Shown: one piece after another, positions 1 through 47,284 of the stretch
Layout of the letters: every line of letters starts with the position of its first letter
Position numbering within the stretch: position 1 is the first letter of the stretch
Source: Fimicolochytrium jonesii
Lineage: Eukaryota
Assembly (NCBI RefSeq): GCF_025526975.1
Contig: NW_026515669.1
Location: 2,108,001 to 2,155,284, forward strand
Reading direction: 5' to 3'
DNA: 47,284 nucleotides
Position numbers and translations under genes: made by a program
The notes under the pieces: generated by a model
The model's database searches: none
Told to the model about the DNA's origin: nothing
Seen by the model: the letters and a program-made list of their open reading frames with translations, nothing else

Positions 1-810
1 GACCGCACCTGGTTTGTGGCCGACCAGATGCTGTTGCGTGTCAAAAAGGAAACAGCGGTCATTTCGATTCCGTCGCCCACCGGGTCGGGTGGATCAGCCT
101 GCCCTCTACTGTTTGGTCGAGGTGGCCGGCCGTGCCGGATTCAGTGCGGAGTGTGCACCTAGGTATAGTCACCTTTCTTCCTGGAGGACCTCTGACTTCA
201 TCAATGCTTCATGAAACTGGAAGATCGATGAACAACCGGGTGCTCTGCGCTGTCGAGTCCCGTGTATGAGTGGCATGGTCAACTGCCTGTCAAACGGGAC
301 CGAAATGCACTATGCGTGAACAACCTACGAGGCTCTTTCCACTGGATATATCGACATTTAGTCGACCTATGCAGAGACATACATTGATGAATGAATGGTG
401 GAAGTGGAAGAGCTTATCAACCCCTGTTGAGCTGGGTTGCGAGTGAAATTCAGTTGCTTTCTGCTTGTAACAAAACAAGAACAGACCCGCCCTTTCATTT
501 TGCATCGTCATACGTTTCCCGGCAGAAACTGGTCCCCGCTTTAGATGCCATCCTGCGAGGCGCCTCATCCAAGGATCTGTATATACTCGACGTCGCATTG
601 GCGACGTGTTAACTAAGAAATACAATACTTTGTTTCCTCTCATCTAGAGGGTGCCGTATCTTTGTACATTCACCGTAAACGATATCCTGCCATCGTCCCC
701 CATACGTGAGCGGTTCATCTTTCGAATTCCTCCGGAAATCAAATATATTTGGGAAATGAAAATACGCTACTACAAGGCAAGGGAGACTACATTGGAACAA
801 AATTACATAA

Positions 811-1398
811 CTACAAGGCAAGGTTGACTACATTTGTACCCCGATCCAAGATGCTGTGAGCGCTTCTGGGTTTCAAGTGCAAACGGCATGGGCAGCTCCA
901 ATCACAAGGAGTCTCCCCATCCATGGCACAGTTGCCCATCAGCCAGTGGCATACCCGGTCATCCGAATCGCCCGCGTAATAAAACACCGAGGTGGCTTCC
1001 GGTGTCATGCACACCTCCCACCACGTCTCCTGGGGAACTCCCTCGTCCAACAACGTCACATCCGTGGTTGTCTCCACAATTAGCCCACAGTCATCCCGGA
1101 TGAGATATGTTTTCATCGACAACATTTTCTTGTCTGTGATGGGTATCGCAACTTTGAAGGCTTGTTGAGATCGTGTAGACGTTAAGGGCGACCTACTATC
1201 GGACGTAGTGATCGAGAAGTTGATATCCTTGACTCGGGCACGTCTTGTGAGGTGGTGACTGACAACAGCAGATGCCTTCTTGAAAAGCTCGCGACTGATA
1301 TCGGTTCTTCCTTGTATCAGGAGGAACTGGGGAAGGTCGTCCCACGATAGACGGTCAAAATACTTGTTCGAGATCTCTTGGGGAAAGGAGGTGGGCAT
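811..1398 (-). CDS. F-box-like N-terminus protein with C-terminal HWLxGxC...CDWxCPCRxHLKP motif (family 1, copy a)
   Basis: 195-aa intronless ORF. N-terminus FPQEISNKYFDRL resembles an F-box start. C-terminus CHWLMGNCAMDGETPCDWSCPCRLHLKPRSA aligns by eye with KHWLWGACALSESRDELCDWRCPCRDHLKPASA in 19252..20073. Confidence 0.65.
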   Translation of the reverse strand: MPTSFPQEISNKYFDRLSWDDLPQFLLIQGRTDISRELFKKASAVVSHHLTRRARVKDINFSITTSDSRSPLTSTRSQQAFKVAIPITDKKMLSMKTYLIRDDCGLIVETTTDVTLLDEGVPQETWWEVCMTPEATSVFYYAGDSDDRVCHWLMGNCAMDGETPCDWSCPCRLHLKPRSAHSILDRGTNVVNLAL

Positions 1399-3915
1399 TG
1401 TGGGTATCGTGAGGAGTGTGAAGTTTGCGGCTGTTCAAGATTGTGGGCAACCGAAGGGTGAAGGCCGACGTTGGGTTGGTCCCGGGAGAATGTTTGTGTA
1501 TGCAGCCAGCCCCAGGATGGTGGAACCAGAGACTGGTATATATATATGTACCTGCACCGTAGATTTGTCTTTCGGCCGTACCATGTCGCAGGACGGGGCT
1601 TGAGATCTCGGTTGCTCATGCTCACTTTATTGGCGTGACAGGAGATACGTCACTACCATGTGGACAAGCAAGGGTGCTCCCCGAAAGTTTTCTTGACGAG
1701 ACTTGGCATAGGACGGTTTGGTTATTCGCCGATAGCAGAAAGGGGATGGGGAATGAAGATAATGATAGTGACGGGGAGTGTAAACGGCAATTGGAAAGGG
1801 AAGGGGGGGGGGGGGTTCTGCTACGCGTCCCAAGATGATCACGAAACGCGTCCATAACAGGAGACTACGCTAAAGGGTGTAGCTCGCGGCACATTGCGGA
1901 CGATACACGCGTCAACAAGACACATTACTTTCTCCAAGCATCCAACCCGGTTGCACGCCCATTTCCCTGCGACTGCATGTTCGAAACAACGATCATCATT
2001 GATGTTTGATGTCCGGCGGACGGCACAAGCCACGGTCATTGTAGCTAGCCGGCATTGCAAGACCGGGACCCGCCCGACCACTCTCATCCCGGCTTGCGTC
2101 CGTTGGGTGTGGTCAAGAGATGCTGCACTCTGGGACTTCTGATTGAATCGTATGAACGTCCTGTATTGACGAGCGATTGGTAGGTACATGCTCGTAACTG
2201 GTACATTTGTTTTGGCACAGCGGGGACTATTTGGGTATGTTGCGGCCCCCCTGTCCACGGACGCCCCTTACGCCGTAGCTGTTTGCCAAGGGCTGTCCTG
2301 TGTTATCAAAGCGGCCCAAGTGGGGAGGAAACGAACATCGCCTCACAGGCTGGTGATTCATCCTTGCACCAGAGTCGAAGTTCTGTGTTTTGTTATGTTA
2401 CGGTGAATCCCTGCCTATCGCAACATAACATTTGCAGAGTAGCACTGGCTGTACAGATGGAGGTTAAGATATACGGTTCAGGAGGTCGTTTTCTTGTTAT
2501 GATATTATAGAGTATTTTTCATGCATACCTGCAAAGGTACAACCAGGAGCAGATCAATGTTGAGTTGAGAATCATAGTAACGTGACAGTAACTCGGCGAG
2601 GACAGCTAGCAAACCCCATTTGCTTCCAACCAGATTGGATATAGAGGAAACCGGATGTTATGATGGGTCGGTCATTAACATCTACATAACCATCATAACA
2701 TGAGAACATAAAAACACTCCGTAGCGTATCATGCATTTTCCCGTTGCTCCATCTGCTTGGGCTGTCACACCACTCACATCAGAGACAACATGGAGCCTGA
2801 CAAGGTTTATCTGTTCCGGAATATGGCAACACCATTGAGGGGCGTTATGTGATGAGGGATGCAAGATATCAGTCCCTCACCGCGTGTCACATCCGACGTT
2901 ACCTTCGACAGAGGGCCATACAAGCCCATACAGCTGGAAAAGGAGCAAACATAGTCCCGAACCTTCACCGCCATGTTCAATATCAATGCATCTCCGCCGG
3001 ATATCTTTCCAAGGCTACGACCGTCTTCCAGCCAGCTTTCCGATTTGACTCAGGAACCTATTCAGTGGACGGATGCAGTCAGATCACGTAAGTAAACCGA
3101 CCTTTGTCCCTTGCCTGCCATACAATATGACGAACGTCGCCGCTCGTGACCTCTATAGCCTCACAAGAAGCTTGAGGCTTCTAGCTTGCACGCTTTCGCA
3201 TCGACGATGAAGATTGGTCAATCGACGGCCATGCTCATTGCTGCTGCGCCAAAGGTCTTCTTTCCCACGACGACGCACTCTATCTTTTCGAGACGTTGAA
3301 ATTGGCTGCCTGGGTGTCGGTGCGTCGATAGGCATGTTGTGGCGAGAACATGGTGCTCAATTTAGCAACAGGGGTGAAATGATGCTCTGATTAGATCAAA
3401 GGAAATGAAACTTACAGGTGGAACAAGCCAAGCATAATACTACACTCGGGGCCTTGCCCTCTCCAAATCTAGACGGAACCAAACAGCGTGGTATGCGGCG
3501 TAGCTCCTTACCTGTATCAGATGTCTTTCTCTTCAGCCGGTTGCCTGATCAATTGGGTGCATTGTCCAATTGCTCAGATTTCCGATCCAGTGGTCTAACA
3601 ACCTGCTATTTTCGGCCACCACCGGAAATCGTGAAGCGCTCAATGATTTCGCGCTGTTGGTGAGAGTTGGTGAGACAGACACACTGCAGCTTTATTTGGC
3701 TCTTTCTACTTGGCTGCAAGTGCTTGAAATGCAATTACCTTTTTCAAGCTGATTTAAGGCCAGGGTTCATGGTCGCGTGTAGGCGTTGAGGACCAAAAGC
3801 AAAACCACCATTTGCAAACGTTCAAAGGCGTCCTCACCCCCGAGCGTTCGCGTTGTTCCTCTCGCACGAACGGTGTCTCTCCTGCTGTAAGCACATCCAC
3901 AGTACCGGAACCCGA

Positions 3916-5532
3916 ATGACACTCTTTCGTTTTCCTATTCTGCTACTTCTCTGCGGGTACTTGCTAGGTGGCGCCGCGGAACCCACCGCAGCGGATATTG
4001 CCGGCGCGGCTTTGGGTAGTCGAAAGGCCGCAGAGCAATATGCGGAAAGGCTCTTGTTCCGTAGCCATCAGGGACATGGCTTTGCCGCCGAACATGTCAA
4101 CAACTTCGTTGAGAACCATATGTCGGACCATACCTCTGCCGTCGTGGGGGGCAACAACGAGAGGAATGGTCCTGATCGTATCAGGACAGGAAGCCAGTTC
4201 CGTGGAGGCGCCCAGCGTGTGCAAGTCAAATACTGGAAGACGGGTCTCCTATCGGTTGTCGACTGCTTTGACCCGAAAACGGGACTCTTCATGTACCTAA
4301 ACGAGGACGGGACGCCTATGGTAATCGAAGTCGCCAAGGACAATTACGAGGCGGCGGTCGCCGCCATGAAGACAAGAATCATGCAAGGCAAGGTGCCTGG
4401 CGTGACCGATGTGGCTGCCGCGGAGAAGCTCAATTCCCGCGGGCATATTACGTATCTTCAAGCCAGAAACATTGCCCGTTTCGGAACCGTGGATGGGCTT
4501 TTCTTCGATGCGCAGACAGGAGCAGTCACATCGCTCGCTTCCGGGGGAATATCGATGTTCCTTACGTTCGCCGGAGATATATGGAAAGGAGAGGATTTCG
4601 ATAAAGCTAGCGGAAATGCCTTCCGCGCCGGAGGGAGGTCACTGAGCACTTCAATCTTCACGCATGTTCTATCCTCGCAAGTGGCTCGCTCTCGCATTGA
4701 ATTACTTCTCCGTCCTATGACGGATTCCGTGGTCAAAAAGCTAGGAGCGGCCACCGCTGCAACCATGGCCAGTACCGTTAGCGGCAAGACCATACACGGG
4801 GCCGCAGCGATGTCTCACATCTCGAAACTCATGAGAGGCACGATCGTTACAAACACCATCTCCACCACTATCATGTCATTGTGGGATGTCAAGCAGTACT
4901 ACAACAGTGAAATCGGCGGCGGGCAAGCAATCAAGAACATTGGAAAAACCGGTACTGGGGTGGCGGCAGGCGGAGCGGGTTGGACCGCCGGAGCTGCTTT
5001 GGGCGCAACCGTTGGGTCAGTCGTTCCTGGCCTCGGAACAGTGGTGGGAAGTGTCGTCGGCGGGGTAGTCGGTTCAGTAGTCAGCGGTCAGCTCGGGTCG
5101 CACGTTGCCGATGTCACCCAAACGAAAGTCTTCCGCATCAAGGACGACAATGCTGTCATGATGGACTACATCCACCAAGTCATTGAAGACTTGGCCAACA
5201 ATTATCTGCTGACGGAGGCGGAATTCGACATCTTGATGGACCATCTGAAGGGTGACATCTTGGAGTCCATCATGTCTGAGATGAAGAAAGCTAGGAAAGT
5301 GACCAAAATGGGAGACACCGCCCTTTCTCAGACCGCCAGACTTCACATCGAGCCTATTTTGGAAAGCATTAGAGAAAAGAATTTGGTCAAACGCTCTCTC
5401 CCAGAATCGGAGCCGGCGGACGGTACGAAAACCGGATTGGTGCTTGAATCCGCCTCGGAGAGAGAAGATTACTACCCCAAAGGTCAGACGGGACGGGCGT
5501 TGGGTGATGCCTTTGAGAATCTGTTCACATGA
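3916..5532 (+). CDS. Signal-peptide protein resembling the bacterial YeeR (CP4-44 inner-membrane protein) family, with glycine-zipper hydrophobic helices
   Basis: Intronless ORF 3853..5532; likely ATG at 3916 (MTLFRFPILLLLCGYLLGGAAE, signal-like). Motifs GHGFAAEHVN, NERNGPDRI, QVKY, PMVIEVAKDNYE, GKVPGVTD, ITYLQARNIARFG recalled from YeeR-type proteins. GxxxG-rich segment GAGWTAGAALGATVGSVVPGLGTVVGSVVGG. Confidence 0.7.
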   Translation: MTLFRFPILLLLCGYLLGGAAEPTAADIAGAALGSRKAAEQYAERLLFRSHQGHGFAAEHVNNFVENHMSDHTSAVVGGNNERNGPDRIRTGSQFRGGAQRVQVKYWKTGLLSVVDCFDPKTGLFMYLNEDGTPMVIEVAKDNYEAAVAAMKTRIMQGKVPGVTDVAAAEKLNSRGHITYLQARNIARFGTVDGLFFDAQTGAVTSLASGGISMFLTFAGDIWKGEDFDKASGNAFRAGGRSLSTSIFTHVLSSQVARSRIELLLRPMTDSVVKKLGAATAATMASTVSGKTIHGAAAMSHISKLMRGTIVTNTISTTIMSLWDVKQYYNSEIGGGQAIKNIGKTGTGVAAGGAGWTAGAALGATVGSVVPGLGTVVGSVVGGVVGSVVSGQLGSHVADVTQTKVFRIKDDNAVMMDYIHQVIEDLANNYLLTEAEFDILMDHLKGDILESIMSEMKKARKVTKMGDTALSQTARLHIEPILESIREKNLVKRSLPESEPADGTKTGLVLESASEREDYYPKGQTGRALGDAFENLFT

Positions 5533-5849
5533 TGGTTGTGAGAGGAGGAAACAGTTATTTTAGAACTTCTGTAGCTGGCGACAGCTGATACCTATTACAC
5601 GCACCCGTTTCACGCGCGGATTACTGCCATGGCAATCATGGCTCTTTCTGCCTTTGCTTATCTACCTCTCTGATTTGCGTTTGTTGGAAAGGAGGGGACT
5701 ACCAGCGTTATGCCCATGGGTTCTCAGTATCTGTAAACCATATAGAATGATCATAATGAAATCTACTAGGTACATACATCTATATTCGAGCGTCTGGTTT
5801 CCGCTATGTGGAGCCAATTGGAACCAGGGTATGAGAGCTGGCGTTCAAC

Positions 5850-7136
5850 ATGGCTAACACGCGCCGCAATATGCACTGTGGGACGCGTGAACGAGACAAA
5901 TCCGAGCAGCCAAGCAGCCACCTCGGTTGCTCATCCCCATTTTGCTGCAACTGCAAGCTCGGAGCTCCCCCTGGGAAATGGGACCGCGGCTGGATTAAAA
6001 CGCTGTATCGACCCGCACAAGCCGCTCGCTTGGGCACTATGCCAAGAGTGTCGATGCTCGTGTTCGCCGTACAGCACATTGCCCGCAACGCACTTCAGGA
6101 GCTGGTGCCCATCACGGACACCCTGATAGGGTGGATCGAGCATAACAAGCTCGACGACTCAGTAGAATGTAAGCTCATCCAGGAGGCGCTAATACGTGCG
6201 GTCTCCCGGGGTGGCATGGACATATACGAGCTTAGCTACGACGAGATCAGTCCGTCCGCCAGGGACCGCGCGTCCACAACGGTTCGGCGTTTGGGAATGC
6301 TCTACTGCTCTGCGCCCGATTTCTACAGCCCCAACGTCAACTCGCAGTCGACCGCATGGCTCAAACGTCGTTGGGTCGACTCCAGTCCACCGTCTATACT
6401 GGTATATCTTGTGCTACACATCGACTTTGCCTCTACCGGAGAAGCCGCGCCGGATCAAAGACGCAACCCGGCTGTGTCTGTATGCCATGATATGTGCGAG
6501 TTAATGGATCTGTATTTGGACGACCGGGCGCATGAGAGAATGTGTTACTCGTGCGTTCGACACGACCCATTGTCGATTGCGAAAACTCGTACTAGAAGGT
6601 TTCGCATCAGCAGGCTGGACCGCGGATCTTATGAGCAGCAGAATGGGAAGATATGGGAAATTCTTGGGACATATGAAGACCGGGGACCTAGAAGACTTGA
6701 ACCAACCAGCATTGTAGCGCAGTTGCATGACTGGAGGGTGTACCTGCTTGTACGGGAAGCGGACTACGCGATGTCGCGATTCAAGCCACATGCCCCAGGG
6801 TTCAACCTGGGGCACCAACCGCCCATCTGGTACAGCGAGTTTGACGACGGTTTCCAGAGCATCGAGGACGACTACAAAGCATGCGTACACAGACAGACTC
6901 TACTCAAAGCAAGTATCATCGGCAAGATTATTGACGCCATGGCCCTGACGCACCGAAACGCGCCATACCACGTTCGGGTCCCCCCTGAGTCTGTATCGGT
7001 GCTTCCCCGGTGGACACTACTAAGATACCCCCGTCCGCCAGGAGCGCGGCGCCCGCGACCTGCGACGAGGATCGCTGAAGAATTGCCCATCGACCAGCTC
7101 TTCGACATCTTCCGGGACGACGGTGGTGGACTGTGA
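5850..7136 (+). CDS. Hypothetical protein, 428 aa, Cys cluster near N-terminus
   Basis: Long uninterrupted ATG-started ORF with protein-like composition; no family recognised. Confidence 0.6.
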   Translation: MANTRRNMHCGTRERDKSEQPSSHLGCSSPFCCNCKLGAPPGKWDRGWIKTLYRPAQAARLGTMPRVSMLVFAVQHIARNALQELVPITDTLIGWIEHNKLDDSVECKLIQEALIRAVSRGGMDIYELSYDEISPSARDRASTTVRRLGMLYCSAPDFYSPNVNSQSTAWLKRRWVDSSPPSILVYLVLHIDFASTGEAAPDQRRNPAVSVCHDMCELMDLYLDDRAHERMCYSCVRHDPLSIAKTRTRRFRISRLDRGSYEQQNGKIWEILGTYEDRGPRRLEPTSIVAQLHDWRVYLLVREADYAMSRFKPHAPGFNLGHQPPIWYSEFDDGFQSIEDDYKACVHRQTLLKASIIGKIIDAMALTHRNAPYHVRVPPESVSVLPRWTLLRYPRPPGARRPRPATRIAEELPIDQLFDIFRDDGGGL

Positions 7137-7319
7137 TTGTTTAGGAATATCTGTCGCAGTTCGAGCCCGGAGATGCCTCCAGGGAACCTAGGGCGTACTA
7201 TGTATTGGTGAGATCGCAACGAAATTCTTGAGCAAGATGAGCTTGGGCACCTGCGCCGTGTTGGGGTATGGAATAGATGGAATGCGGACGATGTACTCGG
7301 CGTCCGTCCGTGAACTACC

Positions 7320-8565
7320 TTAGAGCTCGCTATGATTCCACCAACTAAAAGGATTCCATGGCTTCCCAAAGTAATTATCGTAAGTGGATCTCCAAAACCA
7401 AGGCCGAACCCAGGACACCCATCCAAACCCAAAATAGAACATGATTATATCGAAGAGAGCCGTATATACGTCTTCCCTCTTGATCCCAAGTTTCATGCCC
7501 AGTGCTTGACCCAAAAGTATCGCTTCCCGCATGAATGCTGCTCGGTCCAAGTCGGACCCGTTCCATGACCCAAAACCCATGAAATCTTTCAATGCCGAAA
7601 GCCAGATAGGCAGCAGTTTCTCATACTTTTGCATGTCGGTCAGCTTTGGGTCAGCCCGGATCTCATTTGTCTTCTTGACGAATTCAGACGTGTAGGGTTC
7701 GGGCGATTCGATGGATGTCGTCCCTCCAACCCATCGGTTGGCCCGGATACGAGTTGCCATCGATCATCCTTCCGGCAAGGCTAACGTTGTACTGCACTTC
7801 CATCGACTTAACGATCTCTGATCGAGCATTCGCGGCCGTGTGCCACGCTATCGAGTCCTGAAGACTGAATTGTCAACAAACGACGGTTTCAATTGGACAA
7901 TGGCAAGATTGCTCTCGCAGCCTTCCATTACCTCCTTTTGATTGAAAAAAACGATCGCATTCTTCCAGAATTCCTTCCCGAGTGCCTTGGTGTAGCGGTC
8001 CAACCCTTTCTGTAATCCAATGTCAAGCCTGAACGACATGAGATGATGCATCAGTTTCAAAACATCCGTCGGAAGAGACGTCGCCCACTACCCACTTATT
8101 GTTGGTTCCTCGCATCACGAAAATGAATGCGTTCACTCCGTATTGCAGACTCAACATCGTATGGGCAATGTCTGTCATGATTACGCCTTCAGGCATGTCG
8201 GTCGCTTGAACGCCAGGTGTATCGATTAGGCGAAGACATCCTTGTGCAGTTTTGAATACTTCCATCTGCGTCTCGTTCGTACAAGCCTAAATTGCCAGTC
8301 AGGACACAACCTAACATCAGGCCCAATAGGTATGGTCGCCCCTTACCTTCGCCGTATCGCCTTCGGCAAAAACATGGCTTTTCTTCTCCATTGACCAAGT
8401 TGATTTGAGTTCGTAGATCCGGTTCGCGGTGGTGGATTTCCCAACGCCGGTCGATCCGATGAGCATGAGCACTGTGGCATCGACAGTGCCATTATCGCAC
8501 TTTGCCGCGTACACTGTGACGACGTGAAGCGTGTAGAATACCACGATGGAGGACCAGAACTGCAT
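7320..8565 (-). CDS. AIG1/GIMAP-like P-loop GTPase with signal peptide and hydrophobic C-terminus; 4 exons, apparent frameshift near 7700
   Basis: ATG 8565 (MQFWSSIVVFYTLHVVTVYA). G1 LIGSTGVGKSTTAN, G2 ACT, G3 LIDTPG, then AFIFV and ALGKEFWKNAIVFFN. GT-AG introns at 8346-8287, ~8095-8029 and ~7931-7858. The last exon changes frame between RIART and PYTSEFVK. Confidence 0.8.
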
Positions 8566-9349
8566 GGTCGTGATAGTGGCGGCTCTAGAACCTGGGACAC
8601 GCAGCTGCGTACTCAAGGGTGTCTGTTCCTGCAGGACCACGAAGAGACCCGAATCAAGTAGATACTCGATATCCCGCAGATAGAGCCAGACTAACAGTCC
8701 TGCGATTTGCGTTGACGCTTAGCACTGGACGATGCCGTGGGCGGCTTTCCAAAAGGCTCAGGGTCTAGGAAATCCCGACACATGTCTCCTTTTTGTCCGG
8801 AGTCAATAACCAAGGAGGTCCCTGGGATGAAGCGCTATATTATGCGATACACTCCAGATGAACAGGCCACTTTGCCAGCAGCTGAGGAATGGTATCTTCC
8901 TCCGACGTATGAAAGGGGCGCTTTGGTGGCGTAAAAGCATCGGATTTTCATTGTTCGCACGGCGGGAGATGCCCTCATTGTCCGGGGACACAATGAAATT
9001 GAGACAAGAGACATCGCCGGCGTGAACCTTGTTTCCCCGCGAATTCGATGCTTCCATATCCAGCACCCCTGGAGTGCCCCTCGTCTGATGTCATTGACCC
9101 ATCGAATATATCGGATCCACACACATGCCGGTGCGATTTCGAGGCGCGGTGAGTTGCACGGAAAAGGAACCGTTTCGACTCTGAAGGATATAATTGCAAC
9201 TTATGCTGCGGGCTTCAAATAAGCTCGCATTGAGTTCACCACACGCTGGCTTCGATCACCATTGCATCGCGTGGATCGCCAAGCTCGGGGGCAAACATTG
9301 ACCCGCTACAATCCTGTCATCCAACCCTCCTCCACCCGTCACCGCCACT

Positions 9350-10708
9350 ATGCGGTTGTTCAGCTGGGGTCGGTCGTTCCTCGTGTGTTCTGGGTTCCTG
9401 CAGCCGACTAGCGTGCTTGCCGAACAGAATTCAGGCCTATCGAGGATTGTCGTGACCGGCAAGACGGGCGCTGGAGTTAGCTCCACAGCTAACGCGTTGA
9501 TGGGACGCCTTTACGCCAGCGACCAACTCTTCGCCGTTTGCTCCAGTGCGCGTGTAAGTGACTTTCCCGACGACCGTTTGACCCATCCGTATTGCTACAG
9601 CACAGCGCCGACGACTGACTCACGTTTTCTGGACCGCCGCAGTCTTGTACGACAGAGTGCCAAGTAGAGGCGTCAAAGCAGAACCGTCTCGAAATATGGG
9701 ACGTACCAGGGACGAGGAGTACGACCGTCGATTACCATGCCGCAGTTCCCGTGTGCGTCGACAAGGCTGGAGAGGACCAGGTGCATCTTGTCTTGATTGT
9801 GATCCCGGGGACCGATAACTTAAAGTGAGGATATACTTCTGCTTCAGCGCCCGAGCCCGTTCAAAGCATTTAACGCAGGACGAGGAGCTGAATATTCACG
9901 TATCTATCGAAAGGTTCGGTGAAGACCTGCACTTGTCTCTGAAGGCCATGGAGAATGCGTTTGGAAGAGCCATGTGGAGGAATGCAGCTATACTCTTCAA
10001 TTTTCGGGGGAAGAACGTATGTGGTGTCCCTTCCGTCCGCGGAGACGAGCAATGCACGTCGAAGATACTGACGTTCGATCAACCTCTCAGGACACCATTT
10101 GGGCGGCAAAGGAGGCGGGTCGGGCGTCGTTGGTGGAGGAGATTGAGTCCAAATTCAAAGCTACGCTGGAGGGCAGAGTGTTCAAGGAGTCCTTCGTCGA
10201 AGACGGTAGCGAGCGGGATATCGATTGGGCGACAACGGCTATCGAACTTTCTCGGAGTTTGTCCCCTTTCTCCATCCGACCGGAAAAGATCCGACCGGAA
10301 AAGATAGATGATTCGAAACGTTCGTCGTTGCGGGATATTCTCGACCATGCAGCTGCTTGTATAACGGACTACGGGCATAGCTTCGCTGAGAAGTTCACCA
10401 AGCGAAATCCACAGCCAGACGACGGTAATGGTGGACAAGCAACCGGCGAGAAAGCAGCCGACGGAAATCAACATGGTATTTGGGGCATGATGGAGGCACC
10501 GCAGTGGGCTTGGGAAATGATAATTCAGAACTCGCAGCTCCCTGAGTGGGTGAAAGATGTTCTGCTCGGCAACGACACGCTCCTTCACAAGGCAGTCCTA
10601 GCCTTCATCGCAATTCCGTTGTTGTTCCTCATAATTCAGGTCTATGTCGGGTCGTTCATATCCCTTATAGCCTTCCTACAGAGGTTGCGCAGGTTAGCAG
10701 GGTTTTGA
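9350..10708 (+). CDS. AIG1/GIMAP-like GTPase paralogue with signal peptide, degenerate Walker A and C-terminal TM helix; 4 exons
   Basis: IVVTGKTGAGVSSTANALMG, SCTTECQ, IWDVPG, AFGRAMWRNAAILFN. Introns 9554-9642 (GTAAGT), 9825-~9913 (GTGAGG) and 10017-10090 (GTATGT), at the same positions as in the minus-strand paralogue. TM segment AVLAFIAIPLLFLIIQVYVGSFISLIAFL. Confidence 0.8.
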
Positions 10709-11384
10709 GCGGGATGTTAACATGCGACAACCAAAGAGAATTGGGCGGGAGTTATCTCTTCTTTTTTTTGGGCGGGCGGTGGGGTTGGTGGTTGTGTGCG
10801 GGACTGTACCTTTTCATTTGTGCGGAAGTTAGGTTTTACCTACCGATTGCAGGGCGAGAGCGCTGATTTTAGACTGCTTCACCTGTACTTTCCTATGCAC
10901 ATCATTGCTCGGGAGGGCGTTTAGTCAACCGCACAACGTGTTTAGATCCCACAGTGTACGAAAGCTGGCACGGGAGTAACGGGCAGTGCCCAGCCGATGA
11001 TAACCTTCCCAGGTCGGGTTCTCTCCCTCCCATCCACGAGGAACTCTTCACCTGAACGAAGCAGGTCTTTTCAGCCGCTGATGATTTCCGAGATACGCAG
11101 CCTACTGTGTATGTGGAGCTTTAACGAAATCCTTGACGCTGATGCAGGGGATGACGGACGTCGATACCAGGCATACTAGTCGATGCCAACGGCATCTTGG
11201 TGCTCGCCCAATCATTCATTACCTGGCTGCTTCGTGAAGGAGGGTGCACATGCCGAGCGGAATCTGATTCAATTAACCAGGGAGAGACTTCTGCTCCATC
11301 TTCATTGAGTCCCAGGCCCAGGCACAGTGCGTCTCGTCGGTCACTCTCCCGCCATTATCATTACCCGCTTGTTCGCCCCCATGG

Positions 11385-11502
11385 GCCGCAGTTCCGTTGC
11401 TCTTTACTCTCAAACGATCATCATCTCATATTCGCCGAAACCGCGCAGCTCCGTTGCTCTTTACTCTCAAATGATCATCATCCCATATTCGCCGAAACCA
11501 CG
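11385..11502. repeat. Tandem duplication of a ~60-bp unit
   Basis: gcag(t/c)tccgttgctctttactctcaaa(c/t)gatcatcatc(t/c)catattcgccgaaacc occurs twice in tandem. Confidence 0.85.
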
Positions 11503-12028
11503 GCCCCATGCCATCTCAACGTAGGGAGATCCTTCCGGTCGTCTGTCCATTGCCTATTGCTTCTGGACCCGGACAGGAAGGAACATTCTGCGTAACCTTT
11601 ACTGGAAAGGTCGGTACATTACGCGAGTACCTATCGCAACTTTTCGTCCTCTGCCCGCCTTCCGCTCATTCTGTGAAGGCTTGCGGAGGCCGGGGTCAAC
11701 GATGCCGGTTGAACATAGGCTAGTGGTTTCAAAGCAAACCATCATCGTCGGTGCAGTCATTGTGAATTGCCTATGCGTTCCTGAATCTCACGTATTGCTA
11801 AGAGGCGAGTGTACGTGCGAATGGATCACTCAACAGTGACACTCGTGTTCTCAGGAGCACTTTGCCAACTGGCAACGACTAACTGGAATGCAGCTTTGTG
11901 GGCAGCCTATGAATGTATCGAAGCTCAAAAAATGGCATGATGGGGTTTACACTGGGAAACCTTTATACGCATGCATACCTTGACTCAGCGAGTGAATGCG
12001 GTCAAACGATCGCCTTGAAAATGTAATG

Positions 12029-12328
12029 TCAGGACGTCATATCATCAAAGTGGACGCTGCTTCCAGGCCAACACAACGGACAAGTCCCCGGTTCAATGTC
12101 AAGACTTTCAGAGTCCGAAATCCTGTCAGGGGTGTCATCGCCTTGCGGATAGGAATCGCCCGGTTCCAACAGCACGGTATGCTCATAGCGGATCTTCTTG
12201 ATTATGCGTGCACACTCGACGCACAGCTCGTGTCCACAGCTGGGCAACTTGACGATGAGTGGTTTGTTCTCATAACACACCCGGGGAGTGGCGGTGGGAG
12301 GATGGAGATAGTGGGGGAGGGCGGCCAA
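12029..12328 (-). pseudogene. Degenerate RING-finger protein
   Basis: (PRV)CYENKPLIVKLPSCGHELCVECAR...TCPLC is a C3HC4 RING pattern lacking the first Cys; upstream frames are broken. Confidence 0.55.
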
Positions 12329-12652
12329 TCCCGCAACTTCGATCTGTCCAGCGTCTGTCCGGGAGCCCGGACATTCCGGAGCGGGATATACGGTAGCTCC
12401 ACGACAGGTCCCTTGACTTTTCCCGTTCAGCTGTCAACGACACCGATTTCCGCGGCGTGAGGAGTCCCGTCCGCATTTCATTACGATCATCCTGTCCCTC
12501 GCCGTCAAAGTCCTTCCTGAGCCTCCGTCACTGATGGTTCGGAAGCGGCTCAAGTTTCGGACGGCCTTACTGCGTCAACGAGGGTAGTGCGTCCCCAGAA
12601 ACATTGAATTTATTTGTGGACCGACTCTAAACAACGCAACAAACTGTCGTCC

Positions 12653-12877
12653 ATGCCTGCCTCACGATACGACTACATTGCAACTTATGACCTCCACGGC
12701 GTAAGCAAGAGGTTCCAGGCTTCTAGCTTGCGATCTCTCGCACAGCTGCTCAAGATCAGTAGGTCCACCGCTATGCTTCTTGCTGACGGCGGTAAGTATA
12801 CAGGTAAGATGCCTATCAGGATAGAGAAGATGAGAAAAGGTGTTGTCGCTGATGGAAATGTTGTTATGCGTGAGTGA
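12653..12877 (+). CDS. Small NUMOD1-like helix-turn-helix protein (family 2, copy a)
   Basis: RYDYIATY...FQASSLRSLAQLLKISRSTAMLL...IRIEK; paralogue of 35958..36242. Confidence 0.6.
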   Translation: MPASRYDYIATYDLHGVSKRFQASSLRSLAQLLKISRSTAMLLADGGKYTGKMPIRIEKMRKGVVADGNVVMRE

Positions 12878-13260
12878 TTCTTACCACGTTGCCTTGCAGG
12901 CCCTTTGTCGCGAACAAATTCCGCATCGCATGCCAATCATCAACGTTGCAAGCAACGGGTTTGCACGACGGTTTATGTTGTCCACAGTCGCGACGTGGAT
13001 GAGGATGGAGGCGGCGATTCGATGTTACGAAGCCGCTATTCGAGTTCTCTATGACCACATCTCTCTATGTGATGTAGCGGACTGGGAACCGCATTCAGCC
13101 GACATGCCTCAATAGATAGGCTTGGGTCTTCCCTGACTGAGGTGTGAGCTTCGCGATGTCAGAATCAACGAAGAGCTCGGTTATGTTGCGGGGAGGAATC
13201 GCTCTCGGGGTACTTACGGTGGAAGAACCACTGACAAACACCGCTTGAAAATCGTTCGTC

Positions 13261-13582
13261 GAAAAGTACCATTTGAGAATACCAGATCTTGCACTGCCTG
13301 GTATCTTGGTCTGGTAACTTCGCCGCGCGAAAACATCGAAAACGACTGTCGGAAATCGATTGCGGGGATCAGCTGGTAAATCTGGTATCTTCGGAACACC
13401 TTTCCGTTCTCAAGAAGTGACAGTGAAAAATTAAAAAAACTTTCCTCCTTTCAAATCTTCAGGTCAAAATCTTGAAATGAAAGTACCAAGTTACCAGATG
13501 CTCCACCCCACTCGACGAATTTGGCACTTTCGTGTGCCGAAGTTACCAGCAAATATACCAGCCATCTGGTAATCTGGTAAGT
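13261..13582. repeat. Origin-like module copy 1: 12 TACCA(G)/CTGGTA boxes in dyad symmetry around an AT-rich core
   Basis: Forward boxes at ~13267, 13280, 13484, 13492, 13544, 13556; reverse boxes at ~13298, 13311, 13373, 13382, 13566, 13574; AT-rich stretch ~13420-13480. Confidence 0.85.
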
Positions 13583-14021
13583 TTGGTTCCCAGGTACATT
13601 TCTGACAAACTAGTGCTGGCCAACACTCACGGCGGGGATTGATGGTAAGAAATAGCCAGAATCAATCGAGACCCTGCGTCAAAGTGGCCGGAACCCTCAG
13701 CATCCATGGGGGTCTGCCGAGCAACTTGATCTCCCGGCAAGCAACACCACCTCGCACAATGGATGAGGCAGCGGAGGCAGGGAGATGTCCAGGAATTCAA
13801 CGTACCGAAGCATTTCACCTCTCTACCTTCTACGCATGCACCCTGGTGAACTAGGGGGTCCCGCTTGCGTTTGAGAAGCTTAAAAGTTGACGCGACCTAT
13901 CATTGCTTTTAGCGCCACGGACGAAGTGGCGCTTGACTCAATGCCAAGCAAGCTCGCCAGACGCCGTGCCCGAAAGCCTGGGGCGTGCGGAGGACTACTT
14001 TAACATCGTTAATGGAATGGA

Positions 14022-14342
14022 GAAAGTACCAGATGTGCATACCAGAACCCCGACAGCCCTGGTATCTTATCCGGTATCTGCTCCGCGCGAAAACATCGAA
14101 AACGAGTCGAGAATATCGATTGCGCTACATCATCTGGTAACTTGGTAACTTCCAAAGCCATTTCTGTCACAGGAAAAGAAAGTGAGAAACAACAATCTCT
14201 TCTAATGGAATAATTCTCCAGATCAAAATCTTGATATGAAGTTACCAGATTACCAGATGCTATACGGCACTCGACTTTTCTGAAGCCTTCGTGTGCCGAA
14301 ACTACCAGCAAAGATACCAGCCGTCTGGTAATCTGGTAACTT
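14022..14342. repeat. Origin-like module copy 2 (diverged direct repeat of 13261..13582) directly upstream of the primase-helicase
   Basis: Same 12 boxes in the same order and nearly the same spacing. Shared blocks ccgcgcgaaaacatcgaaaacga, atcgattgcg, tcaaaatcttga, ttcgtgtgccgaa and tctggtaatctggtaa. Confidence 0.85.
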
Positions 14343-17300
14343 CGCCTCTGCGGTTTGGATGTGGAGCAGGGCAAGGGGATCGCATACAGGACATGGGCAA
14401 CTCGAGAAAGCAAACGCGTTTGAAACTCGAGAATAAAAAACGTTGCCCAAAGTTAGGCAATGAGGACGAGAATAAGATTGCGATGACAACTGACGCATAC
14501 AAAAGCTTGGTCAGGCAGTTGCGCATGGACAAGAGCTCCCAAGCACATCAGACGCACTTCAACTTCCCGGGCTTCACTGGAATATTTGCAAGGTTGAGCG
14601 TGCCCTCTGAAAAGGAGCGCAGGGATCTCTACGACATACTCTTCGCTGTGATTCAGCAGGCAGGTGACGACATTCGGGCGAGCCCATGCGTTCTGTGTGA
14701 ACGCATACCACAAGATGGTCGATTTCGACTGTTCTTCGATTGGGATGTGAAGCTTCACGAAGTCGGAACCGATGACGATATTTTGCTGACCAACCAAACC
14801 GTCGTGCAGGGAATCAGGGACGAACTTGTTGCATCCTACGGTGCCGATTATGGAGATACGCCTCTTCTGGTCTCTGTTGGCTGCGCCCAGAAAATTCATG
14901 TCAACTGTCCCGGCATTGTCGTGACGAAAGAAGTTGCGGTCTTCCTATGTGAGCGTTTGCGGGTACGACTGATCACAAAGGCATGTCTTGCAGTGGACAA
15001 AGCAGATAAGTGTCTCGACACTTCGGTCTACAATGGTCAGGGCCTCCGCCTGCTTGGATGTCACAAGGGAAGCAGCTTGAAAGGCGCCGATGTTGAGCCA
15101 TACGAAGCGCGATTCGGCGCTGGATCCTTCCGGTACGCTTATACCCCCGTGGACAGTGTTTCACTTGAGCGGCGCGCGATTCGGAGAGAGGATCTAGACG
15201 ACTACAGCATCATTCCACAGCCTCATGCAACAGTGACCTTGCTTTGTGACGAGGCTGATGGAGACCTTCAATCGCGTAGAACTGCGAAAGTCCCCCGACA
15301 AGCATTGAAGAGGGGAGTTTCAGCCGAGGAGAGCGACATGACAGTCGATTGCAACAGCAACACAGAGGTGTTTTCAGGACCGGAGTACAGCGCGGTGCTA
15401 GGGAAAGCGACCAGCTTTTTCTCCTCCCAGTACGGGCTGACGGAGCAGTTTCACTCGATCATTGTACAAAGGGCCAAGAAAGCTCTCATTTTCAGTACGA
15501 AGAGCCGCAGGTGCTACATCAAAGGCGATACCCACGGGAGCAACAATCCCTACATCGTCATCTCCAGCTATGGGTGTCGCTTCAAGTGTCCAAGCTTTGA
15601 ATGCAGTAAGGTGCCTACCCGGAGTATCCCTCTCTGCGATCTGCCGGAAGAGCTTTCGGAAGCGTACACGAAGGTCTTCCATGTGGAATCTTCAGACAAG
15701 GGAAGGAAGGCGTTTGCGTCTGGAGTTCGCGCCCTGGCAAAAACGCTCCCGAGTATGAACTTGAAGTTCAAGCCCGCAGAGGTTCGCAAAAGTGGAGTTG
15801 GCTGGGTGTGCGTGCTGCAGGAGAACACTCACTGTCCCAGTCATCAAAAGGAGCACGACCGTCCTGAGAACTATCTCATCGCGAATTCTAACGGGTGCTT
15901 TGTCGGCTGCAGGCAAGATCCTGCGCTGTTCTTTCCGTCCGGTGCTTCTGGTCTACAGCTGCCAAGCAGTGTGACCAACGTGCTCTTCCAGTATGTAGAC
16001 AAGCGCACCTTCATTGTTGACAGCGGGACTTTAGCGGGCAACACCCCATTCATAGACGAGATCAAAGACGAGACACAGCATTTCGAGGACGCGGAGGCCA
16101 ACCGGCTGTTCAAGAGTACATTTCGAGGAACGCACTCGGCGTACGCAAAGTACCTGTACCACTCTAAAGGCGCTCTCTTTATCTGCAATCGGGAAAGACA
16201 AGCTGCTTGGCACGTGTTCAACTGCCACCGCTGGAAGTATGACCCGGGCGCGGCATACCTAATGCGCTACCTCTCGTCCGATGAGAACCTCGAACCGTAC
16301 CTCAGAGCGCGCAAGCTCTACAGTCAGGGCGACGAGGTCTCATGGAAGATTGCGTTCAACATCGACAAGCTCATTACGAGCTTCCAAAACCATGGGAGCC
16401 AGCGGGGTTTTGTTGACGAATGTGCGTTGTTTTTCAACGAACGCAGCGATGAGCTCGAACGGAACCTGGATGGGAACCGGTATCTGATCGGTTTTGCCAA
16501 TGGGGTCTTTGACTTGAGGGAGCGCATGTTTCGAAAAGGGGAGCCGAACGACTATGTCAGCATGACTGTGCATTACGAGTACGGTGAGCCAATCGAAGAA
16601 GACGTCGGCGACGTGCTCGCCTTTATCAGCAAGATTCTTCCCGATGATGCGGTTCGCCACTACGTACTCAAGCTCCTGGGATCTTGTGTTTCTGGGGATA
16701 CTCGCGACGAAAAGTTCCATGTGTGGATCGGAGGCGGAGCGAACGGCAAGAGTACGCTGCTCTCGCTTGTCGCTGCGGCTCTGGGTCAGTACGCAGCTTC
16801 GATGAAGGCCACGATGTTGACCCAAAAGTCACCTCCCGCTGACAACGCAACTCCAGGAATGAACAAAGCAGTTGGGGCACGTATGGTTGCCATGCAGGAA
16901 ACAAACTCTGGCGAAAGCGTCAACGAATCGCTTCTGAAGAGCTCACTGGGTGGTGACAAGATAGACTACCGCCCATTGTTCAAAGAGGCGCGAGAGTTCT
17001 ATCCTCATTTCAAGATGATCCTCTGCACGAACAACCCCTTGACCATAAAAGGGACGGACCACGGAATCTGGCGGAAGATCCGAATGGTTCCTTTTGAAAG
17101 CCAGTTTGTGGCCAAGATTGGCAGGATAGCCCACAAGGAAGGAAACGCATCAGTTGAGCCCATCGAACACTTGATTCAAGATGCCCAAGGAGATGCTGTG
17201 TTTGAGATGGACAAGAGCGTTAAAGACAAGATCGACGGGCCTTGGAAAGTCGCTTTCATGCACATGCTTATACGATATTATTACGTGTGGCAGGAGGAGG

Positions 17301-17611
17301 GGCTTGACGAGGTCCCGGACAAAATCGCTCAATACAATCGGGACTACAAGGAATCACAAGATATGGTTGGGAAGTTCCTAGAAGAAAAGTGTCAAATCGG
17401 TGCAGAGTACAAGGTGCACAGCAAGCCGCTATGGGAAGCTTTCTTCGACTGGCAGAAGACTGAAGCCCACCAGATCCGTCAACACGACTTCAGCCAGAAG
17501 CTCAAGCGAGATTCAAGGTTCACCTACTCCAAAGGGGTTGATATTAACGGGAAGAACAGTTGTGGTTACGCTGGGCTTCAGGTAATTGGAACTGCGGCAG
17601 CGTGTATGTGA
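14291..17611 (+). CDS. AEP primase (NCLDV/herpes/PrimPol type) - Zn fingers - D5-like SF3 helicase - C-terminal winged helix fusion
   Basis: 1106-aa intronless ORF; likely ATG 14393 or 14483. AEP motifs FRLFFDWDVK, KIHVNCPG and LDTSVY..GLRLLGCHK. Two Cys/His clusters: CYIKGDTHGSN..CRFKC..C and CPSHQKEHDR..CFVGC. D5_N LIGFANGVFDL..FRKGEPNDYVSM. Walker A GGGANGKS, Walker B VAMQE, motif C LCTN, DHGIWRKIRMVPF. C-terminus FLEEKC..LWEAFFDW..FSQKLK..GYAGLQ. Confidence 0.95.
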   Translation: MCRNYQQRYQPSGNLVTSPLRFGCGAGQGDRIQDMGNSRKQTRLKLENKKRCPKLGNEDENKIAMTTDAYKSLVRQLRMDKSSQAHQTHFNFPGFTGIFARLSVPSEKERRDLYDILFAVIQQAGDDIRASPCVLCERIPQDGRFRLFFDWDVKLHEVGTDDDILLTNQTVVQGIRDELVASYGADYGDTPLLVSVGCAQKIHVNCPGIVVTKEVAVFLCERLRVRLITKACLAVDKADKCLDTSVYNGQGLRLLGCHKGSSLKGADVEPYEARFGAGSFRYAYTPVDSVSLERRAIRREDLDDYSIIPQPHATVTLLCDEADGDLQSRRTAKVPRQALKRGVSAEESDMTVDCNSNTEVFSGPEYSAVLGKATSFFSSQYGLTEQFHSIIVQRAKKALIFSTKSRRCYIKGDTHGSNNPYIVISSYGCRFKCPSFECSKVPTRSIPLCDLPEELSEAYTKVFHVESSDKGRKAFASGVRALAKTLPSMNLKFKPAEVRKSGVGWVCVLQENTHCPSHQKEHDRPENYLIANSNGCFVGCRQDPALFFPSGASGLQLPSSVTNVLFQYVDKRTFIVDSGTLAGNTPFIDEIKDETQHFEDAEANRLFKSTFRGTHSAYAKYLYHSKGALFICNRERQAAWHVFNCHRWKYDPGAAYLMRYLSSDENLEPYLRARKLYSQGDEVSWKIAFNIDKLITSFQNHGSQRGFVDECALFFNERSDELERNLDGNRYLIGFANGVFDLRERMFRKGEPNDYVSMTVHYEYGEPIEEDVGDVLAFISKILPDDAVRHYVLKLLGSCVSGDTRDEKFHVWIGGGANGKSTLLSLVAAALGQYAASMKATMLTQKSPPADNATPGMNKAVGARMVAMQETNSGESVNESLLKSSLGGDKIDYRPLFKEAREFYPHFKMILCTNNPLTIKGTDHGIWRKIRMVPFESQFVAKIGRIAHKEGNASVEPIEHLIQDAQGDAVFEMDKSVKDKIDGPWKVAFMHMLIRYYYVWQEEGLDEVPDKIAQYNRDYKESQDMVGKFLEEKCQIGAEYKVHSKPLWEAFFDWQKTEAHQIRQHDFSQKLKRDSRFTYSKGVDINGKNSCGYAGLQVIGTAAACM

Positions 17612-19251
17612 GCAATCCTCAGTACGGACTGTTGCCGCAATGCGCCTCATGGGGCTACTTCGATGACCGACCTGAACGATGCACTGTAGAGAGAGACCTA
17701 ATGCAGTATGTTTCCAAGGGCGTGCGGAATCCCTTCAAATATGCGCGAAGCCCATACATCTCGGACCGGCGCTGACTCTCACGAGTCCACCTGCCCGTCC
17801 CATACGAGTTCACCTACCTTTGGAGAGGCATAGTCTGCAATGTGATGGCTCACCTACCGGGGCTGCGACATCCCCCTGCGTCGATGACCTTCCGAGTGAC
17901 GTCGTTTTCATTTAATTACATGTACCAGGGCTTGCGATGTAGACAAATGACTAAGGATCGGGCTGCCATGACTGCCAAGTGTGTGTCTGCATCAGGCCGC
18001 CGGAGGTCCATTGTTCATGACACGTAGGGTGAATTTCCCACCACATGCCGATTCAAGGAGGAGGCTCCGTGGGAATTGGCTACGACATCCCAGTAACGCG
18101 TTCCCATTGGCCGGTTCGGTTCCACACACGAACGACTGTCTTGTAATTAATGTGTGGGACGCGTCGAAGGAATTCCGCCAGGAGGCCGGCAATTTTCTCA
18201 CCGTTTTCGCCTATTTCTTATGCCGTTACCCTTTCTCCTCTAGCGACCAAATCCTATTACACTTCCCACCAGGGGCCCCTCTGCTACACAAATGATCCGC
18301 AGGTGCCCCTTATAGCTATTGTACATATGCTCCACGTCATAAGAAGGGGTGAGCACATGAGCTTGCAAGATCTAAGGAATACGGACGAGCAAGGTGCCAC
18401 CAAACTGTCATAATCTTGCCTTTTCCTTCAATCCTTCGAATCAGATGTCGGTCGGGAAGACTTCTGAGGCAATACTGTACAAACGCACTTTCATTCTCGA
18501 GATTGTTACATTTTCATTGTGGAGAATAGTCCGACGGGCCAGGAAGCAAACCCATTGCCAAGGTGAAGTATGCATTAACACAACTGTGCAATCCACGAAG
18601 ATGGGCCTTGCGTCGGAGGGCTCTGCCAGGGGGAGCATTCAAGAGAGCCAGCGCGTGCCAGGGGCGATAACCCATTTCCCCTTATCTCTCTCCCTCACAA
18701 CCTTCGCTACACGGTTTTCTTATTTCCATTCCGTTTTCGTCCTCATGACGCGACGTTTTTGTCCGTCCTCCACCACTTGTTCATCCTGACATCAGTATAA
18801 GGTGGGTGGGATCAGAATGGAGGGACAGGAGAGTACAAAGGGATGGTAAGAAGCTGCTTGTCCTGCGACTGCGACTGCGACCTGCGACCTAGCAAGTTGT
18901 GGGCGATCGTTTCTCAACTCGCTGGAGCTTCCCCTCCCGTACCCGTCGTGTTGGCCTCCTGTTTCTCAAGCCAAAAGTAAAGCCCATCACATCGCCCGGT
19001 CTTCTGTACGAAGGCGTCCCCTTGTACTGCTCACTGCACTGGCCCCAGTAACACCTGAAGAAAGCTCCTTCACGATCCACTGCCGGCAAGCACCTATCCA
19101 GACACCAGGTAAGCCTCACTCGCCTCGATTTGTTTCAAAATCAGCGAGGTAACCCTCCACGACCCGATACCAGCGAGGTCAATCTCCGATACGCTTTGCA
19201 CACCGATTCCCTATCAAGCCATATCAAGCCATCTTTGGTCCAGAAGCCGCA

Positions 19252-20073
19252 ATGCACGCAGCCCTGACAGTTGACCAGAGTCATGAAACACGTCGTCACA
19301 CTTCCCTGCCTGGTAACACTTTGCACATAGTTTGCTCCAGCAAATCCAGAACCCAAGCTGACGTCAATCATCATGATTTTTTGCTCATAGTGAAGATACA
19401 TATCTTGCCAATCGAAGTTCTTGAACGCATTGCGGAAGCCGCAGCGGGAGTGATGAACTACGACCAACTTGTGCTCTTCCTCTACATGATACGCACTAGC
19501 AGGCGAAACCTTATTGCTCGTCGGGCTGCGTTCATGACAGCCCGGAGCATCATTAAAGACCATCTTGGACGACGCAGCACAGCAGACAATCGGACCTACC
19601 CTCTCGATTTTGTCAGTCGGAGCTTGACCATCCCCATCGATGGTACGAACAAAGAACTCCGCATTCACTCCATGATTTGGGGTGCGAACACGTATCCGGA
19701 AATCCCTTCCAAAGAGATAGTACACTGTGGCACAGTGAAAAATCGCTGGATGCTTCAGCCGTGGACTGTGCACATCGATGAGTTTGGAGCAAGCTTGATC
19801 GAAACGGTTGACGGTCATGAGATTCCGGAAGGATGGAACGACTCTGGAGAGTACGAGGAGGGTGAAGAGGAAGATGAGGAAGATGACGAAGACGAGGAAG
19901 ATGACGACACGGAATCGGTGCATTCGGTAGCCAAACACTGGTTATGGGGCGCGTGTGCTCTGTCTGAATCTAGAGACGAGTTGTGCGATTGGCGTTGTCC
20001 TTGCCGTGATCATCTGAAGCCTGCCAGCGCACGAGCGCTTGAGCCTCGAAACACTGTACCTCACGAATTGTAA
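19252..20073 (+). CDS. F-box-like protein with acidic tract and CDWxCPCRxHLKP motif (family 1, copy b)
   Basis: ILPIEVLERIAE (F-box-like), EYEEGEEEDEEDDEDEEDDD, and a C-terminal motif shared with 811..1398. The true start is uncertain. Confidence 0.7.
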   Translation: MHAALTVDQSHETRRHTSLPGNTLHIVCSSKSRTQADVNHHDFLLIVKIHILPIEVLERIAEAAAGVMNYDQLVLFLYMIRTSRRNLIARRAAFMTARSIIKDHLGRRSTADNRTYPLDFVSRSLTIPIDGTNKELRIHSMIWGANTYPEIPSKEIVHCGTVKNRWMLQPWTVHIDEFGASLIETVDGHEIPEGWNDSGEYEEGEEEDEEDDEDEEDDDTESVHSVAKHWLWGACALSESRDELCDWRCPCRDHLKPASARALEPRNTVPHEL

Positions 20074-21347
20074 CTTCGCGCAACAGAATAGATTCAGCTC
20101 TCCATATTTTCAATTCATATACTTCATTGATTCCCCTTCATCTGTGCGGCATCATCAAACATAGTATCATTCGATGCCCCTTGCGTGGTTTAAGTTGAAG
20201 TACACCTTCAACCTTTTCTTGTACGGGCATATGCCGTTGGAATATCACCCTTTTCCCTTTTCCATCAAATGCCCGCACGAAATTGTCACGATATCACTCC
20301 TTATTCATTTGGTAGACCGTCACTGACCTGATCACCATCCGATGTGGACCTTACTCTTCCCCAAATGAGCCTGACCCGATAAGCGTCGCATAGCCGTTTA
20401 ACCTCGCGGAGGTTCTTAGCGCCAGCGTCACGCATGCTTCTCGGCTTTTGACCTGTGCTTGCCGAGGCTGTTCTATTCAACTGCTTTGCGGTGTGGGGGC
20501 GACGGTGAACGAGTCGATAGGGATGTCTAACGGGGTATGATCAAACCGGATTGTCCCCGTACACGGCAATAGAAGACGGTCATCGTCCCTGTTCCGTCCG
20601 TCTTCAGAGGCGATCTTCACTTCCGCTCTCGCCAACAGTAGCTGTGACCTCTCACTCCTTGCCGGCGATGCGAATTGGCAACCAAGCCTCTTCTTCCAGC
20701 GACGGAACACTCAGATGCATCCTGCTAAGAATAGTGTGTACCGTGGACGGTAGCACAGTACAGCGGTAGCCGCATGGCGAAGGGTATCAACCGCAAGTGA
20801 GCCGCGAGGCAGAGATGCCCAAGGGTAAGATTCTATCTCATCGGTTTTGGCACAGCTTTCAGTTCATGTCCCCACACAAGAAAGTGGAGGTGCCCCTACA
20901 CCCGCTCGAAGAAAGTCACATCGTTACAGGAGACGCTGTCTTTTGTAGCTACCAGAGCTCCAGTTCTCAAGACAAGCGAGACGTATGGACTGACGCGGGA
21001 GCAGCACTTCTATCTTTCGCTACTTCTGGCAGTTCCCGAGAACCCTTTGACAGCGCAAAAGGCCGTCTTTTTCCTTCGTACTGACAGTGTGCCGTCAATT
21101 TCCAACTGGGAGCTTGACCCATGCACCACCCAAGCGAGATTCTTTGTACCTTTCCTTTCCTCCTTCGCTTACTCATTGTTTTCCATCGGAGGGTCTCCGA
21201 GATGTGGGGTTGGATGTGGGCGGGCTTTCTCGCATCCCCGCGTCTACTATAACATGCAAAAGAAGTGCGTTCACCGCCGAATATTATATTCAAACCTGTA
21301 GCAAAAGAGATACACAACCCTCATAAGATTCAACCTCGATCAGGAGG

Positions 21348-21626
21348 ATGAATATCTATCCTCCTCCTGGATTGGGACCGTCGCCTACAGGAACGGGACC
21401 GTCGCAATTCTGGCTACGGAGCGCTCTGACTACGGCTCTTGATATACCAGGCGACCACGGTGATTTGGAAGTATTCAGTTATGTGGTCGAAAGCTATATT
21501 GGTCAACTTGCATCAACCGCAATTGGTGGCTCAAGCCTGGATCTCACAGTCAATATCTTCCGTTTGGCAGGCACATCGCAACTCTATATACCCGGCTCGA
21601 ATGCCAGTGCATTGCGAACTACTTGA
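21348..21626 (+). CDS. Unknown small protein or gene fragment (family 3, copy a)
   Basis: ALDIPGDHGDLEVFSYVVESYI..LDLTVNIF..SQLYIPGSNA matches 38094..38447. Confidence 0.5.
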   Translation: MNIYPPPGLGPSPTGTGPSQFWLRSALTTALDIPGDHGDLEVFSYVVESYIGQLASTAIGGSSLDLTVNIFRLAGTSQLYIPGSNASALRTT

Positions 21627-22949
21627 TGGCCCGCGCCAAAAGATTATTTCCCGCAGCATCGCTGAAGATAACGAAGCTTCCCTTGCATACTATCCTTGAA
21701 GTTGGTCGGACGCGGAGCCGAGGGTGAAATCTAGTAACCCCATATACCTCTTCACGTCTCAGCATCTCAGCACCTGTCTTTCGCACATGCTTTCACTTTC
21801 CGACCATCCAAGTGGCCGTTGTTTTATTCCATAGCTTCAGCACATGATTGTCATTAGCGTTTGCTGGTTTTGCGGCGTTGGCTTGGGCATTTGTCTGTGG
21901 TATGCCTCGTAAATCGTCCCTCTTGTTCGAAGAAGGTTCGATCGAAAATCCTGACCAGGAACCAGAAGCGAAGCTCGGGCAATCCCAAGTGCCAATCATC
22001 CTCCCAGTCTTGCTCCCAAAAATGGACCGAAGTTACGTTGTCCCCTTGATTCTGCGTCGATGATGCGCGGAGTATGCTACAATGGGCGCCCTCGCTCATG
22101 CATGTCGGCACGGAGCCAAACAGCGTTGGACCGCCGGTGTGGCTACGTATCTAGAATATCAACTATCGCGCGTAGGACAGGTTCCGCTTTGTATTCTTTT
22201 TGATTAAACCCGTTTTGACACAGCAAAGGAGCGTGGCCAAGCTGTGGTGGTGGCATGAAGACACTCCCAACGTGCATTTCGTCGCCACCGTACATTAAAG
22301 ATCTATCCGGTCGATTGGCTGCTCGGAGCCACATCTGCAGACTTTCCATCGGCTGCTCCGCTCCTCCTACTTTCCATCGGCAAAGTATGTACGACCAAGG
22401 AAAGAATATTCCCCTGTTGTTATATTCCGCTGGGGCATACGGTCCTATTGGTCCCGAGCTATATTCTTACGACTGCCGGTAACGCTTGGGTCGTCGACGC
22501 GGCAGCCCCTTGCTCAAGTCGCACAACATGGGTCAATGATGTGAGTGAGGCCCGGCATTCGCATCCAGAAAGTACTCCTTGCATAAAGCAAGAGAAATTG
22601 CGCTCTTGATAAAAGATCCATGACTCGGACCAGCTAACCCCGCTACTGCATCGGTAAACACATCATTTTCTCGTTGTTGCACATTGGTTCTATTCTCATT
22701 TTCTCCTTCTAGCTCCGAGCGGGCTCAAGATGGTCAGCCGGGTTCCCTTAAACATGAGCAAACGGAGTGCAGCTCTCAAAGATGCAAACCCCAGAAGCAC
22801 TCAGCGGTGCCACTCAATATCACACGTTTGTCATAATCTGCCACCAGATTCCCCGTCATTTTGAGTATGGTGTGGGGGATGGAACGATCAGCCTTCCCCA
22901 AAAAGAAAAGCCTATATACAAGTAGCTTGGTCAGAGCCGGGCCTCAAGA

Positions 22950-23564
22950 ATGTTCATTTATCATACAAGCATATGGCTTCTTCTCCTGATAGCACTATGT
23001 GTCCTATGGGCTGCGCCTCCTGCACTTGCATGGGAATGGCACAAGGGCTGGAACGAGACCGGCCAGCGGAAAAGTCCCGAAGAGGACCCCAAACCTATAG
23101 CTGGAGCTGGCATCCAGCATGACTTCAACGCGATATCTCGCCGCATTCCAGGCAGTAATGCCGTGCCTGTTTTCCGTCGCTTACTTTGTGGTATGAGACC
23201 AGGCTCCGATGGGGAAGGCGCTATGTACATATTCAGGAATGGTCTGCAACATAGATACTCGATGGATGAGGACCGCTGGAAAGTGGGATGCACCAGCCTC
23301 AAGGTGGGAGTGAAGAAACGCTTGGCGCAATGGGGAAGACAGTGTGGCCGCTCGCCTGTGCTGATCGGTGAATGGAAGGTCAAGCACCACAGATTATGTG
23401 AGAACTTGATACATTCCGAGCTGAAGTTGAAGGGTAAGTGGCTGGGAAACGTCCAATGTGAGTGCAGAACCCAGAAAGGCCATTGCGAGTGGTTCCGGGG
23501 CCCGTTAGCTGACCTTCAGGAAACCATCGGATTCTGGGTGAACTACGTGAATCAACACTATTGA
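22950..23564 (+). CDS. T5orf172/MUG113 (GIY-YIG superfamily) domain protein with N-terminal signal-like peptide
   Basis: GAMYIF...WKVGCT...KRLAQWGRQC...ENLIHSELK...CECRTQKGHCEWF. N-terminus IWLLLLIALCVLWAAPPALA. TATA-like ctatataca at ~22912. Confidence 0.85.
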   Translation: MFIYHTSIWLLLLIALCVLWAAPPALAWEWHKGWNETGQRKSPEEDPKPIAGAGIQHDFNAISRRIPGSNAVPVFRRLLCGMRPGSDGEGAMYIFRNGLQHRYSMDEDRWKVGCTSLKVGVKKRLAQWGRQCGRSPVLIGEWKVKHHRLCENLIHSELKLKGKWLGNVQCECRTQKGHCEWFRGPLADLQETIGFWVNYVNQHY

Positions 23565-24053
23565 ATTTATCACCCCAATGAGAGCACTGGGAGGTCTTTA
23601 CATCCGTCACTTCGTGGGAGCCGAAGGAGGAGGAACCTTAACGCTCACAAATTGGCAGCCCTATGTAAATAGGAAATCTATGTATCTTCTCTTTCTCCAC
23701 ATTACTATGCCTCCGGAGCTCCGGTGCTGGACAGAATGGATGGCCCGGGACATGTCACCGTCGTAGTACGCTCGATGCCTGACGGTATTGATTGTGGATG
23801 CTGGTGGATGCTGTGCTAGTCCGGATACACCTGACTACCGTTACTGCTTTAATTTCACCGTGCCAGCAGCGCAATGTCAGTAGATTCCCTCCTCCTGCTT
23901 TACTGACAAAAAACGACGGTCACCCTCCGAAGAAGCTCTACGACGATTCCAATCAGGCTCTATTACAGAATGAAATCAGTGCAATGCACAGTGTTCGGCA
24001 CAGCGCGAAACGTCAACCGGAGCACAAAAGGGGTTGGACGGATCTGTGGTAAC

Positions 24054-27050
24054 TCAGAAGGGCCAAAGAAAGTAAGTGGCAAACGCAGCCATAAACGACG
24101 CCCCGAGACCTTTCATCGTCGTGGATGCCCCTGACGATTCCGACGACCTTGAGGAAACGTGAGCAGCTAAGCACGTTTGAATGATGGGAGCACTTCGCGA
24201 AAGGTTGGTGACAATCTCGCTACTAGGCGCCAAGAAAGGACCGCATGGTTGTCCGGCGCTGTAGATGGTGGAGTTATCGTTTCGCACGAACACCAAGTAC
24301 GTGTTCCCCACGAGAGGAGCGCCACCATCCGGCACAGAGGAGTTGCAACCACTCCAGTCGATTTGGATTTTCATAGGCGAGCCGCTCACAGACGTAGAAG
24401 CGACGGCACGTCGTTTCCTTTGGGTTCTCCAAGAAGTCTTACTGAAGCCTATGGATTGATTGATTACGTTTTTTAGCGTATGAGAGGAATCGCTTTCACA
24501 GCAACAGCATACCTGGAACTCCAGCAACCATGTCGATCAGATTGCTGATGTCCATCTTTTGCGTAGCAGTTGGATCGAACACATCTCCTTGCTCAACATA
24601 CAGGCATGTAGCGATATCGCGCCCATTAACAACCTCACGGGCCCGAAGGAGGCCCCCGCTAGCTAGCAATGGATATTCTTTCCAGATAAAATCTCTTGGT
24701 CCGACGCTGTTCAGCGACTTGGCGGGCAGGAAGATCCCAGCCCTCAGATTTCGAAGTACACCTTCCATGGTCAATCGTAGATACGGATTCACCCAAGTTC
24801 TACCGGGGGGGCACCGCCTGCAAATGCCTGCTCAGAAGATGTGTTACTTGATGTCAAAGACCGCAACTTCCGAGCGAATCTAATCGACCCACCGTCCTGC
24901 AAAACATCGAATTTCCCGTGGTCTGTACAAGTCGCGTCCTTCTGTGTGCGAATTCCCGCCGTGATCAACGCCGCATCGGAGGTGTCAACAGGGTCCTTGA
25001 GCCACTCCACTGTGCGCTCCGACCACCACCCGAATCTAGTATCGAAGTCGTATACCCCTGTGACGCCTGAGAACACTCCTCCAGATAATTGATTTGGACT
25101 CCGACTTCCGGGCTTTGATATGTCCTCTTCCATTACACTGACTGCGCCATCGAGACACACAGGGCGCCAAGCCCCATCACCGCCCGCCGTTGGTGCGATG
25201 GGCCTCACATAGGCCTCTGTTGCCCCTATTTCGTTCGCTTTGAGGAATGGACCTTGTCCAAGCTGTCGCTGCGCGGTGCCATCCCATTTGTAGGAAAGTT
25301 GCGCGTCGAGGTGAGGCACAAGCGCGTGTGGCGACGCCCAGCCGAAAAACAAGCCGCAAGTGAAGCAGGTACCTATCGCGAAGACGGGGACGTTCAGTGT
25401 CAACTAGAAACAGTTTACCGTGGGGGGTCACGTCGCAAAAGACAGTCATCAGATTCAAACCATTATTGAACAGATCGATCCCTCCTATATCCAGGCAGCG
25501 TCCGCTGGTGCGCTCTAGAATCTCTATTCCTGACCCAGCCGGTGCATCCCATACCCATGCCGGGTGCTCTCGATTTTCTTGACTATGTTGATGTCATCAT
25601 GTCAAAGTCATGCAAATAGGGACAAATCTTTGATTCTCACTCACGGTACGATGAAATGTTGGCTGGCACTGAATTCCCACATATAAATATCAAGCACACT
25701 CCGCCATTCGATAAAACCAACGATCAAATCCAGATTGTTTGCGACATTAACTTTGAAAATCTTTCGAGGTATTGTGTCGAAGTTGAAGTCTATTTGAAAA
25801 ACCTCCCCTTGCCGAATATCCAAACAAGCGGGCGTCTGGAAAGCGGTCTTCGCGGAAAACCAGACGAGCGTTTTGTTTATCGTGACTCCATCGAGACTAT
25901 AGAGGCGAGTCTTCATGGTTCCCCCCCCCTCTTCATCAAGTGTGCCGTTGAAACCATTCCTGACCGCAGCTTCATTGGTGATTGCCAAACCAGGATTGAC
26001 CCACTTCCGTCCGGCGCTACAATAGAAACAAGTACCTGAGGCGAGAACTACACGTGAGCATAGAACACCGACCCTTTTCTTTGCATACACGCCGCAGCGA
26101 TGAGCAGAATGGTGTCGTATGTACATACCGTTTTGGAATAGATCGAACCCATTGTTTCGGAAACATTGCGCATTTCTTTGCGATGTGAAGATCGATATCG
26201 CAATATCCGGGTCTCCGCCGGCAGCGCTTCCTGAGAGCCACCACGGGTTTGTCACATCCGAAGTTGAATCTTCGTGTGAAGAACCTGCAGGCGGGTTCGT
26301 ATCCTGATTTGGAGGACTACCACCAATTGGGGGTAGAACGGGTTGTGCGAGTTGTCCACCAGAACCACCTTGGCCTTGCCCGAGACCTGCAGTTCCTCCG
26401 GGATTCTGGTTCTGATTTCCTTGAGTCAAATCAGTCGCATCGCCTGTTCCACCTTGACCTTGCCCGAGACCTCCAGATCCTCCGGGATTTTGATTCTGAT
26501 TTCCTTGAGTCAAACCAATTGCATCGCCTGTTCCACCTAGCCCTGGGACAACCCCACCTCCCGATGGATTTGCCACCGTCGCACCCTGGTTTGCGGTCCC
26601 AGCAATGACTGTGTTCTGATCGGGTTGGGGGTTCAATTGACCCGTGTTCGCCCCTCCACTGCGGGCGGGGCTGTTTGGCAGCCCTGTGTTTTGGGTAGAT
26701 CCAGCGCTGGGACTCTGAGCAGAACCATTACCTGCGGCTGTTACGATGTCAGTAACGCTGGCCTGACAGAGAACATCACCGAAAGCCTGTTTATTGATAG
26801 AATCAACGTTCGTGATCTGGAGAAGGAACGTGCTAGTGGTGCATGTACTGAGACATGCGACATCCGTGTGAGCGCATCTAGTACAGGCAGGGTAAAACCC
26901 CGCCTCACCTATCGTTGGAGAGAAGCTGGTCAATAAGAATCGAGGCCTGCATAAGATGAGATGGAGGTGGTTCAGTTAGACTTTACCGCGCGCAACGACA
27001 GATGTAGTCCATACGATGACAATGGTACTGAAGACCAGAGAGAGCATCAT
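24054..27050 (-). CDS. Probable single multi-exon secreted/GPI-anchored protein (possibly partly disrupted) joining ORFs 25641..26933, 24789..25403, 24496..24792 and 24054..24527
   Basis: Signal-like MMLSLVFSTIVIVW at ~27050. GT-AG introns at ~26908-26850 and ~24512-24449 join frames. G/Q/N-rich repeats. Repeated module GTCFYCSAGRKWVNP / GICRRCPPGRTWVNP. C-terminal Ser-rich stretch plus hydrophobic tail (GLGASFMAAFATYFLWPF). Other junctions are unresolved. Confidence 0.55.
26360..26540. repeat. Coding tandem duplication (~90 bp; GTGDAxxLTQGNQNQNPGG twice)
   Basis: ccttgcccgagacct...tcctccgggatt(c/t)tg(g/a)ttctgatttccttgagtcaaa...gcatcgcctgttccacct occurs twice. Confidence 0.8.
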
Positions 27051-27663
27051 CGAAGTTCCGGAGCGACCAAAAGGGAAACTAAACAGTCGGTATGTGGACT
27101 CCTTTGCAACAACGTGGGTCGACGCGAAGCCAAAGCGCCTCTGCGAACTGCAACGATGCGATGCAAAGTGGTATGCGATGCAAAGTGGTATGCGTAAGTA
27201 GGGTGTTTGGATCGAACGTAGGCTGCTTCACGATTCGGAGTTTACTAGCCTCCAGAGAGTTAGTACAGTCGAGTGCGTTGGTCGTTCAGCACACAATGCC
27301 CCCGGCGCGCTGTCGTATGTGCGTCCCATTTGACAGTAGTGATGCGCAACCTCGTCCCGCTAAACCTATTGCAGATAGTTTGGCCCTTACTAGATCGTGA
27401 CACACACGAACTAAATCATACATCCCAATGAATGAACTGAGTGAATTCCATTTCGCACCACCTTATATATGCAGGAATGAAGTCCGTCAAGCTCCCATTG
27501 ACGGTGAAGCGAGGAAAATGCGGCTCATCCTCGGCTCTGGTGCCGCTACTTTTCTTCAAACCACCAGAGATCATTCCATGAGATTACGATATAGGTGGAA
27601 TGTCCTAGATTACGATACAGACACCGTAACCATTCACCTCCCCCAAATCAGCAAACTGCTCTC

Positions 27664-28998
27664 CTATCCTAGGCCTGCAGCGAGTCCGGCAGCCCCAGCA
27701 ACAACTCCACCTATAAGAGCCTTGAGGGACTTGGAACCCAAGTCTGTTGCTTCGTTGGTATAGGAGTTCCTCGAACCAGAGGATCCCACGTTTCCTGTAT
27801 TGGTCCCGCTAGAGCTAGAATCCGAACTTCCGCCACTATTGACCGGTGAAACCGGGCTTAAGTCGGCGGTGATAACCTTTACGCTCAAGGTGGGCGAGTT
27901 CACTACGGTTAGCGGAGCAACGCTGAGGGCTCGAGCTTTTCCATTCTTGAAAACGGCGAGGTGAAAGTGCGAGGCGTTGTAGTGAAAGCCGTACCAGAGG
28001 GTGTCATTGTCCGACTGCGGCAATGACAATCCCGTCACATCGCGTCGTCCGACAGATCCGTAGTTGGATGGCGACAGACAGTTGACCCCGCCAATAATCC
28101 CATTGCTGACGGCAGATGCTTGTACATCGGGGTTGGTTGAATATGCGACATCGCTCATAGCTGCCGCAAGCATCGTACCCGAAGAATCCACAGCAGAAAA
28201 GCCACCAGTGAAGACCTTGAATGCGTGGAGTCCCAGCTGGGATACGCAGGTAATCACACCACCCAATTTGAATGCGTTCTTCGTAACGGTTATAACCCCT
28301 TGCCGTAAATTCTGCAGGGTCCGTGATGTGGCCGTGAACTTCCTGCGTATGCTGTCCAAATCGGAAACATCCGAGGCTTCCAGCGAGGCCTCGGAAACAT
28401 CCGTAAAGGACGATTCAGCGTTGCTGGAGACCAGAATAGACGGCTCCGTATTCGCTGCTCGTTTGATTTCTTCCGGAATCTGGTCATCAGTGAGGACTCC
28501 GGTCGTCATGGCGGGGAAGACCGAGGTTGTCAAAGGCATCGTCCGGGGTGGGCTTGCCACTGCGCCTGCACTAGAGGCAGGCTTTGCGATTTCGGTGGTC
28601 TCAGCGATAGGACCGACAGTAGCCCCGCCCCCGCGGCCCGGAAAAGTTATTTCGGTCGCCGTACCTCCGGTTGCTATCATAGTAGATGGTGACAACGAGG
28701 TCGACGTTGGCGCCGCCTGTCCGATGGCAGCGCGGGAGCAACTATCCGCCAGCTCCCTCGCATCATTGACGGTGGACAGTTTCAAACATTTACCGTAAGC
28801 AATTTGAGCTGGCCAAAACTTTTTGCAGTTACAGTCCAGTTTGGCTTGTCCGCTTGATGACAAGCATTCTGACAGTGCCGCGTCCGATACCTTACTTTCC
28901 GCAGGACAAAAAGGGGGTTGGGTGTTGATGAAAGCGGTTTGCCATACGAAGACCCCGAGCGCCAGAGTCAATGTTGAGAACTTCAGTGAGTGGCACAT
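27664..28998 (-). CDS. Secreted or cell-surface protein: Cys-rich N-domain, Ser/Thr-rich stalk, C-terminal TM-like segment
   Basis: ATG 28998 (MCHSLKFSTLTLALGVFVWQTA). CPAE..CLSS..CNCKKFW..CL..C cluster. S/T/P-rich linker. Ends LIGGVVAGAAGLAAGLG. Confidence 0.75.
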   Translation of the reverse strand: MCHSLKFSTLTLALGVFVWQTAFINTQPPFCPAESKVSDAALSECLSSSGQAKLDCNCKKFWPAQIAYGKCLKLSTVNDARELADSCSRAAIGQAAPTSTSLSPSTMIATGGTATEITFPGRGGGATVGPIAETTEIAKPASSAGAVASPPRTMPLTTSVFPAMTTGVLTDDQIPEEIKRAANTEPSILVSSNAESSFTDVSEASLEASDVSDLDSIRRKFTATSRTLQNLRQGVITVTKNAFKLGGVITCVSQLGLHAFKVFTGGFSAVDSSGTMLAAAMSDVAYSTNPDVQASAVSNGIIGGVNCLSPSNYGSVGRRDVTGLSLPQSDNDTLWYGFHYNASHFHLAVFKNGKARALSVAPLTVVNSPTLSVKVITADLSPVSPVNSGGSSDSSSSGTNTGNVGSSGSRNSYTNEATDLGSKSLKALIGGVVAGAAGLAAGLG

Positions 28999-30136
28999 GT
29001 GAGCTCTCTTCGCCGCCTGGACTTGAAATGCAGGTGTATGTCTTCCGGCTTCGCGCCACAAGAACTGCACTTATATTGAATACCAAGCTGAGCTGAGATG
29101 AGTGCATTCCGATGGCACATGGTCATCGGGCAGCAGCACCGGCGCTCTATATGTGCTGAACTCGTTTGAATCTCGAGGGCCGAAACTTGAACCCTCCTAT
29201 TGTCTTCAATGTCGCAAATGCTGTATCTATGGCCACCCTTTGACCCCAGATAAACCCGAAGTCCTGGAGGGACGATCTACTGTAAGCTACACACCATTGC
29301 AGCTCGTTCCGCCTGTGGTCCGCAATAACATGAAACGGCGGTTGTCAGCCCATAAATAGTAGCGTTTTGGCACCCATGAAGTTCTACCAATCCGCCCCGA
29401 AGTTCTGTCAGAATTTCTACCAAGAAAAAGCGGATGTTCCGAGTGGGAGCGGAGCTAAAGACGGACGCGTGACGTGATAACAGCCCGCGCGGAAACATTT
29501 CAATACCCGAGACAGAATACCGCGTAGATGTGTGCGTCTTCTAGCTCTTCCAGCGCTTCCGGCTCTCGTGCACAAGACGAGCCGCCCAATGTTTATATGC
29601 GCTGCCTCCCATAATTTTGAATACCGAGCTTTCAACGCATTCTTCGGTTTCGCACCTTCCCGTGATTCTTTGCCTCACACACTGCTGGGTACGTTCCGGG
29701 AAGGTTTGAACTTGAAAGACATGCAGCGTGTTGTGGGCATCGGGCTTATTATGTCATATCATATCATATCATATCACCCCCGGCATTGCAAGGGCCAGGA
29801 GATTACCGGTGGGATGATTACAGTTTGCAATAGGGCTTGCTTCTATTGCCCCCGCCCCCTATTGTAAGTGAATCAGCCCGGACTTGGAGTCAAGAAGGAG
29901 AGGGCCGATCGGCGGCAAATGTTGCCACTTCAAGCGCCATTACCTTCTCTTTGGAGTTTCCATTGCCACTCAAGGATTTCCTGGTACGTCAGATCTGATT
30001 GATTTGGTCGTCCATACTATTACAAAAAGTGGCAACGCCTCGTGCTACACATACACTAGGGAAGGAAGAACTGCCCATATGACGCTGCGCAGTCCGTCGG
30101 GTATTCTTTTTGAGGGACGAAGTCCCTGATATATTG

Positions 30137-31724
30137 TTACTTCGTCGTTGCGGGGGGGACATTTTGAATATCCGGCATCGGAAATTTTATCGTGCCCTGT
30201 GATTGGCTCAGGGTAACATTTGCCACGCCCACAGCTTGAGATTGCCGGCGGAGCAGATGCTTGTCGATGTGCAAAATTTCTTGACGGAGCAATGTCCGAA
30301 ATCCTTCCAATGCCCTCACCCGTTCCTCCAACTCCGCAAAGCTCACCTTATCAGGGGAACTGACCGAGTTTGTCACAATTGTATATTGGCTGCTAACCCA
30401 CTTACGTGGCGAAAGTAACCGTTGCTGGAATAGACCTTGCAGAAACGAGTGCCGACAATGAGCATGATATTCTATCTTTATATCCTCATGCAAGTACGGT
30501 CTTGTGGTGCTTACCATGTGTTCTATACATGCCCAGTCCGAAACAGATGGTGAGGAGGGAGGTGATGGGACCGAACGGAGCGGATATACTGTTGATGATG
30601 TCAGTGGCTTTCTGGGTTCCGATTTCTTTTTGAACAATCGTATATCGTGGGCCCGAGTTCAGAATGATAGCAGTAAGATTCCCGTTGTTTCCGCGATCGA
30701 CGTTCAATCCCGTGAAAGATGATGTCGAATACAGTTGGTAAAAGTATTCCGTTCGCGGTTCCTGAATCCTCTATCATCGCGAAATCATTATGAGGGGACT
30801 GCATATCGACAGGGATGGTATTGACCTTCCGCAGTTCTTCACCTTCGAAATGAAATCAGGCCAAAAGCTTGCCCAGGGTCCCGGATATTCAGTATATTGA
30901 ACCATTGTCAACTGCAAGTTCTGCACATTTCCCACGCCCCCAGCTGACGTTTGAAGAATGTTGGGGCGCTTCGCTAATCGGGGAATATTCAACAGATCTT
31001 CCGGATCAGAACTTGGATATTGAACATTTTCGCTGAATCGCGGGTCAATGTATCGAGATCCTGAGTGTAACACTTGTCAGGTCGTCCCCCAAAGATTCCG
31101 CAATTGGCCCACTGTCATTACCAAAAATGGATGCTTGAATGGAGAGGGTGATGTCTGACGAAGTGTACATCATCAATTGAAAGGGTTCTGACCGGATCCT
31201 GCCCGTCTCTGCGATGCTTCACTGTGAGGGGCCCGATTCGAAGAGCTTTGGTATCAAAGGGTACTTGCCTGTAGGATCCAATTGCACAAACGTACAGTTG
31301 ATAGTTGGCGCCCGAGTGCACGGTTTGATCAGAGTGCTAACTTCAAACACAGACTTCAAAGGATCTGTTGACCCTCCGGGAGATACGGAAACAGTCGTCG
31401 CGTAATTGGTTGTATCGCCGACCCAATTGAAACCAATGTTCGGAGCTGTTGGCGAATTTCCTTGGACGAAGATGACAATGGCTGCGGAGAATATCCATAT
31501 GCACGCACATTAGCTGCGGAGTAGGCCCTCAGCGATGGAAATGCGCACTCACGAGGGAGATGGAAAGCCCCTGTCTCTGTATCGTAATACGTGCTGATCA
31601 CCGTTCCTTGATGGGCATACGAGTAGATGGTCGATGTAACATAGAGGCACCAAACCGTCCCCAAGATGAGCCAGACAATGGCCTTTGCCTGACTCACCGT
31701 TAACGGAATCTTGAGGGACTTCAT
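30137..31724 (-). CDS. Multi-exon membrane protein with two TM helices and a large extracellular loop
   Basis: ATG 31724 with TM IVWLILGTVWCLYV. Intron at ~31552-31483 (GTGAGT..CAG). Second TM IINSISAPFGPITSLLTICFGLG. C-terminal LEERVRALE coiled segment. The ORF pieces are joined by putative introns. Confidence 0.6.
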
Positions 31725-32883
31725 TCCTACATATAAAGCGGCAATCAGTAAGATCGCTGTATACGGGATGGGTAGAATCTAGCCGCTGTCACTTGGCCAG
31801 ATGTGAGAACAGGACTCCTTGCAATTGCAAGATCCAGTTGCACCATCACGCGATGCGATAGCAATTTTGACAGCACGCTTTGTAGAAACTCTCAGGCTTT
31901 GGGCATTCCAGGATACACCGTCGCGGAGAATGTCGGGGAAACCTCCGGATCGGCAGGGGGCCACAGATCGCGAGCATCTTCAGTTGTTCTACAAAGAAAA
32001 CCCACGAACCTTACTTTCCCCACCCCTGTGTTATTCTAATAATTTGAAGTAAAATACAACCGCACATTCTGGTCCGAAAGTTGGTACCCATCCCCGGTTA
32101 AGTAGGTGTCAGACAAGCTGCACTAGTTTGCGATATCACCATGAGGACTGCCCAAACTAGTGTGACAACCCCTTTTTCCGCCCGCATCGCCACTGGCACT
32201 CTTGGCGGTTCAAGTACGGTCTCCGCCGGAACGCAAGTATCTCTAACACCGAAAAAGTTTCGGGGTTTTTAACCAAGTATTGAGTGAGGCTAGAAAGAAA
32301 TCATTCGGGGGACACCTCGTTGTCGGGCAGATTCAAATAGAATGAGGAATTATCATAACGTATCGCCAGGATCTCCCTCCTTCCTGCTATTTTCGCGCAC
32401 TCCATATTCAATGTAGGGCCACACATTCATCGCTCAACAATTTATCGCAGTTCGTTAGGTGTTACAACACACCGCTCGCAGGACGGTTTGTTAAGCACTC
32501 AGTGCAAGGAGGGCATTTCCCAAGGATTAAAGGACTGCGTCTCAATTGTTGGTTATGACGGTTTTTTTTATCACAAGGCAAGCGGCAGGTTGCTTCCTGA
32601 CAAATGTAGTGGAAAACGTCATGGCCAATAGCGATGGATGAAGGCTGCCATTAGCTTCATAGCGAGAATGTGGCATGCGATCCAGAAGGTGCGGCTTGCA
32701 GGGGCCTATATCATCGGCGTTGTGGAACGTCCCTATTCCTATGTGCTCCATTCAAATCATTTGCAAGTTCGCTCCTGCCCAGTGACGAGCTTGGCCGCCG
32801 GGGCTCGCTCGAATTCAATCTCCCAGTTTGCAAACCCATGAGCTCGGGGGTCTGCACACGGATTCAGTTGCCGAGGCCGCATG

Positions 32884-32904
32884 GGGTTAGGGTTAGGGTT
32901 GGGG
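32884..32904 (+). repeat. Interstitial telomere-repeat relic
   Basis: gggttagggttagggttgggg in the same orientation as the terminal array. Confidence 0.75.
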
Positions 32905-34432
32905 CATGCTTTAGCATCAGGCCAGGTCTGTTTGTTTTGAGTCCATTTTGCTGCTCCAGTTGACAACCATCGTGCTATTTTTGATCCGAATCCTCGAAAT
33001 TTGTTGTGGTGGGTCCATCATCCAGCTCGACTATCGATCCTAGGGGTGTATGTGTCTCCTCCATGTGCAAGAATGTCGTGTCCACATCGGGGAATAGTGA
33101 AGCCGTAATCAAAGCATCATAATACAAGGTTCCTCATGTGTCCCTTGTGATTTCACGAGATCAATGCGACCACGACAGAACATCTGAGCATATTTTGTGA
33201 GTTACGCGCGAGCGCCCTTTGAAGATGGATGGATGTATGTGGTCCACAGATAGTATATTGAGCTCAAACATAGATAGCGTCCATTCGGCAGACTTCTCCG
33301 TACCCTAAGCCGGCATTCGCAGTCACTTGAAAAACCTAACGGCTGCGTCCTTGACGTAGGATGTGCTAGATCTGGAAGCACCCGACCTTCCTGAAATGAT
33401 GCTGCTAGAGCTAGGGCTTCAATCCCCAAGGCCATTGGCCATCGTACCACTGGAAAAGCGAGCCCGCAATGTCTTCAACATATGAGAGCGGTGGAGTTCG
33501 TAGCGGTAGGGAGCGGTCCTGATGGCCTGTACAGCTCCATACTTATAGATGTGCCACATGGACGTGAGTGGCATTCCGGTACGAAGTGCCTGCGCTGCGC
33601 GAAATCTATTTCCTTTGCATCAGCCCATAGCTCATGTCGGACCGCATCAGCAATTGTGATTGGACCCTTCACTATGCTCGACATCGCGCCCTTCCACTTT
33701 AAGTGGTGACCCGAAGTTACGAGCCGGTTGGTGTGAGCGGATGTTCTGTGACGATGCTAGACAAGCTGACACTGAAATAACCACACGTCGCGGGCTTGTT
33801 CTTTCTGGACAATGTCGTCGGTGGTGGTCCCTCGATGAATATGGCGAATGGACTACGGATGTGGGTAGATGGGAAGCCATAGTGATGCGGTACACGACCG
33901 AGGCTTTGTGTGTGTATGGGAGCGGCGAGTGGCTCGCGGACTGTCCGTAAACTCCATTTCATTACTGAACTGGGAGGCACGTTGAAGGATTTGGACGAAC
34001 CGACCCCGTGAACTTGCCCCGGCGCAGAGACTATCAAGGGCTAATCAGATGAGACCAACTTGCTGAAAGTCGTGCTAAGTGACTTCCCTGTCACGTCCGG
34101 AGCGCCTGGGACATGATAGACCAACGTCCCTCCGAACATACAGCATCCCAATCGCACGTCTTCAAAGCAATGCACAGCAAAAGCATAAGTAACGATGGTG
34201 CCAGGAGGGTCTTGCTGGGAGGAATGCGGGGACGGATAACCCCTGATCTTTGCCCGCTACGTAATATGGCACCTACGGTCGCCGTTAGCTGAAGGGGGGA
34301 GGGTCGAACGCTTACCACGAACCCGATGCACAAGACAAGACATGTGGGGCGAGGGAAGTGCGTTCAGTCGGCGAACTTTTTTTCTATTTCATCAGTAAAT
34401 TCGTCCCACCCACCCTCAGTCTTTCTGAAAAC

Positions 34433-34912
34433 ATGACATCGGAAATTTCCAGCTGCTCTATGAACTCGGTGAAAGCCTTTGGCATGGCCACCCTCCCGGC
34501 TGAGGTCCTTTACGAGATCTATAGAATGGCCGCTGTGGACGACCGATTTCGCATGGAAAAAGCGTTCGCTAACACCCGTATGAGCGATGGGAAGCCCTTT
34601 CGCTTCCCCCGGTGCCGTCTGGTCTCCCCGAATTTGCAGTTGTCCACGCGCTGGGCATGTGTCCACTCCCCTGGTAGCGTTGAAGCCACCATTGAGGTGG
34701 CTCCTGACATAAAGTTGTGCTTGGGGCGCCTATGGGTCGAACTCGAAGACGACCGTGTGCGTTTTGAGAACGTATCATACCTCTACTCATATAACGGAGA
34801 CAGCTGCGGGCAGACGATATACTCATACGTGGAGACTGATGACGGCGCTAGGACCTTGATCATAGAACACCCGGCAAACCGACCTATAGCGATACGCATG
34901 GGACTGCCTTGA
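34433..34912 (+). CDS. F-box-like protein (family 1-related, copy c)
   Basis: TLPAEVLYEIYRMAAVDDRFRM is F-box-like. ATG 34433 is preceded by a motif shared with the 39147 gene. Confidence 0.6.
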   Translation: MTSEISSCSMNSVKAFGMATLPAEVLYEIYRMAAVDDRFRMEKAFANTRMSDGKPFRFPRCRLVSPNLQLSTRWACVHSPGSVEATIEVAPDIKLCLGRLWVELEDDRVRFENVSYLYSYNGDSCGQTIYSYVETDDGARTLIIEHPANRPIAIRMGLP

Positions 34913-35111
34913 AATGGGAGCCTCGGCGGCGGGGGCCGTCCACGTAGCAACCGCGCTTGCAGTTCTTTTTATTTCTGAAAGATATAGGTAACAAACAAGG
35001 CGAGATACAGTAAGTTGATCAAATGGACCGTCCAGTCAAAGATATGCTTCGAGCATACATCAGCACTCACACATCTGTGCAAAAGTTGCATGCTGCCGTC
35101 AGAGCCAACCA

Positions 35112-35401
35112 TGCTGGAAGATCGGTTGCACCGGAGCTGGAGTTGGAATCAGTAAGCGCCTACAACAATGGGCAAAAAGTTGCGGCCATGCTCCCGAGCT
35201 GATGGTCAATGGAGAGTCAAGAGGCACAGATTTTGCAAGAACCTCATTCACACCGAGCTGAAGGCCCAAGGTAAATGGTTGGGAAAAATCAGCTGTGGTT
35301 GCAGAACATCAAAAAAACACTGTGAGTGGTTCTCTGGGACCCTACAAGACATGCTGGAAGCCATTTCGTTCTGGGTGCAATATGTGAACCGACATCACTA
35401 A
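35112..35401 (+). pseudogene. Frameshifted T5orf172/GIY-YIG paralogue of 22950..23564
   Basis: WKIGCTGAGVGISKRLQQWAKSCGHAPEL, frameshift near 35200, then GQWRVKRHRFCKNLIHTELKAQGKWLG..HCEWF..FWVQYVNRHH. Confidence 0.85.
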
Positions 35402-35557
35402 CGTCACTCGACTCTCATGAGTTCGCCTGAAGCCTTGTTGTCCTCACTTGCAGGATCTGGTTCCATACCACCTGACAGTTGCCTCTAGAGTTGACTTTAG
35501 TGTCAGAGGCCAGCATTAACATTTAATGATCAGCCTACCGCTGTGGCTGCCACCTGG

Positions 35558-35779
35558 TCACTGTTGTAGATAGTAAGGCACAATCGTATCGTCATCTCTC
35601 TACACCCGGTACTTCCCGATGTCTACTATCTGAACGTTGCCCTTTGAGAGAAGCGGGGCGATTCGATTTTCTAAAGCTTTCCTTTCCGCTTTGACGGCCT
35701 TCAGTTTGTTCTGCAGCTCCTTTATGGAGAAGTGCGCGCTGAGATACAACCGCACATGTCTGAAAACCTGTTTGTCCAT
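35558..35779 (-). pseudogene. DUF5760-like small coiled-coil protein with an in-frame stop (family 4, copy a)
   Basis: Manual translation MDKQVFRHVRLYLSAHFSIKELQNKLKAVKAERKALENRIAPLLSKGNVQIVDIGKYRV*RDDDTIVPYYLQQ (TAG at 35600-35602), colinear with 39147..39512. Not in the ORF track. Confidence 0.7.
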
Positions 35780-35930
35780 TGATATATTATTACTGCTTAT
35801 GTATATCTTTCAGAAAAAGAAAGGTGTCCGCTTTCGTACTCAGCAACTGCACAGGAACTCCATGTGAATCGTTGACTTCACATGGGTGAGGATCTGACAT
35901 GGTGCTTAAATGCGTCATGAAAAATAAAAT

Positions 35931-35938
35931 AAAATTGA
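35931..35938 (+). promoter_or_regulatory. AAAATTGA motif (identical to the mimivirus early-promoter core) about 20 nt upstream of the HTH gene
   Basis: aaaataaaatAAAATTGAcacagcacttgtaatcatcATG in an AT-rich intergenic gap. Confidence 0.4.
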
Positions 35939-35957
35939 CACAGCACTTGTAATCATC

Positions 35958-36242
35958 ATGAAACAGAGATACTCCTATCACGCGAGCCTCATATGGGCAG
36001 GATGCTCTCCGAGCTCTGTGGAGGCGGAGAGTCTCAGGGCATTGTCGAAAGTGCTTGGCCTATCCGTGAATACTATCATACGCATCCTCAAAGAAGGCGA
36101 CCACTGCAGGACAGGCAAACGTGTTACCATTGAGCGGCGCCCACAAACAGATGCAGCCCTGGTTCTGTCCCTTCAATACCACTGGTCTCCAGGCCACCAG
36201 AAGATCCAACAGCTATCGCATCACATAGCTCTGACGCACTAG
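35958..36242 (+). CDS. Small NUMOD1-like HTH protein (family 2, copy b)
   Basis: RYSYHASL...EAESLRALSKVLGLSVNTIIRIL...VTIER aligns with 12653..12877. Confidence 0.6.
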   Translation: MKQRYSYHASLIWAGCSPSSVEAESLRALSKVLGLSVNTIIRILKEGDHCRTGKRVTIERRPQTDAALVLSLQYHWSPGHQKIQQLSHHIALTH

Positions 36243-36439
36243 GTTTCCGAGTACGTGAGGGGAAAGCGCTAAGTTAGCCTTTCGAGGCCGTGACCGTTTT
36301 CGACAGCACCTTGACAGACCGTCAAATACCGTCCTTCTCGCTCCGTGACATATCAGGTCGCGTAGAAGAGCCTAAAACATGCACGCCATGGCGGCCTTTG
36401 CCCACTTTTTCCCCGCTCCCCTATCAGCTAGTGGACATG

Positions 36440-36796
36440 TCATGATCTGACCCTATCCCAATACGACCTACTTAAGCAGGTGTGCAACCTTTCGAGCGAT
36501 TCGAGCATCTTCACACTGAGTTCTGCCATGTGGGTTATCAGGTGCAGGTGGCTTCGAGCTTCCTCCAGCAATTCTTCAGAACTTTTTCCGACGTGCTTAG
36601 GCATCATGTATGCAGTTTCGGCAGCCAAATGGAGAGCTGTGAGCTGTTTCGTGATTCTAGCAATAAGGGCCGACAGCTCATGATCAAGTGTTGTGACCTT
36701 GGGACGATGCAAGTTACTCCTGCTCAGATCAACATGCTTTTTGTTGCCGCGCGAGGCTCCTGGATATGACATTCCCGTTCCGATGGGTGTGCTCAA
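36440..36796 (-). CDS. Hypothetical helical protein
   Basis: 118-aa ORF with amphipathic-helix composition; no family recognised. Confidence 0.35.
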   Translation of the reverse strand: MSTPIGTGMSYPGASRGNKKHVDLSRSNLHRPKVTTLDHELSALIARITKQLTALHLAAETAYMMPKHVGKSSEELLEEARSHLHLITHMAELSVKMLESLERLHTCLSRSYWDRVRS

Positions 36797-37072
36797 GTAT
36801 ATGTTAGTGACCTAAATAATCAAAATTTTTCTTGGAGGAATGCAACCCATGCAAAGCCGTGCTTGAGTGAGTTTCAATCTCTAAGCGGACGGCGTATACT
36901 TTGTCCCAACGAAGCCAAACCAGGAGTGGGGTTCGTACCCTGGTTAACTGATTCATCAGGATGCAAACCTTACACTAAGTACGACGCCAGTCTCTGGTCC
37001 TCCGGAAGATTATGCTTCACTATATATAAGGGTTTCATTGATTCAAAAGTTCTGCTCACGACACATTTGAGC

Positions 37073-37190
37073 CTAGATCCCATTCCGAGCTACCAACTCC
37101 GTATGATTACCAAGCTCCGCAATCCGCCCCCCTTGAACCACTGCAATCTGGTCCACATTCTTGATTGTGGATAGCCTATGCGCATGGTAA
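37073..37190 (-). pseudogene. C-terminal fragment of an ABCB/MDR-type ABC transporter nucleotide-binding domain
   Basis: [36 protein letters not shown] is the H-loop tail typical of ABCB transporters; the rest of the domain is absent. Confidence 0.8.
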
Positions 37191-37754
37191 CAGTGGTTCG
37201 CCCGTCGCAGCCCGATCGATCGCTTTTTGTACTTCAAGCTCACATGTGGAATCCAAGAAGGGTAGCTTTGGACGCAATAGGTCCTCATCTTAAATGCACC
37301 TTTCATCCCTTTCTTGTTTTTGGAAGTTGCCGACTAGAAGTAGGGCTGCTCCAATAGATTCCTTATTCGTTGCTAACGCTGCTTATTACAAGGGTCTCTT
37401 ACGCCGGCTATTTTCATCACTACTGTGCGAGCTTCTCTGCTGACATTGTCTGTGTAACTCATACTGCCGTATTCAAGAAGTATGGAAGCTCGTGTCCGAG
37501 CACAACACAACACCCTTGGCGCTCCCTGCCTTCCAGTTGATGTACATGATTGTCGGCTGTATGGTGCTTGGGCGTCTATGGTAGTATGGGTTTAATGGTA
37601 TTAGTCAGGAATGATTCATGGGCATACAATTGGGTATGCTGGCATGATGGATCAAAGTGGTAGTAGCAAGTTTGCCTGCTTGGCAACCAAGGGCCAAATT
37701 TGACCAAGTTCGGCTCCAGCGAGGGCTGTCAAACTTGGGACCTGCTTAAAGCTT

Positions 37755-37813
37755 AGGTCTAAGGGCGTAAGGGTTAGGGTTAGGAACAGGGTTAGTGAAC
37801 GCGTAGGGGTTAA
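37755..37813 (+). repeat. Degenerate interstitial telomere-repeat relic
   Basis: taagggcgtaagggttagggttaggaacagggttagtgaacgcgtaggggttaa. Confidence 0.65.
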
Positions 37814-38093
37814 GCCAGGTATGTGGTTGGACGTGCTCTCGTGCTCTCCGTTGATGTTTATTCTTAGGGTGGTTGAATGGCATTGATTTGGTAGTGGCTT
37901 GTGATAGGTTCGTTCAGGTTCAGTATGATCAACGGCCGCCGCATAAGCGTCTCTCCCTCCTCCATGTGGGTCTGCAGGGCATCACATGGAGAATACGGAC
38001 GGATGTGTCCGTTTCCAATAGCGATAGAAGTGGGAATAGCGAGTCTTACCGAGAGACAGCAGTACAGCCTTTATCATGTCCTTGATTATCTCC

Positions 38094-38447
38094 TCACACG
38101 GCACGACCAACGCCGAGGACTACATGGGTGGGAAGCCTTGTGATATGCAATCTTGCTGCAGGAAAGCTGTGGGAAACGCATGATACCAGGGTATCAGCCA
38201 CAGCATCGGCGTTTGGACCGGGTATATGAAGCTCGGATCTATTCTCCATATAGAACAGGTTGACAGTTATGTCAAGGTGTGTCATCCCTGTTGCGAGGAC
38301 ACCCAACAGCCGAACGTAGCATTCAACCATGAAGGTGAACATTTCCGGGTCCCCATGGTGTCCTGCTATAGTCAAAGCTGCACTCAAAGAGTTGCAGGAC
38401 TGGCGTCCCTCTTGAGAGTTGCCGCTGAAGCTGTTCATATTGTTCAT
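38094..38447 (-). CDS. Unknown small protein (family 3, copy b)
   Basis: ALTIAGHHGDPEMFTFMVECYV..LDITVNLF..SELHIPGPNA; paralogue of 21348..21626. Confidence 0.55.
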   Translation of the reverse strand: MNNMNSFSGNSQEGRQSCNSLSAALTIAGHHGDPEMFTFMVECYVRLLGVLATGMTHLDITVNLFYMENRSELHIPGPNADAVADTLVSCVSHSFPAARLHITRLPTHVVLGVGRAV

Positions 38448-39146
38448 GTTTGTTTCACGTGCGACGCTGAAGGTTGCAAAGGGATGTTTCTATCTTGATA
38501 CAGTACAAATGGATTAAAATGTGACCCGCAAACGCACTTAGCTGCTTCATCTCCGAACTGCAATCCGGCCATGGAACTAAAAGGTACAGCTCGGGTTGGT
38601 CATCGGCCCTTCTCTTTTGACTGGTGAATCGGTGTATGGAGGGAGATCATCCAATCTCACAGCGTGTGGGGTTGCTGAGCACGCGGCTGCAGGGATAGCT
38701 GCACTAACCACCCATGCTTTCCCTGCTTCAAGGATCTCGTTCGGAACAAGCAGCACGATGTGGCCTGCGGGAACATGGCAGTACCGTCCACCCCAAGGCG
38801 CGGCGTATCCTGGTAAGCTAGCTGTTGTCACAGTATCTGAAGGTGGGATAGACATGGCTTTCGAGCCGTTCAGAATGGGACGGAGGATATGATCTGAGGC
38901 GCAGCAGCCTTTCCGTCGCTAGTTGCCGTGTATACCAAGTCCGCTCACTGACACATTCTGACAGCGCGTCACAAACGCGCGGCAAGAAGTGTACGCTATA
39001 CAGTCTCCTGCCCCATTCCGTTGAACGTTGGACAAACGTAGCTTCAGTGCGACGGGAATCCCCGAGATAGAAAACAAGAAGCGTTTCGAACTTTTTTTTT
39101 CTATCTCTATGAAAAACAAAGGTATCACCTTCTTTCTGAAGAAAAC

Positions 39147-39512
39147 ATGCACTTTGGAGACACTGATAGATCGGTCACTGAGGAAAGAGACCTTGGAGGA
39201 CTCATCAATACTCCAAACACTAAGCAACTGCTTCGAGAGTTTATCGAAGTTCATTTGATGGTGCGTGATCTTCAACGGCGCTTGAAAGATGCCAAAAGTA
39301 GTCGGCAAGCAGTGGAAAAGGACCTGGCGCAGGTCTTTACTGAGGCGGAGGTTCAGACGGTCGACATCCCGGGCTTTCGTTTATACCGGTACGATCAACG
39401 GCTGGTTCCGTACCATCTGCCTAGGCGACCGAACACTTGCACCACCGTGAAGCAAACCACGCACGCTGGTAGAAAACGCATGTGTAGAAGCCTCCTGAAG
39501 TTCCGGCTCTAG
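39147..39512 (+). CDS. DUF5760-like small coiled-coil protein (family 4, copy b); last gene before the telomere
   Basis: LLREFIEVHLMVRDLQRRLKDAKSSRQAVEKDLAQVFTEAEVQTVDIPGFRL resembles the giant-virus DUF5760 pattern (recalled, not searched). Paralogue at 35558..35779. Confidence 0.6.
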   Translation: MHFGDTDRSVTEERDLGGLINTPNTKQLLREFIEVHLMVRDLQRRLKDAKSSRQAVEKDLAQVFTEAEVQTVDIPGFRLYRYDQRLVPYHLPRRPNTCTTVKQTTHAGRKRMCRSLLKFRL

Positions 39513-39555
39513 AGCGCTCGCCGAAACGAAACGCAACCAACAAAGAATAAAATCT

Positions 39556-39589
39556 TTTCTGAAAGATAGAATCCTCTGTCTTTCAGAAA
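39556..39589 (+). terminator. 15-bp stem hairpin downstream of the DUF5760-like gene
   Basis: tttctgaaagataga-atcc-tctgtctttcagaaa (14/15 paired plus one G-U), preceded by AATAAA at ~39546. Confidence 0.5.
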
Positions 39590-39690
39590 GGACAAGACAT
39601 TGCGTGTAAACATGCCTACCTCGTCTTGCAAAAGCCTTTCCATCCAGGCCTTCACAAAGAAGAAGCTTTATGAGATCATACCTGCAGCTT

Positions 39691-39722
<32 letters not shown>

Positions 39723-40014
39723 GGTTAGGGTTAGGGTTAGGGTTAGGGTTAGGGTTAGGGTTAGGGTTAGGGTTAGGGTTAGGGTTAGGGTTAGGGTTAG
39801 GGTTAGGGTTAGGGTTAGGGTTAGGGTTAGGGTTAGGGTTAGGGTTAGGGTTAGGGTTAGGGTTAGGGTTAGGGTTAGGGTTAGGGTTAGGGTTAGGGTT
39901 AGGGTTAGGGTTAGGGTTAGGGTTAGGGTTAGGGTTAGGGTTAGGGTTAGGGTTAGGGTTAGGGTTAGGGTTAGGGTTAGGGTTAGGGTTAGGGTTAGGG
40001 TTAGGGTTAGGGTT
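39691..40014 (+). repeat. Telomeric (TTAGGG)n array 1 (proximal)
   Basis: About 54 near-perfect units. Confidence 0.99.
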
Positions 40015-41799
40015 ACAAGACCCCCTGGGTTGGGTTTTATTTTTGGGTTGCCTGGAACCCTAGGGACTTAGAAATTTTCGGGTTTTTTGGCTTTTGGGTG
40101 TGTTCTACAGTTCAAATTCTTGACTCTGAGGGGTGTGGTGGCGGGGGGTGTTGCGCACCTAGGCAAGTCAGGGGGGACTAGGTGTGCAAGGGCAAGTGAT
40201 GGGTCATATGGGTGGTGGTGCGGGTACGGGGGGGGGGGGGGCAGGGGTGCCAATAGGGGAGGGGGGGGGGTTGATATAAAGGGGAAATATATGTTATATA
40301 TACGTTTTAGGACTTGTGCAAATTGGGATTTTTTAGTGCCGATCCGGAGTTGGCGTCCTAATTAAAAGTTGGCCCCATATCATATTCTCTAATTGAAGTA
40401 CTCTCGGATTGGCAATCCGTGCAGAAACGGCTTCAGAAACTTAGAAAAACGAAATTTTCACGCGACGGGGGGTAAAAAGTTGGAAAATGTGGTGATATCT
40501 CAACATCTGGCTGACTATCCAGTGGAGGGCACTTAATGAAAGTTGATTGTAGCCTATGGTTTGCATAGCTGATGTGGTAGCAAATCTTGTGTAACCTTGC
40601 TTTTGGCTGAAGAACAGGGCCCCTTTTCAATTCTCAAGTAGTGACCCCCAAGACCTCCTAACAAAAGACACGAGTACGTATGTGCAGGCAAAGGGGTTTG
40701 GCTGTGTTCTCCAGTAAACATTTTGTGATTCCGCTGTGCATCGTAGACTGTTTGTAGGACCGTTGCGGAATGTCATTTACCAAAACTGTTGAACATTTTC
40801 CGTTTAAAGCAGTGTTCTACAGTTTGTCCATGCAGGTTAGAGCACGTGACCTGGGCTTGCTTGCAGGGTATGCAGAGTGAGAGGGTTGGGGTTAGAGATT
40901 TCCCAGATCACTTATTAAATTCAGCCAAACTGTCTCTGTCATGGAACATTTAAAATGGTGGAAAGTAGTATTGCATTTATTGATTTAGAGTACATTGGAA
41001 AAGCGCACATTCAGAAAAGGGTTTTGGTGTAAAGTTATCAACGACATTCAACAGTACTAAAGGACTTCCGCAAGCATGTCACGGACTTGGTTCTGTCCAA
41101 AAGTCGTACGGCACTCAGGGTACCTGGCGCAGCGGAGACGGAAACGATGCTGACCGCCAATGCTATGAAAAGCTGAGCCTCCACAGTTGGGACATTGAAG
41201 CTGATCACGATGCTGATGGAAGAGTTCACAGATATTGCCAATGGGAGCAGCATCAGGCACTTCCCCATCCCCATGACCCCACCAAGCACGAGCAGGATCA
41301 ATGACGGGTGCAATGCCTTTGAACCATCCGGGATTGAAACCAAAAGAGTTGAGAACATCTCGGAAGCGCTGACAGTCTGTCACAGTAGTCTGTCTATTGC
41401 GATCTCCTCTGAATAGAACTCTGGTGGCAGCGTCCATGATGCCATTGATGAGACTGTAGTACTCTTCCACCGGCACAAGCTTCAAGGAGTTTGCGCCCAT
41501 GTGCTGGAAAATGGTCTCGATCTGGTCCAAATGGAGATTCAAAACCATCTGTTCTGCTGATTCCAACCTGGCGCACTGAACTCGCACTTCAACTCGCATG
41601 CCAGTAATGTGGAGCGGGTGACCGTTGAGCCATTGACGTAAACCTCTCAGTGTCTCACTGCGATCACCAAGGCTGGACTTGGTTTGGGGCATTCGCGAAG
41701 ACAAAGTCGAAGAGTAGGCTTTGAGCGCATGAACAAGCTTTGGGTAGCAAGTAACCCGAACATTGGCGTGACCCGCAATGTCAAAGCGGGTGGACCCAA
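40015..41799 (-). mobile_element. Telomere-inserted element A, copy 1 (5'-truncated retroelement-like)
   Basis: Starts GGGTT|ACAAGACCCCCTGGG; flanked by TTAGGG arrays; near-identical to 42284..44040, 44937..45509 and 46076..46651. Confidence 0.85.
41057..41799 (-). CDS. Element A ORF with C-terminal C4 Zn-ribbon; open up to the telomere junction (5'-truncated)
   Basis: QLQCPNCGGSAFHSIGGQHRFRLRCARYPECRTTF. The frame has no stop from 41799 to 41057. AATAAA on the minus strand at ~40976-40981. Confidence 0.7.
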
Positions 41800-42283
41800 G
41801 GGTTAGGGTTAGGGTTAGGGTTAGGGTTAGGGTTAGGGTTAGGGTTAGGGTTAGGGTTAGGGTTAGGGTTAGGGTTAGGGTTAGGGTTAGGGTTAGGGTT
41901 AGGGTTAGGGTTAGGGTTAGGGTTAGGGTTAGGGTTAGGGTTAGGGTTAGGGTTAGGGTTAGGGTTAGGGTTAGGGTTAGGGTTAGGGTTAGGGTTAGGG
42001 TTAGGGTTAGGGTTAGGGTTAGGGTTAGGGTTAGGGTTAGGGTTAGGGTTAGGTTAGGGTTAGGGTTAGGGTTAGGGTTAGGGTTAGGGTTAGGGTTAGG
42101 GTTAGGGTTAGGGTTAGGGTTAGGGTTAGGGTTAGGGTTAGGGTTAGGGTTAGGGTTAGGGTTAGGGTTAGGGTTAGGGTTAGGGTTAGGGTTAGGGTTA
42201 GGGTTAGGGTTAGGGTTAGGGTTAGGGTTAGGGTTAGGGTTAGGGTTAGGGTTAGGGTTAGGGTTAGGGTTAGGGTTAGGGTT
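41800..42283 (+). repeat. Telomeric array 2
   Basis: About 80 TTAGGG units, one TTAGG variant. Confidence 0.99.
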
Positions 42284-44040
42284 ACAAGACCCCCTGGGTT
42301 GGGTTTTATTATTGGGTTGCCTGGAACCCTAGGGACTTAGAAATTTTCGAGTTTTCTGGCTTTTGGGTGTGTTCTACAGTTCGAATTCTTGACTCTGAGG
42401 GATGTAGTGGTGGGGGGGTGTTGCGCACCTAGGCAAGTCGGGGAGGACTAGGTGTGCAAGGGCAAGTGATGGGTCATATGGGTGGTGGTGCGGGTACGGG
42501 GGGGGGCAGGGGTGCCAATAGGGGGGGGGGGGGGTTGATATAAAGGGGACATATATGTTATATATACGTTATAGGACTTGTGCAAATTGGGATTCTTATA
42601 GTGCCGATCCGGAGTTGGCGTCCTAATTGAAAAGTTGGACCCATATCATATTCTCTAATTGAAGTACTCTCGGATTGGCAATCCGTGCGGAAACGGCTTC
42701 AGAAACTTAGAAAAACGAAATTTTCACGCGACGGGGGGTAAAAAGTTGGAAAATGTGGTGATATCTCAACATCTGGCTGACTATCCAGTGTAGGGCACTT
42801 AATGAAAGTTGATTGTAGCCTATGGTTTGCATGGCTGATGTGGTAGCAAATCTTGTGTAACCTTGCTTTTGGCTGAAGAACAGGGCCCCTTTTCAATTCT
42901 CAAGTAGTGACCCCCAAGACCTCCTAACAAAAGACACGAGTACGTATGTGCAGGCAAAGGGGTTTGGCTGTGTTCTCCAGTAAACATTTTGTGATTCCGC
43001 TGTGCATCGTAGACTGTTTGTAGGACCCTTGCGGAATGTTATTTACCAAAACTGTTGAACATTTTCCGGTTAAAGCAGTGTTCTACAGTTTGTCCATGCA
43101 GGTGAGAGCACGTGACCTGGGCTTGCTTGCAGGGTACGCAGAGTGAGAGGGTTAGGGTTAGAGATTTCCCAGATCACTTATTAAATTCAGCCAAACTGTC
43201 TCTGTCATGGAACATTTAAAATGGTGGGAAGTAGTATTGCATTTATTGATTTAGAGTACATTGGAAAAGCGCACATTCAGAAAAGGGTTTTGGTGTAACG
43301 TTATCAACGGCATTCAACAGTACTAAAGGACTTCCGCAAGCATGTCACGGACTTGGTTCTGTCCAAAAGTCGTACGGCACTCAGGGTACCTGGCGCAGCG
43401 GAGACGGAAACGATGCTGACCGCCAATGCTATGAAAAGCTGAGCCTCCACAGTTGGGACATTGAAGCTGATCACGATGCTGATGGAAGAGTTCACGGATA
43501 TTGCCAATGGGAGCAGCATCAGGCACTTCCCCATCCCCATGACCCCACCAAGCACGAGCAGGATCAATGACGGGTGCAATGCCTTTGAACCATCCGGGGT
43601 TGAAACCAAAAGAGTTGAGAACATCTCGGAAGCGCTGACAGTCTGTCACAGTAGTCTGTCTATTGCGATCTCCTCTGAATAGAACTCTGGTGGCAGCGTC
43701 CATGATGCCATTGATGAGACTGTAGTACTCTTCCACCGGCACAAGCTTCAAGGAGTTTGCGCCCATGTGCTGGAAAATGGTCTCGATCTGGTCCAAATGG
43801 AGATTCAAAACCATCTGTTCCGCTGATTCCAACCTGGCGCACTGAACTCGCACTTCAACTCGCATGCCAGTAATGTGGAGCGGGTGGACTTGGTTTGGGG
43901 CATTCGCGAAGACAAAGTCGAAGAGTAGGCTTTGAGCGCATGAACAAGCTTTGGGTAGCAAGTAACCCGAACATTGGCGTGACCCGCAATGTCAAAGCGG
44001 GTGGACCCAAATCCCTCACCAAGGATGGTGAGCATGGGAA
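42284..44040 (-). mobile_element. Element A, copy 2 (extends ~30 nt further 5' but carries a 55-nt internal deletion)
   Basis: Same proximal junction as copy 1. Lacks accgttgagc...caccaaggctg (41621-41675 in copy 1). Extra sequence atccctcaccaaggatggtgagcatgggaa at the distal end. Confidence 0.85.
43323..44035 (-). pseudogene. Element A ORF, frameshifted by the 55-nt deletion
   Basis: ATG 44035 (MLTILGEGFGSTRFDIAG...). Restoring 55 nt gives 768 nt, i.e. 255 aa in frame with the Zn-ribbon C-terminus. Confidence 0.7.
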
Positions 44041-44105
44041 GGGTTAGGGTTAGGGTTAGGGTTAGGGTTAGGGTTAGGGTTAGGGTTAGGGTTAGGGTTA
44101 GGGTT
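44041..44105 (+). repeat. Telomeric array 3
   Basis: About 11 TTAGGG units. Confidence 0.98.
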
Positions 44106-44884
44106 ACAGGACTGTTCCCGGTTATGGGTTATTTTTGGCCATCCAAAAAGTGTCAAATAAAGTTGCTAGCAATGTTCAGGGGCATCTTACTGTAATGTGC
44201 TTCAAATCTTGGGGCATGTTTTCCACTCAATGCCCCGGGAAAATCTGTTTTTCCGATTTTTTACTATGAAAATATTGCCAAAATGCATTTTCTGAAACTC
44301 TGAGTGGATGGATTTCGCTTAAAGTGAGATATGTCTCAGAAAACATCCCCAAAAACATCTAGGAACCTTCATCTACTCTAGTATTCATCAACTCCTGGCA
44401 CTTTTTGTTTCCAGGCAATATGGGGGTGTTCTCCAGTTGGCGGCGAATGACTCATTTTTGCTATGATCTCGGGGACGGAGGCGGAAGCGAAGTAGAGAAG
44501 ACAGGGCGAGAGTGATAGGCGACAAGAGATTTTATTGGCAAAACAAGAAACAAGGACTAGAACAGGAGATGAGAAGAACTGGTGTTGATCTGCTGGGGAG
44601 GAAGGGAACGGACAAAGAGAGGCCGGCTATTTATAGATAGGCAACCCAGCAGATCAGAGAACTACAACAACAAGAGGGGACTGGGGGGGCATCAGCTATG
44701 CTCCTAGAGCGTGCGTGGCGAGCGTAGAGAGCATTGCTACAGCTGCTGGCTATGGGGAAGTAGTGGGGGGTGTGGAGAAGCCGAGGGGGGGATTGGCGAA
44801 ATGAGAGGAGAGAGGAGGAGTGGCGATATTGCAAGAGGATTGGCAAAATGAGAGGAGAGAGGGGGAGTGGCATTGACATTGACA
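44106..44884 (-). mobile_element. Telomere-inserted element B, copy 1 (longest)
   Basis: Starts GGGTT|ACAGGACTGTTCCC; its proximal part is repeated at 45546..45799 and 46688..46918. Strand is inferred from the truncation polarity. Confidence 0.8.
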
Positions 44885-44936
44885 GGGTAGGGTTAGGGTT
44901 AGGGTTAGGGTTAGGGTTAGGGTTAGGGTTAGGGTT
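44885..44936 (+). repeat. Telomeric array 4
   Basis: gggtaggg followed by about 8 TTAGGG units. Confidence 0.97.
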
Positions 44937-45509
44937 ACAAGACCCCCTGGGTTGGGTTTTATTATTGGGTTGCCTGGAACCCTAGGGACTTAGAAATTTT
45001 CGAGTTTTCTGGCTTTTGGGTGTGTTCTACAGTTCGAATTTTTGACTCTGAGGGAGGTAGTGGCGGGGGGTATTGCGCACCTAGGCAAGTCGGGGAGGAC
45101 TAGGTGTGCAAGGGCAAGTGATGGGTCATATGGGCGGTGGTGCGGGTACGGGGGGGGGGGGTTGATATAAAGGGGACATATATGTTATATATACGTTATA
45201 GGACTTGTGCAAATTGGGATTTTTCTAGTGCCGATCCGGAGTTGGCGTCCTAATTGAAAAGTTGGCCCCATATCATATTCTCTAATTGAAGTACTCTCGG
45301 ATTGGCAATCCGTGCGGAAACGGCTTCAGAAACTTAGAAAAACGAAATTTTCACGCGACGGGGGGTAAAAAGTTGGAAAATGTGGTGATATCTCAACATC
45401 TGGCTGACTATCCAGTGTAGGGCACTTAATGAAAGTTGATTGTAGCCTATGGTTTGCATAGCTGATGTGGTAGCAAATCTTGTGTAACCTTGCTTTTGGC
45501 TGAAGAACA
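44937..45509 (-). mobile_element. Element A, copy 3 (3'-terminal ~570 bp only)
   Basis: Same proximal junction; truncated at ctgaagaacaggg. Confidence 0.85.
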
Positions 45510-45545
45510 GGGTTAGGGTTAGGGGTTAGGGTTAGGGTTAGGGTT
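45510..45545 (+). repeat. Telomeric array 5 (contains a TTAGGGG variant)
   Basis: gggttagggttaggggttagggttagggttagggtt. Confidence 0.95.
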
Positions 45546-45799
45546 ACAGGACTGTTCCCGGTTATGGGTTATTTTTGGCCATCCAAAAAGTGTCAAATAA
45601 AGTTGCTAGCAATGTTCAGGGGCATCTTACTGTAATGTGCTTCAAATCTTGGGGCATGTTTTCCACTCAATGCCCCGGGAAAATCTGTTTTTCCGATTTT
45701 TTACTATGAAAATATTGCCAAAATGCATTTTCTGAAACTCTGAGTGGATGGATTTCGCTTAAAGTGAGATATGTCTCAGAAAACATCCCCAAAAACATC
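45546..45799 (-). mobile_element. Element B, copy 2 (~254 bp)
   Basis: Matches 44106..44359; truncated at aaaaacatct. Confidence 0.85.
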
Positions 45800-46075
45800 T
45801 TAGGGTTAGGGTTAGGTTAGGGTTAGGGTTAGGGTTAGGGTTAGGGTTAGGGTTAGGGTTAGGGTTAGGGTTAGGGTTAGGGTTAGGGTTAGGGTTAGGG
45901 TTAGGGTTAGGGTTAGGGTTAGGGTTAGGGTTAGGGTTAGGGTTAGGGTTAGGGTTAGGGTTAGGGTTAGGGTTAGGGTTAGGGTTAGGGTTAGGGTTAG
46001 GGTTAGGGTTAGGGTTAGGGTTAGGGTTAGGGTTAGGTTAGGGTTAGGGTTAGGGTTAGGGTTAGGGTTAGGGTT
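45800..46075 (+). repeat. Telomeric array 6
   Basis: About 46 units with two TTAGG variants. Confidence 0.98.
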
Positions 46076-46651
46076 ACAAGACCCCCTGGGTTGGGTTTTA
46101 TTATTGGGTTGCCTGGAACCCTAGGGACTTAGAAATTTTCGAGTTTTCTGGCTTTTGGGTGTGTTCTACAGTTCGAATTTTTGACTCTGAGGGAGGTAGT
46201 GGCGGGGGGTATTGCGCACCTAGGCAAGTCGGGGAGGACTAGGTGTGCAAGGGCAAGTGATGGGTCATATGGGCGGTGGGTGCGGGGGTACGGGGGGGGG
46301 GGGGTTGATATAAAGGGGACATATATGTTATATATACGTTATAGGACTTGTGCAAATTGGGATTTTTCTAGTGCCGATCCGGAGTTGGCGTCCTAATTGA
46401 AAAGTTGGCCCCATATCATATTCTCTAATTGAAGTACTCTCGGATTGGCAATCCGTGCGGAAACGGCTTCAGAAACTTAGAAAAACGAAATTTTCACGCG
46501 ACGGGGGGTAAAAGTTGGAAAATGTGGTGATATCTCAACATCTGGCTGACTATCCAGTGTAGGGCACTTAATGAAAGTTGATTGTAGCCTATGGTTTGCA
46601 TAGCTGATGTGGTAGCAAATCTTGTGTAACCTTGCTTTTGGCTGAAGAACA
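46076..46651 (-). mobile_element. Element A, copy 4 (same truncation as copy 3)
   Basis: Near-identical to 44937..45509. Confidence 0.85.
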
Positions 46652-46687
46652 GGGTTAGGGTTAGGGGTTAGGGTTAGGGTTAGGGTT
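46652..46687 (+). repeat. Telomeric array 7 (identical to array 5)
   Basis: Same length and same TTAGGGG variant as 45510..45545. Confidence 0.95.
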
Positions 46688-46918
46688 ACAGGACTGTTCC
46701 CGGTTATGGGTTATTTTTGGCCATCCAAAAAGTGTCAAATAAAGTTGCTAGCAATGTTCAGGGGCATCTTACTGTAATGTGCTTCAAATCTTGGGGCATG
46801 TTTTCCACTCAATGCCCCGGGAAAATCTGTTTTTCCGATTTTTTACTATGAAAATATTGCCAAAATGCATTTTCTGAAACTCTGAGTGGATGGATTTCGC
46901 TTAAAGTGAGATATGTCT
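46688..46918 (-). mobile_element. Element B, copy 3 (~231 bp)
   Basis: Truncated at gagatatgtct. Confidence 0.85.
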
Positions 46919-47284
46919 GGGTTAGGGTTAGGGTTTAGGGGTTAGGGTTAGGGTTAGGGTTAGGGTTAGGGTTAGGGTTAGGGTTAGGGTTAGGGTTAGG
47001 GTTAGGGTTAGGGTTAGGGTTAGGGTTAGGGTTAGGGTTAGGGTTAGGGTTAGGGTTAGGGTTAGGGTTAGGGTTAGGGTTAGGGTTAGGGTTAGGGTTA
47101 GGGTTAGGGTTAGGGTTAGGGTTAGGGTTAGGGTTAGGGTTAGGGTTAGGGTTAGGGTTAGGGTTAGGGTTAGGGTTAGGGTTAGGGTTAGGGTTAGGGT
47201 TAGGGTTAGGGTTAGGGTTAGGGTTAGGGTTAGGGGGTTAGGGTTAGGGTTAGGGTTAGGGTTAGGGTTAGGGTTAGGGTTAGG
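46919..47284 (+). repeat. Terminal telomere (TTAGGG)n
   Basis: The G-rich strand runs 5'->3' to the end of the window; about 60 units. Confidence 0.99.

Follow-up and report, generated by a model that had tools for sequence, protein, structure and literature searches.

Results

The analysed window, a stretch of 47,284 bp from Fimicolochytrium jonesii, harbors an intact gene for a fusion of AEP primase and SF3/D5 helicase, two arrays of short repeats, and small genes and gene relics arranged in two blocks (Table 1). The GC content of the blocks matches that of the flanking host-like DNA. Between the blocks lie host-like genes, for a split GTPase and for secreted proteins.

Table 1. Features of the window (positions are those of the window; a dot marks features given no strand)
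Feature	Position	Strand	Remarks
Orphan ORF, 195 aa	811..1398	-	C-terminal Cys motif in common with 19252; F-box label unconfirmed
HTH family, third copy, frameshifted	3109..3245	+	Relic
RING-finger relic, single copy	12029..12433	-	Pfam RING E 7e-4 to 1e-3, sub-threshold
HTH gene, intact, 74 aa	12653..12877	+	Tail of P0113, a Geranomyces model, matches at 67% over 75 aa
Putative origin cassette 1	13263..13600	.	10 TACCAG repeats, both orientations, 5+5 around 110-bp AT-rich gap
Putative origin cassette 2	14023..14345	.	10 TACCAG repeats, 4+6 around 109-bp AT-rich gap
AEP primase/two Cys-His clusters/D5_N/SF3 helicase, intact	14393..17611	+	Annotated start 14483
Orphan ORF, 273 aa	19252..20073	+	Acidic tract; Cys motif in common with 811
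Family 3 copy, frameshifted near 21610	21348..21709	+	Paralogue of 38094
Family 6 relic, conserved core only	22380..22540	+	
T5orf172 (GIY-YIG-type nuclease) ORF, intact	22950..23564	+	Hydrophobic N-terminal extension; Pfam E 2e-12
Internal telomere seed	32884..32897	+	Likely a former chromosome end
Orphan ORF, 159 aa	34433..34912	+	Upstream motifs in common with other small genes
Coiled-coil family, third copy, truncated	35023..35110	+	Fused to T5orf172 relic
T5orf172 relic	35112..35401	+	5'-truncated and frameshifted
Coiled-coil family, short type	35558..35779	-	One internal stop; 57/73 residues identical to metagenome protein P0133
HTH family copy, divergent	35958..36242	+	Pfam HTH_36 E 0.007, below cut-off
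Host ABCB transporter C-terminus fragment	37076..37189	-	Inside distal block; E 3e-16 to ABCB19
Second internal telomere seed	37771..37784	+	
Family 3 gene, intact, small alpha/beta protein	38094..38447	-	Homologues P0122 (Thoreauomyces), P0124
Family 6 copy	38660..38855	-	
Coiled-coil family, long type, intact	39147..39512	+	68% to Geranomyces HDU87_001712
First long TTAGGG array	39691..40015	+	Joined directly to distal block

All ORFs and relics listed in the original prediction, which proposed five families of shuffled, intronless paralogues, were found in place, and every copy appears readable without any intron. Recurrence was seen for T5orf172, family 3, the coiled-coil family and the HTH family, with two to three copies each, whereas the F-box-like family proved weaker. 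Paralogy was confirmed for the T5orf172 pair 22950/35112 (59% over 75 aa, E 8e-27) and the family 3 pair 21348/38094 (46% over 68 aa, E 6e-17). The pair 39147/35558 is paralogous as well (33% over 81 aa, E 2e-11), but its label 'DUF5760-like' was not borne out, as DUF5760 was detected in none of six members; five of the six gave a weak Pfam match to DUF7307 (best E 0.003). Likewise, the HTH copies at 12653 and 35958 are related (z 7.6, with 0 of 500 shuffles scoring as high), but no NUMOD1 match was obtained with Pfam. Among the three ORFs designated F-box-like, none of which has a Pfam match, the only similarity between those at 811 and 19252 is a C-terminal Cys motif of 40 aa (52%, E 6e-9), and the ORF at 34433 shows no detectable relation to either, its scores of 23 and 30 in the comparison with them being not significant; its placement in family 3 was also rejected. 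In Atlas features, the 811 ORF reached 0.83-0.85 to NCLDV hypothetical and F-box clusters, with 0.83-0.84 for the F-box clusters, which is a lead only, and no homologue of the 19252 ORF was found among 1678 candidates. The proposed RING relic does match the Pfam RING profile, but below the cut-off, and the ORF list holds no ATG-led ORF of at least 80 aa there. A further family, family 6, had been overlooked; its two copies align with a z of 13.9.

In all ten paralogue comparisons within the window pS (0.53-1.0) exceeded pN (0.24-0.51), the pN/pS values being biased low because alignments were selected on protein similarity. With silent sites mostly near saturation, the small-gene pairs diverged as working genes under selection, and several copies broke after that divergence. 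Local duplication followed by decay does not account for the pairs. Upstream motifs, picked post hoc, are common to small genes of both blocks.

The product of the intact HTH gene is likely a DNA-binding regulator. In Atlas it reached 0.89-0.90 to small viral proteins and 0.81-0.84 to NUMOD-like clusters, 10-32% of whose members carry NUMOD1. Both T5orf172 (PF10544) copies pass the Pfam gathering score of 20, with 47.8 and 27.1 bits, and P0133 represents an intact metagenome counterpart of the short-type coiled-coil copy. IMG/VR yielded no relative of the HTH protein, the coiled-coil family or the primase and no T5orf172 locus; GenBank phages gave no match to T5orf172 or P0133. With the structure model of the intact family 3 protein (pLDDT 76.6), the fold search was unspecific (best Z 7.4) and no BFVD match was obtained at E 0.001. 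Four of six family 3 profile matches were set aside as ankyrin/TPR repeats.

Pfam assigns D5_N, DUF5906 and, weakly, AEP_C962R to the primase-helicase, which also passes TIGR01613 (152.9 bits, cut-off 108.7) and has ASFV C962R as its best PDB match; its motifs are intact. A winged helix is likely present at the C-terminus. This part has no Pfam match in the window's protein and is 46% identical to the homologue in L001, a soil metagenome relative, in which Pox_D5 passes (24.7 vs 21.4 bits). The primase structure model (pLDDT 33) was left out of all readings. In a helicase tree of 79 rows, from which helicase matches of up to 170 aa and all but four of the near-identical 590-592-aa proteins had been dropped, the protein fell among AEP_C962R/PriCT_2-type proteins and outside the phage-type group (SH-aLRT 98; a quick tree with long-branch warnings). 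The distal block was found to be without a primase relic or an origin relic; homologues failed to reproduce the 22-aa primase-like match seen at 37.3 kb (E 8e-4), which was attributed to chance.

The strongest sign of a replicon is an iteron-like array that the original prediction had missed. Two cassettes of about 330 bp, 75% identical to each other, lie directly upstream of the AEP-D5 gene. Of 38 TACCAG sites in positions 1-39690, 20 fall in 13280-14338, and the highest hexamer density is 10 per 350 bp, compared with at most 7 in 100 shuffles. Opposed short repeats around an AT-rich gap are described for SaPI origins (PMC9371898), and by analogy the doubled array is likely the replication origin, here termed putative, of the adjoining primase-helicase element. 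When IMG/VR was searched for the layout pattern, four contigs were obtained, and in all of them (three independent loci) a phage primase-helicase gene ends 3-13 bp before the array. By itself, the repeat motif is not a diagnostic marker, as a primase-helicase was detected near 3 of 53 matches in prokaryote genomes, most matches being 8-bp tandem repeats; with a looser repeat pattern this was the case for 5 of 68. A literature search of partial coverage returned no account of this primase-helicase family and none of iterons forming an origin next to a D5 gene of a eukaryote. New here is an iteron-like putative origin beside an intact eukaryotic AEP-D5 gene.

In L001, whose primase is 47% identical to that of the window, 12 repeats with the same core start 68 bp after the primase gene, 6+6 around a 100-bp gap, with spacings of 8, 64, 12, 9 and 8 vs 8, 52, 12, 10 and 8 in the window. 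Both cassettes and the L001 array hold 10, 10 and 12 opposed repeats, respectively, and their gaps of 100-110 bp are up to 70-75% AT. None of seven small families searched was present in L001, and among 20 ORFs from 22.8 of its 29.8 kb no capsid, packaging ATPase, integrase, polymerase or terminal repeat was found; its cargo comprises a dynamin-like GTPase, a polynucleotide kinase-like protein, GNAT, GIY-YIG and a tRNA array. The Geranomyces model P0113 contains, in this order, family 3 (z 11.6-14.4), a translated array (z about 10) that was deduced from the protein model and not read as DNA, the primase (71%) and the HTH protein (67%). The proposed tie between small genes and the primase-helicase is supported by family 3 and HTH; for the coiled-coil family, T5orf172, RING and the F-box-like ORFs, linkage to the primase in other genomes is conjectural. 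Primase domains are mosaic: P0005 shares the AEP domain only (63% vs 15-34% elsewhere), and in P0117 the helicase is shared (75%) while the AEP domain is a different one (19%). Gene order and origin position also differ between genera, the array being upstream in the window and Geranomyces and downstream in L001. Such differences between relatives, which extend to the primase domains themselves, show that the elements recombine. In PMC11296320 Table S13, distant homologues of the primase-helicase are tabulated from several genera of chytrids, and a second PLV-type primase-helicase, HDU90_004304, is seven locus tags away from HDU90_004311, a close homologue.

The window yielded no capsid, packaging ATPase, integrase or polymerase. 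A32-like ATPase, tyrosine recombinase and RVE integrase were not found in 242 of 248 frames of at least 62 aa, in 31 window ORFs or in the 20 ORFs of L001, and Pfam gave no match to MCP, PolB, A32 or VLTF3 in the window. For both window and L001, double jelly-roll MCP had no match in general Pfam or PHROG profiles, which are not PLV capsid profiles, and the Mriyavirus features described in PMC11253617 (HUH endonuclease, MCP, VLTF2/3) were not detected with general Pfam profiles. No long inverted repeat bounds either block. As capsid, ATPase, polymerase, integrase and terminal repeat were all not found, neither a giant virus nor a complete Polinton-like virus (PLV) is shown, and the mode of movement is left unexplained. 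The NCLDV source suggested earlier was not sustained, D5 being the only core gene detected in the window, and the suggested repeated landing at this chromosome end is explained equally well by subtelomeric recombination and telomere healing.

Discussion

We consider it probable that the primase-helicase and the TACCAG array represent the initiator and the putative origin of a chytrid mobile element of the PLV or satellite type, the small genes being its accessories and relics of its relatives. The starting point is observed: an AEP primase is fused to an SF3/D5 helicase, and hexameric repeats are opposed around an AT-rich gap. By analogy with SaPI Rep, the C-terminal winged helix of the primase-helicase would recognise and bind the array. 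Two hexamers, once loaded there, would open the AT-rich gap and lay down primers, which host polymerases would extend. The HTH protein would regulate the origin-primase module. Fragments of several relatives would have piled up in the subtelomere by insertion and ectopic recombination, been capped by new telomere repeats and then mostly decayed, with the end being repeatedly healed.

Among PLVs, AEP-SF3 proteins are frequent replicases, and exchange of replication modules is common (PMC7805220, bioRxiv 10.64898/2026.06.19.733378, PMC8502044). The window resembles the PLV/MELD viruses of chytrids (Spizellomyces punctatus group; Powellomyces) in being endogenous in the same host group and in having such a primase-helicase; unlike in PLVs, capsid, A32 ATPase, integrase and TIR were not detected, and the putative origin consists of iterons in an internal array; for PLVs, the terminal repeats are proposed as origins in PMC11296320. 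With SaPI PriRep and P4-family replicons it shares a fused primase-SF3 helicase passing TIGR01613 and 10-12 opposed short repeats with an AT-rich gap of about 100 bp beside the gene (PMC9371898, bioRxiv 10.64898/2026.10.17.759575). It differs from them in its location in a eukaryotic nuclear chromosome, in a helicase that groups apart from the phage-type ones, in an origin that is upstream and duplicated, and in having no integrase or att site.

An endogenised giant virus (Mycodnaviridae or another NCLDV) that has left D5 and small accessory genes behind as dispersed remnants is an unlikely source of the blocks. The helicase grouping and the C962R match point in this direction, as do the giant-virus-style cargo of L001, integrations known in zoosporic fungi (PMC13533422) and mobile D5-T5orf172 pairs known in NCLDVs (PMC11296320), but the supporting tree carries long-branch warnings, the four hallmark genes sought with Pfam were not found in the window, IMG/VR yielded no relative of the primase, coiled-coil family or HTH protein, and the family 3-origin-primase-HTH module is compact and lies on a 13-kb contig. 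Mycodnaviridae share the host group, a D5 primase-helicase and chromosomal integration (PMC13533422), whereas the window has D5 only, covers tens of kb rather than 80-350 kb and shows no compositional contrast with the host. In the mobile modules of entomopoxviruses and other NCLDVs, T5orf172 copies also occur near a D5-like helicase, repeats and genome ends (PMC11296320); here, the setting is a host chromosome, 5.3 kb separate T5orf172 from the helicase, and there is an iteron array, for which the available part of that source gives no description. Quite improbable, in our view, is an origin of the small genes as host subtelomeric families that spread by segmental duplication, with the primase-helicase as a domesticated telomere-linked helicase. 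Subtelomeric position, host-like GC, a distal block that contains host fragments and internal telomere seeds, the host-like genes between the blocks and the restriction of all named homologues to chytrids would fit such an origin; against it stand the silent sites, for the most part close to saturation when neighbouring copies are compared, the differences in gene order and origin position between genera, the mosaic primase domains and the same putative origin in the gene-dense L001. Least probable is that the HTH protein binds the arrays as promoter or operator repeats, with no origin function, and that the module is a passive relic: the array is indeed upstream of the primase here and in Geranomyces, with the HTH gene close by, but in L001 it is downstream, no HTH-family gene was found there, and the repeats, opposed and quasi-palindromic about an AT-rich gap, match SaPI origins in layout.

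Returning to a mobile element with its own initiator and putative origin, we suggest, tentatively, that there may be capsid-less, self-replicating nuclear elements of chytrids, a eukaryotic counterpart of the phage satellites SaPI and P4, in which a single D5 primase-helicase loads itself on a conserved iteron origin, which swap domains and accessory genes, may parasitise giant viruses or PLVs and are captured at chromosome ends. If true, this would provide a sequence-defined origin for a eukaryotic D5-family enzyme. Because a 330-bp array lies by an intact gene and is seen in two lineages, that of the window included, with a third deduced, origin recognition by D5 is directly testable. The cassette could give a minimal replicon for chytrid genetics, and the array could serve as a DNA signature for elements overlooked by capsid-based surveys.

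Small-gene families of the window

The small genes had been predicted to form shuffled families of paralogues drawn from a virus-like accessory pool. Paralogy was borne out for the T5orf172 copies (59% over 75 aa), family 3 (46% over 68 aa), the coiled-coil or "DUF5760-like" copies (33% over 81 aa) and the HTH family (z 7.6). Within the F-box-like trio a 40-aa Cys motif is common to the genes at 811 and 19252, but that at 34433 matches neither. T5orf172 was the sole small-family label to pass Pfam; the RING relic gave a Pfam match with a score under the cut-off, and for the F-box, NUMOD1 and DUF5760 labels Pfam returned no match. Among the Atlas neighbours of the HTH protein, scores were 0.89-0.90 for small viral proteins and 0.81-0.84 for NUMOD-like clusters; these serve as leads only.

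In 10 of 10 within-window comparisons divergence at silent sites (pS 0.53-1.0) exceeded that at replacement sites (pN 0.24-0.51), an excess that protein-guided alignment favours. The broken copy at 35558 shares 57 of 73 residues with an intact metagenome protein, but identity to the neighbouring copy at 39147 is 37%. These values argue that the copies separated early, while still functional, and came together here later. Two motifs, chosen post hoc so that their odds are overstated, recur upstream of small genes: AAGTGCGTT, 77-92 bp upstream of three small-gene starts in both blocks (5 sites, 0.36 expected), and TTTCTGAARR, in the distal block only (6 sites, 0.73 expected).

Features of the window and of loci L001 and L071
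Position	Feature	Remarks
0.8-3.3, 12-23.6, 34.4-39.7 kb	Small-gene blocks	Interspersed with host-like stretches
3.1-3.2 kb	Third HTH relic	Profile search
3916-5532	538-aa intronless ORF	N-terminus hydrophobic, helices glycine-rich; sole hits, phage tail proteins and PdsO, composition-type
7320-8718, 9350-10708	Two AIG1-like GTPase genes	Divergent, split over different frames; probably host genes with introns
13263-13600, 14023-14345	TACCAG cassettes
14393-17611 (+)	Primase-helicase	Intact
21348	Family 3 copy	Frameshift (profile search)
22380-22540, 38660-38855	Sixth family	Adjoins family 3 in both blocks, order swapped between them
24499-26975	Beta-rich proteins, related tandem pair	Unannotated; 27% over 117 aa; no match in Pfam or PDB
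27466-27507 / 31694-31735	42-bp inverted repeat (86%)	Marks starts of two short related ORFs
32884, 37771	Telomere seeds
35023	Third coiled-coil relic	Fused to T5orf172 relic (profile search)
39556-39691	Two opposed TTTCTGAAAG motifs	Followed by 27-codon frame from 39612 running into telomere array
39691-47284	Subtelomeric units	TTAGGG arrays between; CpG depleted (o/e 0.53)
41057-41692, 43323-43865	ORF with C-terminal Zn ribbon	On 1.9-kb stretch repeated at 98%
L001:13277-13421	Second opposed repeat set, AAAGGGCC x8	After origin-like array
L001:14121-14575 (-)	About four tandem tRNA-like copies	One backbone, anticodon arms differing; ARAGORN calls one tRNA-Glu
L071:7499-10115	Phage locus	T5orf172-HTH gene immediately precedes Toprim/AAA_25 primase-helicase and TTACCA array; gene set echoes that of window

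The primase-helicase and its repeat array

The primase-helicase carries AEP motifs, two Cys-His clusters, D5_N and SF3 Walker motifs and passes TIGR01613; its best solved structure match was ASFV C962R (E 7e-19). The nearest named homologues of the primase are from the chytrids Geranomyces (71% identity; one cluster, 4 members), Thoreauomyces (66%, truncated) and Fimicolochytrium, which makes a chytrid of this group the likely host; identity was 47% to a soil metagenome protein and 35% to P0005. With P0005 the AEP alone is in common, and with P0117 the helicase and C-terminus are but the AEP is not, so that these relatives are domain mosaics. In a rapidly built tree from 79 helicase domains, which gave long-branch warnings, the window, Geranomyces and soil proteins form one clade (SH-aLRT 99), nested in a group with AEP_C962R-type proteins (SH-aLRT 98).

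Directly upstream of this gene lie the two cassettes, which are spaced by 760 bp, share 75% identity and contain 20 of the 38 TACCAG sites in window 1-39690. Each holds 10 sites in both orientations, flanking a 109-110-bp AT-rich gap; the densest hexamer reached 10 per 350 bp, compared with at most 7 for any hexamer in 100 shuffles. In L001, the single metagenome locus found, 12 repeats with the same core start 68 bp after the primase, arranged 6+6 about a 100-bp gap with spacings nearly as in the cassettes. The Geranomyces gene model P0113 (13-kb contig) has the order family 3, translated-array-like stretch, primase, HTH. Its family 3 part scored above all 2000 shuffles against the homologues P0122 (Thoreauomyces) and P0124 (profile E 0.003), and its array-like stretch gave z about 10 against the translated array.

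A pattern built from the window and L001 matched four IMG/VR contigs, two of them near-identical, and in all four the array begins 3-13 bp past a phage primase-helicase gene. With a looser pattern, 5 of 68 loci lay 70-80 bp past such a gene, and 3 of 53 matches in prokaryote genomes were near a primase-helicase, the others being mostly 8-bp tandem repeats; the motif by itself is therefore not diagnostic. The array argument rests on its location beside the primase, which is seen in two lineages and which we infer in a third.

Nature of the element

SaPI origins are described in PMC9371898 and bioRxiv 10.64898/2026.10.17.759575 as 6-12 opposed iterons about an AT-rich centre beside rep, to which the C-terminal winged helix binds. 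The window module probably works in the same manner, as an origin-initiator module with a putative origin. Within this SaPI-like reading the element might be a PLV relic whose capsid genes were lost or are located elsewhere, a tentative proposal, or, with only slightly lower probability, a capsid-less element. No capsid, ATPase, integrase or polymerase gene was detected among the 242 longer frames (of 248) and 31 ORFs scanned in the window, among 23 ORFs compared with PHROGs or among 20 L001 ORFs (22.8 of 29.8 kb). PLVs, MELD viruses and giant viruses are known in chytrids (PMC7805220; PMC8502044; PMC5294986; PMC13533422; bioRxiv 10.64898/2026.06.19.733378; bioRxiv 10.1101/2023.10.16.562556), and D5-T5orf172 modules are considered mobile (PMC11296320). 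On the DNA of the window and L001, the element cannot be filed under PLV, NCLDV or mriyavirus.

The primase and array recur in L001, where no member of the window small families was found; its own cargo comprises duplicated small genes, GIY-YIG, a dynamin-like GTPase, a kinase and a tRNA array. The accessory pool of the original prediction is supported in so far as two families, family 3 and HTH, are linked to the primase in Geranomyces; its giant-virus origin is not established.

The chromosome end

The host-like stretches between the blocks contain split AIG1-type GTPases and secreted proteins, and GC is 50-53% in every block. No terminal repeats bounding the blocks were found in the window. 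TTAGGG arrays from 39691 on close the window, within the 2.16-Mb contig, and the distal block, which includes an ABCB fragment, is joined directly to them. Together with the internal telomere seeds, this fragment and the direct join suggest stepwise additions and healing at this end. This pattern agrees equally with subtelomere recombination and with the proposed landing of elements here by targeted insertion. Geranomyces has another PLV-type primase-helicase at a distance of 7 locus tags from the close homologue (PMC11296320 Table S13), which hints at clustering of such elements. The short frame at 39612 may be a gene that telomere addition truncated.

Follow-up and report, generated by a model that had tools for sequence, protein, structure and literature searches.

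A predicted replication cassette, probably of viral type, near a chromosome end of the chytrid Fimicolochytrium jonesii

The end of the contig of F. jonesii studied here, a eukaryotic contig, carries TTAGGG tracts and, 30 kb from the contig end, a gene encoding a predicted primase-helicase, which is 22 kb from the first long tract (at 39691). The window, i.e. the whole stretch of DNA that was analysed (47,284 nucleotides), also contains two origin-like modules 5' of this gene and a small open reading frame (Table 1). The ORF, the Pfam matches, the AlphaFold2 model and the box counts agree with the preliminary description of the locus as an intact, intronless AEP-D5/SF3-wHTH gene downstream of two iteron modules. 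GC, GC3 and CpG of the gene are like those of its neighbours, and there is thus no compositional sign of recent arrival. Exact look-up in the protein collection found no entry for 7 of 10 window ORFs.

Table 1 Features of the F. jonesii locus (positions within the window)
Feature	Position	Strand	Basis
Small 74-aa ORF, HTH/NUMOD1-like by weak leads	12653..12877	+	Match to C-terminal extension of Geranomyces P0114
Origin-like module 1, 12 TACCA(G) boxes	13263..13583	unstranded	Box count, spacing
AT-rich core (66 % AT) of module 1, predicted to act in unwinding	13388..13483	unstranded	Composition
Unique spacer separating the modules, no family recognised	13584..14022	unstranded	
Origin-like module 2, direct repeat of module 1, 11 exact boxes and 1 mismatched	14023..14342	unstranded	
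AT-rich core of module 2, 66 % AT	14148..14242	unstranded	Composition
Intact intronless primase-helicase, 1042 aa	14483..17611	+	ORF, Pfam, predicted structure
C-terminal RFX-type winged helix (approx. residues 961-1036), predicted box reader	17363..17590	+	
TTAGGG tracts interleaved with repeated units, telomere repeat at window end	39691..47284	+	

The ORF (14393-17611, forward strand) is open over 1072 codons, and the annotated protein and all homologues begin at the ATG at 14483. The predicted amino acid sequence matches the Pfam families D5_N (E 6e-10) and DUF5906 (SF3 ATPase, E 4e-8), as well as AEP_C962R (E 0.003), this last as a match too weak to pass the cut-off of that family. The AEP triad (D86, D88, D179) and the SF3 ATPase residues (Walker A K756, Walker B E806, sensor Asn N850, R864-K865) are present. 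The second position of the arginine-finger pair, K865, is a lysine, not an arginine; in the alignment lysine is found here in all six members of the clade to which the protein belongs and arginine in the other 73 of 79 sequences. In pRN1 ORF904 the second arginine of the pair is described as the real arginine finger (PMC2777425). A zinc finger had also been proposed for the F. jonesii protein: two Cys/His clusters are present, and their sequence suggests zinc binding.

The AlphaFold2 model (mean pLDDT 89), a check proposed in the preliminary description, had ASFV C962R as its top full-length structure match (E 4e-31), and its tail matched RFX and P4 winged helices. C962R/NCLDV D5 is the best full-length match in both sequence and structure and shares the order AEP-D5_N-SF3-tail (PMC10516667; PDB 8iqi), but identity to C962R in the structural alignment is approximately 15 %, and two Cys/His clusters replace the PriCT-2 of C962R. 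The C-terminal 99 amino acids are predicted to fold as an RFX-type winged helix, with Z 10.0 against RFX5 (rmsd 2.6 Å over 81 residues), 8.3 against RFX1-DBD and 6.6 against the P4 origin-binding domain (PDB 1ka8, rmsd 3.3 Å over 74 residues). The tail of C962R has likewise been likened to the P4 origin-binding domain and RFX1 (PMC10516667), and a winged helix follows the SF3 helicase in P4 alpha and in pRN1 ORF904 (PMC2777425), which, unlike the F. jonesii protein, belong to prokaryotic replicons.

A phylogenetic tree, also proposed earlier, was built with FastTree from 79 helicase cores (432 columns, midpoint root, no named mycodnavirus D5 in the set) and resolved the clade of the F. jonesii protein, not its donor. 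A pattern scan of 185,579 prokaryotic genomes found no clade member, and scans of IMG/VR with the protein, with the close alignment A2 and with P0143 found no relative.

The two origin-like modules are 75 % identical over 327 nt. Box bases are identical between them at 59 of 60 positions, compared with 141 of 197 elsewhere, and the boxes have the orientation pattern ++----++++--, with spacings of 13, 19, 13, 62, 9, 101, 8, 52, 12, 11 and 8 in module 1. The exact TACCA boxes (12 and 11 in the two modules) compare with a maximum of 5 per 350 nt in 200 dinucleotide shuffles. The core (66 % AT over 95 nt, with a peak of 74 % in 50 nt, in a region of about 48 %) has kept its length and AT richness in both modules, and module 2 ends approximately 140 nt upstream of the conserved start codon. 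No third module was found in the window, and none 3' of the gene. Very likely, the module represents the kind of origin on which self-loading helicases act.

The small ORF is 67 % identical over 75 amino acids (E 3e-28) to the C-terminal extension of P0114, a mis-called protein model from Geranomyces, where the small gene accompanies the primase on its 3' side. The Atlas clusters closest to it are unnamed viral proteins (score 0.89-0.90), with NUMOD clusters at 0.81-0.84; there was no Pfam or PHROG match, and a word search gave no homologue. The preliminary description had missed this third gene of the cassette, as well as a second paralogue on a contig of equal length. In the paralogue P0006, an AEP domain 53-73 % like that of the window protein is joined to a different helicase.

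The module and the gene co-occur at three independent loci: the window, Geranomyces and a gene-dense metagenome contig, L001. In Geranomyces, as read from the protein model P0114 rather than from DNA, the module is upstream of a 71 % identical homologue: the four best tblastn matches of the N-terminal extension fall in the two window modules (E 0.001-0.11), and the forward match is 57 codons before the start, compared with 62 in the window. L001 codes for a 47 % identical homologue, which also has lysine at the arginine finger and whose tail is 41 % identical to that of the window protein, with the wing conserved, and carries a 12-box module starting approximately 70 nt after the stop codon. 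When this module is read backwards, the spacings are 12, 20, 12, 64, 8, 99, 8, 64, 12, 10 and 8, and 10 of its 12 box orientations equal those of the window module. The match is one of geometry only: a profile built from the window modules misses the L001 module, and local alignment gives modest scores of 44-56, with shuffle maxima of 33-38. The preliminary description had asked whether homologues have modules of their own; both of these do, upstream of the gene in Geranomyces and downstream in L001. L001 contains no viral hallmark gene in its 22.9 kb, and its viral nature is therefore only presumed.

Copies of the cassette, including the small HTH-like gene, were found in four Powellomycetaceae genera, some intact and some broken; they are intact in Geranomyces, split in Thoreauomyces and fragmented in Powellomyces. 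A second Fimicolochytrium contig carries fragments. The protein collection yielded one intact copy; the 90 % cluster of the window protein has a single member there, on a single contig.

Among IMG/VR viral contigs, 38 of the 79 matches to the core motif alone followed immediately on the 3' side of a gene for a primase or a helicase-initiator, where at most about 2.9 would be expected by chance, the null being a positional upper bound. Divided by box orientation, 12 of 24 matches in the same and 26 of 55 in the opposite orientation lay in this position (25 distinct loci), and in the same-orientation scan the module was 3' in 12 of 13 primase-adjacent matches. The opposite orientation, intended as a negative control, likewise marked helicase genes, and the motif scan consequently shows no orientation specificity. 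A scan for the four-box palindrome pattern gave no matches. In contrast to the window gene with its adjoining candidate origins, most canonical giant-virus D5 genes have no such module beside them (0 of 79 and 3 of 35 with one in two scans, by a mirror-hexamer detector that required exact hexamers with at least two G/C and may miss AT-rich or degenerate iterons), which argues that the donor was not an ordinary described giant virus. The earlier reading of the locus as an origin-plus-initiator cassette is well supported by comparison, since the module accompanies homologues and the motif is found next to primase-helicase genes in phages. The self-contained selfish element also suggested there is a possibility; no termini were found in the window.

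The closest parallel in layout is found in the SaPI elements. SaPI origins are described as having 6-12 penta- or hexanucleotide iterons around an AT-rich centre, read by a C-terminal winged helix (PMC9371898). Like SaPI5 PriRep of Staphylococcus aureus, the window protein is a fused primase and SF3 helicase with a C-terminal winged helix, and the modules resemble the SaPI origin in having about 12 short iterons in opposed pairs split by an AT-rich centre, a likeness of description and not of iteron sequence, and in their size, the origin size being 320-370 bp (PMC9371898). In contrast to SaPI, in which the origin is directly downstream of rep, the window origin is duplicated and 5' of the gene; L001 shares the SaPI side. 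Further differences are the location in a eukaryotic nuclear chromosome, the lack of integrase and packaging genes in the window, and the lysine at the arginine finger, and binding of the boxes by the tail is here a prediction. By analogy with SaPI PriRep, winged-helix tails would bind the TACCA(G) boxes flanking the AT-rich core, two hexamers would load and the core would melt, after which the SF3 motor would unwind the DNA and the AEP domain would prime it. Bulk synthesis would need a host or helper-virus polymerase, as there is no polymerase in the window. Set in a fungal chromosome together with its intact initiator, a SaPI-like origin could be free of host licensing in its firing.

The preliminary description had recognised no capsid, PolB or integrase in the window. 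In a Pfam search (E ≤ 0.01) of its positions 1-39600 (the contig totals 2.16 Mb), the 97 stop-to-stop ORFs with a length of 95 aa or more included none for capsid, PolB or packaging ATPase, and none for an integrase. Nor were Polinton hallmarks (terminal inverted repeats, integrase or recombinase, capsid) found within the window. In the end modules of Polinton-like viruses, which differ from the window in having terminal inverted repeats, recombinase and capsid, the primase-helicase has been proposed to use adjacent repeats as an origin, and distant helicase matches in chytrid fungi are mentioned (PMC11296320). Mycodnaviridae and giant-virus relics are reported from zoosporic fungi, the same host group; these viruses encode D5, and a giant-virus capsid gene standing alone has been reported from F. 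jonesii, in line with a viral source of the cassette. The available part of the text of PMC13533422 names no D5, origin or subtelomeric cassette for Powellomycetaceae (PMC13533422). A literature search found no description of the cassette.

Taken together, the locus probably derives from a large DNA virus, or an element resembling one, whose replication cassette was captured near a Powellomycetaceae chromosome end. The cassette likely consists of two predicted origins, a primase-helicase predicted to recognise them and the small HTH-like gene; viral donor, box binding and origin firing are suggested by the sequences. An origin-centred fragment may, by analogy, have been favoured for capture and duplicated. 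Origin-enriched defective genomes occur in baculoviruses. Points that speak against this reading are the position of the modules on the unusual, 5' side of the gene, the lysine at the arginine finger and the neighbour-like composition of the gene. If active, the cassette would be a new kind of chytrid nuclear replicon and a possible vector backbone. In addition, the pairing of a eukaryotic-virus-type D5 primase-helicase with a sequence-specific iteron origin can here be put to the test in a small, culturable system, in contrast with mpox E5 of the same family, for whose winged helix the structural study, in the part available, found no origin-binding role (PMC12137749).

The gene order differs circularly between genera, being HTH-module-module-primase in the window and module-module-primase-HTH in P0114, which makes a small circular replicon possible. 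The cassette would then be a chytrid plasmid or virus satellite of approximately 5-6 kb, with the order primase-HTH-origin-origin, integrated after opening at differing points and perhaps still episomal, and a circle would place the origins on the usual side, 3' of the gene. In G. variabilis there are two copies, with a difference of 10 %, and one of these is 95-100 % like the copy of G. michiganensis; of 26 informative sites, 14 separate the G. variabilis pair and 8 unite it. Against this, the clustering of discordant sites was not significant in the quartet mosaic test (p 0.09), and species names in the Geranomyces comparison may hide cryptic lineages. Moreover, a search of the window for terminal repeats and target duplications revealed neither; 9 dispersed 11-mers (about 3 expected) did not pair as ends. 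The first module is direct in the window and inverted in P0114. P0003, which is identical to the core of P0114, and the paralogue are three locus tags apart on a contig of 317 kb, suggesting a larger unit. A tandem array or local rearrangement would yield the identical permutation. We thus regard a circular replicon as rather unlikely, and equally doubtful is its fuller form, in which an undescribed nuclear circle of about 5-6 kb without capsid, polymerase or integrase, self-loading in the manner of phage satellites with a lysine finger, would recombine with a sister replicon, move between genera and be caught in chromosomes at different break points.

Less probable still is that the motor is crippled or domesticated and that the upstream boxes are the autoregulatory operator of a retained primase/DNA-binding gene, not an origin. 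The upstream position at a like distance in two genera, the change from arginine to lysine at the arginine finger and the host-like composition are consistent with an operator. However, the same lysine occurs in L001, whose module is on the 3' side, conservation within the protein is highest in the ATPase core (83-95 % in the Walker A/B windows of the homologue comparison), both modules keep the length and AT richness of their own core, and in two genera the copies are broken, which would not be expected of an essential host gene.

The preliminary description had also suggested a domesticated subtelomere amplifier like yeast Y' or telomere-linked RecQ helicases. Yeast Y' and telomere-linked helicase repeats are multi-copy at chromosome ends and abut telomere repeats. 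The proximity of the gene to a contig end with TTAGGG tracts is in line with this suggestion, but it is very unlikely, as the protein collection gave one intact copy, which is 22 kb from the tracts, the window has no third module, the only other same-type copy named from the species is a 138-aa fragment, and the telomere-proximal repeated unit at 40-44 kb differs in sequence and lacks the module.

Least credible of all is that the boxes form an enhancer with no part in replication, to which the host RFX transcription factor would bind. Copies of the RFX monomer site GTTRCY (PMC10530576) number 3 and 4 in the two window modules, and a related chytrid expresses RFX (PMC10530576), but the L001 module has no GTTRCY, the canonical X-box palindrome (GTNRCC N0-3 RGYAAC) does not occur in either window module, the invariant core is TACCA and the tail of the element itself has a predicted RFX fold. 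The resemblance of the box core to an RFX half-site, together with the predicted fold of the tail, bears on the origin of RFX-type DNA recognition.

The reading frame at 14393-17611 is open and intronless, and homologues of the encoded primase-helicase begin at 14483. Pfam recognised D5_N and the SF3 ATPase family DUF5906 in the protein, with AEP_C962R sub-threshold. Its AlphaFold2 model (pLDDT 89, from a 76-sequence alignment) matched ASFV C962R across its length, and also giant-virus D5 proteins, at the level of predicted structure. Reading frame, Pfam and predicted fold thus confirm the intact, intronless AEP primase-D5/SF3 helicase-winged helix gene of the preliminary description. The last 99 residues, folded alone, resembled RFX5 (Z 10.0), RFX1-DBD (Z 8.3) and the P4 origin-binding domain (Z 6.6); in a study of mpox E5, an origin-binding role of the winged helix was not found (PMC12137749). 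The protein has the AEP triad and the Walker A/B residues. In the RR pair, the second position, occupied by the true arginine finger in pRN1 ORF904 (PMC2777425), is lysine throughout the clade; 73 of 79 aligned helicase cores have arginine there. Because of this lysine the SF3 motor may be weak, although by sequence it is the best conserved part of the protein. Base composition gives no sign that the gene arrived recently, nor is CpG depleted.

Upstream of the gene stand two modules of 320 bp, directly repeated and 75 % identical to each other. Each contains twelve TACCA-type boxes, in the order ++----++++--, flanking a 95-nt core with 66 % AT. Box bases are identical at 59 of 60 positions between the copies, compared with 72 % elsewhere, and every one of 200 shuffled sequences had at most five boxes per 350 nt. 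Box counts and shuffles therefore agree with the earlier claim of two iteron-rich, AT-centred modules directly upstream of the gene. The RFX monomer site GTTRCY (PMC10530576) overlaps seven boxes in the window and none in L001, a metagenome contig with a homologue. No element ends were found in the window.

Three lines of sequence evidence, from L001, the Geranomyces gene model P0114 and motif scans of viral contigs, tie the module to the primase-helicase gene and support the pairing of origin and initiator proposed earlier. L001 is gene-dense, with one tRNA, and none of the hallmark genes looked for in it was recognised. Its homologue (47 % identity) is directly followed by twelve TTTACCA boxes, so that here the module lies on the 3' side. 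Read in reverse, their spacings are within 1-2 nt of those in the window at 10 of 11 intervals and their orientations are equal at 10 of 12; the match is geometric only, since a DNA profile of the window modules fails to find it. When the two winged-helix tails are compared, it is the wing that is conserved, which parallels the TACCA core that their boxes share. Immediately beyond the first module, L001 has four copies of AAAAGGGCCTAAAGGGCC that form another mirror-symmetric repeat set (13365-13515), and one tRNA-Glu and three degenerate tRNA-like copies stand in tandem at 14197-14667.

The extensions of P0114, which is mis-called, look like translated flanking DNA. The top four matches of the N-terminal extension lie in the two window modules, matched once reversed and once forward, the latter with a distance to the start codon close to that in the window. 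The C-terminal extension shares 67 % identity with a small, possibly HTH-like ORF of 74 codons at 12653, which is unannotated. Matching modules thus appear to accompany homologues in both L001 and Geranomyces, a comparison that the preliminary description had asked for.

A scan of 2.9 million viral contigs used just the module core, two box pairs separated by 82-108 nt. In the window box orientation there were 24 matches: 12 directly 3' of primase/helicase genes of the VapE, NrS-1, Cch or Toprim-AAA type, and a further one on the 5' side of a gene of this kind (39 of 47 nearby ORFs were examined, those in overlapping frames being skipped). When the box orientation was reversed, 26 of 55 matches were directly 3' of primase/helicase genes; 34 of the 55 had an adjacent 3' ORF of 250 aa or more that could be scanned. 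The 38 primase/helicase-adjacent matches represent 25 distinct loci; if all contigs carried a gene of this kind, chance would still give about 2.9. Downstream of canonical giant-virus D5 genes, at least six mirrored hexamers occurred in 0 of 79 cases, and in 3 of 35 in a second set, so the origin module appears from these sequences to be a trait of particular lineages. Among the scan matches (L082-L105, L141-L195) the TACCA-pair signature follows unrelated phage helicase families (VapE, Cch/DUF927, NrS-1, Toprim-AAA_25, D5). Eight adjacent large ORFs without a Pfam match (e.g. L159, L163, L167, L170, L177, L185) may be unrecognised initiators.

The window thus likely holds a viral-type cassette of an origin and its initiator that a family of chytrids carries. 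SaPI Reps are described as hexameric SF3 helicases that load themselves; their winged helix recognises 6-12 short iterons, which lie immediately 3' of rep in two groups on either side of an AT-rich centre (PMC9371898). The window module fits this description except that it lies upstream. By analogy with SaPI PriRep/ori, though not as a member of that family, the winged-helix tail would bind the TACCA boxes, two hexamers would load and melt the AT-rich core, and the AEP domain would prime; a polymerase of host or helper would be needed. What is new is the nuclear, conserved, duplicated and upstream form of the module.

Apart from metagenome contigs, Powellomycetaceae alone yielded close relatives. 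Geranomyces variabilis and G. michiganensis have intact homologues (71 %); in Thoreauomyces the gene is split between two neighbouring models, and fragments were found in Powellomyces, in a further strain of G. variabilis and on a different F. jonesii contig. In the helicase-core tree (79 sequences) the chytrid copies form a group with the L001 protein and another metagenomic protein (support 1.0). A distant second paralogue in F. jonesii, apparently on the same contig, has an AEP 53-73 % identical to the window protein and a helicase only about 25 % identical, the pattern of a domain swap; in G. variabilis the distant paralogue is three locus tags from the first copy. Two distant family members of about 1000 aa, P0129 and P0143, apparently share one 321,979-bp contig, echoing the chytrid pair.

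The order HTH-module-module-primase in the window and module-module-primase-HTH in Geranomyces are circular permutations. A small circular unit, opened at different points, would explain this and would place the origin on the usual 3' side of the gene, but the permutation comes from a single gene model and a tandem array or rearrangement explains it equally well. Conspecific copies disagree in a suggestive way (14 of 26 sites against 8), but as a block the discordant sites are not significant (p 0.09). Among the defective genomes of baculoviruses, fragments centred on an origin are enriched (PMC13148896), by analogy a plausible route to a duplicated origin. The Y'-like subtelomere amplifier suggested earlier is unlikely, with one intact copy found, 22 kb from the telomere tracts. 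As first described, no capsid, PolB or integrase was recognised, here among 97 ORFs of at least 95 aa in 1-39600; F. jonesii is reported to have a single giant-virus capsid gene, on a contig that is otherwise host-like (PMC13533422).

TTAGGG tracts close the window. Between them lie a repeated unit of ~2.1-2.3 kb, carrying an ORF with a weak zinc-ribbon match, and a shorter one of 1.1-1.4 kb; these repeats look like a telomere-inserting or telomere-amplified element. Short interstitial TTAGGG relics are possibly former chromosome ends. The diverged small genes (T5orf172, DUF7307-like, HTH-like, F-box-like and unknown types, several broken) may be scattered virus-like accessory genes. The AIG1-like remnants, divergent and in several frames, are probably intron-containing host genes. 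A 538-aa ORF begins with a signal-peptide-like sequence and contains a hydrophobic, Gly-rich stretch matching phage tail profiles, probably by composition.

Coordinates of features surrounding the cassette
Feature	Position	Related position(s)	Strand
Diverged small intronless gene pair	22950-23564	35020-35400	
Diverged small intronless gene pair	39147-39512	35534-35755	
Diverged small intronless gene triplet	12653	3129, 35958	
Diverged small intronless gene pair	811-1398	19252-20073	
Diverged small intronless gene pair	21327-21724	38094-38489	
Diverged small intronless gene pair	24499-25004	25644-26039	
Intronless 538-aa ORF	3916-5532		
AIG1-like GTPase gene remnant	7320-8718		-
AIG1-like GTPase gene remnant	9302-10708		+
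Interstitial TTAGGG relics	32884-32900	37767-37800	
Telomere tracts with repeated units	39691-47284		
Zinc-ribbon-like ORF of longer unit	41057-41692	43323-43865	-

Follow-up and report, generated by a model that had tools for sequence, protein, structure and literature searches.

Two putative iteron-type replication origins beside a virus-type primase-helicase gene in the chytrid Fimicolochytrium jonesii

Introduction

The satellite phage P4 has two iteron-bearing cis sites, ori1 and crr, and a Toprim primase. SaPI origins, as set out in the available portions of two reports, span ~300 bp and carry 6-12 iterons, set in opposition on the two sides of an AT-rich centre that measures 102 bp in SaPI5, with inverted iterons inside each arm, bound by the Rep winged helix (bioRxiv 10.64898/2026.10.17.759575; PMC9371898). 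The same accounts describe PriRep5 hexamers that read the iterons with the wing, one tail swinging across to an inverted iteron, and two such hexamers are thought to load (bioRxiv 10.64898/2026.10.17.759575; PMC9371898).

For the eukaryotic DNA viruses, the accessible parts of the literature liken the tail of ASFV C962R to the P4 OBD and to Rfx1, describe DNA binding by that tail as unclear, and give the winged helix of mpox E5 no origin-binding role (PMC10516667, PMC12137749). Giant-virus genes, D5-like helicases among them, are documented in zoosporic fungi, again going by the text available (PMC13533422, PMC9894930).

Here we describe a 47,284-nt stretch of the Fimicolochytrium jonesii genome (contig NW_026515669.1, positions 2,108,001 to 2,155,284; the ‘window’), in which two 12-box modules stand upstream of an intact primase-helicase gene (Table 1). 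We consider it likely that the modules are iteron-type origins for the adjacent enzyme, left by an integrated virus-derived replicon. The design, a SaPI-type iteron origin, is already known; here it sits in a eukaryotic chromosome. As in SaPI/PICI PriRep5 and its ori, insofar as the reports above describe them, each module spans ~300 bp (320 bp) and sets 12 boxes, six per side (6+6), around an AT-rich centre of ~100 bp (96 nt), with inverted boxes within the arms (FFRRRR on the left and FFFFRR on the right, at least two opposed per side, F being TACCAG and R its reverse complement CTGGTA), and adjoins a gene for a fused primase-SF3 helicase (SF3/MCM-like, with Pfam D5_N and DUF5906 matches) with a C-terminal winged helix, predicted here. 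The differences are several: the modules lie at what is likely a eukaryotic chromosome end, are duplicated, use a different box and stand upstream of the gene, whereas a SaPI-type origin lies directly downstream of rep (a position found in a metagenomic relative, L001, but in neither window copy); the window enzyme is nearer to giant-virus D5/C962R; and no integrase, att sites or helper-phage genes were found here. In place of a bacterial island with integrase and att sites, we find TTAGGG arrays, chytrid relatives and no integrase in the ORFs scanned.

With P4 alpha, the window enzyme shares a TIGR01613 (P4-family) match and, by prediction, an RFX-like origin-binding tail on a primase-helicase; it differs in its AEP primase, in having two full copies of one module beside it where P4 has an origin and an accessory site, and in its eukaryotic host. 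ASFV C962R and poxvirus D5/E5 have the same domain order, but the available text of the sources cited above does not report a sequence-specific origin for these enzymes (PMC10516667, PMC12137749), whereas here a candidate cognate site adjoins the gene. As in the remnants of Mycodnaviridae and other giant viruses, a virus-type gene lies on a chytrid chromosome, D5-like helicase-primases occurring in both; the differences are that the ORFs scanned in the window matched no capsid, PolB or packaging ATPase, and that the text available describes no origin for those remnants (PMC13533422). Our literature search, with most subscription papers outside its coverage, returned no paper on this module, nor any on an iteron origin next to a D5-like gene of a fungus.

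Results

Architecture of the two modules

Each copy holds ten exact boxes and two with one mismatch, in the order FF RR RR / FF FF RR. An earlier note, made from the sequence alone, had proposed a TACCAG/CTGGTA module in two copies of 12 boxes, and this is borne out in order and count, although two boxes per copy are mismatched and the site is longer than TACCAG, the consensus over the 24 boxes reading about AA(G/A)(T/A)TACCAG(A). Exact TACCAG/CTGGTA matches in the window number 38 against 18 expected, a count reached by 0/100 shuffles, and 20 of the 38 lie inside the modules; the densest cluster holds 10 in 330 nt, where 200 order-3 Markov simulations gave no more than 4. A general module detector, run over 39.5 kb of the window, recovered only copies 1 and 2. 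The end of copy 2 is 140 nt from the helicase ATG, and copy 1 lies ~900 nt upstream of the same gene.

Table 1. Coordinates of the module, gene and flanking features within the window
Feature	Position	Strand	Description
Module copy 1, candidate iteron origin	13263..13583	.	12 boxes FFRRRR/FFFFRR
Copy 1 box starts	13267, 13280, 13298, 13311, 13373, 13382, 13484, 13492, 13544, 13556, 13566, 13574		
Box-free AT-rich centre, copy 1	13388..13483	.	Candidate unwinding element; 66% AT
Module copy 2, candidate iteron origin	14023..14342	.	12 boxes; 75% identity with copy 1
Copy 2 box starts	14027, 14040, 14059, 14071, 14134, 14142, 14243, 14251, 14303, 14315, 14325, 14333		
Box-free AT-rich centre, copy 2	14148..14242	.	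66% AT
9-bp direct repeat flanking copy 1	left 13231..13239, right 13602-13610	+	Possible insertion scar or chance
74-aa ORF	12653..12877	+	Probably small helix-turn-helix protein; helicase-linked in two genera
Primase-helicase	14483..17611	+	Intact single ORF, 1042 aa; AEP (C962R-like), D5_N, SF3 ATPase
C-terminal winged helix, predicted	17300..17608	+	RFX / ASFV C962R tail / P4 origin-binding type; candidate box reader

Start-to-start spacings are near-equal, at 13,18,13,62,9,102,8,52,12,10,8 in copy 1 and 13,19,12,63,8,101,8,52,12,10,8 in copy 2. The view that boxes and geometry were kept while the spacers diverged holds in its first part, conservation being higher in the boxes (68/72 positions) than in the spacers (174/249; Fisher p 4e-6, in a test that is partly circular because the boxes were chosen by their match); the spacers are nonetheless still 70% identical, and between the window copies they align at z 16 with exact boxes masked. 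The 150-nt flanks score no higher than shuffles, homology ending sharply at the module edges.

The AT-rich centre, put at ~60 nt in the earlier note, is indeed AT-rich (66% against 49% window-wide), but its box-free length is ~96 nt. Both centres are among the least stable DNA in 39.5 kb, their least stable 60-mers ranking third and fourth among the least stable local maxima. The proposed self-reverse-complementarity stands for the box order, which is mirror-symmetric; the spacing is inexact, with dyad centres that drift by ~12 nt. After masking of exact boxes the arms are still self-complementary (z 8.1 and 5.2), which suggests that the unit probably arose by inverted duplication or else contains further symmetric sites.

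The single strands of the modules fold well (z -6.2 and -7.5); a conserved hairpin was nevertheless dismissed, copies 1 and 2 adopting different folds, and an Rfam search gave only three sub-threshold microRNA matches.

The adjacent primase-helicase and its relatives

The gene is unbroken, with a weak AEP (C962R-type) match and further matches to D5_N, the SF3 ATPase and Pfam DUF5906; it contains what we take to be the primase-helicase motifs (DxD, H, D, Walker A, Walker B, motif C and an Arg-finger-like motif) and has no CpG depletion (o/e 0.97). Its best relatives of solved structure are ASFV C962R (E 1.6e-18) and poxvirus D5/E5. The nearest named relatives are from chytrids, namely Geranomyces (71% identity) and Thoreauomyces (66% over 56% of the length); a Fimicolochytrium paralogue is 35% identical, and more Geranomyces cluster members also exist. 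In a FastTree phylogeny of 175 helicase cores, the chytrid relatives and the L001 protein form one clade (support 0.999), with P0006 outside it. P0006, a named chytrid paralogue from outside the window, shares its AEP N-terminus with the enzyme described here, while its helicase half and tail have diverged, a combination suggesting that domains were exchanged and that P0006 may read a different box.

Scanning metagenomes for relatives of the enzyme yielded two loci out of 477 candidates, L001 and L002, which were counted as one element given the repeat families common to both. The L001 enzyme is 47% identical to that of the window, and the contig carries 12 TACCA boxes, the first of them 68 nt past the stop codon of the enzyme gene, so that the module is downstream. 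Read in reverse, the L001 spacing is 12,20,12,64,8,100,8,64,12,9,8, to be set beside that of copy 2 given above; box orientations agree with copy 2 at 10/12 positions, the outermost pair alone being flipped, and the tight FF-RR end of the module points to the gene in both window and L001. Once exact boxes are masked, the spacers of window and L001 match near chance (z 1.1-2.6).

L001 also encodes genes with GNAT, dynamin-like, GIY-YIG and AAA_33 matches and one tRNA, and on our reading appears to be a gene-dense, virus-like contig. Two further features of L001 may be recorded. A second symmetric array (L001:13277-13425), 75 nt past the TACCA module, consists of paired AAAGGGCC words, two forward and then two reverse pairs, and possibly provides sites for another protein; at L001:14104-14574 there are four tandem tRNA-like copies with one common end, one of which is called as tRNA-Glu.

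A third instance comes from Geranomyces, where P0100, a mis-called model of the orthologue, extends through DNA upstream of the true helicase start; the module was here read from the protein letters of P0100, not from DNA. Its residues 134-200 can be matched to the window modules translated from either strand, and the N-terminus is compatible with boxes spaced 12,10,8, the last of which stands 135 nt before the true ATG, as against 150 in the window. P0100 has 15 box-compatible sites against a shuffle mean of 7.1, and 0/1000 shuffles reach 15. A second module-end signature lies just before, and this suggests that Geranomyces, too, may have two module copies. The P0100 model also includes a copy of the 74-aa ORF, 67% identical and placed downstream of the helicase.

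A predicted winged helix as candidate reader of the boxes

A structure model of the last 103 residues has winged-helix topology (pLDDT 80.7). Foldseek places RFX5, ASFV PrimPol and RFX1 at the top of its ranking, and VIA-align gives Z 9.1 for RFX5, 7.2 for RFX1 and 6.1 for the P4 origin-binding domain (1ka8; rmsd 4.2, 77 aligned); SaPI PriRep5 is not among the 50 structural matches listed. The predicted fold is clear, whereas the matches do not point to one function, since scores like that of the P4 domain are also reached by winged helices of a general kind, cullin tails among them. The Pfam Pox_D5 profile matches the L001 homologue, and between the window and L001 enzymes the wing is identical at 13/22 positions and the body of the domain at 25/68. 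The box resembles an RFX X-box half site (by comparison with the validated X-boxes of PMC3245922 Table 1), which fits the RFX-like fold of the tail; the full X-box, a 14-15-bp palindrome with halves 2-3 nt apart, is absent from both modules, which have half-site-like boxes only.

The layout in viral contigs and at D5 loci

A DNA-only pattern of the inner core (two inner box pairs and an 80-110-nt gap) was run on viral contigs and found 24 loci in 19 groups. At thirteen of these (9 groups) a gene for a primase, a helicase or a Rep protein lies no more than ~460 nt away, where at most 1.9 such loci were expected, and in 12 of the 13 the pattern is just downstream of the gene, L024 being the only one with it upstream; at the other 11/24 no such gene was recognised nearby. 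The enzymes, typed by Pfam in 32/53 nearby ORFs and then in 16 more, are of VapE, DUF5906, DUF927-Cch, NrS-1-like or Toprim-AAA_25 type, and the D5-group profile matched at none of the 24 loci. Since the enzyme types vary and none belongs to this D5 group, a word in common is no proof of a single type of reader. A permuted control pattern gave 4 loci, one of them beside a helicase with its own box array; taken together, these scans indicate that, in the contigs searched, the layout marks replication genes and that the TACCA word, though often the one used, is not the only one.

Viral contigs gave no match to the exact FF-RR pattern in its full form, and a search with alignment A3 found no viral-contig relative. 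A looser pattern built on the outer block gave 16 loci in 5 groups, of which six, all from one group, follow an AAA_25 ATPase and one is near an HTH_36 protein, while three groups are without a recognised replication gene. Among 80 giant-virus-type D5 loci none had such a module near the gene, with strict and relaxed detectors whose sensitivity was 2/20 and 5-6/20, respectively, in a comparison set labelled P4-like, and whose controls gave 0 (strict) and 0-6 per 60 resamples (relaxed). A loose third screen flagged 5/80 of these loci and a TACCA count flagged L105, but none held up: three (L105, L054, L057) proved to be repeats of tandem or coding type, and in the remaining three the boxes stand in an order that does not fit.

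Several arrays stand apart. Clear TACCA arrays around AT-rich centres at L021:4383-4731, at L015:421-545 and near position 4501 of L006 and L014 have no recognised replication gene near them and are candidate origins; those of L006 and L014 adjoin a GP88-family gene. At L028 and L030, which match the control pattern, intergenic arrays of inverted AT-rich words lie between two unannotated genes, with no recognised helicase.

Chromosomal setting and neighbouring ORFs

TTAGGG arrays extend from 39.7 kb to the end of the window, the first telomere array lying ~22 kb from the primase-helicase, and the locus is likely near the end of a chromosome of the fungus. Within 39690-47284, telomere-associated units of two kinds, 1.1-2.6 kb long and variously truncated, are interleaved with these arrays, and for a 215-aa ORF at 41057-41704 (-) the sole match is a weak one, to a zinc ribbon.

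Of the 246 ORFs of at least 68 aa that were listed, 20 + 149 were scanned against Pfam, an approach that spliced or Pfam-divergent genes could escape; capsid, PolB, packaging ATPase, integrase and transposase had no match among them, while AIG1-like GTPase, RING and T5orf172 pieces did. Window scans found no long inverted repeat pair, no element borders and, in the ORFs scanned, no mobility gene. Of the hallmarks of a Polinton-like virus, the capsid, packaging ATPase and integrase or recombinase thus had no Pfam match and the long terminal inverted repeats no counterpart, although proteins of such viruses frequently diverge beyond the reach of Pfam. The 74-aa ORF has weak paralogues near 3109-3296 and 35958-36242, one of the three having weak HTH matches. 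Near-length searches with it found no homologue, and there is none in 22.8 kb of L001; the nearest Atlas clusters of the three small ORFs are viral, at 0.89-0.90 (0.90 for the 74-aa ORF, to be taken as a lead only), with NUMOD1-like ones lower.

Other neighbours are listed for completeness. Two paralogous orphan ORFs at 811-1434 (-) and 19153-20073 (+) (25% identity, E 1e-8) flank the helicase region and both end in a Cys/His-rich motif; no family was found for them, nor any homologue in a near-length search with 19252-20073. For the ORF at 5850-7136 the Atlas was uninformative. There are also a T5orf172 gene and its frameshifted second copy (22950-23564 and 35019-35398), a subtelomeric paralogue pair (21327-21724 and 38094-38489) and pieces of divergent AIG1-type GTPases (7300-10700).

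Discussion

The earlier note had left a choice between a bidirectional origin and recombination or terminal binding sites of the kind found at transposon ends, and the reading as an origin is now well supported: the module accompanies the primase-helicase in L001 and in Geranomyces P0100, its layout is that of published SaPI origins, and the core pattern finds primase, helicase and Rep neighbours in viral contigs. The layout, the AT-rich centre, the intact gene and the L001 parallel can be seen directly, and to these a structure model adds the predicted winged-helix tail. The modules are not members of the SaPI family, although by analogy they may work like a SaPI origin, and firing in both directions from a centrally unwound site would be expected on the same grounds.

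Borrowing from SaPI PriRep5, we propose a speculative model in which the six winged-helix tails of one hexamer would read the six boxes of one arm, the inverted pair included. Two such hexamers would bend and melt the AT-rich centre, loading themselves without a loader, and would then separate, each moving 3' to 5', with the AEP domain priming. Elongation would fall to a host polymerase, the ORFs scanned in the window having yielded none of family B.

A different use for the boxes, as template sites for the AEP primase, alone or besides serving as winged-helix sites, would place the inner reverse boxes on the strands that template the outward leading strands. There is a precedent of sorts, in that the NrS-1 primase-polymerase, according to the available text, starts at 5'-TTTGGTTA-3', a preference proposed to set the start of replication, and the reverse box is loosely similar (PMC8718748); two of the viral loci (L007 and L011), moreover, lie behind NrS-1-like genes. 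We nevertheless regard this as very improbable: the AEP regions of the window and L001 enzymes are identical at only 33/181 positions, as compared with 13/22 in the wing, yet both loci have TACCA boxes, and 12 double-stranded boxes at fixed spacing would seem better suited to the six tails of a hexamer than to priming.

Each module might instead be a small MITE-like element, mobile but not autonomous, or consist of two transposon ends whose subterminal boxes bind a transposase. The sharp module edges, the arms that are self-complementary beyond the boxes and the well-folding single strands would all agree with this, as would the 9-bp repeat around copy 1, which was equalled by 2/200 and 0/150 random windows and lends a slight probability to movement of the whole module. 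Against it, the best terminal 25-nt inverted match is 16-17/25 and is composed of boxes; the 9-bp repeat is not accompanied by terminal inverted repeats; flanking repeats are absent from copy 2 (of at least 8) and from L001 (of at least 6); the two copies fold into different structures; the ORFs scanned include no transposase; and the module neighbours the same gene in L001 as well as in the Geranomyces model. Mobility of this kind is thus very improbable, and the transposon-end branch of the earlier note, with no terminal inverted repeat beyond the boxes and no target-site duplication at copy 2 or L001, is left with the copy 1 repeat as a weak hint.

We give very little weight to a reading in which the modules have no origin function and serve solely as transcriptional operators, bound by the helicase tail (autoregulation), by the 74-aa protein or by an RFX factor of the host: copy 2 does overlap the likely promoter region of the helicase gene, the box is like an RFX X-box half site (PMC3245922 Table 1) and linkage of the 74-aa ORF with the helicase is seen in two genera, but neither module has the full X-box palindrome, the L001 module is 3' of its gene on a contig whose 22.8 kb gave no homologue of the 74-aa ORF, and a fixed ~100-nt AT-rich gap is a requirement of an origin. 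Autoregulation may come on top of origin function.

Returning to the modules as origins, we would suggest tentatively, and as an unlikely rather than an expected outcome, that soil chytrids have an active, capsid-less eukaryotic counterpart of the phage satellites, or else a domesticated pair of helicase and origin, which fires independently of ORC/MCM and over-replicates or circularises a gene-poor chromosome end, with a D5/C962R-type winged helix reading a 12-box origin.

Whether the D5/C962R tails of eukaryotic DNA viruses recognise origins is a question left open in the available text of the sources on these enzymes (PMC10516667, PMC12137749), and the locus provides a matched test pair for it: an intact enzyme, a 12-box site in two natural variants, and a distant relative in L001 that keeps both word and spacing. 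Should the modules prove silent, they would still mark a replicon of viral derivation that has stayed intact in chytrids of more than one genus. Should they fire, a fungal chromosome would have an origin that is initiator-independent, and chytrid vectors could possibly be given a replicon in two parts.

Follow-up and report, generated by a model that had tools for sequence, protein, structure and literature searches.

The end of this chromosome of Fimicolochytrium jonesii consists of telomeric repeats interrupted by inserts of a single polarity, which raises the question of what kind of element produced them. The window, that is, the whole stretch of DNA analysed, comprises 47,284 nucleotides (contig NW_026515669.1, positions 2,108,001 to 2,155,284). 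A first-pass annotation had attributed the inserts to a Penelope-like or HeT-A-like retroelement.

Organization of the telomeric array

Eight TTAGGG tracts alternate with seven inserts in the order A-A-B-A-B-A-B (Table 1), and this array is real as read in the assembled sequence. The co-orientation of the seven inserts, their fixed inner end and their variable outer ends, all proposed in the first-pass annotation, were recovered, and the inner junction was defined as GGGTTA: all seven begin directly after it, on the same strand, at the common site GGGTTA|CA[A/G]GAC (the bar marks the junction). The A ORF points to the centromere and poly(A) is absent, the A sense strand running into CCCTAA repeats, both as first described. 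No match to A or B was found in positions 1-39690 beyond a single 20-nt stretch (E 0.21).

The last two A-B blocks have the same A end point and the same 6-unit tract including a TTAGGGG variant, and differ by no substitution, only by homopolymer-type gaps. They are a single duplicated block rather than independent insertions, and the distinct outer ends therefore number at most six. Capping of these ends by fresh repeats was confirmed; the telomere-like seeds claimed at the outer junctions are weak. At the five junctions where the continuation is visible in a longer copy, a 4-nt seed was present in two, representing one event, and 1 nt in three, and a 1-nt seed is expected at about 45% of random positions.

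The inserts are young, as had been suggested, with A copies ~97-100% identical and B copies 100% identical. Between A1, A2 and A3/4 there are 9-18 differing sites per 600 bp. A1 and A2 show 25 differences in the ~1040 non-coding bp and three in 564 coding bp, two of them silent. A2 extends 30 bp further distally than A1 and carries a frameshifting 55-bp deletion; an intron was rejected as the explanation because the ends of the deleted segment are not intron-like.

Table 1. Features of the telomeric array (positions within the window)
Position	Strand	Feature
39691..40015	+	Innermost TTAGGG tract, ~54 units, abutting unique subtelomere
40016..41799	-	Element A, copy A1, 1784 bp; fixed end 40016, truncated at 41799
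40016..40046	+	Fixed terminus of A; likely origin/attachment end
40151..40189	+	Hairpin near the A terminus; stem 12 bp with one G-T pair, loop 15 nt
41057..41799	-	5'-truncated ORF of A1, 247 aa; C-terminal half of predicted Rep_trans-like protein
41596-41588	-	RxE motif in A1 ORF
41746-41744	-	Putative catalytic Tyr codon in A1 ORF
41800..42284	+	Interstitial TTAGGG tract, ~81 units
42285..44040	-	Element A, copy A2, 1756 bp
43323-44040	-	A2 ORF, broken by 55-bp deletion; its truncated end lies ~10 codons nearer the N-terminus than that of A1
44041..44106	+	Interstitial TTAGGG tract, 11 units
44107..44889	-	Element B, copy B1, 783 bp, no recognised ORF
44207..44240	+	Hairpin near the B terminus; stem 11 bp with two G-T pairs, loop 12 nt
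44426..44437	+	GTGTTCT(A/C)CAGT motif in B
44635	-	TATAAATA and CT-rich tract in B1
44890..44937	+	Interstitial TTAGGG tract, 8 units
44938..45799	-	Block of A3, 6-unit tract (TTAGGGG variant) and B2
44938-45509		A3, 572 bp
45547-45799		B2, 253 bp
45800..46076	+	Interstitial TTAGGG tract, ~46 units
46077..46918	-	Block of A4, identical 6-unit tract and B3; duplicate of preceding block, B 23 bp shorter
46077-46651		A4, 575 bp
46689-46918		B3, 230 bp
46919..47284	+	Terminal TTAGGG tract, ~61 units, up to window end

The gene of element A and its protein family

The A ORF corresponds to the C-terminal half of a protein of an unnamed family (64 matches). In A1 it holds a putative catalytic Tyr, a His, the RxE motif, a helical domain and a C4 zinc ribbon. 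The two N-terminal Asp motifs occur in no A copy of the array. As the 3'-most ORF of A, it is followed by 1040 bp of non-coding DNA. Family proteins are roughly 430-520 aa long, an OTU protease domain is present in 12 of 69 members, and all nine homologs with a named organism are fungal. In Pseudozyma flocculosa five near-identical loci and a second family were found; the homologs named there are PSFLO_00783, 02514, 02845, 02858, 06955 and 07763. Two consecutive loci in Fimicolochytrium jonesii, EV422DRAFT_570366 and 570367, encode an identical protein, and to judge from their locus tags this suggests a one-gene unit. In a tree of 57 of the 69 rows (12 short rows were dropped) the row nearest to A was the Fimicolochytrium protein, a placement that is unsupported.

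The 49 homologs searched, of 64, gave no RT or endonuclease Pfam domain and no match to PF02486 or PF05144 at E 0.01, and neither of these two was among the best 25 of 46 Pfam families for the 69 members at E 10. No helicase, such as the fused PIF1-like one of Helitrons, occurred among the Pfam families listed for these members, nor in a weak search of longer proteins. An hhalign comparison of the family with 18 Rep_trans ORFs, from 23 chosen, mostly pT181-like loci, was not significant. Because of these empty Pfam searches and the hhalign result, the family is placed outside PF02486 proper. A weak word-indexed homolog search returned nothing for the A ORF, three already known proteins for the alignment and nothing among longer proteins. 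A PDB sequence search yielded OTU only (E 0.87), eight family proteins gave nothing below E 0.03 against PHROGs, and a plasmid tblastn gave nothing.

Among environmental sequences, short soil-metagenome contigs matched A at ~99%; these are two 151-nt pieces of A, and neither spans a telomere junction. In a metagenome scan one of 150 candidate stretches was retained, a decayed AT-rich fragment in which telomere repeats and an RT were not evident on reading; a viral scan returned none of 26. The junction pattern in one phage-like contig lies inside coding-like sequence and was judged to be chance.

Predicted fold and active site

Structure searches were carried out with a modelled full-length homolog rather than the truncated A ORF, with which an ESM Atlas search matched the zinc ribbon alone. 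The AF2 core model had a pLDDT of 95.4 and a pTM of 0.90. The best Foldseek matches were RepDE 4cwc (E 4e-4, prob 0.97) and 4cwe; the best of 48,161 chains by VIA was RepSTK1 4cij (Z 7.5, rmsd 3.9, 179 aligned), with ranks 2-4 all of TBP fold. ESM Atlas feature scores were 0.93-0.95, the family-labelled matches listed all being Rep_trans or Phage_CRI. Of the six best rows by ESM Atlas structure, five fell in the same two families by cluster (TM 0.34-0.45). The catalytic domain of the predicted models thus has a TBP-like fold, at middling scores (Z <8, TM <0.5, identity 8-10%). The TBP fold is distinct from HUH; the model matches TBP-fold proteins rather than the HUH endonuclease fold, and no HUH motif is conserved in the family alignment.

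Among rows spanning each site, D9 was conserved in 24 of 25, D148 in 47 of 47, Y197 in 60 of 60, H202 in 61 of 61, R247 in 61 of 65 and E249 in 65 of 65. All four putative catalytic residues, the D-D-E triad and the Tyr, lie on beta-strands in the model. The residue order is that of Rep_trans (N'-D, D, Y, RxE), matched by order and spacing rather than by residue-level superposition, and the D148-Y197 spacing of 49 residues recurs in 12 of the 18 Rep_trans ORFs. Motifs I-III deviate, with N-x-x-D for RxD and Y-P-R-x-x-H for YxKxxE. Based on the models, the family is predicted to be a Rep_trans-type (TBP-fold, non-HUH) tyrosine nickase, its putative activity being site-specific nicking that leaves a 5'-phosphotyrosine adduct.

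Termini, hairpins and element B

A and B are unrelated internally. The first 30 nt of A nevertheless resemble the terminus of B, a similarity reached in none of 3000 random A-versus-B pairs and in two of 3000 shuffles (a post hoc comparison). The subterminal hairpin stem is intact in all four A copies and the B hairpin is present in all three B copies; both close on the + strand only, the hairpin statistics again being post hoc. As present in these truncated copies, the ends are asymmetric, with no TIR, and a fixed inner end with a subterminal hairpin is common to all seven copies. The motif GTGTTCT(A/C)CAGT of B is also found at three sites in A (40100, 40704 and 40812) and nowhere in positions 1-39690; it may be a protein-binding site. 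B is likely a non-autonomous partner of A or the non-coding end of a second element.

Origin of the array

Because A encodes part of a predicted rolling-circle nicking enzyme, it is likely a DNA element and not a retroelement. With modest confidence, we take the A inserts to be truncated copies of an undescribed rolling-circle element with a predicted Rep_trans-type nickase, likely moving as DNA by a peel-and-paste route into telomeric repeats. In its favour are the fold prediction and the conserved residues, the multicopy loci in Pseudozyma flocculosa and Fimicolochytrium jonesii as a sign of mobility, the IS91-like geometry, the closing of both hairpins on the + strand only, and the A1-A2 differences in coding and non-coding DNA given above. 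Against it stand the middling structural scores, the non-significant hhalign result, the deviating motifs, the Rep cargo of Terminons and the like array pattern of MoTeR. It is unlikely that A and B are instead the 3' portions of larger telomeric retroelements that carry an RT, either Terminon/Coprina-like without an endonuclease or MoTeR/CRE-like with one, with the RT beyond the truncation points and the Rep-like gene as 3' cargo. This would account for the polarity, 5' truncation and telomere caps, which are typical of telomeric retroelements; as in PLE-type insertions, the 3' end lies toward the centromere and the 5' truncation is capped by telomeric repeats. Terminons, mostly known from 3' fragments, carry Rep ORFs, the termini of A and B resemble telomeric sequence, as do those of MoTeR, and the TATA/CT-rich promoter-like stretch of B points to the fixed end. 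The polarity noted at first stands as architecture, but MoTeR arrays, which bear an endonuclease, show the same; polarity alone cannot identify the mechanism. No PLE-type RT was found in the 1.8 kb of A or the 0.8 kb of B present in the window, though one may lie further out in a longer copy. Against an RT-bearing parent, YxDD is absent in all frames. The hammerhead core motif is CTGANGA..GAAA; no such core with a stem was found on either strand of A1, A2 or B1, and Rfam matched no family (a single chance match, E 2.7). The Pfam-negative homologs and the consecutive Fimicolochytrium loci also count against it, and the hairpins favour the antisense strand. The 3'-most ORF is the Rep-like gene and not an RT followed by a REL endonuclease. 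HeT-A and TART are marked by poly(A) at the proximal junction and a gag-like ORF; A has no poly(A), and its ORF family is not gag-like. The original Penelope-like or HeT-A-like assignment is unsupported, the A ORF being neither RT nor gag-like and its family modelling as a Rep_trans-type nickase.

The Rep-like protein could also replicate an extrachromosomal circle or plasmid with telomeric repeats that entered by homologous recombination or break-induced replication instead of through junctions made by the enzyme, which we consider improbable. In the hosts where they are known, Rep_trans proteins initiate replication, one block is exactly duplicated, and Y' offers a parallel for recombination-based entry into chromosome ends; however, two unrelated elements stand in the same junction register, and since tract lengths, outer ends and A copy sequences differ between most copies, the array is not one rolling-circle concatemer. 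Still less probable is passive capture, in which pieces of a subtelomeric gene and spacer each healed into the telomere a single time and were then multiplied by recombination, without an active element. Every copy in the array is defective, and such block duplication is documented in MoTeR arrays, but A and B, despite unrelated interiors, have similar 30-nt termini and both carry a subterminal hairpin and the 12-bp motif, and homologs are multicopy in other fungi. Misjoining of repeat-rich reads at telomeric tracts is very improbable: while the array is known from the assembly alone and its last two blocks differ by homopolymer-type gaps only, A1, A2 and A3/4 have distinct substitutions and indels, one polarity holds across all tracts, and the soil contigs carry A sequence.

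Proposed mechanism

For the rolling-circle DNA element that we favour, an intact A copy elsewhere is proposed to supply the enzyme, because every copy in the array is without both N-terminal Asp motifs. The enzyme would nick the G-rich strand (the proposed strand) at the inner junction site and keep the 5' end via its Tyr. A telomeric 3'-OH, from the natural overhang or a TTAGGG nick, would then attack the Tyr bond, a step that would set both the inner junction and the orientation. The peeled strand would stop early or erode, and telomerase would cap it. B may borrow the A enzyme by offering it a similar terminus and hairpin and the 12-bp motif, and recombination (D-loop or break-induced copying) could have doubled the last A-B block.

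Comparison with known systems

A TBP-like fold is predicted in common between A and Rep_trans (PF02486; RepC/RepD/RepSTK1), Phage_CRI (PF05144) and archaeal Rep-Arvir. The Rep_trans group has the D-D-E residues and strand-borne Tyr in the same order, with the D-to-Y distance of 49 shared. Unlike it, the A family is eukaryotic, judging by its named homologs, and has no sequence-level match; a His replaces the motif III Glu, the Y-to-E distance is 52 versus 17-32, and a C4 zinc ribbon and, in the 12 members above, the OTU protease are added.

Like A, IS91/ISCR elements have one fixed end, which lies downstream of the gene, a subterminal palindrome, no TIR/TSD and a short target motif beside the fixed end. 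In IS91 this is the origin end and the non-coding strand is moved, as is proposed for A. The IS91 enzyme is HUH Y2, whereas that of A is predicted to be non-HUH; the A target is TTAGGG, and its far end is shortened and telomere-capped where that of IS91 is overrun. Telomeric Helitrons of Paramecium (PMC13085455) are likewise rolling-circle-type, with telomeric flanks, absolute orientation bias and non-autonomous partners, but are large elements with an HUH Rep-helicase, while no helicase was seen in the A protein; their proposed entry is by the C-rich strand (PMC13085455). Replitrons (PMC10288648) resemble A in their helicase-free single-Tyr Rep transposase and orientation-specific insertion, and A/B in a non-autonomous partner with a common terminus and hairpin; they differ in having an HUH fold and short direct repeats at their ends. 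In a word search of PMC10288648, neither telomeres nor Rep_trans came up.

MoTeR1/MoTeR2 and FoTeR form similar head-to-tail, mixed, TTAGGG-separated arrays in which the 5' ends face outward, truncated copies are healed by telomere addition and D-loop duplications occur; they encode RT and REL endonuclease, neither of which was seen in the two elements or in the protein family of A. Terminons, Athena and Coprina share the polarity, the 5' truncation by telomeric repeats and possibly Rep ORF cargo; their defining features, a PLE RT plus a 3' hammerhead beside telomeric repeats, were not seen in A or B.

Implications

The eukaryotic rolling-circle transposons Helitrons and Replitrons use HUH enzymes. 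A 2026 paper (PMC13107129) assigns the Rep_trans fold, non-homologous to HUH, to bacteria and to an archaeal branch discovered recently, and Rep_trans-type enzymes are on record from these two domains only. Tentatively, A could be the first eukaryotic Rep_trans-type transposon, of a chytrid/basidiomycete group, ligating a G-strand copy onto a free chromosome 3' end. If true, the superfamily would reach a third domain and a new transposon group, independent of Helitrons and Replitrons, would be defined. A polar telomere array, usually taken as proof of retrotransposition, may then come from a DNA element, and chromosome ends in this fungus would be extended by a DNA-based, RT-free process alternating with telomerase.

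Structure of the telomere array

The telomere takes up the final 7.6 kb of the window, where seven inserts of two types, A and B, lie among eight TTAGGG tracts (~54, 81, 11, 8, 6, 46, 6 and 61 units, in order). The inserts A1, A2, B1, A3, B2, A4 and B3 measure 1784, 1756, 783, 572, 253, 575 and 230 bp, respectively. All are on one strand and each starts after GGGTTA, with CAAGAC in A and CAGGAC in B. The A-A-B-A-B-A-B order, single orientation and fixed inner (centromere-proximal) end claimed by the first-pass annotation were confirmed on the window sequence. Its seven separate inserts are present, but the last two A-B pairs are a single duplicated block: A3-tract-B2 and A4-tract-B3 have an identical A end point and an identical variant tract, with zero substitutions. 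Of the telomere-like seeds reported at the outer (truncated) junctions, one event has 4 nt, while three junctions have only 1 nt, a match expected by chance at ~45% of positions; enrichment is not clear.

Compared with A1, A2 carries a 55-bp frameshifting deletion and reaches 30 bp further. Two 151-nt soil metagenome contigs, with ~99% identity to A, represent the undeleted A1 allele and the A2 extension, respectively, which supports A alone, not the array, as real sequence. No copy in the array is truncated at a telomere-like stretch that lies within A (GGGTTAGGGTTAG in A2, 43146-43161; one base different in A1, 40884-40897).

Other subtelomeric features

The subtelomere (window 1-39690) contains the features tabulated below. 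The giant-virus-type frame suggests that the region close to this chromosome end contains endogenous viral DNA, and the frame adjoining the telomere is possibly virus-derived. The two frames with a common ending are probably a lineage-specific paralog family, and the degenerate islands possible relics of earlier chromosome ends.

Features of the subtelomere
Feature	Position	Strand	Basis
AEP_C962R + D5_N + DUF5906 frame, intronless, 1123 codons; giant-virus-type primase-helicase	14240-17611	+	Pfam
T5orf172/MUG113 (GIY-YIG-like) domain protein	22926-23564	+	Pfam
DUF7307 (Pam3 gp33-like), weak, E 0.0095; 156 codons, adjoins telomere internally	39042-39512	+	Pfam
Frame with C-D-W-x-C-P-C-R-x-H-L-K-P ending	811-1434	-	no Pfam match
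Frame with the same ending	19153-20073	+	no Pfam match
Short degenerate TTAGGG islands	32881-32905, 37765-37815	G-rich

The A protein and its homologs

The A frame (247 codons, minus strand) is open at its 5' end and stops 1040 bp short of the fixed end; Pfam returned a weak zinc ribbon and nothing else. An exhaustive search with the A protein gave 64 homologs at E 0.001 (133-1143 aa; best 40-47% identity). Organism names were obtained for nine of 30 looked up, and all nine were fungal: the chytrids Fimicolochytrium and Phlyctochytrium, and also Tilletia, Ustilago, Pseudozyma and Tremella. The host is thus likely fungal, perhaps a chytrid, although a tree of the family gave no supported placement for A. 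Relative to P0003, a full-length 523-aa Fimicolochytrium homolog, A1 starts at ~residue 183 and A2 at ~residue 173, so both truncations fall within the gene. Between A1 and A2 there are 25 differing sites in ~1040 non-coding bp but only three in 564 coding bp, two of them silent, which suggests selection on the source copies.

A C-terminal OTU protease was present in 12 of 69 aligned members; this domain is also found fused to Helentron proteins (PMC6431247). N-terminal C2H2-like zinc fingers occur in some basidiomycete-type homologs (P0037, P0045, P0046).

Predicted fold and active site

AlphaFold2 modelled whole P0003 with pLDDT 93.4, and residues 1-290 with pLDDT 95.4 and pTM 0.90. The top Foldseek match of both models was the staphylococcal rolling-circle initiator RepDE (E 0.01 for the whole model; E 4e-4, probability 0.97 for residues 1-290). 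VIA-align against 48,161 chains placed RepSTK1 first in each of two comparisons (Z 6.9, then Z 7.5, the latter with rmsd 3.9 over 179 residues), followed by TBP, RepDE and TBP; a further look was concordant. ESM Atlas, drawing on language-model features and a low-confidence model that it generated itself, returned Rep_trans and Phage_CRI clusters (scores 0.93-0.95, TM 0.34-0.45). The structure scores are middling singly, yet the three methods converge and point to one small superfamily, and a Rep_trans-type fold (TBP-like, non-HUH) is predicted with high confidence. The likeness is one of fold; by sequence the family is not a PF02486 (Rep_trans) member, and its profile gave no significant match to 18 Rep_trans sequences.

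Rep_trans enzymes rely on a D-D-E triad plus a beta-strand Tyr, and their motifs run N'-D, RxD, YxKxxE, RxE (PMC5714925). Among the fungal rows spanning each site, conservation was 24/25 for D9, 47/47 for D148, 60/60 for Y197, 61/61 for H202, 61/65 for R247 and 65/65 for E249 (P0003 numbering), and the four putative catalytic residues are all on strands in the AlphaFold2 model. D148 and Y197 are 49 residues apart; of 18 Rep_trans ORFs, 12 show this distance, five show 48-63 and one was misparsed. The active-site residues were matched by order and spacing. A1 and A2 retain Y, H and RxE; both Asp motifs are gone, so the A copies in this array are likely inactive.

Signs of mobility and common ends

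In Pseudozyma flocculosa, five loci of one 90% cluster lie on different contigs, and a second homolog family is 30-36% identical. PSFLO_02845 and PSFLO_02858 are 13 tags apart on different 1.06-Mb contigs; from this tag order, both are probably near contig ends. In Fimicolochytrium an identical protein occurs at two consecutive loci.

A and B are unrelated internally and have three features in common, all tested post hoc. The alignment of their first 30 nt was matched by 0/3000 random A-B pairs and 2/3000 shuffles. A carries three copies of GTGTTCT(A/C)CAGT and B one, each on the + strand (nine window matches, counting repeated copies), and window 1-39690 has none. A hairpin of 11-12 bp, 100-175 nt from the fixed end, is kept in 7/7 copies; it requires G-T pairs on the + strand, compared with a total of 14 such entries in the 39.7 kb of subtelomere. 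At window 44635 (-), B1 contains TATAAATA and then a CT-rich tract, directed toward the B fixed end. Transcription of B may yield a non-coding RNA that extends into the CCCTAA repeats.

Proposed mechanism and alternatives

Rep_trans enzymes nick one strand and remain on the 5' phosphate through Tyr, a bond that a free 3'-OH can reverse (PMC13107129, PMC5714925). IS91 has a palindrome-bearing origin end downstream of its transposase gene and inserts the non-coding strand beside a short target without target-site duplication (PMC13181058, PMC5714925). The layout of A is similar, its fixed end being downstream of the gene and forming the 5' end of the G-rich strand. On balance, we favor A as a rolling-circle element with a Rep_trans-type nickase, joined to the telomere and capped by telomerase. 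Enzyme from an intact A copy would nick between GGGTTA and CA, and the telomeric 3'-OH would accept the enzyme-bound strand; the outer end would be set by incomplete peeling or erosion, then capped by telomerase. B would be mobilised in trans, and the duplicated A-B block would go back to break-induced or D-loop copying of the kind reported from MoTeR arrays (PMC7367193). Alternatively, the array would look no different if the elements entered the C-rich strand, the route put forward for telomeric Helitrons of Paramecium (PMC13085455), and eroded later. A would share its mode of action with IS91 or telomeric Helitrons, without belonging to the HUH elements.

The strongest rival, which we consider a distinctly weaker though real candidate, derives A and B from the 3' parts of RT-bearing elements. 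Rep ORFs occur as cargo in Terminons, which were likewise initially known from 3' fragments (PMC6431247). Against it, neither a hammerhead core nor an Rfam family was found in A or B, a REL endonuclease was not found, and Fimicolochytrium gives a hint of tandem one-gene units. RT, endonuclease and helicase were absent from the 49 of 64 homologs scanned (Pfam, E 0.01) and from the 25 of 46 Pfam families listed for the 69 aligned members (E 10). The earlier interpretation, retroelement-assisted extension alongside telomerase, is supported only in part. Entry of a telomere-bearing plasmid or circle by recombination is improbable, passive capture slightly more so, and misassembly very improbable.

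Rep_trans enzymes appeared restricted to bacteria, with an archaeal branch added in 2026 (PMC13107129); Replitrons and Helitrons are HUH elements (PMC10288648), and FoTeRs are described in PMC12857005. No eukaryotic Rep_trans element was among the full-text literature matches listed, and the accessible text of a fungal DNA transposon survey (PMC12730594) gives no sign of one. The family could be catalogued under another name in Repbase, subscription journals or supplements, which were outside that scope. The fungal A family likely represents a new group of elements that move by a rolling-circle route with a nickase of Rep_trans type, stacked here in the telomere.

What the first reader, a model, noticed from the sequence alone, without database searches (positions are those of the whole stretch)
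40005..44125. Two unrelated elements share one junction: the predicted RNA 3' end GUC(U/C)UGUAACCC mimics a telomerase template
Seen: A begins GGGTTACAAGAC and B begins GGGTTACAGGAC, each followed about 10-15 nt later by GGGTT(TT)ATT; otherwise they look dissimilar. On the sense strand A has AATAAA about 20 nt before the junction. Inference: both RNAs end in UAACCC, anneal to the G-overhang and are copied by the same enzyme. That could be a trans-acting PLE RT recognising a shared 3' signal, or telomerase RT itself using them as alternative or read-through templates.
Basis: partly seen in the sequence, partly recalled or inferred. Interest (0 to 1): 0.7.

Follow-up and report, generated by a model that had tools for sequence, protein, structure and literature searches.

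The report
Telomere-joined elements with plasmid-type nickase
At a chromosome end of what is likely a chytrid fungus, cut-short pieces of two different DNA elements are stacked between telomere repeats and all start with the same few letters; one carries part of a gene predicted to fold like the DNA-nicking enzymes that start copying of bacterial plasmids, so the elements likely attach to chromosome tips as DNA, by a route not found in our literature searches, and not by telomerase copying their RNA.

Summary
The junction is real. All 7 inserts in this TTAGGG telomere (4 of A, 3 of B) start GGGTTA|CARGAC (chance for two families about 0.001-0.004). A and B also share a second 18-nt motif. Their far ends vary and were healed by telomerase-type repeat addition. 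UAACCC is only the flanking telomere; the phase equals the end that a fungal UAACCCUAA template would leave. New here: A's ORF is the C-terminal half of a ~510-aa fungal family. Its model best matches Rep_trans rolling-circle nickases (Foldseek E 3e-4, VIA Z 7.3), with near-invariant D, D, Y, E in Rep_trans order; profile comparison shows no link. No hammerhead and no RT motif was seen. Best reading (0.45): a Rep-type tyrosine nickase from an intact copy elsewhere joins the element's 5'-CARGAC strand to telomeric 3' ends, with B as passenger. Rivals: endonuclease-less Penelope RT (0.25), recombination only (0.17), MoTeR-like LINE (0.08), telomerase templating (0.03). No genome or RNA was available.

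The parts
39691..40015 (+). First (proximal) TTAGGG tract, added to subtelomeric DNA; ends GGGTTA at the A1 junction
40010..40021 (+). Shared junction GGGTTA|CAAGAC of A1 (candidate nick/joining site)
40016..41799 (-). Element A copy 1: fixed end at 40016, about 1.04 kb non-coding, then the C-terminal part of the ORF; cut at 41799 and capped by telomere (1-nt in-frame seed)
40032..40041 (+). GGGTTTTATT box (holds A's minus-strand AATAAA at 40036-40041); B equivalent GGGTTATT
40095..40112 (+). Second motif shared with B (16 of 18); core GTGTTCTMCAGT repeated at 40704 and 40812; candidate binding site
41057..41797 (-). 5'-truncated ORF (P0001, 246 aa): keeps the predicted catalytic Tyr, the RxE motif and a C4 zinc ribbon; lacks the two N-terminal predicted metal-binding aspartates
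41800..42284 (+). Interstitial telomere tract (485 nt)
42285..44044 (-). Element A copy 2: 97.7% to A1, 55-nt frameshifting deletion in the ORF, reaches about 30 nt further into the gene, healed at a 5-nt in-frame seed (AGGGT)
44045..44106 (+). Interstitial telomere tract
44101..44112 (+). Shared junction GGGTTA|CAGGAC of B1
44107..44884 (-). Element B, longest copy, no long ORF; shared motif at 44421-44438; 44459-44884 looks like a solo LTR (TG...CA, TATA at 44628-44635, AATAAA at 44531-44536 on minus)
44938..45512 (-). A3, cut at a 4-nt AGGG seed
45547..45800 (-). B2, 100% identical to the start of B1, cut at a 1-nt seed
46077..46654 (-). A4: same end point and same 37-nt variant tract as A3, so A3-tract-B2 and A4-tract-B3 are one duplicated unit
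46689..46918 (-). B3, cut with no in-frame seed
46919..47284 (+). Terminal TTAGGG tract running off the window

Best explanation
A and B are the fixed, centromere-side ends of two telomere-attached elements, and A carries part of a gene predicted to encode a Rep_trans-type tyrosine nickase that would, from an intact copy elsewhere, join both elements to chromosome tips as DNA. Proposed steps. (1) Inferred: the enzyme binds the shared end signals and nicks the G-rich strand of a donor at GGGTTA^CARGAC, staying bound to the 5' end. (2) Inferred: the strand is displaced toward the chromosome end and can run through further tracts and elements. (3) Inferred: a telomeric 3'-OH ending GGGTTA, as left by telomerase or by a nick at TTA^GGG, attacks the phosphotyrosine and fixes the junction. 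(4) Shown as a pattern: the far end is variable and is healed by new repeats at 0-5-nt seeds. B would be a non-autonomous passenger. All copies in this window are truncated and cannot make the full enzyme.
For: A's ORF has 64 hits at E<=0.001 (2 zinc-ribbon-only hits dropped); the best are 462-523 aa and P0001 covers their C-terminal half. All 9 of 30 looked-up representatives that carry an organism name are fungi. A full-length relative (P0009, 45% identical) models at pLDDT 91, its residues 1-288 at 95. Top matches are Rep_trans initiators: Foldseek 4cwc E 3.1e-4 prob 0.99 and 4cwe E 6.5e-4, the only 2 at E<=0.001; VIA 4cij Z 7.3, 183 aligned, rmsd 4.1, then 4cwc 5.7, then TBPs. Invariant or near-invariant residues lie on separate predicted strands in Rep_trans order: D7 24/24, D9 23/24, D148 44/44, G183 53/53, K195 53/57, Y197 58/58, R or K199 49/58, R247 57/61, E249 61/61 (denominators are rows with a residue there), against RepSTK1 D9, D116, Y179, K181, R194, E196. 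Rep_trans bonds to the 5' end and a 3'-OH reverses it, which matches the fixed end being the 5' end of the strand joined to the G-strand. The family behaves as mobile: 5 loci 91-98% identical in Pseudozyma flocculosa, 2 identical adjacent gene models in Fimicolochytrium jonesii, OTU fusions in 8 of 39 scanned, no RT domain in those 39. No hammerhead. 4 of 5 independent truncations with known continuation have in-frame seeds.
Against: The array architecture is equally predicted by Penelope, MoTeR and recombination models. Terminons carry Rep ORFs as cargo beside an RT. The distal parts of A and B are missing, so an RT could lie there. The fold match is moderate (TM about 0.31; Z under 8, which the tool says can be a common arrangement), and there is no sequence-level link (hhalign 0.2% and 0.6%; no Rep_trans hit in Pfam, PDB sequences, PHROGs or plasmids). 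Motif register was matched by order, not by 3D superposition. Motif I lacks the Rep_trans arginine, and A and P0009 have Thr at the K195 column. No significant hairpin at the junction (z between 1.4 and -2.0), although pT181-type origins nick in a hairpin loop. No helicase seen in A or B. Only two families at one telomere were examined.
Confidence: 0.45

Rival explanations
1. Endonuclease-less Penelope-like terminal retrotransposition (Athena/Coprina/Terminon type): RNAs running into the telomere end in (UAACCC)n, pair with the G-overhang and are copied by a Penelope RT in trans; the Rep-like ORF is cargo; telomerase caps the truncated cDNA.
For: Polarity, 5' truncation capped by telomere repeats, head-to-tail arrays and Rep accessory ORFs are all described for Terminons (PMC6431247 section 8); Coprina elements sit the same way at fungal ends (PMC13159263). 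B1 has a TATA box in the sense direction that could drive read-through, as HeT-A promoters do (recalled).
Against: No hammerhead core next to the telomere complement; no stable RNA fold (z from 0.9 to -0.8); no RT-like motif in the window; no RT domain in 39 scanned homologs; no pLTR-type direct repeat beyond a 19-nt motif.
Confidence: 0.25
2. No dedicated transposition: A and B are passive subtelomeric units with a remote common origin of their ends, spread by break-induced replication or D-loop copying, truncated by erosion and healed by telomerase; the nickase gene is a resident of the unit.
For: A3-tract-B2 and A4-tract-B3 share end point and tract variant, the signature used for D-loop amplification in MoTeR arrays (PMC7367193). 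B copies are 100% identical. Terminal truncation with 1-7-nt seeds is documented there.
Against: Does not explain why two otherwise unalignable sequences keep the same first six letters and phase, or why a nuclease-type active site is conserved across chytrids and basidiomycetes.
Confidence: 0.17
3. Passengers of a telomere-specific non-LTR retrotransposon with a restriction-like endonuclease (MoTeR1/MoTeR2, FoTeR, Cnl1 type), inserted by target-primed reverse transcription.
For: MoTeRs and FoTeRs lie 5' end outward, head to tail, between TTAGGG tracts, mostly truncated; MoTeR2 is a non-autonomous partner; degenerate telomere-like repeats occur at their ends, as in the first 30 nt here.
Against: MoTeR1 and MoTeR2 share 77 bp at the 3' end, while A and B share only about 6 plus about 10 nt; no RT or endonuclease of that type seen in the window.
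Confidence: 0.08
4. Telomerase RT itself copies these RNAs as alternative templates, or reads through its own RNA's template boundary.
For: The junction phase equals the 5' boundary of the Ustilago template UAACCCUAA, and 5 of 7 independent new tracts begin GGG, a sixth ambiguously. B is non-coding and cannot be excluded as related to the unknown chytrid telomerase RNA.
Against: A is protein-coding and about 1.8 kb; telomerase needs pseudoknot and CR4/5 domains and has boundary elements; the phase match follows for anything joined to a telomerase-finished end; no Rfam match.
Confidence: 0.03

Closest known systems
Rep_trans (PF02486) rolling-circle initiators and MOBT relaxases: RepSTK1 (4CIJ), RepDE (4CWC), inovirus initiators; archaeal Rep-Arvir
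   Same: Predicted TBP-like fold; D, D, E on separate strands plus Tyr in the same order; VDW..VT start and RxE motif
   Different: Eukaryotic (fungal); no profile-level similarity; motif I without Arg; Y-x-R/K-x-x-H instead of YxKxxE; long helical insert between Tyr and Glu; C4 zinc ribbon and often OTU; sits in telomere arrays, not on a plasmid
Endonuclease-deficient Penelope-like elements (Athena, Coprina, Terminons)
   Same: 5' end outward, fixed 3' end on telomere repeats, 5' truncation capped by repeats, head-to-tail arrays, Rep ORFs as cargo in Terminons
   Different: No RT seen, no hammerhead, no pLTR; the terminal ORF is a predicted Rep_trans-fold nickase (Terminon Reps are recalled as HUH type, not checked)
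MoTeR1/MoTeR2 (Magnaporthe), FoTeR (Fusarium)
   Same: Fungal TTAGGG arrays with two partner families, same polarity, truncation with short seeds, duplicated units
   Different: No RT or restriction-like endonuclease; partners share short motifs only, not 77-860 bp
HUH rolling-circle transposons (IS91, Helitrons, Replitrons)
   Same: Tyrosine transesterase logic, one fixed and one loose end, non-autonomous partners with similar termini, no target duplication needed
   Different: Enzyme fold is Rep_trans, not HUH; target is the telomere; no fused helicase seen

Membership tests
Rep_trans (PF02486) superfamily | TBP-like crescent beta-sheet catalytic fold | tested here: met
   Model of relative P0009 1-288: Foldseek 4cwc E 3.1e-4 prob 0.99, TM 0.31; VIA 4cij Z 7.3, 183 aligned, rmsd 4.1. 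Moderate scores; done on a 45%-identical relative
Rep_trans (PF02486) superfamily | D-D-E metal triad on separate strands and catalytic Tyr on a strand, motifs N', I-IV in order | tested here: met
   D7/D9, D148, G183, Y197, R247-x-E249 near-invariant and on predicted strands; matched by order, no 3D superposition; the window's copies keep only Tyr and RxE
Rep_trans (PF02486) superfamily | Sequence or profile match to PF02486 or Phage_CRI | tested here: not met
   No such Pfam hit among the 25 of 46 families shown for 65 members; hhalign probability 0.2% and 0.6% against 7 Rep_trans sequences. Not filed as a PF02486 member
Rep_trans (PF02486) superfamily | Nick site in a hairpin loop next to a binding repeat | tested here: inconclusive
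   Weak junction-spanning hairpins only (-2.6 and -2.5 kcal/mol, z 1.4 and -0.2); a repeated shared motif exists
Rep_trans (PF02486) superfamily | Metal-dependent nicking with 5'-phosphotyrosine | not testable with these tools
   Needs biochemistry
EN-deficient Penelope-like elements / Terminons | Penelope-type RT in the element or genome | tested here: inconclusive
   None in the window; elements truncated; no genome held
EN-deficient Penelope-like elements / Terminons | Hammerhead ribozyme next to the reverse-complement telomere stretch | tested here: not met
   Strict and relaxed core scans: 0 in A1, A2, B1 on both strands; no Rfam hammerhead
EN-deficient Penelope-like elements / Terminons | 5' end outward, 5' truncation capped by telomere repeats, tandem arrays | tested here: met
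EN-deficient Penelope-like elements / Terminons | RNA ending in telomere complement | not testable with these tools
   No RNA holder listed
MoTeR/FoTeR telomeric non-LTR retrotransposons | RT plus restriction-like endonuclease; partners share long terminal sequence | tested here: not met
   A's ORF is unrelated; A and B do not align beyond short motifs; an autonomous partner elsewhere is untested
Helitron / Replitron / IS91 | HUH transposase | tested here: inconclusive
   No HUH protein among the listed fold matches, which does not exclude one; top matches are Rep_trans
Telomerase RNA or mimic | Internal 1.5-repeat template, boundary element, pseudoknot, CR4/5 | tested here: inconclusive
   No Rfam match, no stable fold near the junction; the one paper search for a chytrid telomerase RNA listed only a fission-yeast genome paper

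The most novel reading that the evidence does not exclude
A new class of eukaryotic DNA transposon: a Rep_trans-fold tyrosine transposase that ligates the element's 5'-CARGAC strand straight onto telomerase-finished GGGTTA-3' chromosome ends, mobilises non-coding passengers carrying the same end signals, and so lengthens telomeres in alternation with telomerase without any reverse transcriptase.
Probability: 0.4. Interest if true: 0.9.

Novelty: categorically new. Interest (0 to 1): 0.72.

Why it matters
The telomere-embedded arrays in the papers read here (Athena, Coprina, Terminons, MoTeR, FoTeR, HeT-A) are all retroelements, and a 2026 paper describes Rep_trans-fold enzymes from bacteria and archaea only (PMC13107129). 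A fungal family of predicted Rep_trans nickases in telomere arrays would add a DNA route to telomere invasion and a new transposase fold in eukaryotes. It would also warn that 'fixed 3' end plus 5' truncation at telomeres' is not proof of retrotransposition. The shared six-letter junction gives an exact oligonucleotide substrate, so the main claim can be tested with one protein and a few oligos. If the Penelope or recombination reading wins, the junction is ordinary and the rating falls to a new variant of a known kind, though the protein family stays undescribed.

Tried and rejected
No whole genome is held, so other telomeres, an intact A, an RT and the telomerase RNA could not be searched. 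Word-indexed homolog search of P0001 found none; the profile version found 3; the Atlas gave nothing for P0001 and only a sub-threshold lead for P0009 (0.82, G2P-like). The junction pattern is absent from viral contigs. Related-locus scans found nothing in viral or prokaryote contigs and one decayed, non-telomeric fragment in metagenomes (L001), which neither supports nor tests the telomere link. No RNA holder listed. The one DNA run holds two 151-nt pieces of A's ORF and does not cover a proximal junction. Hammerhead, Rfam and fold-stability tests were negative. The whole-protein fold search was weaker (E 6.8e-3, Z 6.9) than the domain alone; the viral library gave nothing at E<=0.001. A shared 12-mer by itself is unremarkable (164 of 1,000 shuffles); it counts only because it is A's repeated motif, and that choice was made after seeing it. 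The two primary Penelope papers (2007, 2017) were not held. No complex prediction was run.


Full report
Setting. The window ends in a TTAGGG telomere with eight tracts from 39691 to 47284. No genome is held. The host is likely a spizellomycetalean chytrid: the primase-helicase ORF at 14240-17611 has its closest named relatives in Geranomyces variabilis (71%) and Thoreauomyces humboldtii (66%).

Observation. All 7 inserts between tracts start GGGTTA|CARGAC: A at 40010, 42279, 44932, 46071 and B at 44101, 45541, 46683. A copies are 92-99% identical and B copies 100%, so only two independent ends are compared. A null model gave the same phase plus at least 5 of 6 equal letters in 444 of 400,000 draws, or 1,518 of 400,000 with the phase fixed; the first 30 nt align better than all but 25 of 3,000 shuffles. 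The GGGTT(TT)ATT box is there in both; the AATAAA only in A. Whole A and B do not align (162 of 200 shuffles as good), but they share an 18-nt motif at 16 of 18 positions (0 of 300 shuffles; core absent from 20,000 shuffles of B), whose core occurs three times in each long A. That motif was picked after the fact.

Far ends. They vary: A 1784, about 1760, 575 and 578 nt; B 778, 254 and 230 nt. A soil-metagenome contig matches A2 up to 44044 and then goes on with 11 non-telomeric letters, so A2 is a truncation healed at a 5-nt in-frame seed. Of 5 independent truncations whose continuation is known, 4 have in-frame seeds of 1-5 nt and 1 has none, as reported for telomerase healing of MoTeRs (PMC7367193, passages). 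A3 and A4 share end point and the same 37-nt variant tract before B, so they are one duplicated unit. Five of 7 independent new tracts begin GGG, one is ambiguous and one begins TTA. A template like the Ustilago 5'-UAACCCUAA-3' (PMC9564094, passages) would add GGGTTA and stop at TTA; applying it to a chytrid is inference. The junction phase, and so the 'UAACCC', then needs no template mimicry: it is what a finished telomere end looks like. The element-specific signal is CARGAC plus the two downstream motifs.

What A encodes. A's minus-strand ORF (P0001) runs toward the centromere and is cut at its 5' end. Pfam gives only a weak zinc ribbon. The full HMMER search gave 64 hits at E<=0.001, 15 at 1e-10; I dropped P0064 (a topoisomerase) and P0071, which match the zinc ribbon only. 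The best hits are 462-523 aa. Of 30 representatives looked up, 9 carry organism names, all fungi: Fimicolochytrium, Phlyctochytrium, Tilletia (3), Pseudozyma (2), Ustilago, Tremella. P. flocculosa has five loci 91-98% identical. Two family loci there, PSFLO_02845 and PSFLO_02858, are 13 tags apart on contigs of different length, which would place both near scaffold ends if tags run in order (inference). F. jonesii has two identical adjacent gene models. OTU domains occur in 8 of 39 scanned and RT in none.

Fold. P0009 (45% identical to P0001) models at pLDDT 91 and its first 288 residues at 95, pTM 0.89. The only Foldseek matches at E<=0.001 are RepDE/RepDN structures (4cwc 3.1e-4, 4cwe 6.5e-4; TM about 0.31). 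VIA ranks RepSTK1 first (Z 7.3, 183 aligned, rmsd 4.1), RepDE second (5.7), then TBPs; 3 of 48,161 chains reach Z 5 and none Z 8. Rep_trans has motifs N'(D), RxD, T/SxY/ExG, YxKxxE and W/LxRxE with a D-D-E metal site and all catalytic residues on strands (PMC4797284 and PMC5714925, passages; confirmed in a 7-sequence alignment). The fungal family has D7 24/24, D9 23/24, D148 44/44, G183 53/53, K195 53/57, Y197 58/58, R/K199 49/58, H202 59/59, R247 57/61 and E249 61/61, in that order and on predicted strands. Against this: no profile-level similarity, no arginine in motif I, and Thr at column 195 in A and P0009. I could not superpose coordinates. I read it as working like a Rep_trans nickase (about 0.8) but do not file it in PF02486. 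Both long A copies lack the two aspartate motifs and A2 has a 55-nt frameshifting deletion, so neither can be the active source.

Mechanism. Rep_trans enzymes bond to the 5' side of a nick and a free 3'-OH reverses the bond. In the window the fixed end of each element is the 5' end of the strand that continues the G-strand. A nick at GGGTTA^CARGAC in a donor, strand displacement outward and attack by a telomeric GGGTTA-3'-OH would give exactly these junctions, regenerate the site, allow composite units such as A3-tract-B2, and let a non-coding B ride along on shared signals. These steps are inferred; only the junctions, polarity, truncations and the protein family are shown. The same polarity follows from reverse transcription of an RNA primed on the G-overhang, the described route for Athena, Coprina and Terminons, and Terminons can carry Rep ORFs (PMC6431247 section 8 and passages; PMC13159263 and PMC5537684, passages). 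Their marker, a hammerhead beside the telomere complement, was not found, nor an RT-like motif among 520 ORFs of 50 aa or more (8 loose matches, none in an RT-like context, none in A or B). The elements are truncated, however, so an RT is not excluded. MoTeR and FoTeR arrays (passages) look the same but their partners share far longer ends. Recombination certainly shaped part of the array. Telomerase as the copying enzyme is least likely (PMC4993307, passages). Odds: nickase 0.45, Penelope RT 0.25, recombination only 0.17, MoTeR-like 0.08, telomerase 0.03.

What is in print. A search for Rep_trans with transposon and eukaryotic listed 14 papers, none on such an element by title and abstract start; Rep_trans with fungi and telomere gave 0; a six-term search for rolling-circle fungal telomeric transposons since 2020 gave 2 versions of one paper on other elements, by listing only. 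PMC13107129 (abstract, outline, passages) treats the fold as bacterial and archaeal. Replitrons use HUH (PMC10288648, passages). The library lacks most subscription papers, including the 2007 and 2017 Penelope papers, and no supplements were read; that Terminon Reps are HUH-type and that HeT-A has a 3' promoter are recalled. Earlier notes of this scan, seen after I had noted the Rep reading, describe Rep_trans-like genes in telomere-linked fungal and moss units. They are unchecked, and sequence look-ups did not tie them to this family, so they are not counted as support.

Verdict. Observation confirmed; interpretation partly supported. The more interesting fact is the predicted Rep_trans-type nickase in A, which offers a DNA-level reading of the shared junction that can be tested directly. 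Interest 0.72.

Noticed in passing
window 1-39690: The subtelomere looks virus-derived: AEP plus D5 primase-helicase ORF 14240-17611 with chytrid homologs, T5orf172/MUG113 ORF 22926-23564, weak DUF7307 ORF 39042-39512, many ORFs without Pfam match.
   Followed up: partly
window 34422, 34972, 35808, 39556, 39581: Recurrent TTTCTGAAA motif near short ORFs, forming a hairpin at 39552-39593; could be a promoter or terminator motif of the virus-like region.
   Followed up: no
window 44459-44884: The distal part of B1 looks like a 426-bp solo LTR (TG...CA, TATA, AATAAA, 47-nt tandem repeat) that ends exactly where a GGGTAGGG variant telomere begins, with no target duplication.
   Followed up: partly
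window 43149-43161 (A2) and 40884-40896 (A1): Internal telomere-like GGGTTAGGGTTAG (GGGTTGGGGTTAG in A1) between A's terminal non-coding part and its ORF; may be an old junction with a different following sequence.
   Followed up: no
window 32885-32902 and 37750-37815: Short and degenerate telomere-like runs inside the subtelomere, same strand as the telomere, without CARGAC.
   Followed up: no
L001 1308-2315: A decayed homolog of A's gene lies back to back with a fragment resembling a CACTA-type transposase (resemblance recalled, not tested) in an AT-rich contig without telomere repeats.
   Followed up: no
window 40016-41056 and 44107-44884: Non-coding parts of both elements are G-rich and C-poor on the telomeric G-strand (G about 0.30, C about 0.17), with long G runs in A.
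   Followed up: no
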